DNA from: Patescibacteria group bacterium
Lineage (GTDB): Bacteria > Patescibacteriota > Patescibacteriia > Patescibacteriales > JBAZCA01
Reading direction: 5' to 3'
DNA: 64,000 bases
Assembly (NCBI GenBank): GCA_041671125.1
Contig: JBAZCA010000001.1
Coordinates: forward strand, 200,120-264,119
Under the pieces are notes generated by a model. That model was not told where the DNA came from and ran no database searches. It saw nothing but the letters and a program-made list of their open reading frames with translations. Shown piece by piece: positions 1-64,000 of the stretch (positions within the stretch are counted from its first letter, which is position 1; each line of letters starts with the position of its first letter). The translations under genes were made by a program, and so were the position numbers.

Positions 1-1
1 T

Positions 2-775
2 AAGTTTAAAAATAATATCTTGTATTTGTCTAAGCTCGCTTTTATTATATTCGGCCCTGCTAGTGCTATTTTTAATTTCCCGAAATAATTTTTCTAATCT
101 TTTTTCAAGTCCTTCTTTTTCAAAAGCATCTTTAAAATTCCCCATTATTTCATCAATTCCCTGAAAATAGGCTGATAATGAAGGTATTAGAATTCCCAGA
201 AAATATTCAGATATTGTTTTATTAGAATGCCAATACAAGGCTATGCCAGCGCTGAAAATTAGAATTAGCAAAACGACAATTGCCAGTGCGAAAGATCTTC
301 GTTGTCGTGAGTCCCAAACTAAATTAGACCTTTGGCAAAAAAGTATATCCAAGGGATAAGTCAAATCTTTTAAATCACCATACCAATTTTCTAAACATTT
401 TCTATCAGCTTTATATCTCCTTTCGGCAGAGGTAATTTTTTCCGGCCAACAGCTTTCCTTTGCGAGAATAAAATTCCAAGGCAAATTATAGACCGAGGTG
501 TCAAATTCTTCCTGAATCAAAGCTGCACTTTTTTTCTTATCGTTTTCAATAGATTTAATAACAAAGGCGAAAATTGACCATAAACACCCTATTATGGCTA
601 AGGGAATTATTAATTTTGTAGTAAAAAAGAAGATTAGCGGAGAAATTATTGTTAGTAATGTTGTTCCTAAAATTCTAATATTCCGGATCTTTTTAGCTTC
701 GCTATAAAGTTGCCGTTGTGCCGTAAGAAGTTTTAAATTTTGTGGTAAGTTTTGCTGAATTTTTATATTGCTCAT
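2..775 (-). CDS. CBASS-type four-TM membrane effector (S-4TM-like). Partial: the C-terminus lies beyond the left window edge. Absent from the supplied ORF track.
   Basis: Own translation of the minus strand from the ATG at 775-773 gives MSNIKIQQNLPQNLKLLTAQRQLYSEAKKIRNIRILGTTLLTIISPLIFFFTTKLIIPLAIIGCLWSIFAFVIKSIENDKKK... There are 258 sense codons and no stop before position 2, so the ORF is not closed in the window. Two hydrophobic helix pairs sit at about aa 34-72 and aa 166-211, followed by a charged helical tail. The ATG lies 6 nt after the stop of the upstream nucleotidyltransferase gene (TAA-AGAGCT-ATG). Confidence 0.6.
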   Translation of the reverse strand, partial: MSNIKIQQNLPQNLKLLTAQRQLYSEAKKIRNIRILGTTLLTIISPLIFFFTTKLIIPLAIIGCLWSIFAFVIKSIENDKKKSAALIQEEFDTSVYNLPWNFILAKESCWPEKITSAERRYKADRKCLENWYGDLKDLTYPLDILFCQRSNLVWDSRQRRSFALAIVVLLILIFSAGIALYWHSNKTISEYFLGILIPSLSAYFQGIDEIMGNFKDAFEKEGLEKRLEKLFREIKNSTSRAEYNKSELRQIQDIIFKL

Positions 776-781
776 AGCTCT

Positions 782-1663
782 TTAGTAATAATAAGAAGGG
801 AATTTATAATCAAAGACGAGATCCCACCAATCAAACGCATCTTCTGTATCGCCATCATCTTCAGCGTCAACAGCTTTCTCGGCTCTTGTAAATGCTCTCT
901 CAAGTTTTGATAATGCGTCTTTTTTTCTTTCCTCACTCGTACAAGATTCAATATATCCCGAAATGCCTATTGGGTCGACCATCGAGGCTAATTCACACTC
1001 TAACATTTCTTCAAATACATATTTAATATCGATTGGGTAAAGAATTGATGACTCTTTTGATGCATATTTGGCAACTCTCATTTCAATATAAAAGGAGGAT
1101 ATCGGCACTTTCTTATAGTATTTCCAAGCTTTTATAAATCTTATTAAAGGCTTAACCTTTAAAAATAATTCTCTCTTTAAATTTATTTTCTTAACATATT
1201 CATTATGTGCAGTTGGCCCAGCTCTCATCCACCCTCCTCCCGGAGAAGGAATGTCATAAATACTAAAGCCATTTTCACTTTTTATATAATCAGCGGGAAT
1301 TACTTCCGTTGTTTCTGAAGCATGATTTCCGAAAGGAATTACAACCGCAGGGCTATTCACATGTATACCCTTAGTGTTTGGAAATCTGTTTTCTAAAGCC
1401 TCTTTTATTTTTTTTAAACTATATGCTGAATTTTTATGCAAATTATTCGTCGGTATGCTCGCGAAATAATCGACGTCACTATATCCATATATGCTCGTTC
1501 CATGACCAATGGATCCAGTTCTAAAAAAATTTTTGAGTCCAAAATTTGTTTCAAGACATCTTTTAATTGATTCCCTATGACTCGCTAACAGTTCCGATTC
1601 AGTTTTAATTAATTTTAATTTTTTATGAAACTCATCGAATCCCTCGACAATTGTTCTAGGCAT
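782..1663 (-). CDS. SMODS / cGAS-DncV-like nucleotidyltransferase (CD-NTase-like cyclase of a type I CBASS-like cassette)
   Basis: 293-aa ORF. It carries the Pol-beta-type signature ..RTGSIGHGTSIYGYSDVDYF.. (G-S ... D-x-D) and a later acidic strand ..TEVIPADY.. The C-terminal helical part ..LIRFIKAWKYYKKVPISSFYIEM.. is typical of SMODS proteins. A 4-TM protein gene follows directly. Confidence 0.7.
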   Translation of the reverse strand: MPRTIVEGFDEFHKKLKLIKTESELLASHRESIKRCLETNFGLKNFFRTGSIGHGTSIYGYSDVDYFASIPTNNLHKNSAYSLKKIKEALENRFPNTKGIHVNSPAVVIPFGNHASETTEVIPADYIKSENGFSIYDIPSPGGGWMRAGPTAHNEYVKKINLKRELFLKVKPLIRFIKAWKYYKKVPISSFYIEMRVAKYASKESSILYPIDIKYVFEEMLECELASMVDPIGISGYIESCTSEERKKDALSKLERAFTRAEKAVDAEDDGDTEDAFDWWDLVFDYKFPSYYY

Positions 1664-1692
1664 AGATTTTAAACTGACTTTATTACACCGTC

Positions 1693-1721
1693 ATTTTCCC
1701 ACTAATATATTGATAAGTCAA
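1693..1721 (-). promoter_or_regulatory. Candidate sigma-70 promoter for the CD-NTase cassette
   Basis: The minus strand reads TTGACT, a 17-nt spacer, then GAAAAT. It sits about 30 nt upstream of the ATG at 1663. The -10 element is weak. Confidence 0.3.
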
Positions 1722-1746
1722 CAAAAATAAGGCCTTTTAGCCTTAT
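1722..1746 (-). terminator. Rho-independent terminator-like hairpin downstream of the MBL gene fragment
   Basis: The minus strand reads ATAAGGC-TAAAAG-GCCTTAT, a 7-bp stem, followed by TTTTTG. Confidence 0.5.
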
Positions 1747-1816
1747 TACATAGTTAATATAAAAAATTCTTATTTAATCTTCTCCACTATTTCAAACCTA
1801 ATTGGTATAACATTGT

Positions 1817-2107
1817 TCATAACACATGGTCATCGTGAGGGTGCGATAAAATCATCAAATCAATTTGCTTGTCCCAAGGCGGCATGACATCCGACAATCG
1901 CTCAACCAACCGGGAGTTAGGTCCCCCGTCTATTAAGATATTCTGCCCGTCCGGGGCTTTAATAAGTATCGCGTCTCCCTGGCCGACATCTAAAAAGTCC
2001 GCTTCCAGCTTTTTCGGCGGATGGTAAAAAATCCCGAACAAAAAAACCGCCCCCAAGATCGCCGCGGCGCCGGAAAAAATTATTAGCAATTTTACTCTAT
2101 GGCTCAT
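1817..2107 (-). pseudogene. Truncated ComEC/Rec2-type metallo-beta-lactamase domain gene (N-terminal 96 aa only)
   Basis: A signal-anchor helix is followed by ..FLDVGQGDAILIKAPDGQNILIDGG.. and ..ILSHPHDDH.. The ORF stops two codons after the HxHxDH motif, whereas an MBL fold needs more than 200 aa. The stop coincides with an abrupt switch to AT-rich sequence. Confidence 0.6.
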
Positions 2108-2137
2108 TTTCCCCTGGTTAACCGGTAATCATGCCGC

Positions 2138-2166
2138 GCGGAGGCGAGACGGCGTCTCGCCTCCGC
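2138..2166 (-). terminator. Perfect 13-bp GC-rich hairpin just after the stop of the 2979-aa gene
   Basis: GCGGAGGCGAGAC-GGC-GTCTCGCCTCCGC. There is no U-tract on the minus strand, so terminator function is uncertain. Confidence 0.35.
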
Positions 2167-2176
2167 TTAATTATAA

Positions 2177-5100
2177 CTATTTTATCTCTATATTTTTCCG
2201 AAGTTCCACATTCTTTTTGAGTTCCACCGGCGAAACGTCCATTGTTGTGCTGAACATTATCCAGCCGCCGTATCCGGTGCCAGCAGAATTGGTCGCGTAT
2301 GACCGGATGTAATAGGTCGTGTCGTGAGTGAATCCGGCCAAAGGCAAGGAAAAGACTCCTGTTGAAAACGACCCTGTTTCGTGCGTCTCCCAAGTACCGG
2401 TTTCGGTAAGCCCGTATTCAAAACCGCGCGCAATAACGGTTGATCCGCCAATACTGGTAATATCGGCATTGGCTGACGCGCCAGTGTCGGTTATGGAAGA
2501 AACGGCGCTGGTGGTTATATCCGGTGTCGGGTCTCTATAACCTCTGTCCGCAGTTGAAGTTTGGCTGACTGAACCGGTAGCGCTTAATATGCAGTGAAAA
2601 TACCGCCCGCTCCCGTCAGTCGGCGCGCCGGTGTCGTTGTAGGGATTAGTGATTCCTCCGCTGATATCGGAATAAGAGGCGTCTGAATCGTCGGCGGATC
2701 TTTGCCACTGGTAAGTAAGGCTTTGCGCTCCCCGATAACCCGTATCCGTGAGACTGTCGGGACTGTCGCCGGACGCGTTAAAAGCGACAACTTTATAAAC
2801 ATGAGTTGTCCCGTTGGCCGCGCTTTCGCCGGAAAGAGACAGCGCGACATATTCCTTATTCGTTCCGTCTGTGGCGCCGGCCGTTCCAGGCGTAATCACC
2901 GGGGGATCAGCGCCACTGTCATTGTATGTCGCGACGTCACCCAGGTCGCCGGAGACGCTAACATCATCCCGATAGACCCTGTAACCGGTGGCACCGGTGG
3001 ATTTAGTCCAGGTAACAACAACTTTTTCGCCGTAAGTCTCGTCAGTAGCCGCTACGTCAGATGGTTGGTCAGGAGGAAGGAGATAGTCTATACTTACCTC
3101 GGAAAGATACGGACTGACATTGGTGTCGGTTGCGGAAACAATGGCGCGATATTGGATGTAGCGGCTGTCCGTGCTGATGATGTTGGAAGTCGCCGCCGGA
3201 TCAGTAAGATAATTGGAAACCGATTCAAAATCATCCAGATATATATTTCTTCCTCCCAAGCCGTCGGTAAGGCGAAGAGTGAGATTTGTGGAAGCGTTGA
3301 TTTGATCATCCATTGCGCCGGTCAAATCCCAATATTCCCTTTGCCATTTGAAGACGGTGGCGTTCACCGTAAACCCGCCAGCAGGAAAAGTGGAACCGGC
3401 GTCCCAAGCGGATATTGTCACTGCGCCAGTGGAAGCGGCAACGGCCGTTGTTGTCCCTTGGGCGATATATTCCGTACCATTATAGTTTTCTTTGACGATG
3501 ACTTTATCACCGGTGTAGAGGTTGTCGCCTTTGTTGGTAGCGCCGTATGTTTGGGAATTGACAGTAAAGGATAAATCGTTGGTGTCAGCAATCAGATTGC
3601 CGGAGTCCAGCGACGCGGCAAAATCAATGGTGATAGGATGAGTGCGGCGACCGACTTCATAGGCTTGGCGGATTTCGGCGGCGGTACGGGCGGTATTGGA
3701 AATTCGAACTTCATCAATCAAACCGTTAAAAGCATCATTGGCATTTTGATCACCGAATATATAGGTATAGCCAGAAGGGGTATTAGGAACGCTAGCCGAT
3801 CCTGAGTAAAAAAGTGCTCCGTTAAGATAGCCGTACAACGTTCCGTTATCTCTTTTCATTACTATATGATTCCAACTGTTTGAACTTAGAGCTATATTTG
3901 TATCAACATCAATGACTCCCCCATATAAAAAGTGGATCTGGTGAGAATCACTGGAGTTCAAGTATATTCCCCAGCCCGAAGTTCCCGAATTGCCATTATA
4001 AACTAAATATTGACCATATCCCGTGCTGCTGCCGCTCCAATTAACCCATGTATCAATAGTAAAATTATTAGTTGCGGTGGTAACCACAGATCCCGTTGTG
4101 ATTTTATTTGTAGTAGCAGTATAATTTCTTGCTTTTCCAATTTTACCTTGGCTAAATGTCGTTCCAGTCGGCGTGCCATTATTTCCACTGCTTGAAGAAT
4201 CTTTGATATACGCTCCGGATCCGGATTGTTCTTCCAAATGCCAAAGTCCGACTGTATTGGCGTCCGGTTCATAATTGGCAAAAGCCGATTCACCGACTGT
4301 AGTTTCAAGATAGGTTCCCGGGCGATCGGCGGCAATATAGAACGGCAGTTTGGACGCGGAAGATAAATCAGTGGAAGAAATCGTCCGACTTAACCGATGA
4401 TCGCGTCCAGCGCGATAGGCTTCAGCGATTTCTTCGGCGGTGCGGGCTGTGTTAGAAAGTTTGATTTCGTCCATAGACCCATGAAAAAAACTTCCTCCGG
4501 CATTATCTTTACCTATAAGAAGAGAAGTGCTAATACCTCCGTTAGTCCAGGCTTTTGTTACAGAATTCTCCAGTGCTCCATCGATATAAATTTTAAGAGC
4601 CGTGCTGTCATATTGGCCAACAACAAGATGCCACTTGCCATCCGCAATGTTAGTAGTTCCTACCACCGATGCTTCAACACTGGAAGAATATATATAGACT
4701 GCCGCTTTTCCGGTTGTTTGCTCAACATAAGTTATAAAACCTTGAGCCGCGCTGCCTCGGTTATCCAAAATCGCCTGGTTACCTGCGGTATATGTTGTTT
4801 TTATCCACGTTGATGCTGAAAAATTTCCTGCGCCTATTGCCGGAATAGTAGCAGAAATGTAATCACTCGTTCCGTTAAAACTCCTTGCCTTCCCGGCAAA
4901 TCCGTCCGTAACCGTTGTTCCGGCTCCCCCCGCTATTCCATTACGCCCGTTCCCCGAAGAATCATAAGCGGTCGAACCGACCCCGACATTGGTTTCATCC
5001 AGATGCCAAAGGCCGACGGTATTGGCATCCGTTTGCGGCGCGCCTACAGAAGTCTGTAATGATCCTGTTCCCTCCTGCTTGGCCTGCGATTGTAATTTTT

Positions 5101-8100
5101 TAGTATAAGCAACCGGAGTAGTGATGCCAGAAAGGGAAGAAGAATAATTAACCGCGATGCGGCCGGATCCTCCAGCTCCCCCGTTATATCCCGATGCGAT
5201 TGTTCCTCCGGAACCGCCACTGGCAGTAACTGAACCGGAAATACCAACCGAGTTTCCGTCCAGGCGAATTGTGCCTCCACTGCCTCCTCCTGAACCCCCC
5301 GAGTACCTGGCACCGGAAACATAACAATAAAGCCCAGCTAAACCATTGTCTCCATTATTGGCAATAGATCCCGCCACGCTTATGGCATTACCGCTAATAT
5401 AAGCTATTCCTCCTCCATCGCCCTCGCCGCTAGCGCCCGAACGGCCGCAACTCCACCCGTCTCCGCCGCCGCCTCCGCCGGAGCCCAAAAAAATATTTGA
5501 TAGTTCGCTTGATCCTAACGTTCCGCCGCCTCCGCCGCCACCGGCATTAGTGCTATTGCCGTTTCCGCCAGATCCGCTTGCATAACTTCCAGAGCCGCCG
5601 TTATTTATTCCATAACCGCCTCCGCCGCCAGTTCCATAGCCTCCGCCTCCGCCGCCGCTTCCATAATTTCCAGCATAACCGCCTCCGCCACCCGCGCCTC
5701 CTAACGCGCTTCCGCTCCCTCCTGTTGAATTCACAGCGCTTCCTCCGCCAATCCCTCCCCCTCCTCCGCCTGAACCTCCGGAGGCATACCAATTGCCATT
5801 ACCGGCAGCTCCGCCAAAACTATTTCCTCCATAAGCCATTCCCGTTGATCCTGCCGTAAATCCTTTTCCTGTAACACTGACCGCTCCGCCGCTATTCACT
5901 GTTACCGTTCCATTAGATCTGAAAAACAACACTCCATTTTTCGTTCCGTTCCAGGCCGTAATAGTGAGAGTGGCCGCCGCGCTGCAACCTCCGCCTGTAT
6001 TTCCTCCGCAAACAGTAACATTTCCAAAATTTGGCACTCTTTGTACCATAATTTTTTGAGTGGTTCCGTCATAAGTATTTTTGAGAGGATAGTCGGTGAA
6101 GTTCAAATCATTAGTAGAAATAGAAGAGATAATATGAGTCTCATATTGGCCGACGGAGTTGTAGTTAGTGCTTGTTCCTTGGAGATTAATAATGAGGATT
6201 TCGTCACCCGCGGCGAGTCCAGTTGGGGTAGCGGAAACCGTGACTGATGTCTCTCCCGTTTTTTCCAAAGTGGTGTCGGAAAAATTTACCGCGTAGGCCG
6301 TAGCTCTGGCACTGCTATTGCAAACAGCTGAACCGGCGTCAGAATCCAATGTTTTGGTGCCGTTATCAATGATGCAATCCCCGTCATCGCCAGTACCAAT
6401 GTTTATTCCGCCGACTTTACTGATGGTTGAGTCTGAATTCATATAAGAATCAACCTGCCAGGCAGTTGATTCCGTATCCATTGACGCAATCTGTGTCTCC
6501 GTTCCTGCGCCTGCCGGTTTCCAGGCTTCCCAGTTATAGTCGTCAGTGGGAATGATATAATCAAGGGTAACGTCATCCAAAACCGGAGTGTCTGTACTAT
6601 CGCCGCCAAAAGCAATTTTATAATAGAAATTGGCGCTAGCGGTCCAGCCGGACAACGTGATGGTATTGTTTACCCCCGTAGTCAGTGTTTCCGAACCGGA
6701 ACCCTTGTCTTTGTTGTACCAATTAGTCCCGTCCTGGCTAAATTGGATCGTGGCGGTTGTACTGCCGGGCTTGGCGGAAAGATTATAGACAAATGAGGTA
6801 ATGGAATTCACACTGCTCACGCCCGTCAACAGGTTAGTAGAAATAACTGTGCCGGACGTTTGATAACCCACCAAGTCTCCCTGAGCGGTATATGCCGTGG
6901 GACTCGTTGTGCCGGAAGGTGCAGAGTTATAATAAACAGCTATGCGACCCGAACCGCCGGCACCACCGCCGCCAGCGTTGGAACTGCCAGTGCCACCGCT
7001 CGCTGTAACCCTTGATGTATTCAAAGTAGCTGTATTTCCTTGAATCAAAATACTTCCCCCGGAAGATCCTCCTTTTCCGCCCGTACCATATGTGCTTGAA
7101 GCTTCGGCTGCATTCGCGCCATTGGCAGTAATTGATCCGGAATTATCAACTACAAGATTATTACAAAAAATTGCAATTATCCCTCCGGAACTATTATTTA
7201 CTTGTCCCGCGCCCGGACTACCAAAATATAATTGAGAAAGATTTTCTGCTCCATAGGCAACACCTCCTGCTCCGCCTCCGCCTCCGCCGCCGCCGCCAAT
7301 AGTCCAATTTCCACAAGTATCAGCGCCATTTCCTCCGACCGTACTGCCATTTACTCCATTACAATTTCCGGTATAGCTTGCCCCTCCTTTGCCTCCGCCG
7401 CCGGCTGTTCCATATCCTCCTCCTCCGCCGCCGCCGCCTCCGCCGCCGACACCTGTTTCGTCGCCAATCACGCCAGGAGCTCCGCCTGCTGCTGAACCTC
7501 CATTTCCTCCTGCTCCACCATACCAACTTCCTCCTCCGCCGCCGCCCGATCCTCCCGCCCCGCTATAGCCGATACTTCCTCCTCCGCCACCGCCGCCAAA
7601 ATAGACATTATTGCCATTATGAGAGCTACCGCCATTACCGCTTCCGGCACCTGCGCCACCGCCGGCACCGCCGCCGCCACCATTACCGCCATAGCCAATC
7701 GCCCCTAAACCTTTAGTACCTCCGCTAGAAGCTCCGTCCACTCCGTTTTGTCCAGTACCGCCATTATTGGCGCCATTGCCTCCATCTCCACCACCGGTAG
7801 TACCCCCTGTTCCCTTGACCCCAATGGGTCTGGTGGAATATTGTCCGCCTCCGCCTCCGCCTCCGCCTCCATAAGCATAAGTACCTCTGTATGTCTCACT
7901 ATTATTATAGCCAAGCGTTTCGGCGGATACTTTTCCTCCATTATTCACTGTTGCCGTCCCATTGGCATAAAAAGCCACGATTCCGGTATAAAAACCGGCG
8001 TTGCCAGTCGGCGCAGTGGCGAGAGCATCCCATCCTGAAGCCGTGATCGTTCCCCCATTTTCCACAGTCACATTGGTATATTGAGGAATGCGCTGAACAA

Positions 8101-11100
8101 CCACTTTTTGGTTGGTATAAGAATTGCCGGAACCGTCATAGTCTTTGGTCGGAGCGGAAGTTACGTAAATATTGGCGGAAGAAACCGAGGAAACCGTCAG
8201 AACTTCATAATTGCCCACGCTGCCGTAATCAGCGGATGCACCTTGAAGATCAACCAGCAAAATTTTATCGCCGGCTACGATTCCGGGAGCGTTGGTTGTC
8301 GCGGTGATGGTCGTTCCTGATATGCCGCTCACTCTATAGGCGATGCCATCGGCGTAGGCGCTGTTGTCATCGCCGTCCGCGCCCAAACTTTCAGTGTTAA
8401 GGTTTTTACTGGCGGAAACCGTCAGCGCGCCGTCCGATCCGTCGCCGACATAAACTCCGGTTTGCAGTTTTAGTTGGCCTCCGGCAACTTGATAGTTGGA
8501 AGATGAGCCAGTGTTGATTTTAGTCGTGTCGGCATAGGAATCAGCGACAGTAGCTGATTGAGAACTGGAAGCGGAAGATGCCGTTCTTGTCTGAATTTCA
8601 ATATTCCCGGCGTTGTAGTTGACAAGAATTTCTTCGGCGGAAATGGCGCGAGAATAGACGCGAACGGAGTCAATAGTACCATTAAAATACTGTGATAAAC
8701 CATTTCTAACACCAACTAAAAGATTCGTTGAAGTTACGGAGTCAATAGTACCGCCTGCCGTATTTGAATTCTTTAAAACACCGTTAAGATAAGAATAAAT
8801 AGTAGTTCCGGAATGAACAAGCGTAAAGTGATACCACTCTCCCTGATTGGTATAGCCAAAACAAACTGTTCTCCATGTTCCGCCGTCATATGTCCAGCGA
8901 GCGCCCAATATATTTGTTCCGCAATCACCCCAATAAATCTCATAATTTGACCTGTCAGGAGATGCTTGCCTTTTGGAAATTATCTGTCCGGTCGCGGCTC
9001 CTGACAATTTAAACCAACCCTCTATAGTAAAATCGTTATTTCCTAAATCAAGACTGGAATTATTGGAAAAATCCACATAATCATTTGTCCCGTCGAACAT
9101 CAAAGCTCCCGCTCCCCATCTCCGGTTGTCCGCTGTCCAACCTGTTCCGGCGGCGGCGTCGCGCGATCCGGTGGACGCGAAGCTGGTGAGCGTTCCGTCG
9201 CAATTGGCCGGCGTTCCGCCGCAAGAAGTCCCCTCCGCGTCATTGTTGGCCGCCGTGCCGGAAGCTTCATTGAAATTCCATTGCGCCACCAGGCCAGTGG
9301 AAGAAGAAAGCGTTTCCCCGTCTCCGGTTTGATTGCCGTTTTCCGTCCATTGGATGGTCTGCCAGTCAACGCCGTTTATTCCCCCGTCAATAACCGGAGA
9401 AGTATAAATTCCATAAGGGCTCCTTTGCGCGTCAGCTTTAATTTCTTCGGGAGTGCGGGCGACATTAGAAATGCGGACTTCGTCAATGACACCGTCAAAT
9501 CTGTTGGTGCTATTATACCACTCTCCGATATACAGAGTTGCGACAGACTGGGTAGACGCGGAAATAGTAATAGCCATGGATCCTTCCAAAACACCATTGA
9601 TATATAAATAAGTTTTTGACCCGTCGCTCACCCCCGCAACATGATACCATCTGCCCGCGATTATCGTCTGGGTGCTGGTAATATCGTTAGCCGCCACAGC
9701 TTGTTTAAATACGCTGAACACAACCTTGCCGTTACTGTCCAGATAAAGAGTGTAGCCAAATTCGTTGGAAACATTTTCCTGTTTGTTAATAATAATCCTT
9801 GAAGTTGTCGCATCAGCATAAAACCAGGCTTCAGCCGTGAAAGCGCTGGCTTGATTAAAATCCAAAGAAGTGCTGTGCGCCACCGTCGCGTAATCGTTCG
9901 TTCCGTCAAAAGCTCTCGCCGCCAATCCTAATCTTTGGCTGGTTGTTTCAATTGTCGTTCCGGATTCAGTCGCGTGATTTCCGTTTCCGGAACTGTCGCA
10001 AGCATCCTGTCCGGCAGAACAGGAATCATTGGCAGTTTCATTCATATGCCAGAGTCCGACCGTATTTTTGTCCGCCGGCAGTTCGTGATAGTAGCTTTCC
10101 AGCTTCGGACTGGCTCCCGATCCGGAGTCATAAATTCTGTTTTTCACGCCTGTAAATTCACTCGACTCGTCATGCACCACACTCGGATCGATCCGAATCG
10201 GAAACTTTCTGGCCGGATCGTTGAGCCACTTTTGGGAAGGCTTAATAATCACACTATATTTCTGACTATCATCGCCAGCCAAAGCCGTTTTTATCATTGA
10301 AAATTGATTTTTTAAAATTGATTGAAAATTATTTTCGCTATCCATTCCCACTTTCTCATCCTTAATTTCTTTGATCTGCATCACAATCTCATCTGATTTA
10401 TTCCCCACTGCATCAATCATTACCGGTTTCAAAAAGTGAAAAGCGTATTTTCCTGTTTTTTTATCAACAAAAGCCGGCGAATAAATTCCTTCCGCCACCT
10501 TGATTGGTTCCACGTTTTTCCCTTCCAAAGAAAATTCCCAGACCGGCCCGACAAATTTTTTCGTCTTTTTAGACGCAAAATTTTGCGTCTCCATGGCTTT
10601 TTTGTCTTTCAAAACAATTTCTTCCTTCACGCCATGATCGATAATCTCATAAGTCAGATCGGTTTGAGGCAAAACATCTTTTATTATTAATTTATCTTTG
10701 TTAAATTTGTCTTCTTTGGAATTTTGGATTTGAGATTTATTCGTTATTTGTGATTTGTCATTTGTCATTTCAGCGTCCAACGCCATAGCCAGACTGTCAC
10801 CTCCCACCGAAAAATTCACCCACGATTTGGACGGATCTTTCTTGTCCAAAAATCCCACCTGAAAATCACGATTGATATTTTGGTATTCATACTCTCCGCC
10901 CCAACTGTTTTTTGAAATATCATAGTTTATCTTCACCGACCGATTCTTGAGCCAACGCCAAGCGAACGGCGAACCGGCTATGATTGCCAAAAGAAAAACA
11001 GTCGCCCCGATGCGCTTCCAATCAAAACGCATTTTTTTTCGGTCGACAAAAAGCAGAAAGAAACGGCGGGCTAATTTATTCATTTTTAAAACTATTTTTT

Positions 11101-11116
11101 TCATAAATATCTTCAA
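2177..11116 (-). CDS. Giant membrane-anchored surface protein with four LamG (concanavalin-A-like lectin) modules, two poly-glycine modules and C-terminal FN3/Ig-like repeats
   Basis: One uninterrupted 2979-codon ORF, with TTG at 11116 and the first ATG at 11104. The N-terminal anchor helix reads ..IGATVFLLAIIAGSPFAW.. LamG hallmarks appear four times: ..TVGLWH(M/L)xE.. or ..LVAQWNFNE.. at the start, and ..IDEVRISN(V/T)ART(P/A)(E/A)EI.. or ..IDSVRVYSRAISAEEI.. at the end. The C-terminus contains ..GYRVYRDD.. and ..LTYQWQRS.. Confidence 0.85.
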   Translation of the reverse strand: MKIFMKKIVLKMNKLARRFFLLFVDRKKMRFDWKRIGATVFLLAIIAGSPFAWRWLKNRSVKINYDISKNSWGGEYEYQNINRDFQVGFLDKKDPSKSWVNFSVGGDSLAMALDAEMTNDKSQITNKSQIQNSKEDKFNKDKLIIKDVLPQTDLTYEIIDHGVKEEIVLKDKKAMETQNFASKKTKKFVGPVWEFSLEGKNVEPIKVAEGIYSPAFVDKKTGKYAFHFLKPVMIDAVGNKSDEIVMQIKEIKDEKVGMDSENNFQSILKNQFSMIKTALAGDDSQKYSVIIKPSQKWLNDPARKFPIRIDPSVVHDESSEFTGVKNRIYDSGSGASPKLESYYHELPADKNTVGLWHMNETANDSCSAGQDACDSSGNGNHATESGTTIETTSQRLGLAARAFDGTNDYATVAHSTSLDFNQASAFTAEAWFYADATTSRIIINKQENVSNEFGYTLYLDSNGKVVFSVFKQAVAANDITSTQTIIAGRWYHVAGVSDGSKTYLYINGVLEGSMAITISASTQSVATLYIGEWYNSTNRFDGVIDEVRISNVARTPEEIKADAQRSPYGIYTSPVIDGGINGVDWQTIQWTENGNQTGDGETLSSSTGLVAQWNFNEASGTAANNDAEGTSCGGTPANCDGTLTSFASTGSRDAAAGTGWTADNRRWGAGALMFDGTNDYVDFSNNSSLDLGNNDFTIEGWFKLSGAATGQIISKRQASPDRSNYEIYWGDCGTNILGARWTYDGGTWRTVCFGYTNQGEWYHFTLVHSGTTIYSYLNGVLKNSNTAGGTIDSVTSTNLLVGVRNGLSQYFNGTIDSVRVYSRAISAEEILVNYNAGNIEIQTRTASSASSSQSATVADSYADTTKINTGSSSNYQVAGGQLKLQTGVYVGDGSDGALTVSASKNLNTESLGADGDDNSAYADGIAYRVSGISGTTITATTNAPGIVAGDKILLVDLQGASADYGSVGNYEVLTVSSVSSANIYVTSAPTKDYDGSGNSYTNQKVVVQRIPQYTNVTVENGGTITASGWDALATAPTGNAGFYTGIVAFYANGTATVNNGGKVSAETLGYNNSETYRGTYAYGGGGGGGGGQYSTRPIGVKGTGGTTGGGDGGNGANNGGTGQNGVDGASSGGTKGLGAIGYGGNGGGGGAGGGAGAGSGNGGSSHNGNNVYFGGGGGGGSIGYSGAGGSGGGGGGSWYGGAGGNGGSAAGGAPGVIGDETGVGGGGGGGGGGGYGTAGGGGKGGASYTGNCNGVNGSTVGGNGADTCGNWTIGGGGGGGGGAGGVAYGAENLSQLYFGSPGAGQVNNSSGGIIAIFCNNLVVDNSGSITANGANAAEASSTYGTGGKGGSSGGSILIQGNTATLNTSRVTASGGTGSSNAGGGGAGGSGRIAVYYNSAPSGTTSPTAYTAQGDLVGYQTSGTVISTNLLTGVSSVNSITSFVYNLSAKPGSTTATIQFSQDGTNWYNKDKGSGSETLTTGVNNTITLSGWTASANFYYKIAFGGDSTDTPVLDDVTLDYIIPTDDYNWEAWKPAGAGTETQIASMDTESTAWQVDSYMNSDSTISKVGGINIGTGDDGDCIIDNGTKTLDSDAGSAVCNSSARATAYAVNFSDTTLEKTGETSVTVSATPTGLAAGDEILIINLQGTSTNYNSVGQYETHIISSISTNDLNFTDYPLKNTYDGTTQKIMVQRVPNFGNVTVCGGNTGGGCSAAATLTITAWNGTKNGVLFFRSNGTVTVNSGGAVSVTGKGFTAGSTGMAYGGNSFGGAAGNGNWYASGGSGGGGGGIGGGSAVNSTGGSGSALGGAGGGGGYAGNYGSGGGGGGYGTGGGGGYGINNGGSGSYASGSGGNGNSTNAGGGGGGGTLGSSELSNIFLGSGGGGGGDGWSCGRSGASGEGDGGGIAYISGNAISVAGSIANNGDNGLAGLYCYVSGARYSGGSGGGSGGTIRLDGNSVGISGSVTASGGSGGTIASGYNGGAGGSGRIAVNYSSSLSGITTPVAYTKKLQSQAKQEGTGSLQTSVGAPQTDANTVGLWHLDETNVGVGSTAYDSSGNGRNGIAGGAGTTVTDGFAGKARSFNGTSDYISATIPAIGAGNFSASTWIKTTYTAGNQAILDNRGSAAQGFITYVEQTTGKAAVYIYSSSVEASVVGTTNIADGKWHLVVGQYDSTALKIYIDGALENSVTKAWTNGGISTSLLIGKDNAGGSFFHGSMDEIKLSNTARTAEEIAEAYRAGRDHRLSRTISSTDLSSASKLPFYIAADRPGTYLETTVGESAFANYEPDANTVGLWHLEEQSGSGAYIKDSSSSGNNGTPTGTTFSQGKIGKARNYTATTNKITTGSVVTTATNNFTIDTWVNWSGSSTGYGQYLVYNGNSGTSGWGIYLNSSDSHQIHFLYGGVIDVDTNIALSSNSWNHIVMKRDNGTLYGYLNGALFYSGSASVPNTPSGYTYIFGDQNANDAFNGLIDEVRISNTARTAAEIRQAYEVGRRTHPITIDFAASLDSGNLIADTNDLSFTVNSQTYGATNKGDNLYTGDKVIVKENYNGTEYIAQGTTTAVAASTGAVTISAWDAGSTFPAGGFTVNATVFKWQREYWDLTGAMDDQINASTNLTLRLTDGLGGRNIYLDDFESVSNYLTDPAATSNIISTDSRYIQYRAIVSATDTNVSPYLSEVSIDYLLPPDQPSDVAATDETYGEKVVVTWTKSTGATGYRVYRDDVSVSGDLGDVATYNDSGADPPVITPGTAGATDGTNKEYVALSLSGESAANGTTHVYKVVAFNASGDSPDSLTDTGYRGAQSLTYQWQRSADDSDASYSDISGGITNPYNDTGAPTDGSGRYFHCILSATGSVSQTSTADRGYRDPTPDITTSAVSSITDTGASANADITSIGGSTVIARGFEYGLTETGTWETHETGSFSTGVFSLPLAGFTHDTTYYIRSYATNSAGTGYGGWIMFSTTMDVSPVELKKNVELRKNIEIK
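3640..4260 (-). other. LamG module 4 (approximate bounds)
   Basis: Runs from ..TVGLWHLEE.. to ..FNGLIDEVRISNTARTAAEIRQAY.. Confidence 0.7.
4390..5030 (-). other. LamG module 3 (approximate bounds)
   Basis: Runs from ..TVGLWHLDE.. to ..FHGSMDEIKLSNTARTAEEIAEAY.. Confidence 0.7.
5140..6420 (-). repeat. Intragenic module copy 2: beta-rich segment plus a poly-glycine block of about 240 aa
   Basis: ..YETHIISSIST..QKIMVQRVPNFGNVTV.. is followed by runs of G and ends ..GGAGGSGRIAVNYSS. It is collinear with copy 1. Confidence 0.7.
6925..8480 (-). repeat. Intragenic module copy 1: beta-rich segment plus a poly-glycine block of about 320 aa
   Basis: ..YEVLTVSSVSS..QKVVVQRIPQYTNVTV.. is followed by runs of G (GGGGGGGGG and similar) and ends ..GGAGGSGRIAVYYNS. 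Confidence 0.7.
8600..9300 (-). other. LamG module 2 (approximate bounds)
   Basis: Runs from ..LVAQWNFNE.. to ..FNGTIDSVRVYSRAISAEEILVNY.. Confidence 0.65.
9415..10070 (-). other. LamG module 1 (approximate bounds)
   Basis: Runs from ..TVGLWHMNE.. to ..FDGVIDEVRISNVARTPEEIKADAQ.. Confidence 0.7.
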
Positions 11117-11132
11117 TTATATATAAATAAAA

Positions 11133-11830
11133 TTACTTCGCGCACCTGAACCCGACGTCGTCCATCGCTTCGTGCGGGGCGTGCGAAAGATCCAGCGAAT
11201 AAATTCCATTTTCTCCCCGGACAAAGCCGCGGACTTTGTCCGATGACTCTCCGGTGATGATTTTGCCTATTCCATTGTCAGTGTCATTCATATAATACGG
11301 CGGACGGATGTTGCCGAGCGATTTGTAGGAAAAAACGTTTCCATATTCTTCCCAGCCGCCCGCTCCCGCCAAAGGCATATCTTCCTGGTTTACGATTCCC
11401 CTGGTCCATTCGCCCATACCGGCTAATTCATATATCATATTCCCGTTAGTCAGGATAAAGGGCGTGGAGCTGGCCGATTCGGCAAGATTCGCCGCGGTTG
11501 ACGTCGCCAGCTGTAAACCGTAAATATTCGGATCAATATCATTACCCTCTGCCCGGATAATATTATCCGCGATGGTGAGCCATTCTGAATCGCTCATTAA
11601 ATGATAGCCTTGCCCAAGGCTCTGGCATCTTATGTCCGCCTCGCCTTGGCTGATTCCTGTCCAAACCGGATAGCTGTTATCAACAATATTCGCTAAATTC
11701 GTTTCTGATCCGTTTTCATTCGCGAGTTTAACCATGACGCAGAAGCCCGGAAGCGTTCCGTATTCAGCCGAACCCGGAATCCAGGTAAATCCTTCATCGC
11801 AATAACCTTCATAAGCTCCGGCGACGACTT
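11133..11830 (-). other. C-terminal C-type-lectin-fold-like domain (FGE-sulfatase / DUF1566-like)
   Basis: ..WTGISQGEADIRCQSLGQGYHLMSDSEWLTIADNI.. with the terminal ..VGFRCAK. Confidence 0.45.
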
Positions 11831-14800
11831 TGCCTTCAACTCCTAAATCGCCTAAAGTATCATCAACTTTCTCGTCCAGCCGGGAAGAGCAGGCACCGGA
11901 AGAGCAGACTAATATCCGACCGTCAACTTCAAGCTCCCCGACGATTGCCACTTTACCTCCTGAGGTTATGTTCATAATGGAAACTTCGCCGGATTTAAAG
12001 TCAGCGACATCGCCCGAACCGATCTGATTAACGATAAAGGCGGTTTGGGCTGTCGTAGAGGCGGTTTTAATTTCCATAATCGCGACTTCGGTAGTCGTGG
12101 CGGATGTAATAATGGTCACAGTCGCGCCGCCGTCAGCTCCAAACCTGCCGTCTCGTCTGTTATCCAATATCTCCGCCGTAGAGCTCGCCAGTTCATCCAG
12201 TCTGCCGTTAACCACTAACCATTGGTCGCTAAGCAACAGCGTTTGATTATTGATAATTGAAAAATTATTGATCATTGATAATTGCGCGTCCGCCAAAGCT
12301 TTAGCGACGGCGGAAAAATTGAAAATTTCGTCCCTTAATTCATAATTCTTAATTCTTAATTCTTCTATTTTACTGGTAAGATCATCGGTGGTGACAGTTA
12401 ACTCGGTTGAAAGCATAAACAACTTCGGATCTACAATTTCCCCGATTTTTGAATCTAAATTAAGCTGTTCCACGGCCGAGGCGATTAGCCGATTAACTTC
12501 ATCTTCAATCGCCATATCCGCCACCCGGTCGGAAACCAATTTTTCCACTTCTTCAACGGCTAAGGATTTATTGCGGCGGGAAATAAGGACTTTAATCTTT
12601 CCGGTTCCTTCCAGTTTTGATTCAAGAGCTATGCCGACGGTTGAATCGCCGCCTTCGGCGCGCATGGCATAGCCGGGCGTGGATGAGGCTGAAGTCAGGG
12701 AGTCGCCAACTCTAACAGGTCCGTTTTCGGCTGAGACAAAAGCGTCAACCTGGCCGAGCATGCCGACGATAGCGTAGCCGGAAGGATTTAGGGCAATTTC
12801 TTTTGAATTATTACCAACGATTGAAGGCTGGGTTGATACTATGCCCATAACGTTGTTATCCGCCCCCCGATCGCACCTCTTTACGCCGTTCTCCCTCGTT
12901 ATGTCAATACAAACTACTTCGCCTGATTTTAAATCCGAATCCGCTGTTTTAAAATACTCAGCGTAGTCGGCGCCGGTAGCGTATGCCCCGACCGCGTAAA
13001 CCGTTCCGGCCACTGTTGCCCCGGTGCAGGTATCATTATTGTCAACGCATAAATATCCATTGGCGATTTTGACGTTTTTTCCGGAAGCGGCTGAACCGAT
13101 ATGCAAACCGGCGGAAGGACTCGTCGTCCCGATGCCGATGTTGCCACTCTTATCAATCAGCAAACGAGTTGTCCCTGCTGCTATCGGGTCGCCCGCTAAA
13201 GCATTACTCGTTTTTATTGCAAAATCTCCATAAGCAGTAGAATTAGCGCCAATAAACCAATTTCTGCTATCTACTTGTGAAAAGGTTGTGTCTAATCTAA
13301 TACCAGAAGAGGTGTCTGCTCCAGTAAATCTAGCCGAGGGGACACCCGTAGCTGTACTGATAACATCAATTTTATATCCCGGACTCGTCGTCCCGATCCC
13401 CACATTCCCACTGCTCCCTTCTACAAACAGTTTGTCATTGAGGTTGATGTCCACGTCCGTGCCGTCACCCAGTTTGACATAGTCTTGCGCTCCTTTGTAG
13501 AGATCAAGAAGATATTTGCCGCCGATGTAACCGCGGAAGCGGTTATCGTCAAAACTAAGAGTTGTGTCAGTGTCGTCGTTGTGGTGGATGAATTGATTGA
13601 TGCCCAGGTCTCCATTAACATCCAACTCGTAGTCGGGATTGGTCGTCCCGATGCCCAGATAGCCGGAGTTAAGGACAGTGATTTTTTCCGCTCCGGCGCC
13701 GTCAAAGAGGTTAAAAATCGGATTGGTTCCGTCGCCTTTGACTGAGAGCCTGGCGGTCGGGGAAGTCGTCCCGATGCCGACGTTGCCGCTGGAATCAATC
13801 CGCAGTCTTTCCAGTCCGTTGGTGGAAAAATTGAGCGTATCCGCGCCGCTGGACCAGAGGCCGGTATTCAGGTCAGACCGGAAGGCGAGGCCGGGGTCGG
13901 CGGCCGAGCCGGAGCCGAAGGCAATCTTGCCGTTGACGTCAAGAAGCGCCAGCGGGATGGCGGTGTTAACGCCGACATTGCCTCCGGCGTAGTTGATGCC
14001 GCCAGTAGCTTGCGCCCAATAGCCGGCGCTGCTGCCGCTTCCATTGAGAGAGACGGCGATTCTGGCGGTAACCGTGTCGGCGCTGTTATTATAAAAGCGC
14101 ACCGTATTGGAATCCTGAATCCGAAGCTGGTATTGGGATTGTTCATACGTCACAGTGATGCCGTTCACCGCTGGAGTGAGGCCGGTGGTGGTTTCCATTC
14201 CCACGGCAAAATCCAGGGTTTCAGTGGAACCGACGGCGTAGCCTCCGGAAGATTCCTGCTGGGCGTCGGTGAGGGCGTTCATTTCCGTGCCGGTCATTTG
14301 ATTGGCGGTAACTTGCATAGCTTGATCCAACGCTCCGGCTTGGGTGTTGGTAGTAGCGGCTGTCCAAGTAACGCTCGTTAGTCCGGTGGCCGTGTTGGCG
14401 TTGTATTGCCAGGTGCCGGAGTTGTTTCGGGCAATCGGACGCCAGCCGGCGTTTCCGTCGGTGTTGTCATATATTTTCCAGGTGGAACGGTCATCATATG
14501 AAACGGCGTAATGGATGGTTTCTCCATTGGTGGTTTCGGTGACGGCGATGGAGTTGATATTGGTCCAGTAGGAGGAATCCAGTTGGTTGGTGTCGGTGGT
14601 GGTGGTGATGTAGAGGGAGTCGATGGGAGAAAAAATGCTTTCAAATACATGGATGTTAAGCCCATAATTGCCATTTCCCACATTGACATAGGCAAGCTTG
14701 TTGTTGGGAAAATAGGTTATTGCCAGCGAACCAAGGGTAGTGCTATAGACAGCGCCGAGATCGATAGGATTTTTTGCATCAATAGTTATGTTCGTGCCGC

Positions 14801-17800
14801 TCACGGCAAGATTGAGGTAATAATAATTGGAACCGGATGATTTATACGCCACGCCGACATCAGTGGAATTATACGCGGCAATTGCCGGAAAATAGGTAGC
14901 CGCGCTGTTGAAAGTAGTTTCCGTGCCGTAACTGACATTCACACCGGAGGCTGTTGCTACAATGGCCTTGCCAAAAGTGTCGGAATCGCGGTAAGCGATG
15001 ATGGCTTTGTCGGTAGTAAGTTGGGTGGCGGAGATATGGGTGCTGGCCGTTCCATTGAATTGCGTTTCCGTGCCAAAAGTGATTGTAGCAGTAGAAACGG
15101 AAGCCACAATGGCTTTGCCTAAAGCATCGGAATCCTGGTAAGTAATGATGGCTTTGTCGGTGGTGAGTTGGGTGGCGGAGATATAGCTGGTATCTGTTCC
15201 ATTGAATTGCGCTTGCGTGCCAAAAGTGATGGTTGTACCGGAAACGGAAGCGACCCTGGCGTAACCAAAAGCGTCGTAATGTTTGTAAGCGATAATGGCT
15301 TTGTCGGTGGTGAGTTGGGTGACGGAGATATAAGGAGTGTTGGTATAAGTGGAAGAATTGAAAATAGCTGCCGCGCCAAAAGTGATGGTTGTACCGGAAA
15401 CGGAAGCCACAATGGCCTTGCCAGTGTAACTGCCAGCACTCTCAAAATAAGCGATAATGGCTTTGTCGGTAGACAATTTGGCAGTGGAAATTCCAAGCAT
15501 AGAAGCACCAGCATTAAAAGAAACGCGAGTCCCATAGGTAACCGTAGTTCCGGAAACAGAAGCCACTACTGCATATCCAGCAGTGGTTCCTGCATAAGCA
15601 ATTAAAACTTTATCGCTTGAAAGTTGAGTTGCTGACACCGGATAAGAACTAGTATACAAAGAATAACTAAATGGCTCGTCAGCTCCATAGGAAATAGTAG
15701 TGTCGGATACATCCGCCACTCTTCCTGTTGAATTATTACTGCCATTGACAGAAGCAATAACTAAAGCCTTATCCGTGTCCGCTTTCCCTACCGCTGTGAA
15801 TCCAACAATGCTGGAAAAATAACTGGCTTCCGCGCCGTAGGTGATGGTTGTGCCGGAAACGGAAGCGACAATGCTTTTGCCAAAAGTATCGGAATCCTTG
15901 TAAACGATGATAGCTTTGTCGGTGGTGAGTTGGGTGGCGGAGATATAGGTAGTATCTGTTCCATTAAATTGTACTTCCGCGCCGTAGGTGATGGTTGTGC
16001 CGGAAATGGAAGCCACAATGGCTTTGCCGAAATTATCGGAATCCCGGTAAGCGATGATGGCTTTGTCGGTGGTGAGTTGGGTGGCGGAGATATAGCTGAA
16101 AGACGTATTGAATTGCGCTTCCGCACCGTAGGTGATGGTTGTGCCGGAAACGGAAGCCACAACGGCCTTGCCATAGCCATCGGAATCCTCTTTGTAAGCG
16201 ATGATGGCTTTGTCGGTGGTGAGTTGGGTGGCGGAAATCTCGCTGGTAGCCGCATTGAATTGCGCTTCCGCACCGTAGGTGATGGTTGTGCCGGAAACGG
16301 AAGCCACAATGGCCTTACCAAAAGTATCGGAATCCCGGTAAGCGATGATGGCTTTGTCGGTGGTGAGTTGGGTGGCGGAGATAAGGATGGTAGTCGCTCC
16401 ATTGAATTGCGCTTCCGTGCCGTAGGTGATGGTTGTGCCGGAAACGGAAGCCACAATGGCTTTGCCTAAAGTATCGGCGCTAGTGTCCTGATAGGTGATG
16501 ATAGCTTTATCGGTATCAATCTTGGCAACCGAAACGTAATCAATTCTGGTCGAATTAAACACAACCGGCGTGCCGTAGGTTACGGACGACCCGGAAATAG
16601 TGGCTACAACCGCGGTACCAAAATAACCATATTCCGCATAAGCGACTAAAACTTTATTTGCGCTGATTTGAACAGCGGAAATATAATTGGTACTTCCCGT
16701 AAAATAAACTCCCGTTTTTATCTTTCCATTATCCTGGCTGGCTTTGAAATCATTAAGCGCCAACTGTTCCAAGCTATTGTAATCCTTCATCGCCTGTCCG
16801 GTCATTTCCCAACTGCCCGAGGCGATGGGGTCGGTGTTGGTGAAAGCCGTTACCACCGTGGCGGTGATGGTGGTTTGAGCGGCCGGGTCGTCGTTGATAA
16901 TCACTTCCCCGCCGTTCCCTGTAATTCTCATGCCTTTTTTCACCTTGGCGTTGTCGTTCCAGTTGCCACTTCCCAGAGTGAGTGTTATGTCTCCGGTGGT
17001 GGCGCTGGGAGTGAGAGTTGTTGCGTAGGCCAGGTTGTCCAGATCATAGTTAGATTCGTCAACGATATCCATATCCAAAGAATCATCCGTATTGGAATCT
17101 CCCGTAGCGGAAAGGGTGCTGACATTTTGCCAGACTGTGCCGTTGGAAACCCAAGCATCGGCAACGACATCGGTGGTATTTTGTCCGTGGGTTACGTCCA
17201 AGTATCCTCCGGCAGCGACCAGACCGGAGTTGGTGTAAAGTTGATAATCTGAATCAACGCCGCCGCTTCCCAGCGCCAGCCAACTGCCGCCGCTGTTTTT
17301 GTATTCCAAAGTTCCACTGTTGTCCCGGATGCCATAGCCGTCCGAACCGTCAATACTGCCAAAATTGAAATAACCCGAAGCCGCTATCCCTAAATTTCCA
17401 TTGACATCCAGAGTATGGCTTGGAGTGCTAGTGCCTATGCCGATGTTTCCTCCATTGTCAAACAAAACGGAATCAGCCAAAGTGGTGGCTGTGCCGAATT
17501 TTGGCAAATAACCTATAGTTCCCGATCCCCCCATGCCGGCGGTTAAGAGGGCGCCGTTGACATAGTAGTTGCCGCTGATGTTGATGTCCCCGGCGACATC
17601 CAGTTCATAATTCGGATCCGTCGTCCCGATGCCAACGTTGCCGGCGGTTCGGTAGATATCCGCGCCGGAAACGCTCCAGTTTGAGCCGGTGCCGGGTGAG
17701 AGAAGTACGCCGTTGGAATAAATTTCCGTGGCGTTAAGCGTTCCGGCAACGTTTAGCTTGTAAGCGCTGACAGACGTCGTCCCGATCCCCACATTCCCAC

Positions 17801-20800
17801 TGCTCCCTTCTACAAACAGTTTGTCATTGAGGTTGATGTCCACGTCCGTGCCGTCACCCAGTTTGACATAGTCTTGCGCTCCTTTGTAGAGATCAAGAAG
17901 ATATTTGCCGCCGATGTAACCGCGGAAGCGGTTATCGTCAAAACTAAGAGTTGTGTCAGTGTCGTCGTTGTGGTGGATGAATTGATTGATGCCCAGGTCT
18001 CCATTAACATCCAACTCGTAGTCGGGATTGGTCGTCCCGATGCCCAGATAGCCGGAGTTAAGGACAGTGATTTTTTCCGCTCCGGCGCCGTCAAAGAGGT
18101 TAAAAATCGGATTGGTTCCGTCGCCTTTGACTGAGAGCCTGGCGGTCGGGGAAGTCGTCCCGATGCCGACGTTGCCGCTGGAATCAATCCGCAGTCTTTC
18201 CAGTCCGTTGGTGGAAAAATTGAGCGTATCCGCGCCGCTGGACCAGAGGCCGGTATTCAGGTCAGACCGGAAGGCGAGGCCGGGGTCGGCGGCCGAGCCG
18301 GAGCCGAAGGCAATCTTGCCGTTGACGTCAAGAAGCGCCAGCGGGATGGCGGTGTTAACGCCGACATTGCCTCCGGCGTAGTTGATGCCGCCAGTAGCTT
18401 GCGCCCAATAGCCGGCGCTGCTGCCGCTTCCATTGAGAGAGACGGCGATTCTGGCGGTAACCGTGTCGGCGCTGTTATTATAAAAGCGCACCGTATTGGA
18501 ATCCTGAATCCGAAGCTGGTATTGGGATTGTTCATACGTCACAGTGATGCCGTTCACCGCTGGAGTGAGGCCGGTGGTGGTTTCCATTCCCACGGCAAAA
18601 TCCAGGGTTTCAGTGGAACCGACGGCGTAGCCTCCGGAAGATTCCTGCTGGGCGTCGGTGAGGGCGTTCATTTCCGTGCCGGTCATTTGATTGGCGGTAA
18701 CTTGCATAGCTTGGTCGAGGGCTCCGGCTTGGGTGTTAGTGGTAGCCGCTGTCCAGGTAACGCTCGTTAGTCCGGTGGCCGTGTTGGCGTTGTATTGCCA
18801 GGTGCCGGAGTTGTTTCGGGCAATGGGGCGCCAGCCGGCGTCTCCGTCGGTATTGTCGTAGATTTTCCAGGTGGCACGATCGTCATATGAGACGGCGTAG
18901 TCGATGGTTTCTCCATTGGTGGTTTCGGTGGCGGCAATGGAATTGATGTTGGTCCAGTAGGAGGAATCAAGTTGATTGGTGTCGGTGGTGGCGGTGATGT
19001 AGAGGGAGTCGATGGGAGAGAATTGGTTTTCAATGAGGTGGACATTGGCGCCATAGTTACTTGAATCTAAACTTATGTAATACAAGCTGTGGTCATTGGC
19101 ATAAGCGGCCGCGGGATAGGAACCGCCATAGCCATCATACATGGAACCCAAATCCAGCCCTTCGTCATCAGCCGACAAAGTGGTTCCGTTAACCGCCAGA
19201 TTTTTTACATAAATATTGCCTCCGGTTTGCCAATAGACCACGGAAGCTTGATTGGATCCGGGCGAGGTCAGCGCGGGAGCTTGAGTTATAGCCGCGTCGC
19301 TAAAAGTCGTTTCCCCTCCGAAAGTAACCGTTGTCCCGGAGACCGAAGCCGTGATGGCATGGCCATACGCACTATCGCCGGTATCACTATAGGCGATGAT
19401 AGCTTTGTCAGTGTCAACCTTAACGACGGAGTTATAATAAGTAGCCGCGGCATTGAAATTTACCGCCGATCCATAGGTAATGGTTGTACCGGAAACCGAG
19501 GCGACAATAGCATACCCGTAATAGCTGGCAGAAGGAGAAAAAGCGATAAGAGCTTTGTCGGTAGTAAGTTGAGTGGCGGAGATATATAACGTATTGGCGC
19601 CACTATTAAAAATAGTTTCTGCTCCATAAGTAATTGTAGTGCCGGAAACCGAGGCGACAATGGCATGGCCGAAATAACTATCGACGTTATCTGCGAAAGC
19701 AATAATAGCTTTGTTGGTTCCAAGCGGAGCGGCGGAAACATATATTGTATATGTTGAATTGAAAGCTACCGTCGCTCCAAGACTTACGGTTGTTCCCGAA
19801 ACTGAAGCGACAACAGCACTGCCGGTGCTGCTTGATGCCTTAAAAGCAATAAGGGCTTTGTTGGTATCCAGCTTGACCAAGGAAATATATTCGGCGGCGG
19901 CGGTGTAGAATGAAACCGGCGCGCCGTAGGTTACGGTTGACCCGGAAACCGTCCCCACTTTGACAAAACCTGCTCCAAACGCTCCCTGATAGGCGACCAA
20001 TACCTTATCAGTGTCAATTTGAGCGGCGGAAAAATAGAAATAGTCTGTGTCATAATAGTATCCGAATGGCTCGTCCGCGCCTAATGAAATCGTTGTCCCG
20101 GAAACACTCGCCACTCTTCCGGTTGATACACCCGCGTTGTACGCGCCAATCACCAAGGCTTTGTCCGTGTCGGATTTGGCAACCGCGGTATAATATGTAT
20201 AGTTGGAAAAATACGTTGATTCCGCTCCGTAGGAAATCGTCGTACCGGAAACCGAGGCCGTGATGGCATGGCCGTAACTGGAATCGCCGTCATCCCGGTA
20301 AGTGATAATGGCTTTGTCAGCGCCGAGCGGAGCGGAGGAGACACTTTGGGAAGAGGCGGAGTTAAAAGTCGCCTCCGTTCCATAGGAAACAACGGTTCCG
20401 GAAATTGAGGCCACTCTGGCATAGCCCGCACCTCCGGCCTGATACGCGATAATGGCTTTATCAGATCCCAACGGCGCGACGGAAACAAAGGAAGTTGCCA
20501 CCGATTTAAACGCTACTGCTGAACCATAGGAAATCGTCGTGCCGGAAACTGTTGCCACGATAGCATTGCCATAAGAAGAAGCGCCAGCATAAGTGATAAG
20601 GGCTTTGTCGGTGCCGATTTGGGCGGCGGAAATATAAGTGGCGACAACGGAAAACTGAACCGCCGAGCCATAAGTGATGGTAGTGCCGGAAACCGAGGCG
20701 ACGATAGCATTGCCGTAATTGGAAGAATTATCATAAGCAATAATCGCTTTGTCGGTACCGAGTTGAGCGACGGAAATGTAAGCAGTACTCATAACAGTAG

Positions 20801-23800
20801 AGAACAGAGCTACTGCTCCATAGGTGATGGTTGTGCCGGAGATTGTTGCCACGATAGCATTGCCGTAACCTGTAGAATTGTTTCTATAAGCAATAATGGC
20901 TTTGTCGGTACCAAGTGAAGCAATGGAAATGTAGGAAGTATTGCCGGAATAAAAGGTAACCGGCGTGCTATAGGTTACGGTTGACCCGGAAACCGTTGCC
21001 ACCACCGCTTTTCCATAATAACTATTATCATAATCCGAATAAGCCACTAGAATCTTGTTGGTGTCTATTTGGGTAGCATACATTGGACTATCGCCAGCAA
21101 CGCTCGCCCCCGTTTTCATCCTCCCCTGATCCTGGCTATCCTTGAAATCATTCAAAACCAACTGTTCCAAACTGTTGTAATCTTTCATCGCTTGTCCGGT
21201 CATTTCCCAACTGCCCGAAGCGATGGCATCGGTGTTGGAAAAAGCCGTTACCACGGTGGCGGTGATGGTAGTTTGGGCCGCCGGGTCGGCGTTGATGATG
21301 GCCTCTCCCCCGTTGCCGGTAATTCTCATCCCTTTTTTCACTTTGGCGTTGGTGTTCCAGTTGCCGCTGCCCAAAGTGAGCGTTACGTCTCCGGTAGTGG
21401 CGCTCGGAGTGAGGGTAGTGGAGTAGGCTAAGTTTTCTATGTCATAATTTGCTTCATCAGCGATATCCATATCCAAAGAATCATCTGTGTTGGAGTCTCC
21501 GGTGGCGGAAAGAGTGCTGACATTTTGCCAGACTGTGCCGTTGGAAACCCAGGCATCGGCAACGACATCGGTGGTGTTTTGTCCGTGATTGACATCCAAG
21601 TATCCGCCGGGAGCCACCAGGCCGGAGTTGGTGTAGAGGTCATAATCAGAACTGCCGCTACCGGAACCGATAGCCAGCCAACTGCCGCCGCTGTTTTTGT
21701 ATTCCAAAGTTCCACTGTTGTCCCGGATGCCATAGCCGGAAGTCCCGACGGCTGATCCAAAATTTAAATAACGGCTGGCTCCCGATAATATAACGTCTCC
21801 GTTAACGTCCAAAAGAGCCAAAGGTTCCGTCGTCCCGATGCCGACGTTGCCATTCTCGTCTATCTTTAAAGCTACGTCCGCGCCGCTTCCTATCGTTGTT
21901 ACAGCTCCGGCTACGTTAGGGGTGATGCTTAAATTTCCGGCGGCGCTGACGAGAAAATCAACGTAATGCGTCGCGTCATAACCTAGTGTGAGCTGGTTTC
22001 CATCGGAAGAAAAAACCGAAAGCTTTGAAGCCGGACTGGTCGTCCCTATCCCGACGTTGCCGATTGAGCTCATAAACAGGGATGAGGTGGCCTGGGCAAG
22101 ACCATTATCGTCGCCGACGATCATGTAGCCCTTGGCCAGGAAAATATCGGAAATGGCGTTGTACCAGTCATCGTCAACGTCCAGCTGATTTCCGGTCCAG
22201 GTTAAATGATTGCCGTCGGTAATCCGGTTGGACGGGACATCGTAGAAAGCGTTCCAGTTGGTAGTGGAAGCAGTCAGCGGTATATTGTAGCCATCGGTAA
22301 GAGTTAGGAGTCCGGTTCCGGTATCATAATCCAGTCCGGCCGCACCGTTAGTTAAAATATTCAAAGAAGAGGTGGCAATATCTTCCCAGCTCGCGCCGTT
22401 GTAGTAGATCAGTCCTCCATAGGCTACGCCGATTACGTCAACATCGGTCAAATCATCTAAAGTCGCGACCGCGCTGGAATCGCCCCAGTAAAGATTACCT
22501 AAACCGTTAGTCAGGAGCGACTGGCCCGTAGTTCCGTCCGCGCCGGGTAATGTCCAGACTATATCAGAAGTCATAGTGGAAGTGGCCTTCAGTCCGGCGT
22601 AATTCATTCCGCCGGTTCTTAATTCATAAAACCTGAGTTCACCCTGATTTTCTATGGCGGCGTTGCCGTTCACGTCCAAGAGAGCCAGTATCGGCGTAGA
22701 AGTCCCGATGCCGACGTTGCCGGAAATATATGCAGTGCCGTTTACGTCAAAAGTAGCATTATGATCGGCTGAATTGATTGCAACTTTTCCATTAGTATCA
22801 ATTGAAAAATCGGCATAACCGCCATCTCCATTCTTTCTTCCAATGTATAAATTAGTTGCTGATGAAGACAATGCCCCAACTATGCCTCCAGTATCTCCAA
22901 CCCATTCAAGAGCATTATTAGCCGCAGTTGTACTAAACCGAGAAGCAACACCTGAAGGAGCACTTACTTCTAGTCGGTATCCAGGACTCGTCGTCCCGAT
23001 GCCGACGTTGCCGGAGTTTAAAATTCTCATGGCTTCGGTCGCGCCGTTATCGCCAACTTTAAAAATCATATCCGCGCCGGTTATGCCGGTTACGGAAGTG
23101 GTCTGCAGGATCAGTCCGTCAGCCGCGTTAGCTCCGCCAATAAGAGTCTGGCCTCCCGATCTTCCGGCTAGCAGGGCGTATTGAAGATGATCGTCGGCGA
23201 TAAGGCCGGCTAAATTTGAATGATAAGCCAGTCCGGCAGGATTAAAATTATTGGAAAAAGCGCTTTCTACCGTATTAATGGCGGCGTTATTTTTTTGGAT
23301 AATAACCCTGCCGATTAAAACTCCGGCGCCGGTAATGGAGGGCGGAAGGTCCTGCGGCGCTCCTTCGGCTTGGGCGGCGGTTACACTGGCATAATCTCCC
23401 CGGCCGTAAACCGTGGACAGTTTAGGTATAGTCCCTAAAACTATATACATCCAATGAACGCCGTAGTTGCCGTCAGTCAAAGCCGCTAAACCGCCGTCGC
23501 CGTCATCATAAGAGGTGTTGTCAACCTGCTTTTCGCCTTCAATATGCGTCCAGCCTCCGGCGCCGTTCCGATAATGGGAATCAAAAACGCGATCAACCGT
23601 TGCTCCGGCCGCCGAAGTGTCAAAAGCGCCATGATCAATCCGTAAAAGCGAGTAGTAAAAACCGCCGGCCGAAACCAATAAGTAGCGATTGCTGTTTCCC
23701 AAAAGCGATCCGCCGCTAACATGAGAAAAAGGTTCGGTTTCATAATTTTTTCTCCGCAGTTTTCTGTTCGCATCAATATTTTGGTTCCGACCGTCTAAAA

Positions 23801-26800
23801 TAGACAGCTCGGTTCCCTCCCGGACAACGGTGTAGAGATGGCATTTATTAAGGCAGTTGTAATCGCTTGAAACCGTAGAAGTCTCTACCGCCGGATTGCC
23901 TGAATTATAACTTACAAAAATGTAGTTGGTGGTGTTGTCGGTTAAAGCTAAATTATTCGCCGCCGGAAAATCAACGCTTTTTAAGGGAGCGGTGTCGGAA
24001 GCAGAAGTCCGAAGCATCGCTTCTCCGGCGGAAATATCAACTGTCCCGTCGCCGTTATCGGTGATGCCGCCTCCGAAAACGACTCCGGCGCTCCAGATAT
24101 AATCATAAGCGCCGTTCAGGTTGGTTATCACTGACGGACTTCCAACCGTGGGAACTGCTACGTCCGAAAGGCTGATTGTCGTCCAGGCCGGAGCTCCCAA
24201 CCCGTCGGATTTAAGAAAACCCGCCGCCGCCGCCAGTCTGGACGGCAATCCGGACGCTCCGCCATAAAGAATATCCCCTAAAGCCGTCATGGGATTGGCA
24301 ATCAGCGTTCCGGTTAAAGGCAAAGTAAGAGTGGTATCGCCGATTGTGGTAAATGTAAGCGAGTTAGCGCCGAAGTTAACTGTTTTATTGTCTTCTCCGG
24401 CAAGAACTAAACTGTTGTTAACCGTAAAAATTTTTCCGTCAGCGATCGTTAATGTCGCGCCGCCGGACGGAGCGGTAATAGTAATTTTGTTATAAGTTCC
24501 TCCGGTAATGTTGCCGTCCAAATTAAAATTTCCGCCGACATAATAGCTTCCGGTTGTCGTCGCGTTCCCGCTATGATAAAAACCGCCGTCAAAAAAACTG
24601 TCGCCGACAACGCTAAATCTTCTTGACGGCGTCGTCGTTCCTATGCCAACGTTACCGCCGTCCAAAATCGTGAACACATTGCTCAATCCGTCATATAAAT
24701 CAAGGATGTTTCCGGCGTCGTTTTGGGTTATGGTGAGCGCCGAAGCGGTAGAAGAAGCCGCGGTTATCGCGACCGTCCCCCCGTCATTAATTACGAAACG
24801 ATCAGTTCCGTTATCTTTAAACTCCGCCAGCCTGCCGGTTCCATCGTAATTTAAAACAATGGCCGGCGTTGCTGAAGCGCTGTTTATCGTCATCTGCCGG
24901 CTGTTTATAACTATCTCGTCAGTTGTTGAAGCATAGCCCAAGGTTAAAAGGCTATTTATAGTATCAAGGCTGATATTATTTCTCGTCCCGTCGCCGTAAG
25001 TAAAAGCCGTCGTTGAGGCCGAACTGCCGCGGAGCGCTCCGGCGAGGTATATATCTCCGGTGAGAGTCGTCGTTCCGGTCCAGCTCGTATTGCCGGTTAC
25101 AATAAGGTCACCGGTTATGGAAGTATTGCCCGTTATGCCGACATCTCCGGCAATAGTTGTCGTTCCGGTAAGGGTGGTATCTCCAGTAACGGCAAGATTG
25201 CCGGTAAAAGCTGAATCACCGGTTGTATTAACGCCCGCCGTAATGGTGATTATGTCGTCAGTCGTATTAACCGAAAAAGTATCGTCCGTCCCGTCAGACA
25301 CCGTTAAAGCGGAAGTGGAAGATTCGCTTATTGTCAAAACATTATTTATGGCAACGGCGCCGCTTACGACAAGGCTTGATCCAAAAGTCGCGCTTCCGTT
25401 TATATTCGCCGGGCCGTCCGTGCTTATTCCGCCTTTGCCGGACGATAGTCCGTAAGCGCTCATAAGACCGCCGACGCCGAGCGACGAAAAGAATGAGTGG
25501 CCGGCGGAAAAAGTTCCGTAAACATCAAGGTTGCCTCCGACTATTTCGTTGCCCTGAATATAGGCGTCTTTTAAGACGGTTAACTTTTCTCTCGCTGTTA
25601 TGTTGTTGGCGTAAACATCATTTAAATTCAGGTCTCCGGAAAATTCCGCCGCCCCCTCTACCCGAAGAGAATTGACTGACAGGGCGCCATGCACGTCCAT
25701 ATCATCTTCAACAGTAAGATTGCCAAAATCGTTATAGATCCCCTTCCTGAAATCCGCCCCTTCGGCCGAAACCAGCCCGCCGTTAAACCTGGCTGTTTTT
25801 CCGACGACGAGGTTGCCGTCAAACTCGGCATTGCCTTTAACTGAAACCGCTATTTTCCCCGGCCCGGGCTTGGCGTTTACTTTATTTGCCCATAATCCCC
25901 CGCTTACGTTCAAGTCCCCTTTAACCGTATTGCCGGTTATAACCCGGGTAACCGAAATAGCCGGGCCGTAAGTTTTTGACTGCGACGGGACAGCCGCGAT
26001 TTTTTCTCCGGCCACGTCCTGCCTGCTTCTTTCGGTATCACCATCAACAAAAGCGGGCTTGCACTGCGTAGCTTCAGCGAAGCAGTGTTCAAAATTTTTG
26101 TACAGGGTATTTTCCGGATAGTTGTAAACCTGAGCGTACTCCAGGGCGAATTTTTTCTTAACCTTATCCGGGATAATTAAATCCAAAGTCCTGGCGTAGA
26201 TATCTTCAGCCGACCAAAACGACCGGCCGGATTCGCGAGCCAGGTACTTTCCGCTTAAATCTTTGTAACGAATAATTGAACGGTTGGTATTTTCCAGGTT
26301 TTCGCCCAGTCCGGAAAAAGCTTTTTCCGCCGAGACCGAAACCCGGGCCAAGCCGTCCATCGCCCCGATCGCGAGGTTGCCGGCGGCGATTCCGGATTTT
26401 AACAGTATTCTGTCCAGTCCGATCCGAATATTCCCTAAAGCGGTTTTATTGCCGTCCGCTATCTTCTTTGGATTAAGCGCGTCCCCGGCTCGGGCAATAC
26501 TCTCAATAGCTTTTCCAGCGGACGAGTTAAAACCGTCTTTTGCCCCGCTTAAAGCTCCTGCTATTTCACCGGCGGTTTTTTCCGAAGTAGCGCCAAGGTT
26601 GTTTTTAGCGGCGCCCAAGGCTTCGGCTGCTTCTTTGCCGGTTTTCGTTAAATTATCGCCAGCCGAATTTTTTGTTTGCTTAAGGCTTTGCGAGAGAGTG
26701 AATGACATTTCATCCGCGAGCGGGGCCGGATTAAGCAAAGCCTTTTTAGAGTCAACTGAACGGGCGATTTTATTAATGCCGGATTTCAAAGCTGATGAGG

Positions 26801-28088
26801 CGTTATTCATCGCTCCGGAAATATTCCGCGCCGCGCGGGAAAAACTTCGGGCTATAACAGAGGCTGTTTTTTCCTGGCCGCCTTTTAGTCCGGCCGCCAG
26901 TTCTCCAGTCGCGCGGCTTAAAGCTGTTAATACGCTTTTTGTCCGGCTAGCCGTAATCGCGGCAAGAGCGTTAACCCGGCTTAAGGCGCCCCCGGCGGCT
27001 GAACCGGTCAAATCAGCTGATTTTTTTCCGGCGCCGGTTAAACTATTAAAAACTGACAAGGCAATATCGCGTCCTTTTAAGCCGGCATCTTCGGTCATGC
27101 CGACGGTCTTTTCAGAAGCGCCCGAAATGCCTTTTGAAAGAATGCCTACCGCGTTTCGGCTGTTTACTCCAACCGCTCCGGCGATCTCCTTTGCTTTGCC
27201 GGCCGCCTGGCCGGAAACATCCGCGGCTTTTCCCGCGGCCAATTTGCCATCAGCGCCAAACTCCGAAACCGCCAAGCTGGCGGTATTACTCAAATTTTCT
27301 CCGGAGCGAAAAACCAGACCGGCCATATCAGTTGTTTTTTGCTTTGAAAATCCGGCGGAGCTTTTGGTCAGTTCTCCGGCGCGGTTAACAGCTTCTTCCA
27401 CTTCCCTAAACCCGCTAAACGCCAGCCGGGAAATTCCTGAGGCGTCAAAGCTAAAATCAAAGTTTCCGGCTAAAAGAGTCGCGCCTTCCATAAAAGAATT
27501 GATTTTTTTTCCGACCGTTTCGATTCCGGCTTTAGCCAGCTCTTTGCCTGGTATAATTTTATCTTTGGTAATTTCTTTTAAACCCCGGGCAATAGCTTTC
27601 TTTTCACTTTCAAGCCGTTGGCCGTATTCTTTTACCCCGTCCAGGTTCAGCCCGAGCGCCGCGCCGCGGAAAGAGCGGGCAACGGATTTTCCCATTCTTT
27701 CAAAATCGGCGAATACCTCGGGCGAGTAGCGAAAAACCATGAAAAAAATAACCGCCATTATCACGGCCATGGCCGGAGACTGGATATTGAATATTATTTT
27801 AGGACCGGTTATCCCTGATTGCCCGTTTCGCGCGGTTTCCAGAGAACGCTCATCCGCCATAGTTTTGGCCTCAACGGATTTTTTCTCCTGGGCATGGCGT
27901 TCCAAATATTCATTAAACCACTCCCGGGTGGTAAAAAAGTTCCGGCCGACGCGCCTGGCTTTAAGGCTTTTTCTCTGGACTAAAATAGAAAGATAGGCCG
28001 CGCTATAGGGGCCCTCTTTGGCAAACTGCCGAAGCGGTAAAAGCTTCTTTAAATCTTCACTTTTCTCTTCATTCCTCTGGACAAGCAT
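11133..28088 (-). CDS. Giant (5651 aa) single-pass membrane protein with a cytoplasmic HTH and a fibrous extracellular region (beta-helix, tail-fibre-like repeats, duplicated 1463-aa module, lectin-like C-terminus)
   Basis: One uninterrupted ORF whose stop lies 16 nt upstream of the start of the 2979-aa gene. About 16 copies of the motif (S/G)GN(V/I)GIGT(T/S)xP...L(D/S)V are present. Beta-helix-like repeats include ..TGNLAVTGDTTLTGTTTIAGDVGITGNTSITGDLIVTGNTSWTG.. See the sub-features listed below. Confidence 0.85.
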   Translation of the reverse strand: MLVQRNEEKSEDLKKLLPLRQFAKEGPYSAAYLSILVQRKSLKARRVGRNFFTTREWFNEYLERHAQEKKSVEAKTMADERSLETARNGQSGITGPKIIFNIQSPAMAVIMAVIFFMVFRYSPEVFADFERMGKSVARSFRGAALGLNLDGVKEYGQRLESEKKAIARGLKEITKDKIIPGKELAKAGIETVGKKINSFMEGATLLAGNFDFSFDASGISRLAFSGFREVEEAVNRAGELTKSSAGFSKQKTTDMAGLVFRSGENLSNTASLAVSEFGADGKLAAGKAADVSGQAAGKAKEIAGAVGVNSRNAVGILSKGISGASEKTVGMTEDAGLKGRDIALSVFNSLTGAGKKSADLTGSAAGGALSRVNALAAITASRTKSVLTALSRATGELAAGLKGGQEKTASVIARSFSRAARNISGAMNNASSALKSGINKIARSVDSKKALLNPAPLADEMSFTLSQSLKQTKNSAGDNLTKTGKEAAEALGAAKNNLGATSEKTAGEIAGALSGAKDGFNSSAGKAIESIARAGDALNPKKIADGNKTALGNIRIGLDRILLKSGIAAGNLAIGAMDGLARVSVSAEKAFSGLGENLENTNRSIIRYKDLSGKYLARESGRSFWSAEDIYARTLDLIIPDKVKKKFALEYAQVYNYPENTLYKNFEHCFAEATQCKPAFVDGDTERSRQDVAGEKIAAVPSQSKTYGPAISVTRVITGNTVKGDLNVSGGLWANKVNAKPGPGKIAVSVKGNAEFDGNLVVGKTARFNGGLVSAEGADFRKGIYNDFGNLTVEDDMDVHGALSVNSLRVEGAAEFSGDLNLNDVYANNITAREKLTVLKDAYIQGNEIVGGNLDVYGTFSAGHSFFSSLGVGGLMSAYGLSSGKGGISTDGPANINGSATFGSSLVVSGAVAINNVLTISESSTSALTVSDGTDDTFSVNTTDDIITITAGVNTTGDSAFTGNLAVTGDTTLTGTTTIAGDVGITGNTSITGDLIVTGNTSWTGTTTLTGDIYLAGALRGSSASTTAFTYGDGTRNNISLDTINSLLTLGYASTTDEIVINSRQMTINSASATPAIVLNYDGTGRLAEFKDNGTDRFVINDGGTVAITAASSTASALTITQNDAGNILDLYDGLSNVFTILDGGNVGIGTTTPSRRFSVVGDSFFDGGFYHSGNATTTGSYYVGGNFNLDGNITGGTYNKITITAPSGGATLTIADGKIFTVNNSLVLAGEDNKTVNFGANSLTFTTIGDTTLTLPLTGTLIANPMTALGDILYGGASGLPSRLAAAAGFLKSDGLGAPAWTTISLSDVAVPTVGSPSVITNLNGAYDYIWSAGVVFGGGITDNGDGTVDISAGEAMLRTSASDTAPLKSVDFPAANNLALTDNTTNYIFVSYNSGNPAVETSTVSSDYNCLNKCHLYTVVREGTELSILDGRNQNIDANRKLRRKNYETEPFSHVSGGSLLGNSNRYLLVSAGGFYYSLLRIDHGAFDTSAAGATVDRVFDSHYRNGAGGWTHIEGEKQVDNTSYDDGDGGLAALTDGNYGVHWMYIVLGTIPKLSTVYGRGDYASVTAAQAEGAPQDLPPSITGAGVLIGRVIIQKNNAAINTVESAFSNNFNPAGLAYHSNLAGLIADDHLQYALLAGRSGGQTLIGGANAADGLILQTTSVTGITGADMIFKVGDNGATEAMRILNSGNVGIGTTSPGYRLEVSAPSGVASRFSTTAANNALEWVGDTGGIVGALSSSATNLYIGRKNGDGGYADFSIDTNGKVAINSADHNATFDVNGTAYISGNVGIGTSTPILALLDVNGNAAIENQGELRFYELRTGGMNYAGLKATSTMTSDIVWTLPGADGTTGQSLLTNGLGNLYWGDSSAVATLDDLTDVDVIGVAYGGLIYYNGASWEDIATSSLNILTNGAAGLDYDTGTGLLTLTDGYNIPLTASTTNWNAFYDVPSNRITDGNHLTWTGNQLDVDDDWYNAISDIFLAKGYMIVGDDNGLAQATSSLFMSSIGNVGIGTTSPASKLSVFSSDGNQLTLGYDATHYVDFLVSAAGNLSITPNVAGAVTTIGSGADVALKIDENGNVGIGTTEPLALLDVNGDVILSGASRYLNFGSAVGTSGYGIRDNSGTLEYKNSGGSWLAIGSGSGSSDYDLYTNSGLVAPGGYLDVNHGQNTTDVVADAWVSNGTVWQNVSTLSATGDSNTDDSLDMDIADEANYDIENLAYSTTLTPSATTGDVTLTLGSGNWNTNAKVKKGMRITGNGGEAIINADPAAQTTITATVVTAFSNTDAIASGSWEMTGQAMKDYNSLEQLVLNDFKDSQDQGRMKTGASVAGDSPMYATQIDTNKILVAYSDYDNSYYGKAVVATVSGSTVTYSTPVTFYSGNTSYISIASLGTDKAIIAYRNNSTGYGNAIVATISGTTITYGAVALFSTVMSTAYISVAQLGTDKAIIAYDNSSNYGNAIVASVSGTTITYGSAVQFSVVATYISAAQIGTDKALITYAGASSYGNAIVATVSGTTISYGSAVAFKSVATSFVSVAPLGSDKAIIAYQAGGAGYARVASISGTVVSYGTEATFNSASSQSVSSAPLGADKAIITYRDDGDSSYGHAITASVSGTTISYGAESTYFSNYTYYTAVAKSDTDKALVIGAYNAGVSTGRVASVSGTTISLGADEPFGYYYDTDYFYFSAAQIDTDKVLVAYQGAFGAGFVKVGTVSGSTVTYGAPVSFYTAAAEYISLVKLDTNKALIAFKASSSTGSAVVASVSGTTVSLGATVAFNSTYTIYVSAAPLGTNKAIIAFADNVDSYFGHAIVASVSGTTITYGAETIFNSGANTLYISATQLTTDKALIAFSPSASYYGYAIVASVSGTTITYGSAVNFNAAATYYNSVVKVDTDKAIIAYSDTGDSAYGHAITASVSGTTVTFGGETTFSDAAITQAPALTSPGSNQASVVYWQTGGNIYVKNLAVNGTTLSADDEGLDLGSMYDGYGGSYPAAAYANDHSLYYISLDSSNYGANVHLIENQFSPIDSLYITATTDTNQLDSSYWTNINSIAATETTNGETIDYAVSYDDRATWKIYDNTDGDAGWRPIARNNSGTWQYNANTATGLTSVTWTAATTNTQAGALDQAMQVTANQMTGTEMNALTDAQQESSGGYAVGSTETLDFAVGMETTTGLTPAVNGITVTYEQSQYQLRIQDSNTVRFYNNSADTVTARIAVSLNGSGSSAGYWAQATGGINYAGGNVGVNTAIPLALLDVNGKIAFGSGSAADPGLAFRSDLNTGLWSSGADTLNFSTNGLERLRIDSSGNVGIGTTSPTARLSVKGDGTNPIFNLFDGAGAEKITVLNSGYLGIGTTNPDYELDVNGDLGINQFIHHNDDTDTTLSFDDNRFRGYIGGKYLLDLYKGAQDYVKLGDGTDVDINLNDKLFVEGSSGNVGIGTTSVSAYKLNVAGTLNATEIYSNGVLLSPGTGSNWSVSGADIYRTAGNVGIGTTDPNYELDVAGDINISGNYYVNGALLTAGMGGSGTIGYLPKFGTATTLADSVLFDNGGNIGIGTSTPSHTLDVNGNLGIAASGYFNFGSIDGSDGYGIRDNSGTLEYKNSGGSWLALGSGGVDSDYQLYTNSGLVAAGGYLDVTHGQNTTDVVADAWVSNGTVWQNVSTLSATGDSNTDDSLDMDIVDESNYDLDNLAYATTLTPSATTGDITLTLGSGNWNDNAKVKKGMRITGNGGEVIINDDPAAQTTITATVVTAFTNTDPIASGSWEMTGQAMKDYNSLEQLALNDFKASQDNGKIKTGVYFTGSTNYISAVQISANKVLVAYAEYGYFGTAVVATISGSSVTYGTPVVFNSTRIDYVSVAKIDTDKAIITYQDTSADTLGKAIVASVSGTTITYGTEAQFNGATTILISATQLTTDKAIIAYRDSDTFGKAIVASVSGTTITYGAEAQFNAATSEISATQLTTDKAIIAYKEDSDGYGKAVVASVSGTTITYGAEAQFNTSFSYISATQLTTDKAIIAYRDSDNFGKAIVASISGTTITYGAEVQFNGTDTTYISATQLTTDKAIIVYKDSDTFGKSIVASVSGTTITYGAEASYFSSIVGFTAVGKADTDKALVIASVNGSNNSTGRVADVSDTTISYGADEPFSYSLYTSSYPVSATQLSSDKVLIAYAGTTAGYAVVASVSGTTVTYGTRVSFNAGASMLGISTAKLSTDKAIIAYFESAGSYTGKAIVASVSGTTITFGAAAIFNSSTYTNTPYISVTQLTTDKAIIAYKHYDAFGYARVASVSGTTITFGTQAQFNGTDTSYISATQLTTDKAIITYQDSDALGKAIVASVSTATITFGTETQFNGTASTHISATQLTTDKAIIAYRDSDTFGKAIVATASGVNVSYGTETTFNSAATYFPAIAAYNSTDVGVAYKSSGSNYYYLNLAVSGTNITIDAKNPIDLGAVYSTTLGSLAITYFPNNKLAYVNVGNGNYGLNIHVFESIFSPIDSLYITTTTDTNQLDSSYWTNINSIAVTETTNGETIHYAVSYDDRSTWKIYDNTDGNAGWRPIARNNSGTWQYNANTATGLTSVTWTAATTNTQAGALDQAMQVTANQMTGTEMNALTDAQQESSGGYAVGSTETLDFAVGMETTTGLTPAVNGITVTYEQSQYQLRIQDSNTVRFYNNSADTVTARIAVSLNGSGSSAGYWAQATGGINYAGGNVGVNTAIPLALLDVNGKIAFGSGSAADPGLAFRSDLNTGLWSSGADTLNFSTNGLERLRIDSSGNVGIGTTSPTARLSVKGDGTNPIFNLFDGAGAEKITVLNSGYLGIGTTNPDYELDVNGDLGINQFIHHNDDTDTTLSFDDNRFRGYIGGKYLLDLYKGAQDYVKLGDGTDVDINLNDKLFVEGSSGNVGIGTTSPGYKIDVISTATGVPSARFTGADTSSGIRLDTTFSQVDSRNWFIGANSTAYGDFAIKTSNALAGDPIAAGTTRLLIDKSGNIGIGTTSPSAGLHIGSAASGKNVKIANGYLCVDNNDTCTGATVAGTVYAVGAYATGADYAEYFKTADSDLKSGEVVCIDITRENGVKRCDRGADNNVMGIVSTQPSIVGNNSKEIALNPSGYAIVGMLGQVDAFVSAENGPVRVGDSLTSASSTPGYAMRAEGGDSTVGIALESKLEGTGKIKVLISRRNKSLAVEEVEKLVSDRVADMAIEDEVNRLIASAVEQLNLDSKIGEIVDPKLFMLSTELTVTTDDLTSKIEELRIKNYELRDEIFNFSAVAKALADAQLSMINNFSIINNQTLLLSDQWLVVNGRLDELASSTAEILDNRRDGRFGADGGATVTIITSATTTEVAIMEIKTASTTAQTAFIVNQIGSGDVADFKSGEVSIMNITSGGKVAIVGELEVDGRILVCSSGACSSRLDEKVDDTLGDLGVEGKVVAGAYEGYCDEGFTWIPGSAEYGTLPGFCVMVKLANENGSETNLANIVDNSYPVWTGISQGEADIRCQSLGQGYHLMSDSEWLTIADNIIRAEGNDIDPNIYGLQLATSTAANLAESASSTPFILTNGNMIYELAGMGEWTRGIVNQEDMPLAGAGGWEEYGNVFSYKSLGNIRPPYYMNDTDNGIGKIITGESSDKVRGFVRGENGIYSLDLSHAPHEAMDDVGFRCAK
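12580..12990 (-). other. Tail-fibre / pre-neck-appendage-like C-terminal segment (possible Peptidase_G2 or intramolecular-chaperone type)
   Basis: ..GAYATGADYAEYFKTADSDLKSGEVVCID...VMGIVSTQPSIVGN.. This was recognised from memory of phage fibre proteins and was not HMM-verified. Confidence 0.35.
13386..17400 (-). repeat. Large intragenic module, copy B (C-proximal). The upper bound is approximate.
   Basis: 13386-14324 is identical to 17775-18713 by direct comparison; the first mismatch is at 14325/18714. Similarity continues at a lower level through the repeat array and the ..GYGIRDNSGTLEYKNSGGSWLA.. segment. Confidence 0.9.
14760..16710 (-). repeat. Array B: 13 tandem units of about 48-49 aa, several nearly identical at nucleotide level
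   Basis: The anchor GCTTTGTCGGTGG recurs (with G or A immediately 5-prime) at 15912, 16059, 16206 and 16350, giving spacings of 147, 147 and 144 nt. Peptide units read ..GKAIVASVSGTTITYGAEAQFN...ISATQLTTDKAIIAYRDSDTF.. Confidence 0.85.
17775..21790 (-). repeat. Large intragenic module, copy A (N-proximal). The upper bound is approximate.
   Basis: Collinear with 13386-17400 at a constant offset of 4389 nt (1463 codons, in frame). Confidence 0.9.
19150..21095 (-). repeat. Array A: 13 tandem units of about 45-50 aa
   Basis: The unit consensus is roughly G.A(I/V)VA(S/T)VSGTT(I/V)(T/S)YG....F......Y(I/V)S...L.TDKA(I/L)IA(Y/F). Thirteen (V/I)SG(T/S)T cores were counted. Confidence 0.8.
27726..28088 (-). 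other. N-terminal excisionase/MerR-like HTH (about aa 15-65) followed by a single TM helix (about aa 104-121)
   Basis: ..LLPLRQFAKEGPYSAAYLSILVQRKSLKARRVGRNFFTTREWFNEYLE.. fits the HTH_17-type pattern. The TM helix reads ..SPAMAVIMAVIFFMVFRY.. Confidence 0.55.
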
Positions 28089-28202
28089 GGGGAAAATTTT
28101 TGAGAAAAAACGATGTTAAAAAATTCTATTTAATATTAGCTATTATTCTGACTCTTTAATTATCAAATTATTATCCTGATATCGCTGTCTTACTTATCCA
28201 CA

Positions 28203-28231
28203 ATTATAACAAAATTTTTCCAATGCCGCAA
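28203..28231 (-). promoter_or_regulatory. Candidate promoter of the giant-gene operon
   Basis: The minus strand reads TTGCGG, the 17-nt spacer cattggaaaaattttgt, then TATAAT. This is an extended -10 (TGtTATAAT) about 115 nt upstream of the ATG at 28088. Confidence 0.55.
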
Positions 28232-28243
28232 TTAATTAATTTG

Positions 28244-28340
28244 CGTGTGAGCAAATTATCCCGAGCCTGAAAGCGAGGGATCTCTCGTGTGAGCAAATTA
28301 TCCCGAGCCTGAAAGCGAGGGATCTCTCGTGTGAGCAAAA
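28244..28340. repeat. 2.3 tandem copies of a 42-bp unit immediately upstream of the candidate promoter
   Basis: The unit CGTGTGAGCAAATTATCCCGAGCCTGAAAGCGAGGGATCTCT occurs at 28244-28285 and is identical at 28286-28327. A partial unit CGTGTGAGCAAA sits at 28328-28339. Each unit holds an imperfect palindrome, ATCCC..GC-CTGAAA-GC..GGGAT. Confidence 0.9.
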
Positions 28341-28348
28341 CTACCAAA

Positions 28349-28369
28349 AAACCCTCTTGGCGAGGGTTT
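28349..28369 (-). terminator. Rho-independent terminator
   Basis: The minus strand reads AACCCTC-GCCAA-GAGGGTT followed by TTTTGG. Confidence 0.7.
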
Positions 28370-28385
28370 AAAAAAGATAGGTAAA

Positions 28386-28404
28386 GACGCCCCGCCGGGG
28401 CGTC
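28386..28404 (-). terminator. GC-rich hairpin directly after the stop of the O-antigen-ligase-like gene
   Basis: GACGCCCC-GCC-GGGGCGTC. On the minus strand it is followed by TTTACCTATCTTTTTT. Confidence 0.6.
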
Positions 28405-28406
28405 TC

Positions 28407-29900
28407 TCAATCTTCCAATTTCAGCCGCAAAACCAGGGCCGGTATTAAGAAAGATAACAATACGCCAAAATGGAGGCTCATCCAAAAATGGTCAAAGACC
28501 ATCATAACAGCCAGCGATGCCATAATTGCCGTGCCAAATACGGCCGCATTCTTGCCTTTACCTAAACATGTGTCATTCCCTTCCAATTCAACCGACCGCG
28601 AAGCAGGGACGAGCGCAAACAGGCTATAAAATACAGCCAGCAAAAACCCGATAAAAGCTGTTAATCCGAAGAGTCCAGTCTCAGCGAAGACAAGCAAAAA
28701 CGCATTGTGGACCGGCTGAAAATCCCAGGCATAAAGATTGACGATTGACCCGCCCGAAACGCTGCGCGTATCGCTGCGGGCGGGCGATTGACGATTGACG
28801 ATTTCTGATCTTTGACTCCTTAGTTGTGCCAGACTGTAATTCCCTATTCCAACACCAGTAAGCGGAGATGATTTTATAATCTCCCAAGCCTCTTTTGAAG
28901 AACTTATTCTTTCGGTAATTGATCGGTTTTCCAGCCTGCCCTCGCCCTTAATCCTGACGACAACAAGATCGTCGTAAAGGCCGAAAAAAGCGAAAAAAAC
29001 CAAACCAAGAATAAGAATTGTCTCAAGCATAGCTTTGCGGGCTAATAGATTTTTTCGGAGCAAAACGCCGGTAAAAATTATCACGTATCCGACCGTAAAT
29101 CCGAGCCAGGCGCTTCTTGAAAATGAAGCCAGCATGGCGATAAAACAAAGCGTTAAAACGGCAATGGATATGCGTTTTTCAATCCCTTGCTTCAACCGCC
29201 GACTAAGCAAGAAATAAAGGCAAAAAAGGCCTGCTCCGGCCATGGCCGCGCCTAAAATATTCGGGTGTGGCAGGGCTCCGTAAGCCCTGAGCCAGCGCTC
29301 AGGCAACTCTCCGGGATTAGAGACTTCAATGACTGATACGCCAAGCTCTTCCGCTTTATGCAAAGCCATGCCAAACCATTTTGAAGAAAAATCAGACTGG
29401 CTAAAAAACTGCCAGACAGCGATACCGGCCTGGACTGACAATCCAAGGCCGAGAAAGAAGAAAAGTTTCAGAATATTATAGTTTGAAAAGACGACTAAAA
29501 AAAACAGAAAAACACCCTCAAAAATCCAGCCGAGCCTATAGACCGCCAGTATCCTGTCCTCCGCCCCGATAACCGACAACGCGGAAACGACTATAAAAAG
29601 TAAGCCCAAAATCAGTGGGGAGTAAAACTTTAAATTTCTATTTGTAATTTTTAATTTTAAATTTTTAATTTTAAATTTTGCGAATAACAAAAAAGCTTGG
29701 ACGAGCAGTAGAAAAATAAACACAAAATCAATAGCGTATAACGAGATTGTTCCGTATTCAAAATATCCGCCAGCCAACTCTCCCGGAGTAATAATTAACC
29801 GGGTTTGAAATGAGACGAGGAGTGCCAGTAAATACAGGGCTAAACTCGAAAGCTTAGTCCATTTTAGACGAAAAATGTTTAATTCTGGCATAATAATCAA
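28407..29900 (-). CDS. O-antigen ligase / polymerase family (Wzy_C-like) polytopic membrane protein
   Basis: Many TM helices, with the motifs ..SFSRSAWLGFTVGYVI.. and ..HNAFLLVFAETGLFGL.. typical of the family. Confidence 0.7.
   Translation of the reverse strand: MIIMPELNIFRLKWTKLSSLALYLLALLVSFQTRLIITPGELAGGYFEYGTISLYAIDFVFIFLLLVQAFLLFAKFKIKNLKLKITNRNLKFYSPLILGLLFIVVSALSVIGAEDRILAVYRLGWIFEGVFLFFLVVFSNYNILKLFFFLGLGLSVQAGIAVWQFFSQSDFSSKWFGMALHKAEELGVSVIEVSNPGELPERWLRAYGALPHPNILGAAMAGAGLFCLYFLLSRRLKQGIEKRISIAVLTLCFIAMLASFSRSAWLGFTVGYVIIFTGVLLRKNLLARKAMLETILILGLVFFAFFGLYDDLVVVRIKGEGRLENRSITERISSSKEAWEIIKSSPLTGVGIGNYSLAQLRSQRSEIVNRQSPARSDTRSVSGGSIVNLYAWDFQPVHNAFLLVFAETGLFGLTAFIGFLLAVFYSLFALVPASRSVELEGNDTCLGKGKNAAVFGTAIMASLAVMMVFDHFWMSLHFGVLLSFLIPALVLRLKLED
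28736..28806. repeat. Composite element inside the CDS: heptamer direct repeats flanking a GC hairpin
   Basis: (GATTGAC)x2 - CCCGCCCG...CGGGCGGG - (GATTGAC)x2 GATTTCT. It encodes ..IVNRQSPARSDTRSVSGGSIVN.. Confidence 0.8.
29628..29682. repeat. AT-rich period-7 element in frame in the ligase-like gene (encodes KFKIKNLKLKITNRNLK)
   Basis: The coding-strand 50-mer AAAATTTAAAATTAAAAATTTAAAATTAAAAATTACAAATAGAAATTTAAA matches 46/50 with the element at 56104-56163. Confidence 0.85.
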
Positions 29901-29954
29901 TTTATTATTATCATCCTATTATCAAATATATTGGAATTTAGAAACACATTTTTT

Positions 29955-29987
29955 CTCCCCCTTAGTAAGGGGGAGGCTAGGAGGGGG
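29955..29987. repeat. C5/G5 hairpin element in the intergenic spacer
   Basis: CTCCCCCTTA-G-TAAGGGGGAG plus a second G-arm GAGGGGGT, preceded by T6. Confidence 0.7.
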
Positions 29988-30000
29988 TAAGTTATACATT

Positions 30001-31002
30001 TCATTTTTCCATCCCTGATAGAACTTGCCGGGTTCTTTTTTTCCATTCCGCGCGATACATTTTTCTCCGATCATTAACGTGAAGTTTGATAATGCCTTTA
30101 TCAACGAACACATCGGTCCCCTGGTTAAGTTTTTCTCTTATTGCCGGAGGAAATATCTTAAGCTGAAAATTCATTATCAGCGGTTCCAGCCATCCGGCCA
30201 GCGGCTCAATGACTTCCCCGGTCATAGCGGCTAAAATAGAGCGCTCAACCCTGACTTCCCCGGCCGGCGAAACGGGTTCGCAATTAGGCAGAATTTCCTT
30301 TAACCAGCCGTTGGCCTCGCATAGCTTCCGGAAAATATCCCCTCTTTCATAAAGAGGCGTGAATCCGGCGAGCCAATAATAAAAACAAATATCCTCCTGG
30401 CCGGACAAAAATTCCAGCCCCAGCCGGTCTTCGGAAATAAAAAAACTCAGACAAATCCTGTCCTTGGTTTTCCCTTTAGTCGGCCGAAGGCCGAGCATTG
30501 CCATCAGGCCGGCGCAAAAAAACCTTGTGATCCAAATTCTGTTTTTAGAGGTTACTATGATAAAATCAATATCGCTTTCTTTTTTAAAATTCCGCGATCC
30601 CATAACATTGCCCAAGGCGATCATTTTTATCCAGGGCAGGGCGGAGAAAAGCCTGATAATTTTTTTCGCCCGGCTGATTTTTCGGCCTGAACGGTTAAAG
30701 CGCCGAAGCCTTTCCGCAATAATACTTTCCCTTCCCTCTAAGAAATAGAAACCGTTCTTCCGGCCAAAAATGTTTTCACGCAATAGCTCTTCTAAAAGAG
30801 AATCAATATTCGTAATTCGTAATTCGTAATTCGTAATTTTATTGACAGTCGATGACCCGGCTAATCCGCAATCAACCTGAGGCAAATATAAATATCTGTG
30901 AACCTCAAAAAGAGTCAGGGGATAATCAAACAAGTCAAAAAAAGCAACCGTTTTTATGATTGCCTCCTTAATACCATTTTTTCCGTTCTTAACATCGCCC
31001 AT
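30001..31002 (-). CDS. Hypothetical protein with a Pol-beta-type nucleotidyltransferase-like motif
   Basis: ..GNVMGSRNFKKESDIDFIIV.. (G-S ... D-I-D). The N-terminus ..AFFDLFDYPLTLFEVHRYL.. was not recognised as a named family. Confidence 0.4.
   Translation of the reverse strand: MGDVKNGKNGIKEAIIKTVAFFDLFDYPLTLFEVHRYLYLPQVDCGLAGSSTVNKITNYELRITNIDSLLEELLRENIFGRKNGFYFLEGRESIIAERLRRFNRSGRKISRAKKIIRLFSALPWIKMIALGNVMGSRNFKKESDIDFIIVTSKNRIWITRFFCAGLMAMLGLRPTKGKTKDRICLSFFISEDRLGLEFLSGQEDICFYYWLAGFTPLYERGDIFRKLCEANGWLKEILPNCEPVSPAGEVRVERSILAAMTGEVIEPLAGWLEPLIMNFQLKIFPPAIREKLNQGTDVFVDKGIIKLHVNDRRKMYRAEWKKRTRQVLSGMEK
30811..30838. repeat. (CGTAATT)x4 heptanucleotide tract inside the CDS
   Basis: Four exact units at 30811, 30818, 30825 and 30832. 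They encode ..KITNYELRITN.. Confidence 0.95.
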
Positions 31003-31025
31003 CAGTATAATTTAATTTATTTAAA

Positions 31026-32177
31026 CTACTCAATCGCCGGCTTGTCAATCAGCACTACTTCCACGCTTGCCTCTCCTCCGGTTACGCGAACCACGTCCTT
31101 ATCAATCTTCTTAAACTCCTTATAGGCGTTATTGTAATGGCTCACGGTAGTGGACATACTCGTTCCGAGCTTTCTCATAAATTCATCATAACCGGCGATA
31201 TGCCGCCCGAGCTTTTCAATATTCGTTCTGATAGTCTTTGCCGATTCCTCAATCTGCATGGCCCGGAGCCCGTAAAGGACTGTTTGGAGGTAAGCGAGAA
31301 ACGAAGTCGGGGAAACTATAATTACTTTCTTGTCGCAAAAAGCATACTCTATTAAATCGCGGGTGTTAATCTGGACCGCTCCGACTTTATTGACCAATAA
31401 GTCATAATAAATCGCTTCCGAAGGGATGAACATAAAAGCAAAATCAAGCGTCCCCTCCCCCGGCTTAATATATTTCGCGGTCTCGTCTATCCTCGCCTTA
31501 AGATCCTGCTTAAAAGCCTTTTGGAATTTTTCTTTTTCTTTGGCGTCGCCCGAGCTTAATATCTTTTCATAATTTTCCAAAGAAAATTTTGAGTCAACCG
31601 GCACGATCTTTTCTTTAACGAACACTACGGCGTCCACGATGGAACCATCCTTAAAAGCGTATTGCATCTGGTAAGAATTGGGCGGCAAAACATTTTTTAA
31701 AGTCTCTTCAAGAAAAAATTCGCCTAAAACTCCCCGCTGTTTCGGGTTCCTGAAAATATCCTGAAGGTTCTGCAGTTGGGCGGAAAAGTCAACCACCTGC
31801 TTATTAGTCTCGTCCAGCTTAGTCAGTTTTTCGGTCACGTCGGATATGAGCTTTGCCGAATTGCTGGCGATAGCGTGAGCCGTCCGCATGGTCTGCCCCA
31901 GCTGATCCTGGGTTGTCCTGAATTGTTCTTCGGTCGTCCGGTGCGTCTCGGAAAGCTTAAAGTCCATGGACTGCCGCAATTCCTTATTCTGCTCGTTTAA
32001 ATTAGCAAGCCTTTCCATCATGGCGGCGAACTTCTCTTCCCCTCCGCCGTCCTTTTTCTTAAGCAAAAGAAAAAATACCCCGATTATGCCGATGATTATG
32101 AATCCCAATAAAATAGCCAAGAGAACTTCCATATTTTGATTACCTATATAAAGTAAAAACTGACGCATATCCAGCAT
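31026..32177 (-). CDS. rmuC: DNA recombination protein RmuC
   Basis: N-terminal TM helix, a coiled coil, then ..NPKQRGVLGEFFLEETLKNVLP...VDAVVF...PVDSKFSLENY.. The start could instead be the internal Met at 32132. Confidence 0.85.
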   Translation of the reverse strand: MLDMRQFLLYIGNQNMEVLLAILLGFIIIGIIGVFFLLLKKKDGGGEEKFAAMMERLANLNEQNKELRQSMDFKLSETHRTTEEQFRTTQDQLGQTMRTAHAIASNSAKLISDVTEKLTKLDETNKQVVDFSAQLQNLQDIFRNPKQRGVLGEFFLEETLKNVLPPNSYQMQYAFKDGSIVDAVVFVKEKIVPVDSKFSLENYEKILSSGDAKEKEKFQKAFKQDLKARIDETAKYIKPGEGTLDFAFMFIPSEAIYYDLLVNKVGAVQINTRDLIEYAFCDKKVIIVSPTSFLAYLQTVLYGLRAMQIEESAKTIRTNIEKLGRHIAGYDEFMRKLGTSMSTTVSHYNNAYKEFKKIDKDVVRVTGGEASVEVVLIDKPAIE

Positions 32178-32235
32178 ATCACAGTCTTTCCGGCGCCCGC
32201 AAGCCCTCGTTCCCTAAAAAATTCACGGGCAAGCC

Positions 32236-32264
32236 TTGCCAGGGTCATGGATTTAAGTTATAAT
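32236..32264 (+). promoter_or_regulatory. Candidate sigma-70 promoter of uvrA
   Basis: TTGCCA, the 17-nt spacer gggtcatggatttaagt, then TATAAT, 44 nt upstream of the ATG at 32309. Confidence 0.6.
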
Positions 32265-32308
32265 AATTTCTATTAATTTAACATCCCTTTACCGCTCAAT
32301 TTCTCTCC

Positions 32309-35236
32309 ATGAAAAATTCCATTATCATCAAAGGTGCGCGGGTGCACAACCTGAAAAACGTTTCACTGGAAATTCCCCGCGACAAACTCATAGTCATCAC
32401 CGGACTTTCCGGCTCGGGAAAATCATCCCTGGCTTTTGACACGATTTACGCCGAAGGCCAGCGCCGCTACGTTGAATCGCTTTCGGCCTACGCCCGCCAA
32501 TTTATCGGCCTTATGGATAAGCCGGACGTTGACCTGATAGAAGGGCTTTCCCCGGCCATCTCTATTGACCAAAAGTCCACCTCTCATAATCCCCGTTCTA
32601 CGGTCGGCACGGTTACGGAAATTTACGATTACTTAAGGCTGCTTTTCGCCCGCGTCGGCGATCCGCATTGCCCGAAGTGCGGACGAAAAATCAGCACCTA
32701 CTCCATAGACGAAATTACCGGCAACATCCTGAAAAATTATTCCGGCCGGGATATATATGTATTGGCGCCGATTATTAAAGATAAAAAAGGCGAACATAAA
32801 AATATTCTCCCCAACCTGCGCAAAGCCGGTTTTAACCGGGTGCGTTTTGACGGGAATATTATGAGCCTGGAACAGGCCGAAGACCAAAACGTGGATAAAA
32901 ACAAAAGGCACGCGGTTGAAATTATTATTGATCGGCTTTCGGTTTCAGCGGATAAGGATGACCAGGCGAGATTATCCGAATCCGTGGAAAAAGCCCTGGA
33001 TCTCGCCAACGGATTGGTTACGATAGCCTGCCTGCCCCCTCCCCATGAGCGGAGTGATGGGGGGAGGGTTGGGGAGGGGGTTTTTGGGAAAAAAACCGGG
33101 GGTGAGGGTCAACCGGACAAAGTCGGCGAGCGCGTCTATTCCCGGCTTTTCGCCTGCCCGGATTGCGGTATAAGCCTCCCGGAAATTGAACCCCGCCTTT
33201 TTTCTTTTAACAATCCCTACGGCGCCTGCCCGGATTGCTCGGGACTCGGCACAAAACTGGAAGTGGATCCCGATCTGGTATTAAATCAAAACCTGACAAT
33301 AGCCCAGGGCGCCATCCGCCCCTGGTCGCACGGAACAACCGGATCCCAATCCTGGCTGTTGCGGATTCTTGGCACGGTAGCGGAAAAAAACGGCTTTGAC
33401 CTGAATACGCCGATTCATAAACTAAGTCCTAAACAGCTCCATATCGTCCTTTATGGCACCGGAGAAAAAAATTATAATGTTGACTACCAAAGCGATCGCT
33501 TTTCCGGCCAACTGACGACCGAATTTGAAGGCGTAATTCCCAATATTGAAAGGCGGTATAAGCAAACCGAATCGGATTTCATCAGAAAAGAAATTGAAGG
33601 CTTTATGCGAGTCCTTAACTGCCCGGCTTGTGAAGGAAAACGGCTAAAAAAAGAAGTTCTCTTTGTCCTTGTAGAAGGCCGTTCAATCCATGATATCGCC
33701 TCCTTATCCATTGAAGAGGCGTCCAAATTTTTTGAACAGCTGGAAAAAAGCAAAAACCAGAGCGCTAAAAACAAAAAAATCGCCAGCCAGGTAATAAAAG
33801 AAATTAAATCGCGGCTCCAATTCCTTTTGAATGTCGGCCTGAATTATCTTACCTTAAGCCGGGCGGCTAACACCCTTTCCGGCGGCGAAGCCCAGCGCAT
33901 CCGCCTCGCCACCCAAATCGGTTCAAAGCTGGTCGGCGTCCTTTACATTTTAGACGAACCGTCCATCGGCCTCCACCAACGGGATAACGCCAAGCTGATA
34001 AACACACTGAAAAACCTCCGGGACATCGGCAACACGGTCATTATCGTTGAGCATGATAGGGAAACGATTGAAACCGCCGATTTTATCGTTGACGTCGGCC
34101 CCGGCGCCGGCGAACACGGTGGCCGGATAGTGGCGTCCGGCACTTTTAACCAAATCCTTAAATCCGCTAACTCCATCACCGGCAATTATCTTTCAGGTAA
34201 AAAAACCATCCCAGCGCCGAAAAAATTTCGGACCGGATCGGGTCAAGCGTTAAAAATAATCGGCGCGGCCGAAAATAACCTAAAAAATATTGACGTGGAA
34301 ATTCCTTTGGGAAAATTCACGGCCATCACCGGCGTATCCGGCTCGGGAAAATCAACACTCTTGGATGATATCCTTTCCCGCGCCCTGGCCGCTAAATTTT
34401 ACCGGGCAAAGACCGCTCCCGGAAAACACGTCCGGATTGAAGGGACCGGCTTTATCAATAAGGTGATAAATATTGACCAGTCCCCTATCGGCCGGACGCC
34501 GCGCTCCAATCCGGCTACCTACACCGGCTGTTTTACCCCCATCCGCGAACTCTATGCTTCCCTGCCCGAAGCGAAAATCCGGGGCTATAAAGCCGGCCGC
34601 TTTTCCTTTAACGTTACCGGCGGACGGTGCGAAGCCTGCTCCGGCGACGGTCTGATTAAGATTGAAATGCAATTCCTGCCCGACGTTTACGTTGAATGCG
34701 AAGTCTGCCGCGGCACCCGGTACAATAAAGAAGCGCTGGAAATCCATTACAAGGAAAAAAATATTTCCGATGTCCTTAGAATGACGGTTGAAGAAGCTTC
34801 CGTATTCTTTAGAAATATTCCGAATGTAAACCAGAAACTCCAAACCCTGCTTGAAGTCGGCCTCGGCTATGTCCGGCTCGGCCAGTCGGCGACGACGCTT
34901 TCCGGCGGAGAAGCCCAGCGGGTAAAACTCTCAACCGAACTTTCCCGGCGCGATACCGGCCAGACGCTCTACATCCTTGACGAGCCGACTACCGGACTCC
35001 ATTTTGACGACATAAAAAGACTGCTCGGCGTCTTGCAAAAGCTGGTGGATAAAGGCAACACGGTTTTAATTATTGAGCACAACCTGGACGTAATCAAATC
35101 CGTTGACTGGATAATTGACCTCGGCCCCGAAGGCGGTGATAAGGGCGGGGAGATAATCGCCCAGGGCACGCCGCGCGACGTCGCCAAAGTAAAAAAGAGT
35201 TATACCGGACAATACCTAAAAAAATTACTAAATTAA
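32309..35236 (+). CDS. uvrA: Excinuclease ABC subunit A
   Basis: Two ABC ATPase modules ([12 protein letters not shown] and [11 protein letters not shown], each with LSGGEAQR), zinc modules CPxC and the conserved ..[20 protein letters not shown].. Confidence 0.97.
33035..33085. repeat. C5/G5 hairpin plus T5 element embedded in frame in uvrA
   Basis: CCCCCTCCCCA-tgagcggagtga-TGGGGGGAGGG-TTGGGGAGGGGG-TTTTT. It encodes ..[19 protein letters not shown].. Confidence 0.75.
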
Positions 35237-35293
35237 AAATTACGAATTATAAATTTAAAATTTTTAATTCGTAATTCGTAATTTTTAATTCTT
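35232..35293. terminator. AT-rich inverted-repeat / period-7 element between convergent uvrA and the phosphoesterase gene (possible bidirectional terminator)
   Basis: AAAAATTACGAATT ... AATTCGTAATTCGTAATTTTT, with AATTCGT units at 35266 and 35273. Confidence 0.45.
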
Positions 35294-35317
35294 GCTTATT
35301 CCATCGTTTTATCTTAT

Positions 35318-35878
35318 CTAACCCTCTAATAATTCCAACAGCATTAATTCAATTCCGCCTGTCTCACTATCCCAAACCGCGAAAGTGGCTTTCTGAAAAA
35401 CCCCGCCCAAGGTACCAGGATTGGCGGCGGTAATGCCTTTAATTTTCTCTAGCCACGGCTTATGGGTATGGCCGTAAAAAATAATGTCGCAACCAGCCGA
35501 TCCGGCTGATTTTTTACCGGCTGAGTGTTTCTCGCGACACAAAGCCAGGACATTTTTTATAAAAGCGGGTTCGTGGCAGAGCCCGATTTTTTTTTCACCG
35601 ATTTCGGTTACTCCATAGCGCCCAAGATACTTGATATTAGAATATTTTTTAACTTCCGTCTCTTCATATATTTCCATGTTCCCTCTTACGAGATGAATAA
35701 CGCCAACCTGCCCAGCGGGGAAACGAAAAAAATTTTTTCCCAAATACTCCAAAGTTTCGGCGTTGGTTACGTCGCCGCAACAAACCGCTTCCTGAATATC
35801 ATTAGCGCCCGCCCAGTTAAGAAATTTTTTTAGATTTATCAGGTTATCGTGGATGTCGGATATAACGGCGATTTTCAT
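35318..35878 (-). CDS. Metallophosphoesterase (YfcE/MJ0936-like)
   Basis: MKIAVISDIHDN.., ..CCGDV.., ..GNME.., ..GHTH.. The ATG at 35878 overlaps the upstream stop as ATGA. Confidence 0.8.
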   Translation of the reverse strand: MKIAVISDIHDNLINLKKFLNWAGANDIQEAVCCGDVTNAETLEYLGKNFFRFPAGQVGVIHLVRGNMEIYEETEVKKYSNIKYLGRYGVTEIGEKKIGLCHEPAFIKNVLALCREKHSAGKKSAGSAGCDIIFYGHTHKPWLEKIKGITAANPGTLGGVFQKATFAVWDSETGGIELMLLELLEG

Positions 35879-37011
35879 AGCAAGAAGTTCCAAACCTCGT
35901 AAATAATTCCGGCCATAAACAGGGAAAAAATCATCCCTAGAAAAAGCCGGCCAGGTTTATGTCTAAAAAAAGACAATTTCTTTTTTTCCTTTTCCATTTT
36001 CCGAAAAATCAGGATTAGGATAATTCCAGTAAATCCGCCGGAAATCGCTCCGACAAAACTGATGACGCCGATAAAGTTATTAAAACCGGCGAGGTAAAAC
36101 GCGTAAGGGATAAAAAAAGCCAACGCCCAGGATATTTTTTTACCCATTCCGTAATCCCGGCAAAAAGTGTCTTTGATATTTTCGGCGACAGCGAAAAATG
36201 AGGTGGCGATAACCAGGAGTCCGAGGATCAGCGAAATAAGGACGATTTTTCCGTCCATGACGTTCCAGAGCCCTTTTAAAGCGTCCGGAGTGGTTTCTCC
36301 CCCGGTTACCGCGGCGGTGATCAGGCTAAAAATTATAATCAAAGCGATAGAAAAAAAAGTGCCGAGACTGATTGCGGTTTTTAAGCTTTTCCTTTTTTTA
36401 TTTAAAATTTCCGCCGCTAGCGGGATAACTCCGCCGCCGTCAAAAGCGAATAAAATCGCGCCAAAAGGCAGTAGCGCGTATTTCCAGTTAACGAGGGTCA
36501 GGTTAGCCGGATCAGCAAACTCAAGGCTCCTTTTAATTACTAGCGCCATGATAATAACCAGCGCCGCGGTAAGGTAAAACTCAAAGCGGGCTATCGTCTT
36601 TATCCCGAAAAAAACAACCGCGGCCGCGATAAAAAATAATATTGAAGCGTAAAAAACTTCGCTCCCTCCCCAGGCCGGAGAAAAAAGCTGGTGGGCGAAA
36701 ACCCCGCCGACGATAATATAGGCGAGCATAGCGCCGTAATTACCGATCATGGTAACGGCGAGGGTAAGGTGCTTCCCGGCCGGGCCGAAATAATTGTTGG
36801 CGTGCCCGGGAAGCCGGTGATAGCCCGGATTGTCGCAAATGACCGCCGCGTAAAGGAGATGGATAAAATACTGGGCCGTCCCGATTACAGCGACTAAAAC
36901 GAGACAAGGCCAGATCCCGGCTTTAATAAAAAGATACGGCAGGCCGAACATGCCCACTCCGATTATATAACCAACCATCGCCGCGAGAGCCTGAAAAAAA
37001 TTTTTAGACAT
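35875..37011 (-). CDS. Amino-acid-transporter-like polytopic membrane protein
   Basis: About 11 hydrophobic helices. The N-terminal ..GYIIGVGMFGLPYLF.. resembles the Aa_trans / Trp-Tyr permease families. Confidence 0.5.
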   Translation of the reverse strand: MSKNFFQALAAMVGYIIGVGMFGLPYLFIKAGIWPCLVLVAVIGTAQYFIHLLYAAVICDNPGYHRLPGHANNYFGPAGKHLTLAVTMIGNYGAMLAYIIVGGVFAHQLFSPAWGGSEVFYASILFFIAAAVVFFGIKTIARFEFYLTAALVIIMALVIKRSLEFADPANLTLVNWKYALLPFGAILFAFDGGGVIPLAAEILNKKRKSLKTAISLGTFFSIALIIIFSLITAAVTGGETTPDALKGLWNVMDGKIVLISLILGLLVIATSFFAVAENIKDTFCRDYGMGKKISWALAFFIPYAFYLAGFNNFIGVISFVGAISGGFTGIILILIFRKMEKEKKKLSFFRHKPGRLFLGMIFSLFMAGIIYEVWNFLL

Positions 37012-37012
37012 A

Positions 37013-38842
37013 CTATTGTTTTAACTCAATTATGCCGTTCGCGCTAATCTGTTCCTTAACTTTTTCGTCCAGGCTTGACCAGTCAATAAACTTAACGAAA
37101 AATTCATCCTTGGCTGAACCGGACATAAGCCCTGGACGGCTTCCGGACGATTTAAGAGGAATAAGAAAAATCCGGATTTTATTTTTGTTATAAGCGATTC
37201 CGGCGGCCAGCCCTTCCTGCGTATCCGGCGAAAAATATTGGTCAAAAACGAAATTGCCGAGCGAATAAAAAATCGGCTTATTTTTGTAAATCTCCATTCC
37301 CTGAACAACATGCGGATGATGGCCGATAATCATATCGGCTCCGGCGTCAACGAGCGTCCGGCCGGTTTCTTTCTGCACGGCTCCGGCCGCGTGCTCATAC
37401 TCGGTTCCCCAGTGGATATTAACTACGGCCAGGTCGGATTGTTTCTTGAGCTCACTGACGATTTTTTCGGCTTCAGCCAAATCAAATTTCTTATAGACCA
37501 TGCTGAAACCGGCCATCCCGATTTTTAATCCGTTCTTTTCCACTATTGTCGCGCTGCACTCTCCGGCTTCGGCGTCCTGGCATCCTGAAAAACTAAAACC
37601 CATGGTTTGCAAATTCTTTCCCGTCTCTATTATACCACGCTGACCCTGATCGGAAAAATGATTATTGGCCAGGTTAAAAAAGTTAAAATTGTATTTTTTT
37701 AGCCCGCCTATAAGCTCCGGGCTGAAAGCGAAATCATAAGCGTTGGCCGGAGAATAATGCGCGCCTTTGTCCGTTACCGCGCCCTCCAGGTTGGCTGAAA
37801 TTATATCCATTCCCTGAAAAAACCTTTGTTCTTCGCCGGCCAGCTCGGAAAAAAGGCTTTCCAAGCCGTCCTTTTTAATTTTCTCCCCGACATGCCGATC
37901 CAGCATGAGGTCGCCGAAAAAAAGAAAAGTCGCCCCTGGGTCAGGCTCTTTTTTTCCGCGGTAAAAATAGTAAAACAAATGGCTGGTTGAAGGCGCGTCA
38001 ATATTGCCCGCCAGCTCGCCGGAATTAGTATGAAAAACCAGTTCAGCTTTTTCCGCCTCTCTTAACTGAGCGAATTTTAAGATCGTATAAACCGAAGCCG
38101 GCGAATCAATTTCCAGGCGATAGATTTCGTTCATGGTAAAATTTTCAATTACCTTCCGGCTTTTTTCATCATGCAATTCGGCCGTTGCGAAAGACTGATA
38201 ATGAGAAAAGTCCGCGCTGGCTAAAACAAGCGTATTTCCTCTTTCAGTATACTGGAAAATTTTTTCCGCCAGAATTTCTGACTCTCCGGCCGTAACATTC
38301 GGCTTCAGTATTACGGGAATAATTTTCGCCTGAGGAAAATGTTCCCTGATTATCGGGGTTAAAGCCGTTACCGACGGTTCGTTCGCGATTACCTCATCAT
38401 CCTCTCCCGCCAAACCGGTTTTTAAAACTTCCTTTACCAGTCCCAATCCTTCATCATCTTCCCTGTCCGTTGTTTTAGGAAACGCGATTTTATATTTTCC
38501 CCGGCTGAAATGGTTGGGGCAGATTAAAATTATCTCATCATAATCCTTGCCAGCCAGCCGCGAAAGATAAGATTCTATTTCTTCCCGGACGATTAAGTGA
38601 TGAGGCAGTATGCCGCCCAGCGCTTTATTCCCGTTATCCGAAAAATTCTTATCTTCTGAAGACCGCGAGCGATTCATTTCTCCGCCGAAAAAAACGCCGC
38701 TCAAAAAGTTTTTATCCGGACTTTTGGAAATTTCAAAAAATAGATAAACTAATAATCCTGCCTGTAAAAAAGCAAGCAGGATTAAAGTTAGAATAAGAAT
38801 TTTGGTTTTAGGCATACTACTTAATGAATCGCTCCGCCCCAT
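37013..38842 (-). CDS. Fusion protein: Memo/AmmeMemoRadiSam-B-like N-domain plus CapA (PGA_cap) metallophosphatase C-domain
   Basis: N-domain: ..GGILPHHLIV.., ..ILICPNHF.. and ..SADFSHYQ.. C-domain: ..LFFGDLMLDRH.., ..NLANNHFSDQG.., ..VNIHWGTEY.., ..IIGHHPHVVQG.. and ..YSLGNFVFDQ.. The start may instead be the ATG at 38815, which begins the signal anchor MPKTKILILTL... Confidence 0.7.
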   Translation of the reverse strand: MGRSDSLSSMPKTKILILTLILLAFLQAGLLVYLFFEISKSPDKNFLSGVFFGGEMNRSRSSEDKNFSDNGNKALGGILPHHLIVREEIESYLSRLAGKDYDEIILICPNHFSRGKYKIAFPKTTDREDDEGLGLVKEVLKTGLAGEDDEVIANEPSVTALTPIIREHFPQAKIIPVILKPNVTAGESEILAEKIFQYTERGNTLVLASADFSHYQSFATAELHDEKSRKVIENFTMNEIYRLEIDSPASVYTILKFAQLREAEKAELVFHTNSGELAGNIDAPSTSHLFYYFYRGKKEPDPGATFLFFGDLMLDRHVGEKIKKDGLESLFSELAGEEQRFFQGMDIISANLEGAVTDKGAHYSPANAYDFAFSPELIGGLKKYNFNFFNLANNHFSDQGQRGIIETGKNLQTMGFSFSGCQDAEAGECSATIVEKNGLKIGMAGFSMVYKKFDLAEAEKIVSELKKQSDLAVVNIHWGTEYEHAAGAVQKETGRTLVDAGADMIIGHHPHVVQGMEIYKNKPIFYSLGNFVFDQYFSPDTQEGLAAGIAYNKNKIRIFLIPLKSSGSRPGLMSGSAKDEFFVKFIDWSSLDEKVKEQISANGIIELKQ

Positions 38843-40581
38843 TCAACAACCGTAAAGCCGATTCTTTCTTTGCCCGCGAGCCTTTGCTCAGGCGCGCTTA
38901 TTTTTTCGTCCAATCCTTCAAAATCCATAAATACCCGGATAACCGTATCCGGTCTTGGACTTACTTCAAGCGGCGCCAGCCGGTCAAATTCCTTTTGCGG
39001 AACAAAAGTTATGAAATAATAATTTTTGTCCCTCATTCTCGGTTCCCAAAAATCAATGAATTCATCCGCTTCTTTTTTTATCAATCCCTGCCGGTACAAT
39101 GCTTTCCCGAGAAAACTTTTTACATCCTCTCTCGCAACGACAAAACCCTCTCTCGGGCGGCGGTAATTCAAGCCGTATCCCTCCCAAAAAAGATAATTGT
39201 AATTTTTCCCGTCGCCGTAGTTATAAATTTGTCCTTCAGGAGAAGCGCTTACCAGCCATCCGTTATTATAGGCCGGCTCGGTAAGCTTAAATCCGCCGGC
39301 GGGATGGACTTTAACCGAAACGTCCGACTGCCTTTCCGGATAAAGATAAATAACCGGCTTGCCGCACTCCACGGCCGGAAGAAACTGAATATTTAAAAAC
39401 AGCAGGTAGTTGCCGAATGGATCCTTCCAGAAAATAACCGGTTTTCCTGACGAAAAAAGCGTATAGCTTATTTTGTCGTTGATTATTTTAGCATTCTCAT
39501 TAAAACTCGGGTAATAATTATCATAAATTGGTTTCAGGATTGTCCCGGCTTCTTTTGAATTAACGTCTTTAAACCCGTATATTTTATCTCCATTTCCGGT
39601 CGCGCCGATAACATCCAAATCAGAATCTTCTCCCTCGTATTTATCATAACAATACGCTCCGCAACCGCCGATTTTTTTTGTTTCGTACTCAAACTCGCTC
39701 CTTTTTCCGCCGGACCAAATAATATCCAGCCGACTGCCAACTTCGCCGACCCCTTTTTCTTCTACAAACGGCAATTCATAATCATACGCCCTTAAAGTCC
39801 CGTCATTATTCCTCGCCCAAAAACAGTAATTCTTGTCAACATATATTTTTTTATCTCCGCTGTAGGAAAAAACCGCTGTTAAGTCGTTCATTTCCTGGTA
39901 AAAGCGGCCGCCCCAGGAATCATCCGCCGCTTTTAGGCTGATATCCGAACCGGGAATCTTAATTTTAGCCGGCGGATTAAGGTTGGAAATCTCTATCTTG
40001 TCATTTAAAATAAAAAAATTATCCGAAAAATTAGTATCAGATAAAAGAACCAGTCTATCGCCGTCTTTAATAAATCGCTCAAAGCTTTCGCCCATCTCCG
40101 AAACTATTAGCAGATAAAGACCTTTGTCCTTGTAAGGTCCTTTGGCTATTGTTCCGGTTTTGTAGATGCTATAAAGATTATATTCCTCTTCTTGCCCCGT
40201 AAAGTTTTCCAGTTTTTCCCCGTTTAGCGCTTTTCGCGTATTTTCCGTAAGCTCCTCTCCTTTCCAGATTTCCTGCGGCCATTCATACCAATCCACCAGT
40301 ATGTCGCCATCCGCATCATCCGTTATTAAGGGCTGATTCGGATTATTTTGGCTATTTTCCTGGTTAAATTCATCACCGGCCGGATTTTGGTCTTCGTTTT
40401 TCGCAATATCCGCCGAATCGCCGGATTCTTTATTATCAGCAAAGTTATCTTTTACGCTAACATCTTTCTTTCCGGCTTTCTGCTGATAGATATAATAAGC
40501 CGTAGCGCCGTTTGAAATGAGGAGCAAAATTACTACCAACGGCAATAAGACTTTCTTAAAATTTATTGTTTTCCAGTCCAT
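38821..40581 (-). CDS. Hypothetical membrane-anchored / secreted protein
   Basis: 586-aa ORF with an N-terminal TM helix and an acidic low-complexity linker. No family was recognised. Confidence 0.5.
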   Translation of the reverse strand: MDWKTINFKKVLLPLVVILLLISNGATAYYIYQQKAGKKDVSVKDNFADNKESGDSADIAKNEDQNPAGDEFNQENSQNNPNQPLITDDADGDILVDWYEWPQEIWKGEELTENTRKALNGEKLENFTGQEEEYNLYSIYKTGTIAKGPYKDKGLYLLIVSEMGESFERFIKDGDRLVLLSDTNFSDNFFILNDKIEISNLNPPAKIKIPGSDISLKAADDSWGGRFYQEMNDLTAVFSYSGDKKIYVDKNYCFWARNNDGTLRAYDYELPFVEEKGVGEVGSRLDIIWSGGKRSEFEYETKKIGGCGAYCYDKYEGEDSDLDVIGATGNGDKIYGFKDVNSKEAGTILKPIYDNYYPSFNENAKIINDKISYTLFSSGKPVIFWKDPFGNYLLFLNIQFLPAVECGKPVIYLYPERQSDVSVKVHPAGGFKLTEPAYNNGWLVSASPEGQIYNYGDGKNYNYLFWEGYGLNYRRPREGFVVAREDVKSFLGKALYRQGLIKKEADEFIDFWEPRMRDKNYYFITFVPQKEFDRLAPLEVSPRPDTVIRVFMDFEGLDEKISAPEQRLAGKERIGFTVVEWGGAIH

Positions 40582-40592
40582 AAATTTTGAGT

Positions 40593-41165
40593 TTAATTTC
40601 TTCTGATTTTTATCTCGTAAGCGATTTGTTCAATCTTTCTTAAATTGGTTTTTGCCTGGTCGTATTTAGTCCTTAAGTAGCCGGTCATATCAAACTCAAC
40701 CAGCTCGGCCATGACAGCGTTAATCATCCCTTTAACCCGCTCGGCTTCGGAAATTTTTCCCCGCGCCGCTTCGTTAGTCGCGAGGCGTACGAGCTCGCCG
40801 GTAAGGTCGCAGATGCCGCCGATGTAGCTTTCAATCCCGACTTTCAGTTTAGGAATTTTGTCTATCTTTTCGCCGGACAAAAGTTTAAAATACATTTTCG
40901 CCTCAACATATTCTTCCATGGCCGCCTTAAAAGAGCCTTCCTCGTAAAGCCGGGCGCTGGAAAATTTTTTATCAAGGTAGATGAGTTTTTCTTCAATTTC
41001 CTTTAATGATTCCCCGGCTTTTTTCCGGTCTTCCCGGTGCAGGGAAAAAATCACCCGCTTTGAATCATGAAGAATCTGGTTAGCGAGGCTTATGATCTGC
41101 CTTCTCTCGGCTTCGTGCCGGTCATAATCTTTTTTTAACTGGGCGAAAAACTTTTTGTTCAGCAT
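40593..41165 (-). CDS. Translin family protein
   Basis: The C-terminal pattern ..IESYIGGICDLTGELVRLATNEAARG....LRTKYDQAKTNLRKIEQIAYEIKIR aligns by eye with the translin ..DYLSGVL.LASELSRL....LRKRYDGLKYDVKKVEEVVYDLSIRG. Confidence 0.65.
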   Translation of the reverse strand: MLNKKFFAQLKKDYDRHEAERRQIISLANQILHDSKRVIFSLHREDRKKAGESLKEIEEKLIYLDKKFSSARLYEEGSFKAAMEEYVEAKMYFKLLSGEKIDKIPKLKVGIESYIGGICDLTGELVRLATNEAARGKISEAERVKGMINAVMAELVEFDMTGYLRTKYDQAKTNLRKIEQIAYEIKIRRN

Positions 41166-41212
41166 ATTTATTTTATGCGTAACGTAATGCGTTATGCGTT
41201 ATGCGAAATAAT

Positions 41213-42928
41213 TTACTCTGCGACCCTAAATACCTCTTCTACGCTCGTTATCCCTTTTAACGCTTTTATAAGGCCGTCCTGGGCCATGGTTAAATAGCCT
41301 TTTTGCCGGGCATATTCGCGCATGTCGTATTCGGAAATATTGCCGGACAGGATTATTTTTTCCAGTTCTTCGGACATGATTACGATCTCAAAAATTCCCG
41401 CCCGTCCTTTGTAGCCGATTCCCTGACATTTCTCACAGCCCTTGCCATGATAAAATTTCAGGCTGGCGCCGTCACGCGAAAGGTTAATTTCGCCGCGGTA
41501 TTCTTCTTTAATTTTTAATAACGTTTCCATAACCCGAGCCATTGTTTCCGGCTCCAGTTTAACTTCTTCTTTGCAGGTTTCGCAGATCCGCCGGATCAGC
41601 CGCTGGCCGATTATCGCGTTGATGGCCGGGGCGAGAAGAAAAGGCTTTACCCCGAGCGAAAGAAAGCGCGGGATAGCGCCGGCCGCGTCGTTGGTGTGGA
41701 TGGTTGAGAGGACCATGTGGCCGGTTAAGGCCGCCTGGATAGCAGTATCAGCGGTTTCCAGGTCGCGGATTTCGCCGACCATAATGATGTCCGGATCCTG
41801 GCGGACTATGGAGCGGAGGGCTTTGGCAAAGGTATAAAATTCCCCGGTCTGGGACTGGTTGACGCCTGAGAGTTGGTATTCAATCGGATCTTCAATAGTG
41901 ATGATTTTAACTTCCGGCTTGTTCAATTTTTTCATGGCCGCGTAAAGGGTTGTTGTTTTTCCCGAACCAGTCGGCCCGGTCGTAATAACCATGCCGTTCG
42001 GGCGTTCAATCTGTTTTTTCAGCCGCTCATAAGCATCACCTACGAGCCCTAAATCGGAAAAATCAAGGCCGACTTTTGAGGACTGCAGAAGCCGCATAAC
42101 CACACTCTCCCCGCCGTAGGACGTCGGAAGAAAAGACGCCCGGATATCCAGCCGGTCGCCTTTTAAAAAGATGGACATCCGCCCGTCCTGGGGCTTGTTG
42201 GCGATATTGATTTTCACGCCAGTCAAAAGTTTTAAGCGGGATATTACTTTTGCCCAGGCCTCTTCTTTTAAAATCGCCGCGTCGTGCAAAATCCCGTCCA
42301 CCCGGAAACGGACTTTAACGTCTTTTTCTTCCCTTTCAATATGGACGTCGGAAGCGCTTAGCTGGATGGCTGAAGCGATGATGATAGTAACGATTTCGGT
42401 TGTTCCGGAAACATTTATTTTTTCCTCAAGCTCCCTGAAATTTTTAAACTGATCCTGGTAGCGCAGAAGATCGTCCTCGGAAATGACCACCCCTTTGATA
42501 ATCTTATTAACCTTCGGCAGGTTCCGGTAACAGCCCAAAAGATAGTCAAAGCTGTGGCCGGACGCGAGATACAGCCGGACTTCGCTGAAATATTTTTTTT
42601 TGAGCTCCTCTTTTAAAGCCAGGACCTTATCGGTCGGCTCGGTCGTTGCCATTAAAATATTCTTTCCGTCGTAAAAAAAGCAGGCGGCTCTAAGCTCCGC
42701 GGCTCTCGGCTCCGGAACGAGCTTCAGGGCTTCCTGGCTCACCGGCGTGCCGATCAGGTTTATAAAGGGAAGCCCGAGCGCCTGGGCGTTTCCTTTTATC
42801 GCCCGTTCAGTATCCTTTATTTTCAGCTCTGCCTCTTTTTCCTTTAGTTTTGATCCGGCGCCGTCGTCGCTCTTAACCTTGCCTTCGTCAATCAGGTCTT
42901 CAATGGATGAAAATGAGTCTTTAGGCAT
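41213..42928 (-). CDS. pilB: Type IV pilus assembly / type II secretion ATPase (GspE/PilB family)
   Basis: Walker A ..GPTGSGKTTTLYA.., ..DPDIIMVGEIRD.., ..GHMVLSTIHTN.. and the C-terminal tetracysteine CETC...CEKC. Confidence 0.9.
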   Translation of the reverse strand: MPKDSFSSIEDLIDEGKVKSDDGAGSKLKEKEAELKIKDTERAIKGNAQALGLPFINLIGTPVSQEALKLVPEPRAAELRAACFFYDGKNILMATTEPTDKVLALKEELKKKYFSEVRLYLASGHSFDYLLGCYRNLPKVNKIIKGVVISEDDLLRYQDQFKNFRELEEKINVSGTTEIVTIIIASAIQLSASDVHIEREEKDVKVRFRVDGILHDAAILKEEAWAKVISRLKLLTGVKINIANKPQDGRMSIFLKGDRLDIRASFLPTSYGGESVVMRLLQSSKVGLDFSDLGLVGDAYERLKKQIERPNGMVITTGPTGSGKTTTLYAAMKKLNKPEVKIITIEDPIEYQLSGVNQSQTGEFYTFAKALRSIVRQDPDIIMVGEIRDLETADTAIQAALTGHMVLSTIHTNDAAGAIPRFLSLGVKPFLLAPAINAIIGQRLIRRICETCKEEVKLEPETMARVMETLLKIKEEYRGEINLSRDGASLKFYHGKGCEKCQGIGYKGRAGIFEIVIMSEELEKIILSGNISEYDMREYARQKGYLTMAQDGLIKALKGITSVEEVFRVAE

Positions 42929-42994
42929 ATAGGAAATGTTATTGAGATGGCAGTAAAACTAATTTTGCAACCATATCATTTTTTACCTTTTTCC

Positions 42995-43023
42995 ATTATA
43001 GCAGACGCCGGGAATAAAATGAA
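42995..43023 (-). promoter_or_regulatory. Candidate promoter of pilB
   Basis: The minus strand reads TTCATT, a 17-nt spacer, then TGcTATAAT (an extended -10), 67 nt upstream of the ATG. Confidence 0.45.
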
Positions 43024-43040
43024 TGGGCCAGGAACCCTAA

Positions 43041-43067
43041 AACGCGAAAAGCTCCGCAGTGCGGAGC
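43041..43067 (-). terminator. Rho-independent terminator after tRNA-Pro
   Basis: The minus strand reads GCTCCGCA-C-TGCGGAGC followed by TTTTCGCGTTTT. Confidence 0.65.
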
Positions 43068-43089
43068 CTGATCAATTTATCGCGATTTA

Positions 43090-43139
43090 GCAAATCGTCA
43101 ATCGCAAATCGTCAATCGCAAATCGCAAATCGTAAATCC
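43090..43139. repeat. Period-7 tract (CAAATCG / TCAATCG units) abutting the tRNA 3-prime end
   Basis: caaatcgtcaatcgcaaatcgtcaatcgcaaatcgcaaatcgtaaatcc. Confidence 0.85.
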
Positions 43140-43143
43140 TATG

Positions 43144-43214
43144 TCGGGCTGCTGGGAATCGAACCCAGTCTACACCCACCCGAAGGGCGCGTACTACCGG
43201 TATACTACAGCCCG
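43144..43214 (-). tRNA. tRNA-Pro (anticodon CGG)
   Basis: Hand-folded cloverleaf: acceptor CGGGCTG/CAGCCCG, D-arm GTAT-ACCGGTA-GTAC, anticodon arm CGCCC-TTCGGGT-GGGTG (U33, CGG, G37) and T-arm CTGGG-TTCGATT-CCCAG. The discriminator is A and no CCA is encoded. Confidence 0.9.
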
Positions 43215-43303
43215 CGTATTTATATTGCTCTATTTAATCATTATTCTTATCTTAAATCAAGGCGACAGACAGGATTTACGCGCTTGCGCGTAAATTTTCC
43301 CTC

Positions 43304-43451
43304 TTGTCATCCTGACCCCGAGTTCTCGGGGGAAGGATCTGCGAACGCGATAGTTAATCCAAAGGTTGCTCTATAGATAAAATCAGTCTATAAATTGACC
43401 GGCAATTTAGTTATTATGTCCGTAGATCCTTCGCTCTGCTCAGGATGACAA
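43304..43451. repeat. Pair of inverted GTCATCCTGA...GAAGGATCT-type hairpin elements flanking a 77-nt AT-rich core (candidate structured RNA or MITE-like element)
   Basis: TTGTCATCCTGA (43304-43315) pairs with TCAGGATGACAA (43440-43451). GAAGGATCTGCG (43332-43343) pairs with CGTAGATCCTTC (43421-43432, one G-U). An inner hairpin CCCCGAG-TT-CTCGGGG sits at 43316-43331. Confidence 0.7.
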
Positions 43452-43556
43452 AAAGTGAAGGGCACCTGAATGGAAAAATGAGTTTATCAATCAAGTGCGT
43501 AAATTGTACAAGAAAAAGGAAAAATAAGTCCATGATAAAATTTCGGTAATGATTGA

Positions 43557-43601
43557 GGCCATTGGGTTCACGCGAGTTTTATCTGCGCGATCCCAATGGC
43601 C
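43557..43601 (-). terminator. Long hairpin immediately after the sigma-factor stop codon
   Basis: GGCCATTGGG ... CCCAATGGCC gives a 10-bp outer stem, with an inner CGCG/CGCG pairing. There is no clear U-tract. Confidence 0.4.
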
Positions 43602-43608
43602 TCGGTTT

Positions 43609-44409
43609 CTATTTATAAGCACTCCATTTTCCGGAGTCGCCTATCTTTCCTCTCGGACAACAGCCTGGGAGGTCGTCTTTCTTGAGCTTCTTAGCCAGCC
43701 GGGTTCGCAGTTTTAAAACGGCCTTGGTATGGATCTGAGAGATCCGGGTCTCCGTATAGCCCAGGACCGTGCCAATTTCCTTCATGGTGAGCTCTTCGTA
43801 ATAGTAAAGCGCCAGGACCAGTTGCTCCTTCTCGGCGAGGGTGGAGATGGCTTCGGTCAGGTGACCTTTGATCTCCTGCCAGTAGACCTTTTCAAAGAGC
43901 TCGTCGGATTCGGTCCCGAGATGGTCTATATACTTGTTCTTGGTGATGACCTCGTGGACGTCCTCCGACAACAGGGAAATCCCCTTAATTTCGTCCAACA
44001 GCTTGTGATATTCGTCCATGCCGATACCGAGCTCTTGGACGATCTGCTCGTCCGACGGATGAGCTCCCAGCTTCTGTTCCAATGCCACGAATGCCTTTTC
44101 CAGCTCGTTGCTTTTTCGTCTCAATGAGCGGGGTATCCAGTCCATGGAACGGATCTCGTCCAGCATGGCGCCTCTTACCCGGATTCTGGCGTAGGTCTCA
44201 AACTGAGCACCCTGGGAGACATCAAACTTGTCTATGGCGTCGATGAGTCCTATGATTCCCGCATTGAAAAGGTCATCCACTTGAACGCTGTCCGGCAGGC
44301 GGGCAACCAGCCTCAGAGCAATGTATTTGACCAGGTCGCAATAACGGAGGATATGAAATCCTCTCGTTTCCGCGACTTCCTTGGGCCGCCGCCTTCTCAA
44401 TGTTTCCAT
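43609..44409 (-). CDS. RNA polymerase sigma factor, FliA/WhiG (sigma-28) family
   Basis: ..LVKYIALRLVARLPDSVQVDDLFNAGIIGLIDAIDKFD...FETYARIRVRGAMLDEIRSMDWIPRSLRRK.. closely follows the FliA region 2-3 pattern. The start was chosen at METLRRR.. (44409) because AAGGAGGG lies 5 nt upstream. The longer ORF to 44487 is unlikely. Confidence 0.85.
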   Translation of the reverse strand: METLRRRRPKEVAETRGFHILRYCDLVKYIALRLVARLPDSVQVDDLFNAGIIGLIDAIDKFDVSQGAQFETYARIRVRGAMLDEIRSMDWIPRSLRRKSNELEKAFVALEQKLGAHPSDEQIVQELGIGMDEYHKLLDEIKGISLLSEDVHEVITKNKYIDHLGTESDELFEKVYWQEIKGHLTEAISTLAEKEQLVLALYYYEELTMKEIGTVLGYTETRISQIHTKAVLKLRTRLAKKLKKDDLPGCCPRGKIGDSGKWSAYK

Positions 44410-44621
44410 TTCTTCCCTCCTTTGCTCCAATAGGAGCTGAAAAAGCCAAATCCAAACATCCCGCAAAATCGCGAAACAAACAAACAAATATTTTAATTAA
44501 AAAGATCGCAAAATATAAAAACATCTTAACCCAAAAGTTAAGACGGAATTACCAAGTTAAAATAACCCCGGTATTACAAAATCAATTATAAAACTTTTAA
44601 CTTTTCACTTTTAGCTTTTAA

Positions 44622-45032
44622 CTACTTCCCCCGATCCATGGCCTCATTGGCTAATCGGTCGGCTTCCTTGTTTTTTTCCCTCGGAATATGCGTAAACTTA
44701 ACCTTTTTAAAACCTAAAGTCAAGTTATGGACTTTTAAAAATAACGGCGCGATTCCTTCGTTTTTTACCTTATACTCGCGCTTTAATTGTTTAACAACCA
44801 GCTCCGAGTCAAGATAAAAATCAAGCTCTTCCGGGTTAAAAACCCGGGCTTTTTCTAAGGCCGCGATAACCGCTTTATACTCGGCCTGATTATTAGTGGC
44901 CACGCCCAGGAATTCAGACACAATAAAAACTTCAGCGCCATCGGGATCGTAAGCAATCGCGCCAATCCCCGCCGGCCCCGGATTGCCCCGCGCCCCTCCG
45001 TCGGTGTAGATAGTTATTTTCGCGAAACTCAT
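44622..45032 (-). CDS. rnhA: Ribonuclease HI
   Basis: ..IYTDGGARGNPGPAGIG.., ..NNQAEYKAVIAALE.., ..DSELVVKQL.. and ..NKEADRLAN.. supply the DEDD catalytic residues. Confidence 0.9.
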   Translation of the reverse strand: MSFAKITIYTDGGARGNPGPAGIGAIAYDPDGAEVFIVSEFLGVATNNQAEYKAVIAALEKARVFNPEELDFYLDSELVVKQLKREYKVKNEGIAPLFLKVHNLTLGFKKVKFTHIPREKNKEADRLANEAMDRGK

Positions 45033-45105
45033 AACTCATAACTCATAACTCATAACTCAGCCCGTAACTTAAAAACGTTACGGGTTATGAGTTATGAGTT
45101 ACGAG
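45029..45105. repeat. 77-bp palindrome built from heptamer repeats, containing the rnhA start codon and the recJ stop codon
   Basis: (CTCATAA)x4 CTCAG CCCGTAAC ttaaaaac GTTACGGG (TTATGAG)x2 TTACGAG. The inner stem is 8 bp and the outer stem is about 21 bp with 1 mismatch. Confidence 0.9.
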
Positions 45106-46837
45106 ATTTTATATCTATAATCTTCAATTGCGCTTCCCGCCTCCCGTTATACTCATTAATCTCCGGATAATAAACCAGGTTAATTTTATCGCCAATCCTT
45201 AAATCTTTGCGTTCCGCCGCCTGGCCGAAACCGATGGCGTTAATCAGACCGGAATTTTCACTCTTTAACCTTAGTTTCAGATGCTGATTATCAGCGCCCA
45301 TTCTCATAATATCCATGACAGTAATACCTTTGGAAACGAACTTCGGCTTCTCATTCCCCGCCCCGAACGGCGCGAATTTTTCCAGCTCTTTTATAAACTC
45401 CTCGTTTATTTCAGAAAGGTCAATTTCCGCGTCAACTTTAATCTTCGGCCGGAGGTTTAGTTTTCCGAGCTCGCTTTCGGCGATTGCTTCCATCATTTTT
45501 TTAAAACCTTCAAGGTTTTCTTTTTTAAAAGAAAAACCGCAGGCCGCCGGATGACCGCCGTACTTGTCCAAATATTGTGAACAGCGCTCAACGGCATGGA
45601 TCAGATTAAATTCCTCTATACTCCGGCCCGAACCTTTCCATTCCCCTCCCTGTCCGACCGTGATTACGAGAGCCGGAAGATAATACCTTTCCGCGATCCG
45701 GCCGGCAATGAGGCCGACCACGCCTTCATTCCAGGCTTCCTTTTCAATTCCTTTATCCGCGACGGCGATAATAATCTTTTTACTGGCGCGATCCGAGTCG
45801 ACTTCCAGATCGGCGATGATTTCTTCGGTGATTTTCTCTGTAATCATCTGGCGCTCTATGTTCCTTCCGTTCAACGAACCGGCTAGAGCTTTGGCTTCTT
45901 TAGAATCGCGGGTAATAAGGAGCTCGTAAGCCGTGTTAGCGTGATCAAGCCGTCCGGCCGCGTTAAGCCTGGGCCCGAGCTGGAAGCCGATATTCCAGCT
46001 GTCAAGCGTCCGGCCGTTATTTATCTGCGAAATATTAATTAATTCTTTTAATCCAACGCGCCTGTTTTTATTTAAAACTTCCAGCCCTTTTTTTACGAGA
46101 ATCCTATTTTCGCCCCGCAAAATTACCATATCAGTAACCGTGCCGATAGCCACTAAATCCAAAATCCTTTCTTTTAATTTTTCCTTATCTTCCCCGCTGA
46201 GACTGGACGCGGCGATAACTGCCGACGCGAGCTTAAAAGCCGTTCCTACGCCGGCCAAAGATTTAAACGGATATTTTTCTTCCGGAAGATTGGCGTTGAT
46301 TATGAGGCAATCAGGCCAGGCTTTTTTTTCTTCCGGCGCCGAATGGTGGTCAGTAACAATCACATCCAGTCCGAGCTCTTTCGCGTACCGGACCTCGGCC
46401 GCGTTGCGGATTCCCGTATCCACGGTTATTACCAGTTTGACGCCGTTATTTTTCGCTTCTTCCAAAGCGCCCTTATTTAAGCCGTAACCTTCGGTCGTCC
46501 GGAACGGGATATAGACTCCTGTGTCGGCCTTTAAGGTGTTAAGTGTTTCGGTCATGACAGCGGAAGCCGTAACCCCGTCGGCATCGTAATCGCCGTAAAC
46601 GAGAATTTTATTTTTTTCCTTTATATGCCTGATGATAAGCGGAACGGCCGCCGCCATGTCGTTGAATTCAGCCGGGTCATGGAGTTTTTCGTAGCCGTCG
46701 TTTAAAAACTCCTCCATCTCTTCCCCGGAATTAAGCCCCCGGTTAAAAAGCAATTGTAAAATAACCCGATTATGTTCGGGGTATTTTTTTATTATTTCAT
46801 CACTAATTTCCGGCGCGATTTGCCACTTTTTTTTCAT
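45092..46837 (-). CDS. recJ: Single-stranded-DNA-specific exonuclease RecJ
   Basis: DHH motifs ..VYGDYDADGVTASAV.., ..ITVDTGI.. and ..VIVTDHH.., plus the DHHA1 motif ..GGHPAACGF.. Confidence 0.92.
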   Translation of the reverse strand: MKKKWQIAPEISDEIIKKYPEHNRVILQLLFNRGLNSGEEMEEFLNDGYEKLHDPAEFNDMAAAVPLIIRHIKEKNKILVYGDYDADGVTASAVMTETLNTLKADTGVYIPFRTTEGYGLNKGALEEAKNNGVKLVITVDTGIRNAAEVRYAKELGLDVIVTDHHSAPEEKKAWPDCLIINANLPEEKYPFKSLAGVGTAFKLASAVIAASSLSGEDKEKLKERILDLVAIGTVTDMVILRGENRILVKKGLEVLNKNRRVGLKELINISQINNGRTLDSWNIGFQLGPRLNAAGRLDHANTAYELLITRDSKEAKALAGSLNGRNIERQMITEKITEEIIADLEVDSDRASKKIIIAVADKGIEKEAWNEGVVGLIAGRIAERYYLPALVITVGQGGEWKGSGRSIEEFNLIHAVERCSQYLDKYGGHPAACGFSFKKENLEGFKKMMEAIAESELGKLNLRPKIKVDAEIDLSEINEEFIKELEKFAPFGAGNEKPKFVSKGITVMDIMRMGADNQHLKLRLKSENSGLINAIGFGQAAERKDLRIGDKINLVYYPEINEYNGRREAQLKIIDIKSRNS

Positions 46838-46869
46838 ATATACTGATTCAAGAATAACACATCGCCACC

Positions 46870-46971
46870 TTACATGAAAGCCATGCCAACGCTAAAGATT
46901 ATCATGGAAATGATAATCATGACGCTAAGGATCGCCCAGACGATTTTTACGATTTTCTTTTGCTTGGCCAT
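46870..46971 (-). CDS. Possible 33-aa small membrane protein (not in the ORF track)
   Basis: Own translation gives MAKQKKIVKIVWAILSVMIIISMIIFSVGMAFM*. It has one hydrophobic helix after a basic N-terminus and lies in the recJ-lepA spacer. Confidence 0.3.
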   Translation of the reverse strand: MAKQKKIVKIVWAILSVMIIISMIIFSVGMAFM

Positions 46972-47089
46972 AAATAGAATTTTTAATTCTATAATTTTAT
47001 AATTTTTAAACCAATACCTTAATTATTAATGTTTAAAAATTCAAGCATTAAGAAATTATTTAAAAATTACAAAATTAAAAATTATAAAA

Positions 47090-48982
47090 TTACCTCTTTA
47101 GTATCTTTATAAAAGTATCGCTCGGTATTTCAACTCTCCCTTTGCCGTGCTCCATCATCTTCTTCTTTCCTTTCTTCTGCTTTTCTAAAAGCTTTCTCTT
47201 CCTCGTAACGTCCCCGCCGTAGAGCTTGGCGGTTACATCCTTGCGCATAGCGGAGAGCCTTTCGGAGGCGATTACTTTTCCGCCGATGGCCGCCTGAAGT
47301 TTTATCATGAACATCTGCCTCGGCAGGGTTTCTTTTAAAGTCTCCACCACTTCCTTGCCCCGCCGGAAAGCTTCGTCCCGGTAAACGATCATGGAAAGCG
47401 ATTCCACCTCGTCTTCGGCAACCAATATATCCATCTTAACGACATCGGCCGGACGATAGCCGGAAAACTCATAATTGACCGAAGCGTAACCCGAACTCAC
47501 GCTTTTTATCTTATCATAAAAATCGGTCAGGATCGTCGCCATGGGCGCCGTGTAATGAAGGATCGCCCGGGTAACATTGATGAATTCGGTATTTTTGTAA
47601 ATACCCCTTTTATCCTGAATTAAATTCATGGCCGCGCCCATGTATTCCTTGGGAATAATAACATCCAGAGTAACCCACGGCTCTTCAATTTTTTCAATTT
47701 GGGAAAAATCGGGTAATTCGTGCGGGCTATGGATTATGAGCGCCCCGTCGCTGTCAAGGTTTTTCAGGCGGCGCTGGTCCAGTGATTTAACTGATTTTAA
47801 AAAGACCCGGTAAGCGACGCTCGGGGTGGTAACGACGATATTGAGGTTATACTCGCGCTTGAGCCTTTCCTGAAAAATTTCAAGGTGCAAAAGCCCTAAA
47901 AATCCGCAGCGGAAACCAAACCCCAAAGCGTCCGAATGCTCAGGTTCATAAGTAAGAGCTGCGTCGTTTAATTTTAACTTTTCCATGGCTTCCCGCAACT
48001 GCTGGTACTCATTGCCTTCCTGGGGAAAAATTCCCGCGAACACCATGGGCTTTACTTCTTTATAGCCCTTTAAAGGCGCGACCGGAACATTCAATCCGAT
48101 CCCCCCCTGCGCCGCGGCATTAACATTAGTGATCGTATCGCCCACCCGGCATTCATTAACGTTCTTAAATCCGGTAGCGATGTAGCCAATCTCTCCGGCT
48201 TTTAATTCGCCGGTTGATTTATAGTCCGGAGTAAAAATTCCAACGTCCGTAGCCTCGCTTTTCGCCCTGGTCGCCATCAAATAAATCTTTTCACCCTTTT
48301 TTATTTTCCCCTCCATCACCCGGATAAAAGCGAGCACCCCCCGGTACTCGTCATAAGTTGAATCAAAAATTAACGCCCTAAGCGGTTTTTCATAGATAGA
48401 CCGGTCATTTCCTCCGCCGGCGCTTTTCGCGCTCGGTGCTGAAACATGATTAACCACCGCCTGCAGAATATCCGTGACACCCTCTCCGGTCTTTCCCGAC
48501 GCACTTATGATTTCCTCTTTTTTGCAACCGATTAATTCTATGATTTCATTTTTTGTTTTTTCCACGTCAGCGGCCGGCAAATCAATTTTATTCACCACCG
48601 GAATAATGGTAAGATTTTCTTCCAAAGCCAAATACAGGTTGGCGAGCGTTTGCGCCTGGATACCCTGAGTCGCGTCCACAAGCAAAATCGCCCCTTCTAC
48701 GGCCGCCAAAGAACGCGAGACTTCGTAAGTAAAATCAACGTGTCCGGGAGTGTCAATGAGGTTAAATAGATATTCTTCGCCGCCGCTGGATTTAAATTTC
48801 ATGGAGACCGGCTGAAGTTTAATAGTAATGCCCCGTTCGCGCTCAAGATCCATCCGATCCAAAACCTGATCCTTCATTTTCCTTTTTTCAATCGTTCCGG
48901 TAATCTCCAGCATCCGGTCGGCCAGGGTGCTTTTTCCGTGATCTATGTGGGCGATAATACAAAAATTCCTGATGTTTTTCAT
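47090..48982 (-). CDS. lepA: Translation elongation factor 4 (LepA)
   Basis: ..IRNFCIIAHIDHGKSTLADR.., ..DTPGHVDF.. and ..NKIDL.., with the LepA-specific C-terminus ..LYGGDVTRKRKLLEKQKKGKKKM.. Confidence 0.95.
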   Translation of the reverse strand: MKNIRNFCIIAHIDHGKSTLADRMLEITGTIEKRKMKDQVLDRMDLERERGITIKLQPVSMKFKSSGGEEYLFNLIDTPGHVDFTYEVSRSLAAVEGAILLVDATQGIQAQTLANLYLALEENLTIIPVVNKIDLPAADVEKTKNEIIELIGCKKEEIISASGKTGEGVTDILQAVVNHVSAPSAKSAGGGNDRSIYEKPLRALIFDSTYDEYRGVLAFIRVMEGKIKKGEKIYLMATRAKSEATDVGIFTPDYKSTGELKAGEIGYIATGFKNVNECRVGDTITNVNAAAQGGIGLNVPVAPLKGYKEVKPMVFAGIFPQEGNEYQQLREAMEKLKLNDAALTYEPEHSDALGFGFRCGFLGLLHLEIFQERLKREYNLNIVVTTPSVAYRVFLKSVKSLDQRRLKNLDSDGALIIHSPHELPDFSQIEKIEEPWVTLDVIIPKEYMGAAMNLIQDKRGIYKNTEFINVTRAILHYTAPMATILTDFYDKIKSVSSGYASVNYEFSGYRPADVVKMDILVAEDEVESLSMIVYRDEAFRRGKEVVETLKETLPRQMFMIKLQAAIGGKVIASERLSAMRKDVTAKLYGGDVTRKRKLLEKQKKGKKKMMEHGKGRVEIPSDTFIKILKR

Positions 48983-49022
48983 GTCAATTTTAGCGTTATT
49001 ATCCTGTTTTTATGTTACAGGC

Positions 49023-49054
49023 AAGCAGGGAACAAAAATATTTGTTCCCTGCTT
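49023..49054. terminator. Perfect 14-bp hairpin between dapB and lepA
   Basis: AAGCAGGGAACAAA-aata-TTTGTTCCCTGCTT. A T-rich tail is present on the plus side only. Confidence 0.4.
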
Positions 49055-49099
49055 TTCGTCTACCATTCTTCGTCTCCCCTTCTTATTTTTTAAACCAAG

Positions 49100-49924
49100 C
49101 TAGTTTATCCCCAATACATCCCGCATATCATATAATCCAGGCGGTTGGTTTACTATCCATTTAGCCGCCCGGATGGCGCCTCGGGCAAATGTGTCCCGGC
49201 TCGCGGCCCGGTGCGTAAGCTCAAGGCGCTCCCCGAGTCCGCCGAAAATAACCGTATGGTCGCCGACAATATCCCCGGCTCTTATCGTCTGGATGCCGAT
49301 TTCTTTTTTCGTCCGCTCGCCGATAAGTCCATGGCGCGAATACACGGCCGTTTCGCCCAAATTCCTTTCCAAGGCTTTTGCTAAGACTTCGGCCAGTTTC
49401 ATGGCCGTTCCCGACGGCGCATCTTTTTTAAACCTATGATGGGCTTCAATTATTTCCGCGTCATACTCATCGCCTAAAAGTTTCGCCGCCTCGGCCGCCA
49501 GTTTAAATAAGACATTCACACCGAGGCTCATGTTCGGAGCGAGCACGACAGGAATATTTTTCGCCAGTTCTCGCGCTTCGTCCATCTGACCGACAGAAAA
49601 ACCGGTAGAACCGATTACAATTGATTTTCCGGCTTTGGCCGCGGCGCTAAGATGCTTAAGCGACGCCTCGGCATTAGTAAAATCAATAATTACGTCGCAA
49701 TCATTAATGGCTTCTTCCACGTTTCCGGCGGTTAATTTACCGGTCGGCGTTCCGCCGATAATTTCCGCCAAATCTTTTTTAGCTTTGGCATGACCCGGCG
49801 ATTCAAAACCCCCGGCCAGCTCAACGCCTTCGGTTTCTCCTAAAAGCTGGGCGATCCGCGATCCCATTCTTCCACCGATTCCGGCCACGGCAACGCTGAT
49901 TATATTATTTTTATCTGCAAACAT
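49100..49924 (-). CDS. dapB: 4-hydroxy-tetrahydrodipicolinate reductase
   Basis: ..VAVAGIGGRMG.., ..EAHHRFKKDAPSGTA.. and ..RAGDIVGDHTVIF.. Confidence 0.9.
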   Translation of the reverse strand: MFADKNNIISVAVAGIGGRMGSRIAQLLGETEGVELAGGFESPGHAKAKKDLAEIIGGTPTGKLTAGNVEEAINDCDVIIDFTNAEASLKHLSAAAKAGKSIVIGSTGFSVGQMDEARELAKNIPVVLAPNMSLGVNVLFKLAAEAAKLLGDEYDAEIIEAHHRFKKDAPSGTAMKLAEVLAKALERNLGETAVYSRHGLIGERTKKEIGIQTIRAGDIVGDHTVIFGGLGERLELTHRAASRDTFARGAIRAAKWIVNQPPGLYDMRDVLGIN

Positions 49925-49944
49925 AAATAATTCAAAAATTAAAA

Positions 49945-50856
49945 TTAAATCAACCCGTGTTTTTCCATTACTTCTTTCAGTTTACTCCGGTTAACTTCGG
50001 CCATCGGAACGAGCGGCAGGCGCATTTCACCGGATTCCAGCTTGCCCATCATGGCGAGCGCCGTTTTTACCGGCCCGGGATTGGTTTCATAAAACATGGC
50101 GTGGCAAAGGGGCAGAAGTTTATAATAGAGTTTCCGGGCTGTTTCATGATTGTCGGCGAAAAATTCATCGCATAACGCCGACATGTCGCGCGGCGCGACG
50201 TTTGAAGTAACTGAAATGACTCCGCGCCCGCCGACGCATAAAAGCGGATAAACAAGCGAATCTTCACCGGACAAGACAATAAAATCCTCACCGCATAACC
50301 CGATAATATCAGTCGCCTGCTTCATGCTGCCGGAGGCTTCTTTTATCCCGATGATGTTGGTGATTTTAGCGAGCCGAGCGACTGTCGCCGGATCTATGCA
50401 CACACCGGTCCGTCCCGGGACATTATAGAGGATTATCGGGATATCAACGCTTTCGGCGATTTTTTTAAAATGTTGATAGAGTCCTTCCTGCGTCGGCTTA
50501 TTGTAATAGGGAGTAATAATAAGAGCTGCGTCAGCGCCCTCGTCCTTGGCCTTTTTAGTAAGCTTTAGGGCTTCGACCGTATTGTTAGATCCGGTGCCGG
50601 CGATTACCAAAATCCGACCCTTAACCTGGTCAATAGCGATTTCAATTACCCGATTATGTTCATCATGGGTAAGAGTAGCTGACTCGCCCGTGGTTCCGCA
50701 GGGGATAATGGCCTTTATTCCCCCGGCAATCTGGAACTCAATTAATTCCCGGAATTTTTCCTCATCCACTTCGCCGTTTTTAAAAGGCGTAACAATAGCG
50801 GTCATAGCGCCGGAAAATTTTTCTTTTAATAACCCTGGTTCTTGAGAACTTGTCAT
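49945..50856 (-). CDS. dapA: 4-hydroxy-tetrahydrodipicolinate synthase
   Basis: ..GAMTAIVTPF.., ..PCGTTGESATLT.., ..ITPYYNKP.. and ..YNVPGRTG.., with the catalytic-Lys region ..IIGIKEASG.. The start was chosen at the Met at 50856. The 26 extra upstream codons look non-native. Confidence 0.9.
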   Translation of the reverse strand: MTSSQEPGLLKEKFSGAMTAIVTPFKNGEVDEEKFRELIEFQIAGGIKAIIPCGTTGESATLTHDEHNRVIEIAIDQVKGRILVIAGTGSNNTVEALKLTKKAKDEGADAALIITPYYNKPTQEGLYQHFKKIAESVDIPIILYNVPGRTGVCIDPATVARLAKITNIIGIKEASGSMKQATDIIGLCGEDFIVLSGEDSLVYPLLCVGGRGVISVTSNVAPRDMSALCDEFFADNHETARKLYYKLLPLCHAMFYETNPGPVKTALAMMGKLESGEMRLPLVPMAEVNRSKLKEVMEKHGLI

Positions 50857-50987
50857 ATTATTTAGATCGCCCCGTGAAAGACAGAGCAAAAAATTAAGAG
50901 CAAGCCTATATTTCATAATTATCACACAAATCATAAATAAGCAAGCTAAAAAGGTTGATTTTATTGTTGAATGAGGGTATATTAAAA

Positions 50988-51090
50988 TTAATTTCCAATT
51001 TCCAATTTCTAATTTCTAATAACTTAAAAATTATAAATTTAGTCATTGAAAATTGTTTAAAAATTACAAAATTAAAAATTAAAAATTTTA
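50988..51090. repeat. Period-7 AT-rich tracts in the dapA-lysA divergent spacer
   Basis: (AATTTCC)x2 (AATTTCT)x2 at 50990-51017. The 26-mer TTTAAAAATTACAAAATTAAAAATTA at 51056-51081 is identical to 47059-47084. Confidence 0.85.
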
Positions 51091-51094
51091 AACC

Positions 51095-52429
51095 ATGCCC
51101 ATACCTAAAGACTTTAAAAACCGAGCCTTTCCGCTTCTGCCGAAAATACTAAAAGACTTCAGGCCTAAGCTTTACGGCAGGAATTCAACCGGACTGGATG
51201 CCGCTCTTTCCCCGGGTTTTCATCTTTACGACGAAAAAGGCATCCGCGAACGCTTAAGGCTCATGAAAAAACTTTTCTTTACCGAGCACCCGGGAATGGA
51301 ATTTTTCGCCGTTAAAGCCAACCCTAATAACGCCCTTTTGAAAATCATTAAGGACGAAGGTTTTGGGCTGGACTGTTCTTCCCCGGCTGAGCTCGTTCGG
51401 GCGCGAATGCTAGGCTTCCCGAAGGAAAAAATAATGTTCAGTTCCAATAATACCAACCCGGATTTTTATGAAGCCGTTATGGACACCGGCTGTATTTTAA
51501 ATCTTGACGACATAAGCTATATAGACAAACTGCCTTATATGCCCGAACGGATCTGTTTCCGCTACAATCCGGGCCCGGGAAAAAGCGAAGGATCTAATGA
51601 ATTTGTCGGCAATCCGGTTGACCAGAAATACGGAGTGCGCCACGACCAGATCGTTTCAGCTTACCGCAAAGCTAAAGAAAAAGGAGTAAAAATTTTCGGG
51701 CTGCACACAATGTTTGCCACTAATTGCCTGGACGCCATTGCTTTGGGCGGCATTGCAAAAATGCAGTTAGAGATAGTGGAAGAAATCCAGACCGCGCTGG
51801 ATATAAAATTTGAATTCGTCAATATCGGCGGCGGCATCGGCATTGAATATCGCTACGGCGAGGAACCATTAAACGTTCCTCTCGTCGCCCAAATGACCAA
51901 TAAAGCGTTTTCCGATTTTAAAATTAAGCATGGCTATACCCCCCTGCTTTACGCTGAATTCGGGCGCTGGATCGTCGGCCCTTTTGGCATGCTGGTCGGC
52001 CGGGCAGTCAATAGAATGAATAAATACAAAAATTTTTCCGGCGTTGATTTTTGCGACTGGGCGGATATCGCCCGGATGGTCATTTACCCGGCCTATCACG
52101 AGGTTAGCGTCTTAACGCCGGATGGCAGGGAAAAATTTACAGCCGATGGAAGTGAAGCGATTTCTCTGGTCGGGCCGCTTTGCGAAAACCGGCACATGGT
52201 TTCCGATCGTAAACTGCCGAAAATTTCCGAAGGCGATATTATTGTCGTCCATGACACCGGCGCCCACGGGCTGGCCATGAAAATGAACTATAACGGCTGG
52301 ACCGCTTCGCAGGAACTGCTTTTGCGTCCGGATAATTCGGTTTTAAGAATCAGCCGGGCCGAAACAATAGGCGACTTAATGAAAACCGAACTGGACATGG
52401 AAGGACAAGAATTAACGGTTAAATACTAA
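51095..52429 (+). CDS. lysA: PLP-dependent group IV decarboxylase, probable diaminopimelate decarboxylase
   Basis: The ..FFAVKANPN.. PLP-lysine motif, ..NIGGGIGI.. and ..GPLCE.. are present. Its position next to the dap genes supports the call. Confidence 0.7.
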   Translation: MPIPKDFKNRAFPLLPKILKDFRPKLYGRNSTGLDAALSPGFHLYDEKGIRERLRLMKKLFFTEHPGMEFFAVKANPNNALLKIIKDEGFGLDCSSPAELVRARMLGFPKEKIMFSSNNTNPDFYEAVMDTGCILNLDDISYIDKLPYMPERICFRYNPGPGKSEGSNEFVGNPVDQKYGVRHDQIVSAYRKAKEKGVKIFGLHTMFATNCLDAIALGGIAKMQLEIVEEIQTALDIKFEFVNIGGGIGIEYRYGEEPLNVPLVAQMTNKAFSDFKIKHGYTPLLYAEFGRWIVGPFGMLVGRAVNRMNKYKNFSGVDFCDWADIARMVIYPAYHEVSVLTPDGREKFTADGSEAISLVGPLCENRHMVSDRKLPKISEGDIIVVHDTGAHGLAMKMNYNGWTASQELLLRPDNSVLRISRAETIGDLMKTELDMEGQELTVKY

Positions 52430-52441
52430 ACAACCCATATT

Positions 52442-53674
52442 ATGCTAAACTCATGGCTACCTCAGGGCGGCGAAAATATTTTTCAAAAAGTTAAACGGGA
52501 GCGGGACGAGGCTCTTAAAAAAGGCATAAAGCTTTGGCCGCTCTCATTCGGCCAGCCGGCCGGAGCGGCGCTTCTTTCGGCGAGAAAAAAAGCGGGCGAA
52601 GCCGTTATGAGCGAAGAAGAGTCAATGCACGAATACCAGGATAACGGCTCGCCCGGAGTAAAAGATTTTGCCAAAAGATTTATTAGCGCCCACTTTAATT
52701 CCGAAATTGCGAAAAAAATATCAGCCGCGGACGACGCTGGCCGGCTTGACTTTCTCCCTACCCCGGGAACAAAATCCATGCTCGGCCTGATTCCAATGGC
52801 TTCGGGACTGATCCGCAAAAACAATGAAAACCAAGCTCATAACCCGAAGTTAAGAGTCGCGACCATGACCGAACCCGGCTATCCTACTCCGGCGGTCTGG
52901 TGCGATTATCTCGGAGCCGATAACTACGCTTTAAAAACCAATCCAAAAAATGATTTTATTTTTTCCTTAAAGGACATATTGCCCGGCACCAGCCTGATTA
53001 TGGCCAATTATCCGCATAACCCGTCCGGCCAGATAGCGGATAAAAAATTCTGGCGCGAACTTTGCGCGTTTTGTTCTGAACACGGTATTCGCTTATTCAA
53101 CGACGCGGCTTACGCGATTTTAACTTTTACGGACACCGCTTCCATGCTGGCGGAAACAGCGATAGAATTCCCGGAATTATCCTGGGCTGAAGCCTATTCT
53201 TCATCAAAAGTCATTGCCAACGGCACGGGCTGGCGGATTGGCGCTATTGCCGGCTCCCGCGATTTCATGGCCGATATCCGGACGATTAAAGGCAATACTG
53301 ACTCGGGTTTTTTCGCCCCGGCCGCCGCCGGAGTTTTAGCGTCGCTAGAAGAAGACATGGAAGGAATAATAAAAAACCGGGACATGTACGCCCGGCGGCT
53401 TAAACTACTGATAAAACTTTTAACCGAACGCGGCATGCGGCCGGCCGTAATTCCCAAAGCGACGTTTTTCACGATTTGGCTTACCCCGAAAATCGCCTTT
53501 GGAAAGGCGGTCAAATCCGCCGCGGAATTTAATAAGCTGATGATTGAGAAAACCGGCGTCGTCGGCATCCCCTTTGAGCCTTACCTCCGTTATACCGTAA
53601 CTAATCCGATTGAAAACGAAGAATGGACAGAAGCGATTATTAAAGCCTTTGACCAAGCCAAAATATCTTATTAA
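52442..53674 (+). CDS. Class I/II aminotransferase, possibly LL-diaminopimelate aminotransferase by context
   Basis: ..NYPHNPSG.., ..NDAAYA.. and ..YSSSKVIANGTGWRIGAIAG.. (PLP lysine). It sits downstream of lysA and opposite dapA and dapB. Confidence 0.55.
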   Translation: MLNSWLPQGGENIFQKVKRERDEALKKGIKLWPLSFGQPAGAALLSARKKAGEAVMSEEESMHEYQDNGSPGVKDFAKRFISAHFNSEIAKKISAADDAGRLDFLPTPGTKSMLGLIPMASGLIRKNNENQAHNPKLRVATMTEPGYPTPAVWCDYLGADNYALKTNPKNDFIFSLKDILPGTSLIMANYPHNPSGQIADKKFWRELCAFCSEHGIRLFNDAAYAILTFTDTASMLAETAIEFPELSWAEAYSSSKVIANGTGWRIGAIAGSRDFMADIRTIKGNTDSGFFAPAAAGVLASLEEDMEGIIKNRDMYARRLKLLIKLLTERGMRPAVIPKATFFTIWLTPKIAFGKAVKSAAEFNKLMIEKTGVVGIPFEPYLRYTVTNPIENEEWTEAIIKAFDQAKISY

Positions 53675-53685
53675 GCACAATAACA

Positions 53686-53812
53686 AATTACCAATTATCA
53701 ATGATCAATTTTCAATGAATCAATTTTTTAATTTTCAAAACTGATTTTAAAAAACATTGGAAAATTTAAAATTGAAAATTCATTGGTCATTGAAAATTGG
53801 TAATTGATAATT
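53686..53812. repeat. AT-rich imperfect palindromic intergenic element (family member 1)
   Basis: It shares ATTACCAATTATCAAT (53687-53702) and AAATTCATTGGTCATTGAAAATTG (53776-53799) with 58641-58656 and 58728-58751. The arms are reverse complements at word level (TTTTCAATG/CATTGAAAA, CCAATTATCAAT/ATTGATAATTGG). Confidence 0.8.
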
Positions 53813-53815
53813 GAT

Positions 53816-55543
53816 TTAGATTCCTCTCGCCTCGCCCTTGTCTTCGGTTTCCAGCTTAGACCAGGGTAGGCGGCGCTTAAAAGAATTCCAAAAAGCGAAA
53901 AATTCTTCGCTTTGCAAAAGGCGGCAGAATAGAAGAAAAACCGCGATGCCGCCGAGTCCCGAGAAAAGTCCCTGGAACGCCACGCCGAGAAATGTATCCA
54001 TGTCTATAAACGGCCAGACCACGAGTTTTAACCCCTGGACGGACAGGCCGCAGGCAACGGAAGCGAGAATAATTTTCAACGTTGAAACCAATATCCTTTT
54101 CTCGTCCAACTTTCCGGTCTCCATTCTGAGATAAATCCAAAGCAGGATAAAGTTAATGGTACTGGAAATGGAAAAAGCCAAAGCCAGGCCGGCGACGCCC
54201 AAAGGAAGACAAGCGCTTACTCCGCCAAAAGGGCTGAACATTACTCTGCACGACATAATTTTAGGAAGCCAAAGGCAGAGCCCGGTATTCATGGCCACGG
54301 AAAACAAGCCGATGTAAAAAGGCGTCCGGCTGTCGTGCCGGGCGTAAAAAACCCGAACCAGAAGCGGCATGAGCGCCTGCGCTAGAAGGCCGATAGTAAA
54401 AAAAGCTAGGGTATCAATAGTCATAATCGTATCCTCCCAGTCAAAATGGCCGGAACCAAGGATTACCCGGACAATCTGCGCCCGCAAAGTGAGGAGCAGG
54501 ACGGCGGAAGGAATAATAAAAAAAATAATTTGTCTGGCGGCTAAAGAAAAACTTTCCACTAATTTTTCACGATGAAAAGCCTCCCGCGCCAGCGTCGGAA
54601 AAACCGCGACGGCGTAAGAAATCCCGAAAATTCCAACCGGAAACGATTGTAAATTATTAGCAAGATTAAATACCGTGAGCGAACCGCTCTTCAGGGTTGA
54701 GGCGATGATAGTTAAAACTACGAGGTTAATCTGGGTTATGGCGAGCGACATGGTCCGCGGCCCCATCATCCGCATAATTTTCCGCAAATTCTTTTCTTTC
54801 CAGTCAAGTATAAAACGATAGCGAAAACCGAGGCTCCGGACCGAAGGCCATTGGACGAGCATGTGAAGTAGCGCGCCGAGCGTTACGCCCCAAGCCAGGC
54901 CGTGGACGCCGAAAAAAGGTGTTAAAAACAAAGCGCCTAAAATTATCCCGACGTTGTAAAAAACCGGCGCTAAAGAATAAATAAAAAAACGCCTAAACGA
55001 CTGGAGGATGCCGCCGAGTACTGAAGAGACCCCTAAAAATATCGGCGATAAAAACATGATTCGCGTAAGGCTCACGGTAAGCGCTAACTTCTCCCCGCTG
55101 AATCCCGGAGTGATGAGGCGGGTTAAAAACGGCGCGGCAATTATTCCAATAGCGGACAATATAATCAGGCTTACGGCCAGTAAATTTAAAATGTTGCTGG
55201 CGAGCAACCAGGCTTCGGCGTTTCCGTCTTTTTTCTCATTGCCGTTCTGTTTTTTTTCCAAAAATTTTTCGCGTCTTTCGTCTTTCTTTCCGTGTTTTAG
55301 CAAGGAGGTAAAAACCGGGATAAATCCGGCTGACAGAGCGCCTAAAACCAACAAGTTAAAAATTAAATCCGGCACGCGAAAAGCGGCATAATAAATATCC
55401 AAAGTATCGCCGGCGCCGAACTCGCTCGCGAGAATCCTATCCCTGAATATCCCCAAAAGCCGGCTGACTAACGAAAAAAAAGCCACCATGGCGGCCGCCA
55501 GGGTGATGCTGTTAATTTCCCCGTTTAGAATTTTTTTAATCAT
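53816..55543 (-). CDS. murJ: Lipid II flippase MurJ
   Basis: ..SRLLGIFRDRILASEFGAGDTLDIYYAAFRVPDLIFNLLVLGALSAGFIPVF.. The start ATG at 55543 overlaps the upstream stop as ATGA. Confidence 0.9.
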   Translation of the reverse strand: MIKKILNGEINSITLAAAMVAFFSLVSRLLGIFRDRILASEFGAGDTLDIYYAAFRVPDLIFNLLVLGALSAGFIPVFTSLLKHGKKDERREKFLEKKQNGNEKKDGNAEAWLLASNILNLLAVSLIILSAIGIIAAPFLTRLITPGFSGEKLALTVSLTRIMFLSPIFLGVSSVLGGILQSFRRFFIYSLAPVFYNVGIILGALFLTPFFGVHGLAWGVTLGALLHMLVQWPSVRSLGFRYRFILDWKEKNLRKIMRMMGPRTMSLAITQINLVVLTIIASTLKSGSLTVFNLANNLQSFPVGIFGISYAVAVFPTLAREAFHREKLVESFSLAARQIIFFIIPSAVLLLTLRAQIVRVILGSGHFDWEDTIMTIDTLAFFTIGLLAQALMPLLVRVFYARHDSRTPFYIGLFSVAMNTGLCLWLPKIMSCRVMFSPFGGVSACLPLGVAGLALAFSISSTINFILLWIYLRMETGKLDEKRILVSTLKIILASVACGLSVQGLKLVVWPFIDMDTFLGVAFQGLFSGLGGIAVFLLFCRLLQSEEFFAFWNSFKRRLPWSKLETEDKGEARGI

Positions 55544-56715
55544 AACAAATCTTTGATAATTTCCTTTGTCTTTGCGGCAATAGAGTCCCAATCGTAGTTA
55601 TTTTGAACCAATCTTTTTCCGTTTTCAATTATTTTCTTCCTCAGATAAAAATCATCTAAAAGAAGAATTATTTTTTCCTTTATTGACGCCGGGTTGCTCG
55701 CCTCGCAAAAAACCCCTGTTTCATTATCTTTTAAAAAATCCGGAATCCCGCCGACTGGCGTGGCGATAACCGGAATCCCGGCCGCCATGGCTTCTAAAAA
55801 AACATTTCCCAACCCCTCGCTAAGGGACGGGCGGATAAAAACATCGCTTATCCAAAGATATCGCGGCACTTCATTATGCGGAACGCTTCCCAGGAACAAA
55901 ATTCTTTCTTTCAGGTTTAGTTCTTCCGAAAGCTCTTTAAGCCGGCCTTCCAATTCTCCACCGCCAATAACCAATAATTTACATTTAGGCTCGGGTTTTT
56001 CCTTCAGAAGTAACTCCATCGCTCTTATCAAATCCTCAATCCCGTTCTTTTTCACCAATCTGGAAACGGTAATCACAACTCTTTCACTCTCCCCTATTCC
56101 TAATTTAGATTTTAAATTTTGATTTGTAATTTTTAATTTTGAATTTTTAATTTTGAATTTTCTTATGTCTACCCCGTTCGGCACGATCGCTATCTCGCAT
56201 CTCGCCCCGGACGAAACCGCGCGTTTTTTTAAGCTCGCGCTAATGGCGGTAATATAGTCGGCCTTTTTTATCGCCAGCCTGTGGATTGGCTGTACAAAAA
56301 TTTTGAACAGGGCCTCATTATCCAGCGCGTAGCGCTTAAGATGCTCTTCCTCATCTCCCTCCTGCATGTTAAGCAGGAGTTTTTTTTCCGGAAAAAACAT
56401 TTTAAAAAAAGAAGCTGCTAAGCTTCCCTGGCTGGCCATAATTGACCAGGCTACGGAATAATTATTTTTTCGGTTAAGGCTTAAAGCTTTAAAGAACCCG
56501 AAAAAAGGAAGCAAAAACTTATCCAGTTTAGTTCCAAAGCCAACGCGAAAAACATTTACCCGGCCAATCTTTTCCTGTCGGGGCAAAACCCTGTCCAGCC
56601 TGGCGGTAATCAAATCAAATTCAATATCCTTAATCCTGCCGGTAATCTCCTTAACCGCGATTTCCGCTCCGCCAATAAGCGGCAGGTAAGCCGTGGAAAA
56701 AATCAAAACTTTCAT
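55540..56715 (-). CDS. Glycosyltransferase family 4
   Basis: ..GGAEI.., ..VSRLVKKNGI.., ..LVIGGGELE.. and ..RPSLSEGLGNVFLEAMAAGIPVIAT.. (EX7E). Confidence 0.85.
   Translation of the reverse strand: MKVLIFSTAYLPLIGGAEIAVKEITGRIKDIEFDLITARLDRVLPRQEKIGRVNVFRVGFGTKLDKFLLPFFGFFKALSLNRKNNYSVAWSIMASQGSLAASFFKMFFPEKKLLLNMQEGDEEEHLKRYALDNEALFKIFVQPIHRLAIKKADYITAISASLKKRAVSSGARCEIAIVPNGVDIRKFKIKNSKLKITNQNLKSKLGIGESERVVITVSRLVKKNGIEDLIRAMELLLKEKPEPKCKLLVIGGGELEGRLKELSEELNLKERILFLGSVPHNEVPRYLWISDVFIRPSLSEGLGNVFLEAMAAGIPVIATPVGGIPDFLKDNETGVFCEASNPASIKEKIILLLDDFYLRKKIIENGKRLVQNNYDWDSIAAKTKEIIKDLL
56104..56163. repeat. AT-rich period-7 element in frame in the GT4 gene (encodes KFKIKNSKLKITNQNLK)
   Basis: The coding-strand 50-mer AAAATTCAAAATTAAAAATTCAAAATTAAAAATTACAAATCAAAATTTAAA matches 46/50 with 29628-29682. 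Confidence 0.85.
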
Positions 56716-56725
56716 TTATAAACGA

Positions 56726-57658
56726 TTAAATTACGGTTTTAAAATATTCAACCGTCTTTTTAAGACCGTCTTCCAAAAGAACTTTCGGCTCCCAGCCAAG
56801 CATTTTTCTCGCGAGAGCAATATCCGGTTTTCTCCGCCGGGGATCGTCCTCAGGCAGGTTTTTATAAACTATTTTGCTTTTGGAGGCGCAAATTTCAATA
56901 ACCTTTTCAGCCAGTTCTTTGATGGTAAATTCTCCCTCGTTTCCAAGATTAACCGGACCGATAAATCCTTTATCGTTTTCAATCATCTTTATCATGCCAG
57001 CGACCAGGTCATCAACATACTGGAAAGAGCGGGTCTGCGATCCGTCGCCGTAAATGGTGATGTCTTTATTTTTCAGAGCCTGGACAATAAAATTAGAAAC
57101 CACCCGGCCGTCGTTTATCGCCATATTCGGCCCGTAAGTATTAAAAATCCGGACAACGCGGATTGGAAGTTTGTGCTCTCGCCAGTAGTCAAAAAAGAGG
57201 GTTTCGGCGCACCGTTTCCCTTCGTCATAGCAGGAGCGCGGCCCGACCGGATTTACGTTCCCCCAGTATGATTCAACCTGAGGATGGACTTCCGGATCAC
57301 CGTAAACCTCGGAAGTGGAAGCCTGAAGGATTTTCGCGTTAAGCCTTTTAGCGAGGCCAAGCATATTAATTGACCCGTGGACAGAGGTCTTCGTCGTCTG
57401 CACCGGGTCAGACTGATAATGGATAGGCGAAGCCGGACAGGCCAGGTTATAAATTTCGTCCACTTCAATGTAAAGCGGAAAAGTAATGTCATGCCTTACC
57501 AGTTCAAAAAGTTTGTTATCCAGCAAATCCAAAACGTTTTCCTTATTGCCGGTAAAAAAATTGTCAGCGCAAACTACCTCATTTCCCCGCTTTAAAAGTT
57601 CGCGGCAGAGGTGCGACCCGATAAATCCGGCGCCGCCGGTAACTAAAATACGCTTCAT
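56726..57658 (-). CDS. UDP-glucuronate decarboxylase (UDP-xylose synthase)
   Basis: ..[14 protein letters not shown].., ..[14 protein letters not shown].., ..STSEVYGDP.. and ..[11 protein letters not shown].. are highly characteristic of UXS enzymes. Confidence 0.88.
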
Positions 57659-57677
57659 AAACTAACAATCAATTTAT

Positions 57678-57721
57678 CCGCCTTTGGCGGAAAAATTGTA
57701 AATTGATAATTGATAATTGGA
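57678..57721. repeat. Small GC hairpin plus period-7 AT tract between the epimerase and UXS genes
   Basis: CCGCC-TTT-GGCGG is followed by AATTG recurring at 57694, 57701, 57708 and 57715. Confidence 0.8.
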
Positions 57722-58624
57722 TTATATTCCCATCTCTTTCTTATACTCCACAATCCATTCAGGAAGATTGACGGCCGGCTCCCAACCGAGAAGCTCTTTA
57801 GCGAGGCTCGTATCGGCGAGCGTCTCGCGCGGTTCAATCCTCGGCGCGATATGTTCAGACGGGCCGCCGATCATGGCCGCCAGTTCGTTGACGCTGAAGT
57901 TATGACCCCGGCCGATATTAATCACCTCGCCTTTTACGGCTTTATCGCTTTCGGCCGCGAGGATATTGGCCCGGACCGCGTCAATCACCGAAGTATAATC
58001 CCTTTTCTGTTCCCCGTCGCCGGTTATGGTCATGGGCTTATTTTCCAGTCTCTGCTTAACAAAAATTCCCATCACCAGGCAATAGGCTCCTTCGGTTGCC
58101 TGCCTTTTGCCGTAAATATTAAAGTACCGGAGCGAGACCGTTGGCAATCCGTAAATTTCCGAAAACAGCCGACAATAAAGTTCGCCGACGTATTTCTGCA
58201 GCCCGTAGGGGCTTAAAGGGCTGACCGGCATTTTTTCGTTCAGGGGCATCTCGGTCTGGTTGCCGTAGGCTGACGATGAAGCGCTATAAACAACTTTCTT
58301 AACTTTGGCGTCGCGGGCGGCGATAAGGACGTTTAAAGTACCGTTCAGGTTTATTTCATTGGAAGTCGCCGGGTCTTCAATGGAAGGCTGGACCCGGGGA
58401 AAAGCGGCCAGGTGAAAAACATAATCCACCCCACTAAACAAAGGCTTTATGGTTTCAAAGTTCCGGATGTCAGCTTTATAAAACTTGGCTCCCGGATTAA
58501 TATTATCTTTATTCCCGGTAGACAAATTATCTATAATAACCACCTCATCCCCCCGTTCTATAAGGGCGTCAACTAAATTTGATCCGATAAATCCGGCTCC
58601 GCCGGTGACTACGCATTTAGCCAT
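57722..58624 (-). CDS. NAD-dependent nucleotide-sugar epimerase/dehydratase (GalE-like)
   Basis: ..[13 protein letters not shown].., ..SSSAYG.. and ..YGLQKY.. (YxxxK). Confidence 0.8.
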   Translation of the reverse strand: MAKCVVTGGAGFIGSNLVDALIERGDEVVIIDNLSTGNKDNINPGAKFYKADIRNFETIKPLFSGVDYVFHLAAFPRVQPSIEDPATSNEINLNGTLNVLIAARDAKVKKVVYSASSSAYGNQTEMPLNEKMPVSPLSPYGLQKYVGELYCRLFSEIYGLPTVSLRYFNIYGKRQATEGAYCLVMGIFVKQRLENKPMTITGDGEQKRDYTSVIDAVRANILAAESDKAVKGEVINIGRGHNFSVNELAAMIGGPSEHIAPRIEPRETLADTSLAKELLGWEPAVNLPEWIVEYKKEMGI

Positions 58625-58635
58625 AATGTATTAAT

Positions 58636-58762
58636 TTTCAATTACCAATTATCAATTTACAATAAATTTTCAATGTTTTAATTTTTCAATTTTTAAACAT
58701 TTGAAAATTGAAGAATTGTTTAATTGGAAATTCATTGGTCATTGAAAATTGATAATTGATCA
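58636..58762. repeat. AT-rich imperfect palindromic intergenic element (family member 2)
   Basis: See 53686-53812. The 16-mer and the 24-mer are shared exactly. Confidence 0.8.
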
Positions 58763-58789
58763 TTTTTTAGAATAAGCTTGCAATTTCTC

Positions 58790-59647
58790 TTATTTTTTCA
58801 TGTTTAGTATTTCATCGCCATATACTCCAACGAGCAAGTCTAAATCCTTGCCGCTCTTTATGAGTAAGCCGTTATTTTTATCCTTCATCGCGTTTAAAAA
58901 AGCCAGTCCCTCCTTATCTCCCACCAAATCTTTATAAAGCGAGGTAAGGGCGGCAAAATCTTTTATAAAGCAATGACCTCCGGCTCCCCTGCCGGTCTGG
59001 TGGATCGGCTGAAGATGGGTGCTGCCGAGCCTCGGGTCGGCGCCAATCGCGTCCCGCACGTTTTCCCATTTACATCCGAGCTTATCGGCGATATCATAAA
59101 GCAAATTAACAAAAACGACTTTTAACGCCAAGAGTCCGTTACCGGCGTATTTTATCAATTCAGCTTCCCGGGAAAAACAGACGAGCCCGAAAGGCGCAAA
59201 AGGCAAAACCTCCATCACTTCTTTGGCTTTCTTCTTAAAAGTTTCATCAAGGCTCGGTATCCCGACAATATTGCGGTTAGGATTGGCGGCGTCATAAGCG
59301 GCCGAAGCTTCGGAGAGGAACTCCGGGGAATGGACGACAAAAATTTTTCGGTTTTCCGCCTGGATTGATTCGGTCGTGCCCGGCAGGATGGTTGATTTGA
59401 TTACGGCGATTTTCCCTTCGCCGACTTCTTTAATAGCTTTCCTTAAGATGCTGTCGTCAAAACCGTCGGGCGTGGTCGGCGTCGGCACGGCGATAAAAAC
59501 GATATCGCAGTCTTTTACTTTTTCCCGATTTCTAACATAAGGCTCTTCTAATGAGTAGCGCACCACCTCATAGCCCCTTTTTTCAAAATCGTCGGCATAA
59601 TTTTTCCCGATCCAACCCTGGCCGATAAATCCGATAAGTTTACCCAT
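58790..59647 (-). CDS. Nucleotide-sugar (UDP-glucose) 6-dehydrogenase family, unusually short form (285 aa)
   Basis: ..GFIGQGWIG.., ..VFIAVPTPT.., ..IKSTILPGTT.., ..HSPEFLSEASA.. and the catalytic-Cys motif ..GAGGHCFIKD.. The ORF ends about 50 aa after this motif, where canonical enzymes carry a C-terminal domain of about 100 aa. Confidence 0.65.
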   Translation of the reverse strand: MGKLIGFIGQGWIGKNYADDFEKRGYEVVRYSLEEPYVRNREKVKDCDIVFIAVPTPTTPDGFDDSILRKAIKEVGEGKIAVIKSTILPGTTESIQAENRKIFVVHSPEFLSEASAAYDAANPNRNIVGIPSLDETFKKKAKEVMEVLPFAPFGLVCFSREAELIKYAGNGLLALKVVFVNLLYDIADKLGCKWENVRDAIGADPRLGSTHLQPIHQTGRGAGGHCFIKDFAALTSLYKDLVGDKEGLAFLNAMKDKNNGLLIKSGKDLDLLVGVYGDEILNMKK

Positions 59648-59786
59648 AAGTTTGATTCTTACTGATTATTATTCTATTATTATGTAAAAGGCGGTAAAAG
59701 TCAAAAATTATAATCCGGGACGCGCGACACATAACCAGTCTGCTGAATTGCTTTAAAGCTGACATGAACATTGTGCGTTATATGTT

Positions 59787-61043
59787 ATGCGAAAAAAAAT
59801 CCTCTACCTCATCACCCAATCCGAAACAGGCGGCGCCCAGCGCTATGTTTTTGATTTGGCCAAAAACCTAAAAGAAGAGTATGACATAAGTGTCGCTTTT
59901 GGCCCGCTTCGCTGGAGCTATGGCGAAGCGGGCCAGCAAAGCGAGGCGAGGAAGCCGGGTAAAACCAGCGAACTGGCAAAAACCTTAAAAAATGAAAATA
60001 TTCCCTATTATATTATCCCCCATCTTAAAAGGGACATTTCACCTTTCAATGATGTAGCCGCGATTTCTGAAATTGTTGCGTTGCTAAAAACAATTCAACC
60101 GGAAATATTACACCTAAACAGCTCAAAAATCTCCATCCTCGGCTCCTTGGCGGGCTTATTTATAAAATTAAAAATTAAAAATTGTAAATTAAAAATTGTA
60201 TATACCGCCCACGGCTGGGTCTTTAACGAACCCATGTCATTTCTAAAAAAACTCTTTTATAAATGGACGGAAAAAATTACCGCGCGTTTTAAGGATAAAA
60301 TTATCTGCGTTTCCGAATTTGACCGGCAAGCCGCCTTAAAAGAAAAAATCGCCCCGCCCGAAAAATTAATCACAATCCATAATGGCATTGGACCGATCAA
60401 CTTTTTATCGCGGGAACAAGCGCGGAAAGAAATTGAATTTAGAATTAAGAATTTAGAATTAAGAGCGCAGAATAAAATTATTATCGGTTCTGTCGGTAAT
60501 TTATATAAAACCAAGGGCTATGAATATCTCATTGAGGCCGCCAAAATCCTAAAAGAAAAATTCTTAATTCCCCGTCTCGCCCTCGGCGAGCCGAGGCGGG
60601 TTAATTCTAAATTTTTAATTTTTATAATTGGCGAGGGTAAAGAAAGAAAAAAACTGGAAGCGCTAATTAAAAAAAACAATCTTGAAGATATGGTTATTCT
60701 GGCTGGCCGGATTCCGGACGCCGCGAGACTGCTCAAAGCTTTTGATATTTATGTTTGTTCCTCAGTCAAGGAAGGTTTATCCTACACTTTAATTGAAGCT
60801 CTGCGAGCCGGACTGCCGATCGTTGCCACTAATGCCGGCGGCAATCCTGAAATTATCGCGGGCGCCGCGGACGGAGCGCTTATTCCGGTCAAAGACGCGA
60901 AAACGCTCGCCAGCCAAATTGAAAAATTCATCAAAGACAAAATCCCGGCCCGGGAACTTTCATCTCTCAGACAAAAAAACCCCCAGGAATTCACACTTGA
61001 TAAAATGATAAAAAAGACAAAAGAAATTTACAATAGTCTATGA
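59787..61043 (+). CDS. Glycosyltransferase family 4 with three AT-rich repeat-encoded insertions
   Basis: ..GGAQRY.., ..SVGNLYKTKGY.., ..IIGEGKERKKLE.. and ..SSVKEGLSYTLIEALRAGLPIVAT.. Confidence 0.85.
   Translation: MRKKILYLITQSETGGAQRYVFDLAKNLKEEYDISVAFGPLRWSYGEAGQQSEARKPGKTSELAKTLKNENIPYYIIPHLKRDISPFNDVAAISEIVALLKTIQPEILHLNSSKISILGSLAGLFIKLKIKNCKLKIVYTAHGWVFNEPMSFLKKLFYKWTEKITARFKDKIICVSEFDRQAALKEKIAPPEKLITIHNGIGPINFLSREQARKEIEFRIKNLELRAQNKIIIGSVGNLYKTKGYEYLIEAAKILKEKFLIPRLALGEPRRVNSKFLIFIIGEGKERKKLEALIKKNNLEDMVILAGRIPDAARLLKAFDIYVCSSVKEGLSYTLIEALRAGLPIVATNAGGNPEIIAGAADGALIPVKDAKTLASQIEKFIKDKIPARELSSLRQKNPQEFTLDKMIKKTKEIYNSL
60163..60200. repeat. Period-7 AT tract in frame (encodes KLKIKNCKLKIV)
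   Basis: aaaattaaaaattaaaaattgtaaattaaaaattgta belongs to the same word family as 29628-29682 and 56104-56163. Confidence 0.8.
60434..60463. repeat. (AATTTAG AATTAAG)x2 period-7 tract in frame (encodes EFRIKNLELR)
   Basis: It is related to the AATTCTT tract at 12335-12365 in the giant gene, which encodes ELRIKNYELR. Confidence 0.8.
60581..60628. repeat. GC hairpin plus period-7 AT tract in frame (encodes ..LGEPRRVNSKFLIFII..)
   Basis: CCTCGGC-GA-GCCGAGG is followed by ttaattc taaattt ttaattt ttataat. Confidence 0.7.
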
Positions 61044-61060
61044 CTCTATGACTCTATGAG
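61037..61060. repeat. (CTATGACT)x2 CTATGAGA octamer tract containing both convergent stop codons
   Basis: The GT4 gene ends ..AGT CTA TGA at 61043. The rarA gene ends with a stop at 61038-61040. The two genes therefore overlap by 6 nt inside the repeat. Confidence 0.9.
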
Positions 61061-62288
61061 ACAAATATTTCTTCCCTTTAATCTTATCCGGCAAATACTC
61101 CTGCTCTTCTTTATAATTATAATCAGGCGAATACTTATAGCCGGCGCCATAACCCAAATCCTTCATCAAACCGGTCGGGGAGTTCCGGATATGGAGCGGC
61201 ACCGGCAGGTTACCAAGCTCCCTGACGTCTCTTTCGGCATTGCCGTAAGCAATATATAGCTCATTGGATTTCTTGCATTTCGCAAGATAGGTAACGGCTT
61301 GGGCGAGTACTACTCCGCACTCGGGCATCCCGATAAAATGACAGGCCTGATAAGCGGCGACGGCCTGTTCCAGCGCCCGGGAATTGGCAAGCCCGATGTC
61401 TTCGGACGCGAACCGCACCAGCCGTCTCGCCACGTATAAAGGATCTTCCCCGCCGGAAAGCATCCGGGCGAGATAATAAAGAGCCGCGTCCGCGTCCGAA
61501 CCGCGCATAGATTTATGCAGAGCGGAAATAATATTGTAATGTTCTTCGCCGTCCTTGTCGTACATGAGGTGGGATTTCTGGAAAGCCTCTTCAATTTCTT
61601 TCCCGCCGATTTTGCCCGCTATGCCGCTTAAATATTCAAGCGCGTTTAAGGCCGCGCGGGCGTCGCCGTTTGACATCCTGGCGATTAATTTTATATCGCC
61701 ATCGGCGATTTCAACTTTTTTTCCGCCAAGCCCGTGTTCTTCATCAGCCAAAGCCCTTTTAATAATTGTTTCCAGCTCGCTTCCGGAAAGCTGGTCTAAA
61801 ACAAAAACCCGGCAACGCGAAAGAAGCGCCGGCCGGATTTCAAAACTTGGATTCTCGGTTGTCGTGCCGATAAAAACTATAGTTCCGTCTTCAATGTGCG
61901 GAAGCAGGGCGTCCTGTTGGGCTTTGTTCCAGCGGTGGATCTCGTCAATAAAAAGCACGGTTTTTTTGTCGTATAAAAGGTTCTCCCTTGCCCGGTCAAT
62001 TATTTTCCTTAAATCGCGCACGCCGCTCGTAACAGCCGAAAACTGGATAAACTCAGCCTTTAAGTATCCTGAAAAAAGCCGAGCCAGCGTCGTTTTTCCC
62101 GATCCCGGCGGACCCCATAAAATCATGGACGGAGCCTCGCCGGCTTCAATCGCTTTCCTGAGCATGGCATTTTTGCCCGCCACTTTTTCCTGCCCGACAA
62201 TCTCTTCTAGAACGCGGGGGCGCATCCGGTCGGCCAAAGGCGCGAATTTTCTTTTATCCTTTTCCATATTTTTTACGCCGCTTATCAT
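61038..62288 (-). CDS. rarA: Replication-associated recombination protein A (RarA/MgsA AAA+ ATPase)
   Basis: ..PLADRMRP.., ..LWGPPGSGKTTLA.., ..LFIDEIHRWNK.. and ..GDAR.. The alternative start is the Met at 62267. Either start overlaps the 3-prime end of uppS. Confidence 0.9.
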   Translation of the reverse strand: MISGVKNMEKDKRKFAPLADRMRPRVLEEIVGQEKVAGKNAMLRKAIEAGEAPSMILWGPPGSGKTTLARLFSGYLKAEFIQFSAVTSGVRDLRKIIDRARENLLYDKKTVLFIDEIHRWNKAQQDALLPHIEDGTIVFIGTTTENPSFEIRPALLSRCRVFVLDQLSGSELETIIKRALADEEHGLGGKKVEIADGDIKLIARMSNGDARAALNALEYLSGIAGKIGGKEIEEAFQKSHLMYDKDGEEHYNIISALHKSMRGSDADAALYYLARMLSGGEDPLYVARRLVRFASEDIGLANSRALEQAVAAYQACHFIGMPECGVVLAQAVTYLAKCKKSNELYIAYGNAERDVRELGNLPVPLHIRNSPTGLMKDLGYGAGYKYSPDYNYKEEQEYLPDKIKGKKYLSHRVIES

Positions 62289-62985
62289 ATTCCCTTAAAA
62301 GGAGATCCGCGTCAGATAGTTCAAATTCCGGCCAATGTTTGTTCATAAAAATTAGCTCACTCAAAAGGCTTTGCCATAAAAGGAAGCCTGAATTTTTCTC
62401 TTCCCCGGAAAAACGGACAATTAAATCAATATCCGGCAGTTCGCCGTCATAAAGGTATTTCCGTATCATCCCGCCATGAATCCGGTCTTCTTCAGAAACG
62501 TGTTCCGGATCCGCTTTTAGAGACAGACTCTTAACCATTTTCCTAACCGCGTCAATGATTTCGGTCCGACCGTTATAATTCAGGCAGACATTAATCGTTC
62601 CGGCTTTGCCGCCTTTAGTCGCGTCCATGGTTTCTTTGATAATTTGAGGTAAATCGCCGGGCAACTCGCCGACGCGTCCGCCAAAAACAAGGCGATAATT
62701 CTTTTCCACCGCGTCTTTGGCGGCTTCTTCAATGTTCTGCCTTAAAAGTTTCATTAAAAAATTCACCTCTTCCGGGCTCCGGCCCCAATTTTCCGCCGGA
62801 AAAACGAGAAAAGAAATGACCGCGACTCCTTTGCCGAAAAACCAAAGCGGACAAAGGTTCATTTTTTCAAGGGCTTTAAAATGACCTTCACTGTCAGGCA
62901 GGCGCCTTTCCCGCGCCCAGCGCCGGTTACCGTCCATGATGATACCTATATGGCCGGGAATATTTTTTAATTCGCTTGCGGGCAT
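62254..62985 (-). CDS. uppS: Isoprenyl transferase (undecaprenyl-diphosphate synthase)
   Basis: ..HIGIIMDGNRRWA.. and ..RFSGEEKNSGFLLWQ.. Confidence 0.92.
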   Translation of the reverse strand: MPASELKNIPGHIGIIMDGNRRWARERRLPDSEGHFKALEKMNLCPLWFFGKGVAVISFLVFPAENWGRSPEEVNFLMKLLRQNIEEAAKDAVEKNYRLVFGGRVGELPGDLPQIIKETMDATKGGKAGTINVCLNYNGRTEIIDAVRKMVKSLSLKADPEHVSEEDRIHGGMIRKYLYDGELPDIDLIVRFSGEEKNSGFLLWQSLLSELIFMNKHWPEFELSDADLLLREYDKRRKKYGKG

Positions 62986-62986
62986 G

Positions 62987-63271
62987 TTATTTTGTTTTCG
63001 CGGTTATCTTTATTAATTTTATTTTTTCCGCCTTTCCGCTAATAATTTTTACGCCTCCTTTGCTCGCGTGAAACTCCTGTTCAAAAAATTTGAACAGCTC
63101 GGCATTAGCCTTCCCCTTCTCGGGCGGAGCGGCAATATCTATCTTAACGGTTTTTCCTTCTTCGCCGGACATAACTTCTTTCACGGCCGTACGCCCCGCA
63201 TTAGGCCGGACTTTAACCCGCATATATACCTCCCCCTTTTTTTCCAATGTTTTTTTAAATTCTTCCAACAT
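62987..63271 (-). CDS. yggU: DUF167 / YggU family protein
   Basis: ..VKVRPNAGRTAV.., ..IDIAAPPEKGKANAEL.. and ..VKIISGKAEKIKLIKI. Confidence 0.8.
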   Translation of the reverse strand: MLEEFKKTLEKKGEVYMRVKVRPNAGRTAVKEVMSGEEGKTVKIDIAAPPEKGKANAELFKFFEQEFHASKGGVKIISGKAEKIKLIKITAKTK

Positions 63272-63339
63272 ACCCTGCTAACATCTGAATTAAAAACACC
63301 CGTTAACTGATTCAATTTGACAAAAACATAGATCAGATC

Positions 63340-64000
63340 TTAATCCTGTTTCTCGCTGAATAAAATCGCGTTAGGGATGTCCCGGCCGGGTCCGGCCATA
63401 TACTCGTCGTTATACCATACGGCGTTTGAGTAGCCGCCGTCAAGGTTTAAAGCGTATTCAACGCCAAAAGTTTTCATAATATCGGCTAATTCCGGAACAG
63501 TAGCGTTATAGGCGGCGATGAGATAAAGCTTATTATTTAAGTAGCCAATGGCATTCCGGACAGCCTTGGTTTCCATCTGTTTTTTGTCCATTTCCCATTC
63601 TATCAGGTAATTCATGTAGTCCTGGATAAGCCGGGGCTTGTTGCCGATGGCCGCCTGGATTTTTACCCCGTAGTTTTTTTCAAAATCGGCCACGCTTTTA
63701 AATTCCCGGCTGTCCTTAAAGTAATAAAATTTATTATTAGCGTCAAAAACAAATATCGGCCCGGTGGTCCAGTACTTGCACTGATCTTCGTTGATCATTA
63801 CCCCGAGCCGGCTATTATAGACCGGGTAAAAATAATAATTATAATTACAGCTTGAGGATGAGCAGAAATAAGTGCCGTTGATTCCGGCAAAGGCGCTGTT
63901 GTCCAAGGCGAATTTAGCTAAGGACTTGGCCGGACAATTTTTTTCGCAGTTCGCGCCGCTCGCGGTATCGGTGATAATTTTCAGGTTGGGGTTTAATAGA
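63340..64000 (-). CDS. Phosphodiester glycosidase (DUF2233/NAGPA-like) family protein. Partial: the N-terminus lies beyond the right window edge.
   Basis: ..AGINGTYF.. and ..YALNLDGGYSNAVWYN.. are present. The reading frame stays open upstream of the track's TTG start through position 64000 (own translation ..IITDTASGANCEKNCPAKSLAKFA-LDNSAF..). Confidence 0.65.
   Translation of the reverse strand, partial: LLNPNLKIITDTASGANCEKNCPAKSLAKFALDNSAFAGINGTYFCSSSSCNYNYYFYPVYNSRLGVMINEDQCKYWTTGPIFVFDANNKFYYFKDSREFKSVADFEKNYGVKIQAAIGNKPRLIQDYMNYLIEWEMDKKQMETKAVRNAIGYLNNKLYLIAAYNATVPELADIMKTFGVEYALNLDGGYSNAVWYNDEYMAGPGRDIPNAILFSEKQD

What the first reader, a model, noticed from the sequence alone, without database searches (positions are those of the whole stretch)
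1..1816. AT-rich CBASS-like cassette (CD-NTase plus 4-TM effector) at the window edge; the effector is invisible in the ORF track
Seen in sequence:
- A 293-aa ORF carries the G-S...D-x-D nucleotidyltransferase signature and a SMODS-like C-terminal half.
- Six nt later a second ORF begins (775 down to 2, open to the window edge). It encodes two pairs of TM helices.
- The segment is much more AT-rich than the rest of the window. For example, only 18 of the first 60 nt are G or C.

Established knowledge: a CD-NTase plus a 2TM/4TM protein is the minimal type I CBASS anti-phage architecture.

Inference: this is a horizontally acquired abortive-infection cassette in a small-genome host, a lineage in which few defence systems have been described.
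Basis: partly seen in the sequence, partly recalled or inferred. Interest (0 to 1): 0.7.

Follow-up and report, generated by a model that had tools for sequence, protein, structure and literature searches.

The report
CBASS defence cassette on integrated element
The AT-rich window edge holds an ordinary two-gene CBASS anti-phage system (signal-making cyclase plus membrane effector), carried as cargo on a 7.6-kb mobile element that has split a competence-type nuclease gene of a tiny-genome (Patescibacteria) bacterium.

Summary
The observation and the interpretation both hold. Window 782-1663(-) encodes a 293-aa CD-NTase. It matches a PADLOC cyclase model at 3.7e-117 and Pfam SMODS at 5e-12. G50-S51 and D63-x-D65 are invariant, and D125 is kept in at least 90% of relatives. 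The predicted fold is closest to P. aeruginosa CdnD. Six nt downstream, window 775-2(-) is the first 258 of 290 codons of an S-4TM effector (Pfam 5.7e-68). No Cap2/3 or HORMA/TRIP13 genes are present, so this is a type I CBASS.

The window is identical to a public 87-kb contig, which supplies the missing part. The cassette is the integrase-distal cargo of a 7.6-kb element. That element also carries a DnaD-like loader, an excisionase-like HTH protein and a large serine integrase, and it has 19-nt terminal inverted repeats. It sits inside a ComEC-C-terminal-like MBL gene. Joining the two gene halves at a shared CATGT restores an intact 286-aa ORF, and the closest relatives have the intact gene.

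The host is a Patescibacteria MAG. RefSeq already names this two-gene architecture, and a CdnD-4TM operon has been shown to defend E. coli. It is therefore a new member of a known kind. The unusual part is an intact spare copy of the disrupted MBL gene placed directly after the effector.

The parts
2..775 (-). S-4TM CBASS effector gene: first 258 of 290 codons, with the 3' end cut by the window edge. The full gene is L001 10889-11761.
   Evidence: Pfam S_4TM 5.7e-68, and 6.2e-80 for the full 290 aa. PADLOC '4TM' effector models down to 4.1e-52. Hydropathy and a 5-sequence alignment support the TM segments.
782..1663 (-). CD-NTase (CBASS oligonucleotide cyclase), 293 aa. G50-S51 and D63-x-D65 are invariant in the family alignment; D125 is kept in at least 90%.
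   Evidence: PADLOC PDLC00776 3.7e-117 over 1-292. Pfam SMODS 5.4e-12. PDB profile hit to PaCdnD 4.4e-28. AF2 pLDDT 88.3, and all top 50 Foldseek hits are CD-NTases or cGAS. Conserved residues.
1693..1721 (-). Promoter-like site TTGACT-17-GAAAAT with an extended TG, 30 nt upstream of the cyclase ATG.
   Evidence: Consensus scan, L001 9943-9971. This is a consensus match only; function is inferred.
1726..1747 (-). Terminator-like hairpin (9-bp stem, U-run) between the truncated host gene and the CBASS promoter.
   Evidence: L001 9917-9938. RNA fold -12.5 kcal/mol, z -3.4, and 0 of 200 shuffles fold as well.
1806..1824 (.). Left terminal inverted-repeat arm of the integrative element. Its partner lies outside the window at L001 17458-17476.
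   Evidence: Top-ranked inverted pair in the region: 19 nt, 89% complementary.
1824..1828 (.). Shared core ACATG (CATGT on the gene strand) at the element/host junction (attL side).
   Evidence: CATGT is present at both junctions (L001 9836-9840 and 17479-17483). Joining there restores a 286-aa ORF.
1817..2107 (-). 5' fragment (96 codons) of the host's ComEC-C-terminal-like MBL gene, truncated by the insertion just after the HPHDDH motif.
   Evidence: Pfam Lactamase_B 4.8e-6 and TIGR00361 ComEC_Rec2 1.2e-8. The 3' fragment is at L001 17479-18060. Intact orthologues occur in relatives.

Best explanation
This is a type I CBASS anti-phage system made of a clade-D-like CD-NTase and an S-4TM membrane effector. 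It is expressed from its own promoter as the integrase-distal cargo of a roughly 7.6-kb integrative element driven by a large serine recombinase.

The element has inserted site-specifically into a ComEC-C-terminal-like MBL nuclease gene of a Patescibacteria bacterium. The insertion point is the CATGT that follows the HPHDDH-coding sequence.

The inferred working, by analogy with characterised CBASS, is as follows. Phage infection activates the cyclase. The cyclase makes a cyclic oligonucleotide whose identity is unknown. The signal activates the four-TM effector, which damages the membrane and kills or arrests the cell before phage are released.

Shown here: family membership of both proteins, conserved catalytic residues, the operon layout, the element borders, the split target gene and the empty site in relatives. 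Inferred: the trigger, the signal chemistry, membrane disruption and the defence phenotype.
For: Cyclase:
- PADLOC cyclase 3.7e-117 over the full length and SMODS above the Pfam cut-off.
- G50, S51, D63 and D65 are invariant and D125 is kept in at least 90% of 32 relatives.
- D63/D65 align with PaCdnD D62/D64.
- AF2 pLDDT is 88.3, and the best structural match is PaCdnD at TM 0.74.

Effector:
- S_4TM 6.2e-80 for the full protein, with four hydrophobic segments.

Architecture:
- The spacer between the two genes is 6 nt.
- All seven closest relatives examined have the same cyclase + S_4TM pair.
- RefSeq annotates the same pair on Nostoc plasmid pNLP4 as 'CBASS oligonucleotide cyclase' and 'S-4TM family putative pore-forming effector'.
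- No Cap2/3, HORMA or TRIP13 domain is found in any element ORF.
- An EcCdnD12-4TM operon gives at least 10,000-fold protection against phages of five families (bioRxiv 10.1101/2023.05.21.541620).

Mobile element:
- The window is identical to contig k141_224736 over 11,663 nt.
- The element encodes a Resolvase + Recombinase + Zn_ribbon integrase, an HTH_17 excisionase-like protein and a DnaD-like loader.
- It has 19-nt terminal inverted repeats.
- The in-frame join of the two MBL halves gives a 286-aa ORF.
- All 13 relatives found have an intact MBL gene, and 7 of them keep the same downstream response-regulator gene (6 keep NDK).
- The closest orthologue locus, L035, is collinear across the junction.
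- A 60%-identical integrase sits at the same codon of the MBL gene in another genome.

Composition:
- GC is 0.326 against 0.473, and CBASS GC3 is 0.26.
Against: - No functional data exist for this system or for any Patescibacteria CBASS.
- The nucleotide product and how S-4TM senses it are unknown.
- NCBIfam CBASS_cyclase_b scores 115 bits, below its 200-bit equivalog cut-off. The protein is therefore outside NCBI's curated equivalog even though it matches PADLOC strongly.
- TM4 is only weakly hydrophobic.
- The promoter and terminator are consensus matches only.
- Clade D assignment rests on the nearest solved structure, not on a clade tree.
- Whether the element is still mobile is untested.
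Confidence: 0.88

Rival explanations
1. A three-gene CBASS variant. In this reading the MBL-fold gene that starts at the base after the effector's stop codon (L001 11762-12619, outside the window) is a functional part of the system. It could be a second nuclease effector or an enzyme that degrades the signal.
For: - The S-4TM and MBL' genes have zero intergenic distance and the same strand.
- ComEC-type MBL domains are used in defence systems: MBL' matches PADLOC LmuA 1.8e-28, a DRT-associated MBL 7.4e-22 and Avs1a.
- A faint Anti-Pycsar_Apyc1 Pfam hit is recorded on the orthologue P0242.
Against: - None of the seven closest cyclase + S_4TM loci has an MBL gene after the effector.
- MBL' is 77.9% identical to the host gene that the element interrupts. 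It is closer to that gene than to the best non-self hits of the 5.8-billion-protein search (P0242 72.6% and P0246 69.3% by global alignment).
- That host gene is a conserved chromosomal gene. The same downstream response-regulator gene is kept in 7 of 13 Patescibacteria relatives, and NDK in 6.
- GC3 of MBL' (0.40) differs from the CBASS genes (0.26).
- Its N-terminal basic stretch plus a single TM suggests that the catalytic domain is outside the cytoplasm. This last point is inference.
Confidence: 0.06
2. The cassette is an inactive relic, carried passively by the element and no longer providing defence.
For: No expression or activity data exist. CPR genomes are streamlined, and MAG contigs cannot show selection directly.
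Against: - Both ORFs are full length against their profiles: cyclase 1-292 of a 287-position model, effector 3-285 of 291.
- All family-invariant catalytic residues are kept.
- There are no frameshifts or internal stops.
- The cassette has its own promoter-like and terminator-like signals.
Confidence: 0.05
3. Assembly chimera: the AT-rich segment was joined to the Patescibacteria contig by mis-assembly, and it belongs to another organism.
For: There is a sharp GC step at the junction, and the source is metagenomic.
Against: - The same junction occurs with 0 mismatches in an ENA MEGAHIT-style contig and in a Logan contig from run SRR6484324.
- The same protein is recorded on a 275-kb contig in NCBI/JGI.
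- The two host gene halves flank the segment and rejoin in frame at a shared CATGT.
- The ends are inverted repeats next to a serine integrase.
- A related integrase occupies the homologous codon elsewhere.
Confidence: 0.01

Closest known systems
Type I CBASS with a clade D CD-NTase and a 4TM effector (for example E. coli EcCdnD12-4TM; bioRxiv 10.1101/2023.05.21.541620)
   Same: Two-gene operon with no accessory Cap2/3 or HORMA/TRIP13 genes. The cyclase is nearest to CdnD-type enzymes among solved structures. The effector is a four-TM protein.
   Different: I could not obtain the EcCdnD12 or its 4TM sequence, so direct identity is unmeasured. The host here is a Patescibacteria MAG, and function is untested.
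P. aeruginosa ATCC27853 CdnD (PDB 6P82, 6P8U, 6P8J)
   Same: Full-length sequence and fold match (profile E 4.4e-28; Foldseek 1.1e-13, TM 0.74, 22% identity). The GS and DxD residues align.
   Different: From my own knowledge (Ye et al. 2020), PaCdnD works in a type III operon with HORMA, TRIP13 and NucC and makes cAAA. Here there are no HORMA or TRIP13 genes and the effector is a membrane protein. The product cannot be inferred at 22% identity.
RefSeq-annotated pair 'CBASS oligonucleotide cyclase' + 'S-4TM family putative pore-forming effector' on Nostoc plasmid pNLP4 (NZ_CP026696.1)
   Same: Same gene order and same 6-nt spacer. Both sit on a mobile replicon beside other defence genes.
   Different: The cyclase is only 28% identical. 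The carrier is a plasmid rather than an integrated serine-integrase element.
Gene-splitting elements with large serine recombinases (for example Listeria comK prophage, B. subtilis SPbeta or skin) and comM-targeting islands (own knowledge)
   Same: Resolvase + Recombinase + Zn-ribbon integrase lies at one end. The att arms are imperfect inverted repeats. Insertion is inside a protein-coding gene. The nearest integrase relatives split a YifB/ComM gene or the same MBL gene.
   Different: The element is only 7.6 kb with no virion or conjugation genes. It carries an intact copy of the gene it disrupts, which none of the six related element loci examined does.

Membership tests
CD-NTase / SMODS (CBASS cyclase) | Significant match to family profiles over the whole protein | tested here: met
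   Pfam PF18144 scores 46.7 bits against a cut-off of 26.5. PADLOC PDLC00776 is 3.7e-117 over 1-292. NCBIfam CBASS_cyclase_b is 4e-33 but falls below its 200-bit equivalog cut-off.
CD-NTase / SMODS (CBASS cyclase) | Pol-beta-type active site: G-S motif plus the D-x-D and third Asp triad | tested here: met
   G50, S51, D63 and D65 are invariant and D125 is kept in at least 90% of 32 relatives. D63/D65 align to PaCdnD D62/D64.
CD-NTase / SMODS (CBASS cyclase) | cGAS/DncV-like fold | tested here: met
   AF2 pLDDT 88.3 and pTM 0.83. The top 50 Foldseek PDB hits are all CD-NTases or cGAS.
CD-NTase / SMODS (CBASS cyclase) | Synthesis of a cyclic oligonucleotide | not testable with these tools
   Needs purified enzyme with labelled NTPs, or LC-MS.
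CD-NTase clade D | Placement within clade D in a tree with the reference CD-NTase set | not tested
   Only proxy evidence is available. The best solved relative is PaCdnD at 4.4e-28, and the next solved CD-NTases are at 2e-6 or weaker.
S-4TM effector (PF18159) | Full-length profile match | tested here: met
   6.2e-80 over residues 3-285, matching profile positions 2-288 of 291.
S-4TM effector (PF18159) | Four transmembrane helices in two hairpins | tested here: met
   KD peaks are 1.93, 2.66 and 3.00 for TM1-3. TM4 is below the 1.6 threshold but stays hydrophobic in the alignment. No dedicated topology predictor was available.
S-4TM effector (PF18159) | Signal-dependent membrane disruption | not testable with these tools
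   Needs toxicity and membrane-integrity assays.
Type I CBASS | Cyclase and effector adjacent on the same strand | tested here: met
   6-nt spacer. The same pair is found in the seven closest loci.
Type I CBASS | No Cap2/Cap3 (type II), HORMA/TRIP13 (type III) or type IV accessory genes | tested here: met
   Pfam, PHROGs and PADLOC scans of the other element ORFs found none.
Type I CBASS | Protection against phage | not testable with these tools
   Needs heterologous expression and phage challenge.
Large-serine-recombinase integrative element | Integrase with Resolvase, Recombinase and Zn-ribbon domains and the catalytic Ser motif | tested here: met
   Pfam 1e-25, 1.2e-19 and 3.4e-13. phrog_95 integrase 6e-103. 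The N-terminal YARVST motif is present.
Large-serine-recombinase integrative element | Defined ends flanking a split target, with an intact empty site in relatives | tested here: met
   Searches give the ends and the in-frame rejoin. Searches give the intact orthologues and collinearity across the junction.
Large-serine-recombinase integrative element | Excision or integration activity | not testable with these tools
   Needs junction-spanning reads (attP/attB) or a recombination assay.

The most novel reading that the evidence does not exclude
The element belongs to a Patescibacteria-specific clade of serine-integrase elements that home into competence-type genes: a ComEC-C-terminal-like MBL nuclease gene or YifB/ComM. 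This member has solved the cost of that habit by carrying an intact spare copy of its target. The spare copy is 78% identical to the host protein, keeps all MBL motifs, and has a diverged att core (GACCACGTTAGCGG against GACCATGTTACCGG). It lies just inside the left end, where it could originally have been read from the host gene's promoter. A foreign, AT-rich CBASS cassette with its own terminator and promoter was later wedged in front of it. If this is right, it is a self-compensating, defence-carrying mobile element in bacteria thought to depend on DNA uptake.
Probability: 0.3. Interest if true: 0.55.

Novelty: new member of a known kind. Interest (0 to 1): 0.33.

Why it matters
The CBASS system itself adds little. 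Both proteins are recognised by existing defence-finder models, RefSeq already names this architecture, and CPR defensomes have been surveyed.

What the case does offer is a cleanly delimited example of how a streamlined, probably episymbiotic bacterium acquires an abortive-infection system: as cargo on a 7.6-kb serine-integrase element with base-pair-resolved ends and a demonstrable empty site.

The related elements point to competence-type genes (a ComEC-like nuclease and ComM) as preferred landing sites in Patescibacteria. The spare target copy is a testable hint of cost compensation.

The compact integrase/att pair could also serve as a genetic tool for a group that has almost none.

Tried and rejected
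- Relatives of the integrase in the JGI metagenome contig collection were only 30-36% identical and were uninformative. The protein database search was the one that found the 46-60% clade.
- IMG/VR scans with the integrase and with the cyclase alignment found nothing related. I found no support for a phage origin.
- I considered a model of two elements in tandem, in which the full MBL gene would be a restored hybrid. I rejected it. The MBL' sequence at the homologous site does not carry the element's P' arm (GTTATGAACAATGTT). The only terminal inverted repeat pair lies at L001 9840-9858 and 17458-17476.
- The serine recombinases next to CBASS relatives in L025 and L026 are only 19-22% identical to this one. 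The association is analogous, not the same element family.
- Literature searches for S-4TM mechanism and for Patescibacteria serine-integrase elements returned nothing specific.
- No structure prediction of the effector was attempted. I had no admissible homologues left to build an alignment, and a single-sequence model would have been unreliable.
- A formal CD-NTase clade tree was not possible without reference sequences.
Full report
**Observation**

The minus strand of window 782-1663 holds a 293-aa ORF. Six nucleotides after its stop codon a second minus-strand ORF starts at 775. It runs without a stop to position 2, giving 258 codons. The ORF lister omits it only because it runs off the window edge.

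Window 1-1823 has GC 0.326. The 604 other windows of the same length have GC 0.473 +/- 0.032, with a minimum of 0.409. The description is therefore accurate.

**The two proteins**

The 293-aa protein:
- It matches Pfam SMODS (5.4e-12, above the cut-off) and a PADLOC CBASS cyclase model over its entire length (3.7e-117).
- NCBIfam's CBASS_cyclase_b equivalog is hit at 4e-33, below its strict cut-off.
- Against solved structures the only strong relative is P. aeruginosa CdnD. The single-sequence E-value is 5.6e-13. A 32-sequence family profile gives 4.4e-28. Other CD-NTases score 2e-6 or weaker.
- In that alignment G50-S51 and D63-V-D65 fall on the CdnD catalytic positions. The deposited D62N/D64N mutant reads N-I-N in the same columns.
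- G50, S51, D63 and D65 are invariant, and D125 is kept in at least 90% of the 32 relatives aligned.
- An AlphaFold model (pLDDT 88.3) retrieves only CD-NTases and cGAS among its 50 best PDB matches. PaCdnD is first, at TM 0.74.

The downstream protein:
- It matches Pfam S_4TM at 5.7e-68 for the part in the window and 6.2e-80 for the complete 290 aa.
- It has three strongly hydrophobic segments (33-51, 55-73, 162-180) and a fourth, weaker one (about 191-207).
- All four segments are conserved in relatives. So are polar motifs in the two soluble regions: IQEEFD, CQRSN..WD.R and LR.IQD.

**System type**

No ORF nearby carries Cap2/Cap3, HORMA, TRIP13 or other accessory domains. The seven closest cyclase loci all show the same cyclase + S_4TM pair. 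This is a type I CBASS.

RefSeq annotates the same pair, with the same 6-nt spacer, on a Nostoc plasmid. The names there are 'CBASS oligonucleotide cyclase' and 'S-4TM family putative pore-forming effector'. A CdnD12-4TM type I operon from E. coli has been shown to restrict phages of five families by at least 10,000-fold (bioRxiv 10.1101/2023.05.21.541620).

The working model is phage-triggered cyclase, then cyclic oligonucleotide, then effector activation, then membrane damage. It is inferred from those systems and is not shown here.

**Beyond the window edge**

The exact cyclase sequence is on record on an 87-kb ENA contig. That contig is identical to the window over all 11,663 overlapping bases. 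A Logan contig from SRR6484324 is identical as well. I read the contig as locus L001, in reverse orientation, so that window x equals L001 11664-x.

After the effector come, in order:
- a complete MBL-fold gene of 285 aa, which starts at the base after the effector's stop codon
- a zinc-ribbon membrane protein
- small ORFs
- a DnaD-like helicase loader (phrog_2514, 8.7e-23)
- an HTH_17 excisionase-like protein
- a 559-aa large serine recombinase (Resolvase + Recombinase + Zn-ribbon; phrog_95, 6e-103)

**A split host gene defines the element**

The 96-codon ORF just right of the AT-rich segment (window 1817-2107) is the 5' part of an MBL gene and ends just after the HPHDDH motif. A matching 3' part begins at L001 17479, overlapping the end of the integrase gene. 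Both junctions carry CATGT. Joining them there yields an uninterrupted 286-aa ORF.

The sequences just inside the junctions form the best inverted repeat of the region: 19 nt, 89% complementary, at L001 9840-9858 and 17458-17476. The element is therefore about 7.64 kb, and its left border in the window lies at 1824-1828.

Evidence for the empty site:
- All 13 relatives of the reconstructed gene found in reference genomes are intact. Seven of them have the same downstream response-regulator gene as here, and six have the same NDK gene.
- The closest orthologue (80.8% identical protein) lies on a contig whose DNA aligns without a break across the junction and on into the response-regulator gene.
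- A 60%-identical integrase in another genome sits immediately upstream of an MBL 3' fragment that begins at the same H-V codon and the same CATGT.

Assembly chimerism is thus very unlikely.

**Host**

NCBI labels the exact cyclase and MBL proteins as 'Patescibacteria group bacterium'. Nearly all named relatives of the MBL gene and of the integrase come from Patescibacteria lineages: Parcubacteria, Falkowbacteria, Magasanikbacteria and Gribaldobacteria. One MBL locus is instead labelled 'uncultured Gammaproteobacteria'. The finer classification was not resolved.

**Composition**

Three layers can be distinguished by GC3:
- host genes: 0.48-0.57
- element backbone and its MBL copy: 0.40-0.45
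- the two CBASS genes: 0.26

The cassette therefore looks foreign even to its carrier. Between the left end and the cyclase start lie a terminator-like hairpin (-12.5 kcal/mol, z -3.4) and then a TTGACT-17-GAAAAT promoter-like site. This arrangement fits an insulated, self-driven cargo module, but these are consensus matches only.

**The wider element family**

Integrases 46-60% identical to this one form a clade whose source-named members are Patescibacteria. Of six further element loci examined (seven integrases were looked up, and two of them gave overlapping copies of one locus):
- one splits the same MBL gene
- five split a YifB/ComM-family gene (TIGR00368, 2e-91 for the N-terminal half and 6.8e-84 for the C-terminal half)

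The MBL protein matches the C-terminal nuclease domain of ComEC/Rec2 (TIGR00361 positions 417-663, 1.1e-40). Both targets are therefore competence-type genes.

Cargo at the integrase-distal end varies. It includes DnaB, a methylase plus an HNH protein, and HxsD plus radical-SAM genes. Only this element carries CBASS.

**The unusual feature**

This element alone carries a complete copy of its own target.
- The copy is 77.9% identical to the reconstructed host protein. It is closer to that protein than to the best non-self hits of the 5.8-billion-protein search (P0242 72.6% and P0246 69.3% by global alignment).
- It keeps the MBL motifs.
- It differs from attB at two positions of the 14-nt core.
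- It shares one 68-nt perfect run with the host 3' fragment, which may reflect gene conversion.

I read it as a compensating spare copy (inference). The alternative, that it is a third CBASS component, is disfavoured. No related CBASS locus has such a gene, and its composition and ancestry match the target gene rather than the cassette.

**Novelty and verdict**

The system is a new member of a well-known kind. It is detectable with existing models, and relatives at about 58-63% identity are common. NCBI records for some of them name Woesebacteria, Planctomycetota and Chitinophagales.

Defence systems in CPR bacteria have already been catalogued at scale. That survey reports a high density per Mb (PMC12259885). 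The claim of rarity is therefore weaker than stated.

The added value lies in the resolved mobile-element context and in the spare-target-copy observation, which deserves a systematic survey.

Noticed in passing
L001 11762-12619 (just beyond window position 1, minus strand of the window's contig): An intact 285-aa ComEC-C-terminal-like MBL gene starts at the base after the S-4TM stop codon. It is 77.9% identical to the host gene that the element disrupts, and its att core differs at two positions. It may be a compensating spare copy.
   Followed up: partly
L001 12347-12414 and 17785-17852: A 68-nt perfect match between the element's MBL copy and the host's 3' fragment, in a background of 84% identity. 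This may reflect gene conversion between the two copies.
   Followed up: partly
L029-L032, L034 and one JGI locus without DNA (related Patescibacteria contigs): Integrases 54-58% identical to this one split a YifB/ComM-family gene rather than the MBL gene. The clade seems to prefer competence-type genes as landing sites.
   Followed up: partly
L027 1-759 and 10001-11623: Two serine integrase genes lie about 10 kb apart upstream of one MBL 3' fragment. These may be tandem elements at the same att site.
   Followed up: no
window 2177-11116(-) and 11133-28088(-): Two giant ORFs (2979 and 5651 aa) lie directly beside the island. The 2979-aa product has Laminin_G_3 (LamG) hits and long glycine-rich tracts. 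The 5651-aa ORF was not scanned.
   Followed up: no
L001 18630-18974 (outside the window): A 23S_rRNA_IVP-family (PF05635) gene lies between the response regulator and NDK. The corresponding stretch is missing from the DNA alignment with the closest relative, L035.
   Followed up: no
L023 5686-9763; L026 8001-13385: CBASS relatives in other genomes sit beside an EcoRI-type methylase and a GmrSD-like gene (L023). In a Woesebacteria contig (L026) the pair lies at the distal end of another small element with a rep gene and a serine recombinase.
   Followed up: partly
cyclase versus effector across L020-L026: The cyclases are 58-62% identical to the query, while their partner S-4TM effectors are only 31-40% identical. 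The effector evolves much faster than the cyclase.
   Followed up: no

Follow-up and report, generated by a model that had tools for sequence, protein, structure and literature searches.

Two intact minus-strand ORFs, g1 and g2, occupy positions 2177-28088 of the window (the whole 64-kb stretch of DNA analysed), as seen in its ORF listing, and together encode about 8,600 residues. The NCBI entries for both proteins come from Patescibacteria MAGs, in line with the small-genome bacterium spoken of in the first-pass annotation. These genes and their flanking signals are as follows.

11133..28088 (-): g1, 5651 aa with an ATG start; NCBI MFA6927800.1, "hypothetical protein" (ORF listing and exact database match)
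2177..11104 (-): g2, 2975 aa with the ATG at 11104 as its start; NCBI MFA6393867.1 / MFA6927799.1, "LamG domain-containing protein"
2138..2166 (strand "."; listed on the + strand, palindromic): 13-bp G+C-rich hairpin (terminator scan)
28203..28211 (-): extended -10 box TGTTATAAT of a putative promoter (visible in the sequence)
28244..28339 (-): 42-nt tandem repeat without mismatches, 2.3 copies, on the 5' side of the putative g1 promoter (TRF, 100% matches)
28345..28407 (-): two terminator-like hairpins (hairpin scan, sequence, and fold)

The longest ORF of g2 (2177..11116, minus strand, 2979 aa) begins with TTG, but the start used by NCBI and JGI is the ATG at 11104 (100% identity to match P0121). 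The gap between g1 and g2 is thus 16 nt from the TTG, as claimed in the first-pass annotation, or 28 nt from the ATG. This spacer is too short for a terminator, and the 13-bp hairpin, which lacks a T-run on the minus strand, lies 11 nt past the g2 stop and is the likely end of a g1-g2 transcription unit. The proposal of an operon is borne out as far as tight linkage is concerned, and co-transcription of the two genes can be predicted from this arrangement.

The -10 promoter motif and repeat array proposed upstream of g1 are both present. The putative promoter box TGTTATAAT is positioned 115 nt 5' of the g1 ATG; its -35 element, TTGCGG, is weak, which is why a consensus promoter scanner did not flag it. 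TGNTATAAT is found 6 times in the window (2.25 expected), with a second copy upstream of the PilB gene. Two other genomes, L011 and L014, have the start context TCCCCATGCTT and the -10 box, in the form TGGTATAATTGT, conserved ahead of their g1 orthologues. The 42-nt repeat, which includes two exact 39-mers (0 expected), is not found upstream of these two orthologues, and its copy number varies by assembly, with one unit fewer in the independent contig L001. The terminator-like hairpins further upstream, one with an 11-bp stem at 28407..28383 (scan) and the other formed by AAACCCTC..GAGGGTTTTTT (sequence and fold), mark the end of the Wzy_C gene on that side and insulate g1.

The following regions can be recognized in g1, all on the minus strand.

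27855..28067 (-): HTH_17/excisionase-like domain, aa 8-78, predicted to be cytoplasmic, conserved
27729..27779 (-): single hydrophobic TM anchor AMAVIMAVIFFMVF, aa ~104-120 (read from the translation)
26169..27701 (-): Ala/Gly/Ser/Lys-rich low-complexity stalk, aa ~130-640 (translation)
25089..25931 (-): beta-helix region, aa ~720-1000 (Pfam Bactofilin)
21789..25091 (-): tail-fibre-like segments with GNVGIGTT motifs, aa ~1000-2100 (PHROGs and motif positions)
17775..21772 (-): duplication copy 1, comprising domain X, propeller array, domain Y, and fibre (blastn self-comparison)
19134..21086 (-): double beta-propeller 1, ~12-13 repeats of ~49 aa, aa ~2335-2985 (repeat listing, AF2, Foldseek)
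13386..17374 (-): duplication copy 2 (blastn self-comparison)
14769..16691 (-): double beta-propeller 2, 12 repeats with 48-54-aa spacing, aa ~3800-4440 (repeat listing, TRF)
12579..12974 (-): gp12-type (Peptidase_G2) beta-tulip intramolecular chaperone, aa 5039-5170 (Pfam, AF2, Foldseek, hhalign)
12183..12566 (-): long alpha-helical coiled-coil-like stalk, aa ~5175-5302 (AF2 helices 186-219 and 226-313, mixed confidence)
11136..11804 (-): C-type-lectin/FGE-sulfatase-like knob, aa ~5429-5651, ending in GFRCAK (AF2, Foldseek)

Homologues of the N-terminal domain fall into 597 representative clusters with E<=1e-3, 163 of them with E<=1e-10; they sit at the N terminus of proteins of 78 to 4486 aa and have in common a hydrophobic stretch that follows the domain. 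The HTH_17 profile matches 5 of 48 members of this family (best 1e-4), and the phrog_1840 excisionase matches the g1 N terminus at 0.008. The sole match of the stalk is a weak one to the ZorA tail, well under its cutoff. The beta-helix region is matched by Bactofilin in 3 stretches (E 4.1e-7, 30.6 bits, cutoff 27.9), with weak LpxD-type hexapeptide matches and matches to phrog_5070 and phrog_7964. Three "tail fiber protein" families, phrog_5668, phrog_9942, and phrog_18345, match g1 with E values from 6.7e-8 to 6e-17. The GNVGIGTT segment, which is interrupted by a globular insert (aa ~1290-1660), also matches crystal constructs of the Bdellovibrio MAT fibres, 8ond_A (E 5.4e-6) and 8ojn_C. These structurally characterized fibres are surface trimers that recognize prey and differ in their tips, one of which is an Mtd-like C-type lectin (PMC10769870).

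The central part of g1 is an in-frame tandem duplication with a spacing of 4389 nt (1463 codons). Positions 17775-19033 and 13386-14644 are 97.5% identical over 1259 nt, whereas the rest of the duplication is at ~69% identity. TRF detects periods of 147 and 291 nt in the second propeller array. For the first array, AF2 predicts an all-beta structure with 4-strand blades in two halves (mean pLDDT 86.7), and Foldseek matches it to the tandem propellers of Elp2, DDB1, and Utp (E down to 4e-11). It has about 780 homologues, mostly ~850-aa proteins from uncultured marine phages, and these include proteins encoded in the structural module of such phages.

The beta-tulip domain is recognized by PF11962 (E 2.7e-8, 33.9 bits, cutoff 25), has an AF2 pLDDT of about 90, and matches 3gqh_A (4.5e-4), 3suc, and 6qyy in Foldseek. 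It contains a predicted autocleavage site, A5040|D5041, within GADYAEYF: hhalign places A|DYAEYF of g1 on S691|D692-FAEYF of phi29 gp12, which in its mature form, gp12*, extends to residue 691 (PMC6542822). Of the 80 cassette loci described below, 78 have the motif, which makes it near-invariant. The chaperone fold and cleavage motif are thus similar to those of gp12, but in g1 the chaperone is not terminal and is followed by ~480 residues that include the lectin knob, so that cleavage as in gp12 would cut off the putative binding tip. There may be no cleavage at all, or the tip may be held non-covalently, or it may be meant for release. The knob itself (pLDDT about 90) resembles TaqVP (5vf4, E 5e-4), Mtd (1yu4), and snake-venom C-type lectins. 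It has conserved cysteines, with invariant Cys and Trp columns among its homologues, two of which (P0291 and P0292) carry precomputed PF03781 matches. The chaperone with its cleavage motif, the N-terminal HTH-like domain, and the in-frame duplication were overlooked in the first reading of the sequence.

The regions recognized in g2 are listed below.

10958..11011 (-): N-terminal hydrophobic anchor or signal segment IGATVFLLAIIAGSPFAW (translation)
8597..10084 (-): LamG domains 1 and 2, best Pfam stretch aa 404-560 (NTVGLWH- and AQWNFNE-type starts in the translation)
5117..8479 (-): two Gly-rich modules flanked by beta-rich repeats, G runs at aa ~1080-1290 and ~1760-1900 (translation)
3647..5044 (-): LamG domains 3 and 4 (Laminin_G_3 stretches; Laminin_G_2 at aa 2144-2221)
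2180..3649 (-): C-terminal region of about 490 aa, recurring in other loci

Laminin_G_3 matches g2 in 4 stretches (E 4.1e-96). The Gly-rich region contains TRF repeats at 7526-7595 and 7844-7870; a Pfam search of g2 itself gives no match to these modules, and PF21722 (Gly_rich_2) is found on g2 homologues. The C-terminal region has no Pfam match and recurs downstream of g1-like genes in six other loci (L008, L014, L033, L034, L051, and L080). The downstream partners at other loci likewise start with a hydrophobic segment. The domain content given in the first-pass annotation therefore holds: four LamG domains, two poly-Gly modules in g2, a beta-helix (which is bactofilin-like), about 16 GNVGIGTT motifs (exactly 16 with a relaxed regular expression), repeat arrays (2 x 12 repeats of about 49 aa), and a C terminus with a lectin fold.

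The C-terminal 660-aa cassette of g1 is, by sequence comparison, a conserved CPR-wide module. Its sequence matched at least 95 stretches among the species genomes of GTDB; 80 loci were retained, almost all of them titled as CPR in their records. Among the 57 informative loci, whose sequence extends 5 kb or more past the g1-like gene, 23 encode a g2-like LamG giant downstream in the same orientation, 17 of them within 3 kb of the g1-like stop; L007 provides a reciprocal case of the pairing. The other 34 have no detectable LamG partner downstream.

It is unlikely, but a serious possibility, that the 5651-aa length of g1 is partly a product of assembly and that the genome has a different number of 4.39-kb units or an interrupted gene, since short reads cannot resolve a 1.26-kb repeat at 97.5% identity. 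An ENA contig stops at aa 3172, within repeat copy 1, and a second NCBI MAG has g1 as partial pieces of 3166 and 791 aa, broken inside both copies. Because these two assemblies break in the duplication, the centre of g1 (~1.7k aa) and the unit copy number are supported by a single 275.7-kb contig; since the units are precisely in frame, a collapse or expansion would keep the reading frame open, and the length of g1 is assembly-dependent. However, the clear divergence of the copies over most of their length argues that both exist. In addition, contigs independent of the window are 100% identical to it over 22267-45236 except for one 42-nt unit, homologue P0001 (62% identity) spans 97% of one entire unit, and g2 and the flanks are confirmed in two MAGs.

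With regard to function, the extreme G/A/T/S content of both proteins and their membrane anchors would also suit a protective or spacing layer (S-layer-like, a glycocalyx scaffold, or a phage decoy), with the lectin-type domains binding the cell's own wall polymers. The Wzy_C (O-antigen-ligase-type) gene directly upstream of g1, the glycosyltransferase and MurJ genes in the window, and the fact that many small proteins of ~150 aa share the N-terminal domain with its TM module, a hint of general envelope targeting, fit this reading. We consider it quite unlikely, as the modules are of the receptor-binding-fibre type (tail-fibre PHROGs, MAT repeats, chaperone, distal lectin knob) and the g1 orthologues, at 1653, 2505, and 5651 aa and with strongly variable module content, vary in a way that fits recognition proteins better than lattice formers. 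Many modules are nearest to phage structural proteins, yet g1 and g2 are scarcely credible as receptor-binding proteins of a remnant prophage or tailocin: the neighbourhood lacks capsid, portal, terminase, tail, and integrase genes and encodes Wzy_C, RmuC, UvrA, PilB, RecJ, LepA, and DapAB, which are housekeeping proteins, not phage ones. Both proteins have N-terminal membrane anchors, the GC3 of g1 (0.53) is inside the range of neighbouring genes, the extra G+C being in codon position 2, and the cassette is set among housekeeping genes in many CPR genomes. The knob shares its fold with TaqVP and Mtd, variable proteins of diversity-generating retroelements (DGRs), and is located at the extreme C terminus, which could make it a hypermutated lectin tracking changing ligands, and DGRs are reportedly common in CPR (Paul et al. 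2017). Such a role is very improbable. A local DGR is largely refuted by the window, where the last 800 nt of g1 have no second copy and no reverse transcriptase was detected among the ORFs; no template-like repeat is found in 30 of 31 related loci, and the single repeat, in L021, is a gene remnant with mismatches that are not adenine-specific.

Overall, g1 and g2, assembled from parts of the phage tail-fibre type and sugar-binding domains, are probably a co-transcribed cell-surface adhesion pair, for which we infer a function in host contact. g1 would be anchored N-in by one TM helix, with the small HTH-like domain in the cytoplasm and ~5,500 residues extending outside the cell as a phage-tail-fibre-like, presumably trimeric, fibre: stalk, beta-helix, GNVGIGTT tail-fibre segments, two propeller units, chaperone, coiled coil, and knob. 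The beta-tulip chaperone most likely drives trimerization and may self-cleave at A5040|D5041. g2 would be the membrane-anchored partner, with its LamG and Gly-rich modules, and the pair most likely recognizes and holds glycans or proteins on the surface of another cell. The obvious candidate is the host of the episymbiont, episymbiosis being presumed here from the phylum, not from the genome of this bacterium. Phage receptor-binding fibres, like the MAT fibres of Bdellovibrio, work by the grip on another cell's surface proposed here, and this analogy makes a host-contact role reasonable. Of the earlier suggestion of an adhesion or host-contact fibre rather than an enzyme, the first part agrees with the binding and fibre modules and the anchors, and host contact follows by analogy. 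No recognizable enzyme domain was detected in g1 or g2, with about half of g1 (domains X and Y, aa 1290-1660, and the low-complexity stalk) having no assignable fold.

The statement that this architecture matches no described family does not stand. The fibre repeats match the Bdellovibrio MAT fibres (PMC10769870), the 660-aa cassette is CPR-wide, and g2 is a member of a giant-LamG family with over 250 proteins. Patescibacteria are already reported to have surface-targeted proteins of very large size that carry adhesion domains (PMC13059738).

The two giant genes of the locus lie on the minus strand at 11133..28088 (g1, 5651 aa from an ATG) and 2177..11116 (g2, 2979 aa from a TTG; the annotated start, an ATG at 11104, gives 2975 aa). 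The g1 product is identical to MFA6927800.1, an NCBI “hypothetical protein” encoded on a 275.7-kb contig, and the g2 product to MFA6393867.1 and MFA6927799.1. In the best-supported reading, the two genes would be co-transcribed and would encode membrane-anchored surface proteins for recognition and adhesion, with g1 forming a phage-tail-fibre-like, presumably trimeric fibre that carries a lectin at its tip and g2 acting as its multi-lectin partner. The signals around the gene pair are as follows:

Upstream of g1: two terminator-like hairpins closing off the Wzy_C gene that lies before g1
28244-28339: perfect 42-nt tandem repeat, 2.3 copies, upstream of the g1 promoter
Between the 42-nt repeat and the -10 box of g1: weak -35 element, TTGCGG
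28211..28203, minus strand: extended -10 box, TGTTATAAT, 115 nt 5' of the g1 ATG
3' of the g2 stop codon: 13-bp G+C-rich hairpin

The spacer between g1 and g2 is 16 to 28 nt long, depending on the g2 start, so that a terminator cannot fit there. The g1 promoter was not flagged by the consensus scanner because of its poor -35 element. Two further Patescibacteria genomes (loci L011 and L014) keep, 5' of their g1 orthologues, a promoter box of the form TG(G/T)TATAATTGT and the start context TCCCCATGCTT; TGNTATAAT occurs 6 times in the window versus 2.25 expected, and another of its copies sits 5' of the PilB gene. The conserved box and these counts support the predicted g1 promoter. The first-pass annotation had described two giant ORFs 16 nt apart and an extended -10 promoter about 115 nt before the first of them; both descriptions hold, the gap being 16 nt from the TTG and 28 nt from the annotated ATG. 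The 42-nt repeat is absent 5' of the orthologues in L011 and L014.

From its N terminus, the g2 protein comprises a hydrophobic anchor, a first pair of LamG domains, two modules of long Gly runs with beta-rich repeats on either side, a second pair of LamG domains, and a C-terminal region of ~490 aa that has no Pfam match. Its four Laminin_G_3 stretches score an E value of 4.1e-96. Database searches retrieve 255 homologues at E<=1e-10, many of them with the Gly_rich_2 domain (Pfam ID PF21722). Among the 120 homologues listed, lengths range from 1,658 to 5,094 aa, and all 9 with an organism name come from Patescibacteria (CPR). A sequence search of PDB with g2 gives nothing significant. With its multiple LamG domains, its length of more than 1,500 aa, and its N-terminal hydrophobic anchor, g2 belongs to a family of giant LamG proteins of the CPR.

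The g1 protein was analyzed module by module. Pfam searches with 3,000-aa pieces give no useful match, whereas those with separate modules recover Bactofilin and Peptidase_G2. NCBIfam searches return only sub-threshold noise (ZorA, LpxD, MPN499, and IcmN), and the Tox-ODYAM1, Phage_lysozyme, and Bflower_3 matches in domains X and Y and the repeats, all under their cutoffs, were disregarded. The following modules can be delineated in g1, from the N terminus to the C terminus:

aa 8-78: strongly conserved N-terminal domain, consensus KLxPLRRFA..G.YS.AYLS.LVQRKKLKAKKIGRNYFTT.EWF.EYLE.HA
aa ~104-120: single transmembrane helix
aa ~130-640: Ala/Gly/Ser/Lys-rich stalk
aa ~720-1000: beta-helix, with Bactofilin over its cutoff
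aa ~1000-2100 and later stretches: tail-fibre-like segments (phrog_9942, phrog_18345, phrog_5668)
Duplicated unit: ~230-aa domain X, 12-13 repeats of ~49 aa, ~230-aa domain Y, further fibre
C-terminal cassette (aa 4990-5651), first part: beta-tulip domain, AF2 model with pLDDT ~90, Foldseek matches to 3gqh_A, 3suc, the phi29 head-fibre base, and phage decoration proteins
Cassette, between beta-tulip and knob: long helices in the AF2 model
Cassette, C terminus: C-type-lectin/FGE-type knob, AF2 model with pLDDT ~90, Foldseek matches to TaqVP and Mtd

The modules that the first-pass annotation had read from the sequence are thus recovered: the four LamG lectins and the poly-Gly modules (two) in g2, and in g1 some 16 GNVGIGTT motifs (16 such motifs were counted), repeat arrays, including the 12-13 repeats of ~49 aa in each duplicated unit, and a lectin-like C terminus, which AF2 and Foldseek render as a lectin-fold knob.

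The N-terminal domain of g1 defines a large family (597 representative clusters at E<=1e-3), whose members range from 78 to 4486 aa and nearly always carry the domain at the N terminus, followed by a hydrophobic helix. Pfam gives no match for the N terminus of g1 itself, and a profile of the domain finds nothing in PDB. HTH_17 is matched by 5 of 48 family members (best E value, 1e-4), and the phrog_1840 excisionase scores 0.008 against the g1 domain, so that aa 8-78 look, if faintly, like an HTH_17/excisionase fold.

The model of the ~49-aa repeat array, of high confidence (pLDDT 86.7), shows a tandem pair of beta-propellers; the fold matches of the array are generic tandem propellers. Such an array is present in ~780 database proteins, mostly of ~850 aa; in BFVD, the top match is a viral protein of 865 aa with 29% identity. 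The complete X-array-Y unit is common to only three proteins, one of them from a Patescibacteria MAG. A tblastn search with the array against 50,697 isolate-phage records finds no match. Double beta-propeller proteins of ~850 aa from uncultured marine phages (P0032, a database protein, and BFVD A0A516MG07) share the blade repeat with g1, at 30-37% identity over ~600 aa, and the predicted tandem-propeller fold. However, the phage proteins stand alone, with N- and C-terminal segments of their own, whereas g1 embeds the array twice in a cellular fibre. P0032 is encoded at 10001-12559 of a 60.5-kb Tara Oceans phage contig (L002), where its gene follows Phage_capsid_4 and two SU10_adaptor genes in a virion structural module; PHROG and Pfam leave the protein unassigned, and isolate phage genomes contain no match to it. 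The ~850-aa family as a whole is very abundant.

The array lies in a tandem duplication of 4389 nt (copies at 13386-17374 and 17775-21772), which corresponds to 1463 codons and is therefore in frame. The copies are 97.5% identical across a 1259-nt part and ~69% identical elsewhere. L001, an independent ENA contig from another assembly, matches window 22267-45236 with 100% identity apart from one absent unit of the 42-nt repeat, a difference due either to copy-number variation in the population or to assembly collapse. The L001 copy of g1 stops at aa 3172, within the near-identical repeat. A second NCBI MAG contains g1 only as partial pieces of 3166 and 791 aa, with breaks within both repeat copies. 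The agreement with L001 and this MAG independently confirms both ends of g1 and the whole of g2. The middle of g1 and the number of its units are supported by one assembly, and, with an in-frame unit, the open frame is no proof of copy number. The assembly uncertainty over the central repeats is real, yet it leaves the nature of the locus unaffected. Since genes of this type break short-read assemblies, CPR MAGs systematically under-represent or truncate them.

The C-terminal cassette of g1 is shared by ~40 proteins with 42-54% identity across >90% of its length, nearly all annotated as “partial”. Peptidase_G2 (Pfam ID PF11962) matches aa ~5019-5095 with an E value of 2.7e-8 (33.9 bits; gathering cutoff, 25) and is precomputed on many of the cassette homologues; no Pfam match to the S74 chaperone is found in g1. 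Foldseek matches the beta-tulip to 3gqh_A (E value, 4.5e-4; TMt, 0.55), 3suc (4.1e-4), and gp8.5. Sequence searches of PDB with the C-terminal 662 aa give nothing significant, and tblastn with the chaperone domain finds no match in the 50,697 isolate-phage records. The domain thus shares with the D4 autochaperone of the pre-neck appendage (tailspike) gp12 of Bacillus phage phi29 (PDB 3GQ7, 3GQH, 3SUC) the PF11962 match, the beta-tulip fold, a preceding beta-helical fibre, and the motif (S/A)↓D-[FY]-A-E-Y-F, which is identical at the site of the gp12 cut. Mature gp12* ends at residue 691 (PMC6542822). Sequence similarity to gp12 is low: the hhalign profile alignment that places g1 A5040↓D5041-Y-A-E-Y-F on gp12 S691↓D692-F-A-E695-Y-F is weak (E value, 0.015; probability, 3%), so that the case for homology is carried chiefly by the Pfam and fold matches.

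The gp12 chaperone forms the last 163 residues of its protein and is discarded, whereas in g1 it occupies an unusual internal position, with a coiled coil and a lectin knob after it: ~480 residues follow the domain in g1 and 184-1408 residues in 80 of 80 related loci. A gp12-like cleavage would accordingly cut a 611-aa base-stalk-knob unit off the fibre. This unit, with its predicted order of beta-tulip base, coiled-coil stalk, and lectin knob, appears to resemble the phi29 head fibre gp8.5. The xADYAEYF motif is present in 78 of the 80 related loci, and its near-invariance argues that the predicted A↓D site is functional. A↓DYAEYF is perhaps cut, which may release the 611-aa trimeric unit or pass it to the host surface.

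The knob has the C-terminal C-type-lectin/FGE-like fold of the variable proteins of diversity-generating retroelements (DGRs), such as Mtd of Bordetella phage, TaqVP of Thermus (5vf4; Foldseek E value, 5e-4), and TvpA of Treponema. The fold would suit a DGR target. However, the window contains no repeat of 11100-11900, the 3' end of g1, and neither a template repeat nor a reverse transcriptase is found in 31 related loci, so that this role was rejected locally. One related locus, L021, carries at 14978-15155, 6.8 kb 3' of the intact gene, a 59-codon remnant of the lectin-knob C terminus with 92.7% identity to that gene; since its mismatches are not adenine-specific, the remnant is a fragment of the gene rather than a DGR template.

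A cassette-profile scan of GTDB species genomes gives at least 95 matches, from which 80 loci, nearly all in CPR lineages, were kept; the lectin knob is present in ~37 of them. Of the loci, 57 are informative, with >=5 kb of sequence on the downstream side; in 23 of these, LamG or g2 C-terminal similarity is found downstream on the same strand, and in 17 it lies no more than 3 kb past the stop codon. In GCA_040960315.1, a truncated gene with a GADLAEYY region precedes a g2 homologue, with a gap of 1 nt. Orthologues that share the N terminus and promoter of g1 encode 1653 and 2505 aa and lack propeller arrays, which indicates that the family grows and shrinks by modules. In the locus, conserved CPR families have undergone a large, lineage-specific elaboration.

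The neighbours of the pair are ordinary chromosomal genes (Wzy_C, RmuC, UvrA, permease, PGA_cap, PilB, sigma-70, RecJ, LepA, DapAB, MurJ, and glycosyltransferases), with no phage gene or reverse transcriptase among the ORFs of the window; Rfam and tRNA scans of the window detect only a tRNA-Pro (43143-43214). The GC3 values of g1 (0.53) and g2 (0.44) are inside the range of the neighbouring genes. A prophage or phage tail-fibre gene was rejected on account of the housekeeping neighbours and the native GC3. Horizontal transfer, as a reading of the high G+C, was likewise rejected: GC3 is normal, and the G+C excess lies in codon position 2, as a result of the Gly/Ala/Thr/Ser-rich composition of the two proteins.

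The closest characterised analogue of g1 is the family of mosaic adhesive trimer (MAT) fibres of Bdellovibrio bacteriovorus (Bd2133, Bd2439, Bd2740, and Bd3182), which are trimeric, phage-like fibres on the surface of the predator, with diverse tips, one of them a demonstrated glycan binder (PMC10769870). Like g1, they are cellular surface fibres similar to phage tail fibres; Bdellovibrio lives on other bacteria, as the organism of the window presumably does too. The GNVGIGTT fibre stretch of g1 matches the MAT crystal constructs 8ond_A (Bd2133; E value, 5.4e-6), 8ojn_C (2.4e-4), and 8oml_A (5.8e-3), over only ~45 aa. The tip of Bd2740 is a trimeric C-type lectin resembling Mtd (PMC10769870), which puts it in one fold class with the g1 knob, and the tips are modular and swappable in both systems. 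Both systems use a phage-type intramolecular chaperone. It is of the S74 type and behind the tip in MAT proteins, whereas in g1 it is a G2/gp12 beta-tulip ahead of the tip. By inspection, the anchors also differ, with an HTH-like domain and a transmembrane helix in g1 versus a signal peptide and a conserved ~130-aa beta-rich N-domain in MAT (PMC10769870). In addition, g1 is ~5 times as long, belongs to a different bacterial lineage, and alone has the double beta-propellers, the 4.39-kb internal duplication, and a LamG giant as partner.

Giant membrane- or signal-targeted proteins with concanavalin-A/LamG and other adhesion domains are described for small-genome episymbionts (Absconditicoccaceae and Vampirococcus of the Patescibacteria, and DPANN archaea) in the available portions of two accounts, in which a role in host recognition is proposed but not shown (PMC13059738; PMC10266531). 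The domains listed in those portions are Fn3, fibrinogen C, ConA, and integrin; the combination of tail fibre, gp12-type chaperone, and lectin, the HTH-TM anchor, and the pairing with a LamG gene do not figure there (PMC13059738; PMC10266531). The view of the first-pass annotation that the architecture cannot be matched to a described family has therefore to be given up, with MAT as a functional analogue and CPR relatives already in the databases as hypothetical proteins; its reading of the pair as surface proteins for adhesion or host contact is reasonable, given the binding and fibre modules.

Two other readings of the same modules deserve mention. The membrane-anchored giants might make up an envelope or coat component instead of an adhesin, which seems unlikely for proteins with this set of binding and fibre modules. 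Much more speculative is the idea that g1 combines adhesion with contact sensing, so that host engagement of the fibre feeds back on transcription. In topology, g1 would resemble the membrane-bound regulators of the ToxR/CadC type, with a conserved, cytoplasmic HTH_17-like domain tied through one transmembrane helix to ~5,500 predicted extracellular residues, and the copy-number-variable 42-nt repeat 5' of its promoter could be a candidate operator for this domain. Cleavage and handover of the tip is a less radical proposal than contact sensing.

How the ultra-small CPR cells find and hold their hosts is, to our knowledge, largely obscure, and type IV pili are the only CPR host-contact factors with experimental support that we know of. 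As recognition and adhesion proteins, g1, g2, and their family provide a concrete, testable candidate for host attachment: a cell-anchored fibre made of phage receptor-binding parts, with exchangeable modules, a lectin tip, and often a LamG giant as partner. The cellular borrowing of phage tail fibres, known from Bdellovibrio MAT, would thereby extend to a second, unrelated cell-dependent lineage.

Several other features of the locus and its relatives were recorded. Directly 5' of g1, on the same strand, is a gene for a Wzy_C (O-antigen-ligase-type) membrane protein (28407-29900, minus strand). The Wzy_C domain is carried by PglL-type protein O-glycosyltransferases, so that this protein could be a putative glycosylator of the Ser/Thr-rich giants. 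On the other side of the pair, a SMODS nucleotidyltransferase gene (782-1663, minus strand) lies in an island of 34% G+C with a GC3 of 0.27. The 96-aa ORF directly before it (1820-2107, minus strand) corresponds to the N-terminal quarter of a metallo-beta-lactamase (MBL) domain and stops where the G+C content falls. It would seem that foreign DNA, possibly a CBASS-type defence island, has entered an MBL-domain gene here.

Among the related loci, the chaperone-domain ORFs of L038, L070, L076, L077, and L078 have Hint/intein-like N termini (...VWDIEVEGTHNFVAG/N...HNT), which suggests inteins or bacterial intein-like domains within some of the giant genes, or split ORFs. A 5.5-kb stretch that has neither a called gene nor a long ORF (L005, 4519-10001) precedes P0002, a 1234-aa homologue of g1 modules; P0002 could be the last part of a larger gene that is disrupted or poorly assembled. 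At 6115-18698 of the Paceibacterota contig L006, ClpP and RNase Y flank a cluster of four genes for surface proteins, with products of 798 aa (Peptidase_S74), 465 aa, 2004 aa (propeller repeats), and 876 aa (Ig_Rha78A_N); the first of these indicates that CPR surface proteins use both phage chaperone types, S74 and G2. In the window, a separate TGCTATAAT box (42995-43003, minus strand) precedes the type IV pilus ATPase gene by 67 nt, and next to this ATPase gene is one for a Translin-family protein (Pfam ID PF01997; E value, 3e-22; 40593-41165, minus strand), a family that is unusual in bacteria.

Follow-up and report, generated by a model that had tools for sequence, protein, structure and literature searches.

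Heptanucleotide repeats in prokaryotes

Repeats of seven-base units occur in excess in prokaryotes and are the most abundant repeat class in most genomes, according to Mrazek, Guo and Shah (2007) as cited in two later papers (PMC4679880 and PMC4692102), and the only published proposal found for their cause, by Mrazek and colleagues, involves the polymerase footprint and slippage (PMC4679880). Several heptamer families have been described, namely the STRR of Calothrix, the TAACTGA repeats, and the GGGAATC/GGGGAYT repeats, and strains related to the repeat-bearing ones have shorter spacers that lack the repeats (PMC4679880 and PMC4692102). In addition, CspB binds heptamer repeats with one protein per heptamer (PMC4679880). 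An initial annotation of the DNA studied here stated that no described element class or mechanism produces period-7 tracts, a statement that does not hold given the published heptanucleotide excess, the slippage proposal, and these families.

We analysed a 64-kb stretch of DNA (the window) from a Falkowbacteria-like genome of Patescibacteria (CPR), for which no report of heptanucleotide simple sequence repeats (SSRs) was found in the searchable literature. Other repeats are also relevant for comparison. REP/BIME and MITE-like repeats are dispersed imperfect palindromes at gene ends, and Rickettsia palindromic elements insert in frame into protein genes whose function is retained. In neuO of Escherichia coli K1, heptanucleotide repeats act as a phase-variation switch.

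Strength and source of the period-7 signal

A relaxed scan detected 21 period-7 tracts in the window against 0.8 expected from composition-matched local Markov shuffles, and the other periods were near background except period 6 (6 tracts vs 0.85 expected), whose tracts, not individually checked, we attribute to CCGCCT-type repeats found by TRF in the giant gene. Under a strict scan there were 14 period-7 tracts and none in 30 block-wise dinucleotide shuffles, with 0-2 tracts for each remaining period within 4-15. By combining TRF with our own scan, 16-21 arrays of head-to-tail 7-base units with at least about three copies were identified. Seventeen intervals covering the loci listed in the initial annotation were read, and TRF arrays were present at essentially all of them. 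Additional TRF period-7 arrays lie at 12243, 35220, 51057, 53686-53815, and 58629-58764, and 8-base units are also present in some spacers (46978 and 47063). Autocorrelation of intergenic DNA in the window was high at lags 7 (z = 7.0), 8 (z = 5.6), and 14 (z = 5.0), and coding DNA showed the period-3 signal alone. No period-7 tract was detected in a 50 kb E. coli control. Heptamer tandem repeats in this DNA are real and far above chance.

Intergenic DNA accounts for 6.8% of the window yet holds 12 of the 21 tracts, in line with the suggested concentration at gene boundaries, and the remaining nine are genic, all of them stop-free inserts. The most frequent words are A/T-rich, mainly AATTNNN or CAATNNN. 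Within arrays, the three positions outside the AATT core are 2.7 times as variable as the core itself (Fisher p=4e-8), which hints at selection on the word, although A/T mutation bias could be an alternative source. An independent ENA assembly is 100% identical to the window over 18,461 nt, every covered tract included; no unit-number variation within the population was seen, this identical assembly being the sole second one. An allele scan of a metagenome collection returned zero matches, and even the window's own allele went unfound by it.

Arrays in gene spacers

Arrays occupy convergent, co-directional, and divergent spacers, in addition to ORFs. RNA folding predicted a hairpin in seven of 11 folded tract-bearing regions (z from -3.1 to -8.2), all seven being spacers, and the usual architecture is a long A/T-rich hairpin whose arms are two inverted heptamer arrays. 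Eight spacers were compared between the window and two close relatives (L001 and L081). Both convergent spacers of nonzero length contain palindromic blocks. The block between uvrA (+) and a metallophosphoesterase gene (-) at 35220-35291 is composed of AAAATTA and TAATTCG arrays with arms that are 90% complementary (z=-6.6), and that between dapL (+) and murJ (-) at 53675-53815 (z=-4.4) comprises units such as ATCAATT (twice), ACCAATT, TTCAATG, and ACCAATG, in this order, together with their inverse; the latter spacer is 141 nt long in the window and 92 nt in L081, and the two genes overlap in L001.

The strongest fold (-42.3 kcal/mol, z=-8.2) belongs to the minus-strand palindrome at 45020-45112, which fills the recJ/RNase H spacer and provides recJ with its stop codon and the RNase H gene with its ATG. 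The initial annotation had recognized CTCATAA repeats at 45029-45056 with an inverse copy, and the palindrome indeed consists of two opposed arrays, (AACTCAT)4.9 and (GTTATGA)3.1, around a GC core hairpin; the same junction in L001 is 29 nt without an array. At the other end of the RNase H gene, (AACTTTT)4.6 at 44592-44623 abuts the stop codon upstream of a sigma-70 gene. Just 3' of lepA, ahead of a short conserved ORF preceding recJ, a palindromic A/T block on the minus strand (46972-47093, z=-4.8) is built of 7-8-base units (AATTTTAT and AAAATTAC), and its counterpart in L001 is 3 nt. The divergent dapA/lysA spacer (50985-51092) carries (AATTTCC/AATTTCT)4.4 and (TTAAAAA)4.3 with a weak hairpin (z=-3.1), and different units are found at this site in L081 and L001. 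Two further minus-strand examples have much shorter counterparts in L081: an AATTGAT-type array with a small GC hairpin (CCGCC AAA GGCGG) that fills the spacer between two epimerase genes (57659-57721, z=-5.1; 21 nt in L081), and a palindromic block in the 165-nt spacer between a UDP-glucose dehydrogenase gene and an epimerase gene (58625-58789, z=-5.7; 7 nt in L081). In the spacer of pilB and a translin-like gene, the ATGCGTT tract placed by the initial annotation at 41187-41207 is present as (CGTTATG)3.3 (41183-41205) but has only about three units, and L001 contains another array here (ATTTTCA/ATTATCA). Seven units of GATTTGC/GATTGAC, read on the gene strand (minus), lie at 43090-43138, flanked by the tRNA-Pro 3' end on one side and a canonical terminator hairpin on the other, compared with five units of AATTGCC/AATTGTT/AATTTTC in L001.

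It had also been suggested that many tracts adjoin a GC hairpin to form composite terminator-like units. Such composites exist at four loci (28736-28806, 45020-45112, 57659-57721, and 60575-60628), but they are a minority and two of them are within ORFs. A scan with the Rho-independent terminator consensus (GC stem plus T run) gave 49 matches vs 32.5 expected, chiefly within genes, and failed to single out tract sites; the tracts do not follow this terminator pattern. By eye, a stem-plus-T-run hairpin adjoins the array 3' of tRNA-Pro.

Arrays inside genes

The hosts of the nine genic arrays are giant ORFs (presumed surface proteins), a Wzy-like ORF, GT4 glycosyltransferases, and ORF 30001-31002 of the same gene cluster, and the approximately 24 kb of housekeeping genes that the window also contains yielded no genic array. 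In relatives, array insertions also occur in variable loops of the housekeeping protein LepA. As previously noted, several tracts are translated as K/I/N/L-rich peptides. On the minus strand, an ATTTGTC/ATTTGTG array of about four units (10737-10770) lies in the giant ORF 2177-11116 and is translated within the segment MTNDKSQITNKSQ. Near the C-terminal end of the second giant ORF (11133-28088, minus strand), the block 12243-12364 contains a degenerate TTGATAA array (12243-12284, translated as QLSMINNFSIINNQ) and a (CTTAATT)4.4 array (12334-12364, translated as EELRIKNYELR). The GATTGAC repeats reported at 28736-28806 within a Wzy_C-domain ORF (minus strand) are present, but they form two short arrays (GATTGAC x2 and CGATTGA x2.7) flanking a GC hairpin (CCGCCCG...CGGGCGG) and not one tract. 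This composite is read through in frame as a 25-residue segment, and the Pfam match takes up 170 residues to cover 149 profile positions, as would fit an insertion. The Wzy-like ORF also carries an AATTTTN-type array (29629-29679, minus strand, translated as AKFKIKNLKLKITNRNLKF), and ORF 30001-31002 has a perfect (ATTCGTA)4.4 array (30808-30838, minus strand, KITNYELRITN) within a hypervariable loop, where a 66%-identical homologue has a shorter segment without the array.

Another AATTTTN-type array (56104-56161, minus strand, translated as RKFKIKNSKLKITNQNLKSK) lies in a GT4 glycosyltransferase gene (55540-56715) at the interdomain linker, a segment that shows hypervariability and a 7-residue period in many Patescibacteria homologues. 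The second GT4 gene (59787-61043, plus strand) contains several candidates. A weak TTATGCG-type array (59767-59805) includes its ATG at 59787. An AAAATTA/AAAATTG array (60164-60200, translated as IKLKIKNCKLKIV) avoids an in-frame TAA by means of its G variant, and the L081 orthologue has a shorter and different segment here. The (GAATTTA GAATTAA)2 array at 60435-60464 (EFRIKNLELR) adds eight residues that the L081 orthologue lacks. At 60575-60628, a GC hairpin absent from L081 is inserted in frame and followed by weakly periodic native coding sequence; the tract listed previously at 60601-60628 is hardly convincing as an array, with a TRF score of 34 and mostly native coding sequence shared with the orthologue (NSKFL..IIGEG).

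Most genic arrays are imperfect and carry stop-avoiding substitutions. The description of these tracts as in frame needs to be restated: a heptamer array itself passes through all three frames, but exactly one reading frame is open in each genic array, and the net length of inserts aligned to orthologues is divisible by three in every alignable case. All genic arrays that could be aligned to homologues (in the GT4 enzymes and ORF 30001-31002) are located in variable loops or linkers.

Turnover in relatives and dispersed copies

At the same sites, close relatives have other units, other lengths, or no array, showing that the arrays evolve much faster than the flanking genes. Among 81 related loci, arrays of three or more copies most often have period 7 (103 arrays, compared with 38 of period 8 and 24 of period 9), unit families such as AACGCAT, AACTCAT, and AAAATTG are shared between loci, and 42 loci are without any array.

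Several blocks resemble each other beyond the repeat unit. The blocks at 53675-53815 and 58625-58789 are approximately 79% identical over about 130 nt and share the order of variant units, and additional pairs were observed between 29629-29679 and 56111-56161 (92% identity over 51 nt), 47053-47091 and 51050-51088 (92%, 39 nt), and 59767-59805 and 41181-41219 (77%). Blocks related to those of the window were also found in L004, L005, L046, and eight metagenome contigs. In L046 a CTCATAA palindrome is located between ftsW and murG and not at the recJ junction. The 24-mer CAATTTTCAATGAYCAATKAATTT is present in eight metagenome contigs of 33-61% GC, set in similar palindromic blocks, and one of these contigs (61% GC) is Phycisphaerae-like. 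No transposase was evident among the annotated genes of the 64-kb window. Comparison of junctions with L001 and L081 revealed no target-site duplications, and the junctions read showed no terminal inverted repeats accompanied by such duplications.

Possible origin of the arrays

The tracts are probably heptanucleotide SSR arrays of the known prokaryotic kind in a Falkowbacteria-like lineage. Short A/T-rich words, mainly AATTNNN and CAATNNN, would be duplicated and homogenised in 7-base steps, the likely driver being slippage during replication, or mis-aligned repair, that inherently favours steps of about 7 bases. As the dispersed blocks with shared variant-unit order show, arrays and inverted array pairs are occasionally copied to new sites. 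They would survive only where tolerated, that is, in short spacers, where hairpins formed by inverted arrays may insulate, stabilise, or end transcripts, or in genes, where the survivors keep one frame open and, wherever alignment is possible, are seen to lie in variable loops or linkers and to add a net length divisible by three. However, simple slippage leaves unexplained the three dispersed pairs with the same unit order, the CTCATAA palindrome at a different junction in L046, and the 24-mer common to contigs of 33-61% GC.

These same observations might suggest that the blocks arose by copying of small palindromic elements, non-autonomous mobile or otherwise dispersed (similar to REP/BIME, MITE, or Rickettsia elements), with incidentally heptamer-periodic arms. 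Such elements would insert at the ends of genes and now and then in frame within them, slippage being secondary. The higher-order unit order shared between sites (79% over ~132 nt and 92% for each of the 51-nt and 39-nt pairs), the gain or loss of whole 60-160 nt blocks relative to relatives, the relocated palindrome of L046, and the 24-mer in eight contigs including the Phycisphaerae-like one all point in this direction. We nevertheless consider it unlikely: the annotated genes of the window include no transposase, the junctions read showed no terminal inverted repeats with target-site duplications, the units are mostly locus-specific and thus fit growth in place, differing units at orthologous sites look like concerted in-place change, and low-complexity arrays of similar words can converge in sequence. 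An even more speculative idea, which we regard as improbable, is that a CAATNNN/AATTNNN palindromic element family crosses phyla from Patescibacteria to the 61% GC Phycisphaerae-like genome, inserting at gene boundaries and in frame (also into essential proteins, LepA being an example) by means of a putative 7-base-specific copying or mobilising activity rather than generic slippage.

Selection could instead maintain the arrays as cis-acting sites, either RNA hairpins that terminate transcripts or protect them at their 3' ends, or rows of protein sites with a footprint of about 7 bases. The candidate binder at such rows would be a single-strand nucleic-acid-binding protein of cold-shock or S1 type, an idea already put forward for TAACTGA repeats. 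The blocks in both nonzero convergent spacers, hairpin z-scores of -3.1 to -8.2, the conserved AATT core, the retention of sites while units change, and the binding mode of CspB, one protein per heptamer (PMC4679880), are compatible with such a role. However, the same junctions of close relatives have spacers of 0-7 nt without arrays, 42 of the 81 related loci have none, unit diversity is high, spacers of every orientation and ORFs are occupied, and the GC-stem-plus-T-run terminator pattern does not fit, making this role decidedly improbable. Phase variation, in which envelope genes would change frame whenever an array gained or lost a unit, draws on the restriction of all nine genic arrays to giant, Wzy-like, GT4, or same-cluster ORFs rather than housekeeping genes and on the perfect 4.4-unit array at 30808-30838; it is highly doubtful considering that most genic arrays are imperfect, their stop-avoiding substitutions being expected to slow slippage, that they lie mid-gene in loops, that relatives have arrays in LepA, and that only in-frame alleles were seen (in the window and the identical second assembly). 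An origin of the tracts in assembly or library preparation, or by chance from A/T-rich composition, has nothing in its favour except that low-complexity A/T DNA is hard to assemble. The initial annotation had named shuffled-composition controls and confinement to this contig as possible refutations; shuffles yield approximately zero tracts, and the tracts recur in the independent assembly and in related genomes from many studies. Together with the open frames of genic arrays, these results refute such an origin, to which we assign practically no probability.

Comparison with known repeat classes

As in the prokaryotic heptanucleotide SSRs described in the literature, 7-base tandem units in the window are over-represented compared with other lengths, mostly intergenic, diverse within a genome, and variable between close relatives, including polymorphism at the same locus. 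In contrast to those descriptions, the arrays here are A/T-rich with an AATT/CAAT core, often form inverted pairs, and are inserted in coding genes too. The TAACTGA repeats of marine Beggiatoaceae, cyanobacteria, and some Bacteroidetes (MacGregor 2015, PMC4679880) are similar in having 2-7 heptamers at gene boundaries, a single translatable orientation in ORFs giving 7-residue peptide repeats, shorter repeat-free spacers in relatives, and a scattered distribution across phyla, and the window unit TCAATTA is one base off TCAGTTA (the reverse complement of TAACTGA). However, the window has many units with no dominant word, no preference for positions immediately upstream of start codons, and palindromic blocks, and with seven singletons and no doublet of TAACTGA it does not belong to this family. 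The GGGAATC (Xanthomonas) and GGGGAYT (Nostoc) repeats (Rehm et al. 2015, PMC4692102) and the Calothrix STRR are likewise intergenic heptamer arrays with some inverted stem-loop pairs and with length and sequence varying between relatives at the same junctions, but the former are G-rich and quadruplex-capable whereas the window arrays are A/T-rich.

Membership in either of these groups was rejected, as the host is a Patescibacteria relative and no doublet of GGGAATC, GGGGATT, or the STRR units (CCCCAGT, TTGGTCA, and CAACAGT) occurs in the window. REP/BIME, MITE, and Rickettsia elements share dispersed gene-end palindromes with the window, and the Rickettsia ones also in-frame insertion; dispersed copies similar beyond the unit and hairpin-forming imperfect palindromes are found here as well. 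They differ in that no fixed-length conserved element, target duplication, or linked transposase was found in the window, in that the arms here are 7-base repeats, and in that most genic inserts are short direct arrays and not palindromes. The tandem repeats of Borgs (PMC9879509) are also pervasive, fast-evolving, both inter- and intragenic, and able to add new peptide segments, but their host is an archaeal extrachromosomal element and no single preferred length such as 7 is stated for them in the abstract. As far as could be found, what is new here is the presence of heptanucleotide repeats in a lineage of tiny-genome Patescibacteria, in which the arrays occupy spacers in the form of long hairpins and extend proteins by short loops.

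Tandem heptamers in the window

The initial annotation had listed tandem A/T-rich heptamers at 17 intervals of the window, and on reading they were found at these intervals, with 2.7 to 7 units each. TRF called period-7 arrays at essentially all of these sites, as well as additional arrays at 12243, 35220, 51057, 53686-53815, and 58629-58764. Two entries had been overstated: at 60601-60628 native coding sequence makes up most of the interval, and 28736-28806, listed as one tract, consists of two short arrays flanking a GC hairpin. When the shuffled-composition control proposed in that annotation was run, shuffles gave approximately 0-0.8 tracts versus 14-21 observed. A strict scan detected 14 period-7 tracts in the window, compared with none in 30 block-wise dinucleotide shuffles and 0-2 tracts for each of the remaining periods within 4-15. 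The relaxed scan detected 21 period-7 tracts (0.8 in local Markov shuffles), and other periods were at background except period 6 (6 tracts versus 0.85 expected); this excess probably reflects the CCGCCT-type repeats called by TRF in the giant gene. Intergenic DNA showed autocorrelation peaks at lags 7 (z=7.0), 8 (z=5.6), and 14 (z=5.0), and coding DNA gave a period-3 signal only. No period-7 tract was found by the same scan in 50 kb of E. coli K-12. The window is also 100% identical over 18,461 nt to an independent ENA assembly (L082), including all tracts within this span. Artefact and chance are excluded as the origin of the tracts, and the excess is specific to 7-base units.

Housekeeping genes of the window (uvrA, recJ, lepA, dapA/B/L, lysA, murJ, pilB, a sigma-70 factor, and tRNA-Pro) are accompanied by envelope and glycosylation genes (Wzy-like, GT4 enzymes, epimerases) and by two giant ORFs, which are 2979 and 5651 residues long. 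The LepA protein (47090-48982, minus strand) shares 94% identity with that of a Patescibacteria metagenome-assembled genome and 66-78% identity with those of about 80 genomes that carry the labels Falkowbacteria, Parcubacteria, or Patescibacteria. Other types of repeat are present as well. In the giant ORFs (14959-16477 and 20657-21002; 5457-7870) there are 147-150-nt repeats (49-50 residues, 71-85% identity) and plus-strand runs of CCG/CCGCCT-type 3-, 6-, and 9-base repeats, which represent domain repeats and coding sequence of low complexity, separate from the heptamers. The 318-nt spacer that separates the Wzy-like gene from the start of the 5651-residue ORF holds a perfect 42-nt tandem repeat (28244-28339; 2.3 copies, 100% identical), also unrelated to the heptamers.

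Arrays in intergenic spacers

Intergenic DNA makes up only 6.8% of the window, yet it holds 12 of the 21 tracts, and the lag-7 z-score exceeds 2.5 in half (9/18) of the spacers of 40 nt or more. Arrays were found in convergent, co-directional, and divergent spacers alike, usually taking up the entire stretch between one gene's stop codon and the start codon of the next. The stop codon of recJ lies within a CTCATAA unit, the ATG of the RNase H gene (45032) within a TTATGAG unit, and that of the glycosyltransferase (GT4) gene 59787-61043 (at 59787) within a TTATGCG unit. Because these codons fall inside heptamer units, it appears that arrays have reshaped the gene ends, by comparison with the syntenic relative L001. 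Upstream of recJ, a 33-residue ORF (46870-46971) is conserved in L001 (nucleotide identity about 84%) and was also recognised by gene calling in L082; it may represent a small protein or a detached N-terminus of RecJ.

The initial annotation had described many tracts as composite terminator-like units beside a small GC hairpin. A small GC terminator is not the typical form; tracts more usually build a long, A/T-rich palindrome with an inverted heptamer array in each arm. These inverted arrangements form hairpins. Among 11 tract-bearing regions folded and scored against shuffles, seven, all of them spacers, were far better than shuffles, namely 45020-45112 (z=-8.2), 35215-35300 (z=-6.6), 58628-58772 (z=-5.7), 57659-57721 (z=-5.1), 46970-47095 (z=-4.8), 53675-53815 (z=-4.4), and 50985-51092 (z=-3.1). 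At the Rfam gathering threshold, tRNA-Pro was the sole match and no RNA family was assigned to the blocks.

Arrays inside genes

The other nine of the 21 tracts are located inside ORFs and are translated, for example as IKLKIKNCKLKIV, AKFKIKNLKLKITNRNLKF, RKFKIKNSKLKITNQNLKSK, EFRIKNLELR, KITNYELRITN, and EELRIKNYELR. A 7-base array runs through all three frames, and every in-gene array leaves exactly one of them open, sometimes saved by a single variant base (AAT TGT AAA where AAT TAA AAA would create a stop). The super-periods of 14 and 21 bases reported by TRF arise in this way. Alignments place the in-gene arrays, as insertions particular to the lineage, in variable parts of the proteins: the interdomain linker of the GT4 enzyme 55540-56715 (homologue alignment), two segments of the GT4 enzyme 59787-61043 when compared with its orthologue in L081 (another syntenic relative), and a hypervariable loop of ORF 30001-31002. 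Of 96 homologues, 22 have peptides with a 7-residue period in the GT4 linker, for example KFEIRNLKFEIRNL or NYELRITNYELR. Even the highly conserved LepA bears heptamer inserts in relatives, including PKFSILNFQFSNKSEIRNPKSENEK derived from (AATTTTC)n and (AAATCCG)n in the related locus L008 and LPITNYQ derived from (TTACCAA)n in L004. Arrays are tolerated only in spacers and, where alignable, in variable protein loops.

Some further small insertions were noted. LepA of the window and L001 contains a 14-residue insertion, SLDQRRLKNLDSDG, at about residues 425-445 and two smaller ones, which are missing from other relatives and are not obviously of heptamer origin. Small GC-rich hairpins are inserted in frame at 28757-28785 (Wzy-like ORF) and 60575-60600 (GT4 ORF), the latter being absent from the L081 orthologue; they may represent a second kind of small insert travelling with the arrays.

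Turnover of arrays among relatives

L001 and L081 are syntenic with the window at 73-93% nucleotide identity. Their spacers differ sharply from those of the window. The murJ/dapL spacer measures 141 nt in the window and 92 nt in L081, whereas the two genes overlap in L001; the UDP-glucose dehydrogenase/epimerase spacer is 165 nt versus 7 nt in L081 (not covered in L001). The spacer downstream of lepA (117 nt versus 3 nt) and the recJ/RNase H spacer (93 nt versus 29 nt) could be compared with L001, neither being covered in L081. The reverse is seen for dapL/lysA: these genes lie 12 nt apart in the window, and L001 has a 139-nt spacer bearing AATTTCY arrays. Where arrays are shared, their units differ: the 3' side of tRNA-Pro carries seven GATTTGC/GATTGAC units in the window and five AATTGCC/AATTGTT/AATTTTC units in L001, followed there by the same terminator hairpin as in the window, and the divergent lysA/dapA spacer contains an array in all three sequences, with units differing among them. 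Gain, loss, and homogenisation of arrays are rapid relative to the flanking genes. When a metagenome collection that lacks this genome was scanned for alleles of the 45020-45112 palindrome, by its flanks at variable gaps, 0 hits resulted. We also considered whether arrays are absent from L001, the closest relative, in which the strict scan gave 0 tracts; this was rejected, as its spacers hold degenerate arrays below the threshold.

In the wider clade, a count of repeats with at least three copies in 81 related loci (1.42 Mb) revealed period 7 as the commonest at every score threshold, e.g., 103 arrays, compared with 38 at period 8 and 24 at period 9. The distribution is patchy, with no arrays in 42 of the 81 loci, up to 0.8 per kb in some, and 0.33 per kb in the window. 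Unit families such as AACGCAT, AACTCAT, AAAATTG, and AAATCCG recur among related genomes.

Additional differences were observed between these syntenic regions. A 10-unit compound array (GCCTAAC x2, GCATAAC x2, GTGGAAC x6) lies between convergent genes in L081 (5707-5775), and the counterpart genes of the window overlap by 6 nt. Two window ORFs at 37013-40581, of 609 residues (Memo/AmmeMemoRadiSam-B-like and epimerase-like matches) and 586 residues (no match), have no counterpart in L001, where the flanking genes are 91 nt apart. Conversely, L001 has two ORF-bearing insertions that are missing from the window, one of about 690 nt separating dapA from dapB (L001 7535-8226) and one of about 940 nt separating dapB from lepA (L001 9060-10003); the protein encoded by the latter bears a LAGLIDADG-like motif (..GYIDAEGNIG..) and is possibly a free-standing homing endonuclease.

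Origin and dispersal of the arrays

We conclude that the tracts are heptanucleotide simple-sequence-repeat arrays. Their birth and homogenisation would be driven by slippage during replication, or by mis-aligned repair, that favours steps of about 7 bases, and the hairpins would affect transcripts in some way. However, slippage alone does not account for everything. In three pairs of blocks within the window, the order of variant units is shared, beyond the unit alone: 53675-53815 and 58625-58789 (79% identity across some 132 nt), 29629-29679 and 56111-56161 (92%), and 47053-47091 and 51050-51088 (92%). Some blocks have been copied between sites. A CTCATAA/TTATGAG palindrome at the ftsW-murG junction of the related locus L046 resembles that of recJ/RNase H in the window. 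The main rival explanation, a dispersed or mobile family of palindromic elements, accounts for the higher-order arrangement shared between blocks, although no defined ends or target duplications were found at the junctions compared, nor any transposase among the genes annotated in the window; it is compatible with repeat arrays.

A 24-mer from the two large blocks 53675-53815 and 58625-58789, CAATTTTCAATGAYCAATKAATTT, matches eight metagenome contigs of 33-61% GC, mostly within similar palindromic heptamer blocks. Matches include an (AATTTTC)-type array that lies in frame within a gene for a prepilin peptidase (A24), on a contig of 34% GC (L085 1655-1678), and a CAATNNN array on a 61% GC Phycisphaerae-like contig (L088 26-49); therefore, related heptamer arrays reach beyond the lineage of the window. 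Because the nearest named relative of a protein on the 61% GC contig is from Phycisphaerae, they also occur outside Patescibacteria, which hints at cross-phylum sharing. In AATT-core arrays, variation is 2.7 times lower in the core than at the other three positions (4.6% versus 12.5%, Fisher p=4e-8); selection on the word is one possible cause, and a simple A/T mutation bias is another. Selected protein-binding or terminator roles are less probable; tract sites were not enriched in a scan for canonical promoters and consensus terminators. Phase variation of envelope genes is likewise a less probable reading.

Comparison with known heptamer repeats

Because Patescibacteria genomes are very small and tightly packed, spacers of 100-165 nt consisting almost entirely of arrays stand out against the 0-7 nt that close relatives have at some of these junctions. 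The repeats remodel stop and start codons and give conserved proteins new loops, and the tracts can mislead gene callers, producing odd low-complexity segments in predicted proteins of candidate phyla. Why prokaryotes prefer 7-base repeat units has been a question since 2007, and the natural gains and losses of this lineage offer material for testing slippage, mobility, and selected function against each other.

The observation made in the initial annotation is confirmed, and its interpretation is upheld in part only: besides the small GC terminator, the statement that no element class had been described is incorrect, as heptamer repeat families have already been published (PMC4679880; PMC4692102). 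Three tandem heptanucleotides were described in Calothrix. According to two papers that summarise Mrazek and colleagues (2007), heptanucleotide repeats are the commonest class in most genomes, and the cause proposed is polymerase slippage tied to how long a stretch of DNA the enzyme holds (PMC4679880; PMC4692102). GGGAATC in Xanthomonas and GGGGAYT in Nostoc include inverted pairs and vary strongly among relatives (PMC4692102). TAACTGA repeats are scattered across phyla (marine Beggiatoaceae, cyanobacteria, and a few Bacteroidetes), are translated in only one orientation, and are missing from the shorter spacers of relatives (PMC4679880). Membership of the window arrays in the TAACTGA, STRR, and GGGAATC families was rejected, with 0 doublets in the window, although the window unit TCAATTA is one base off the reverse complement of TAACTGA. 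Heptamer repeats are known in outline, and in the literature searched on such repeats in the candidate phyla we found no earlier report of their occurrence in Patescibacteria. This lineage is an unusually clean case, with very short native spacers, many gains and losses, and inserts in essential proteins.
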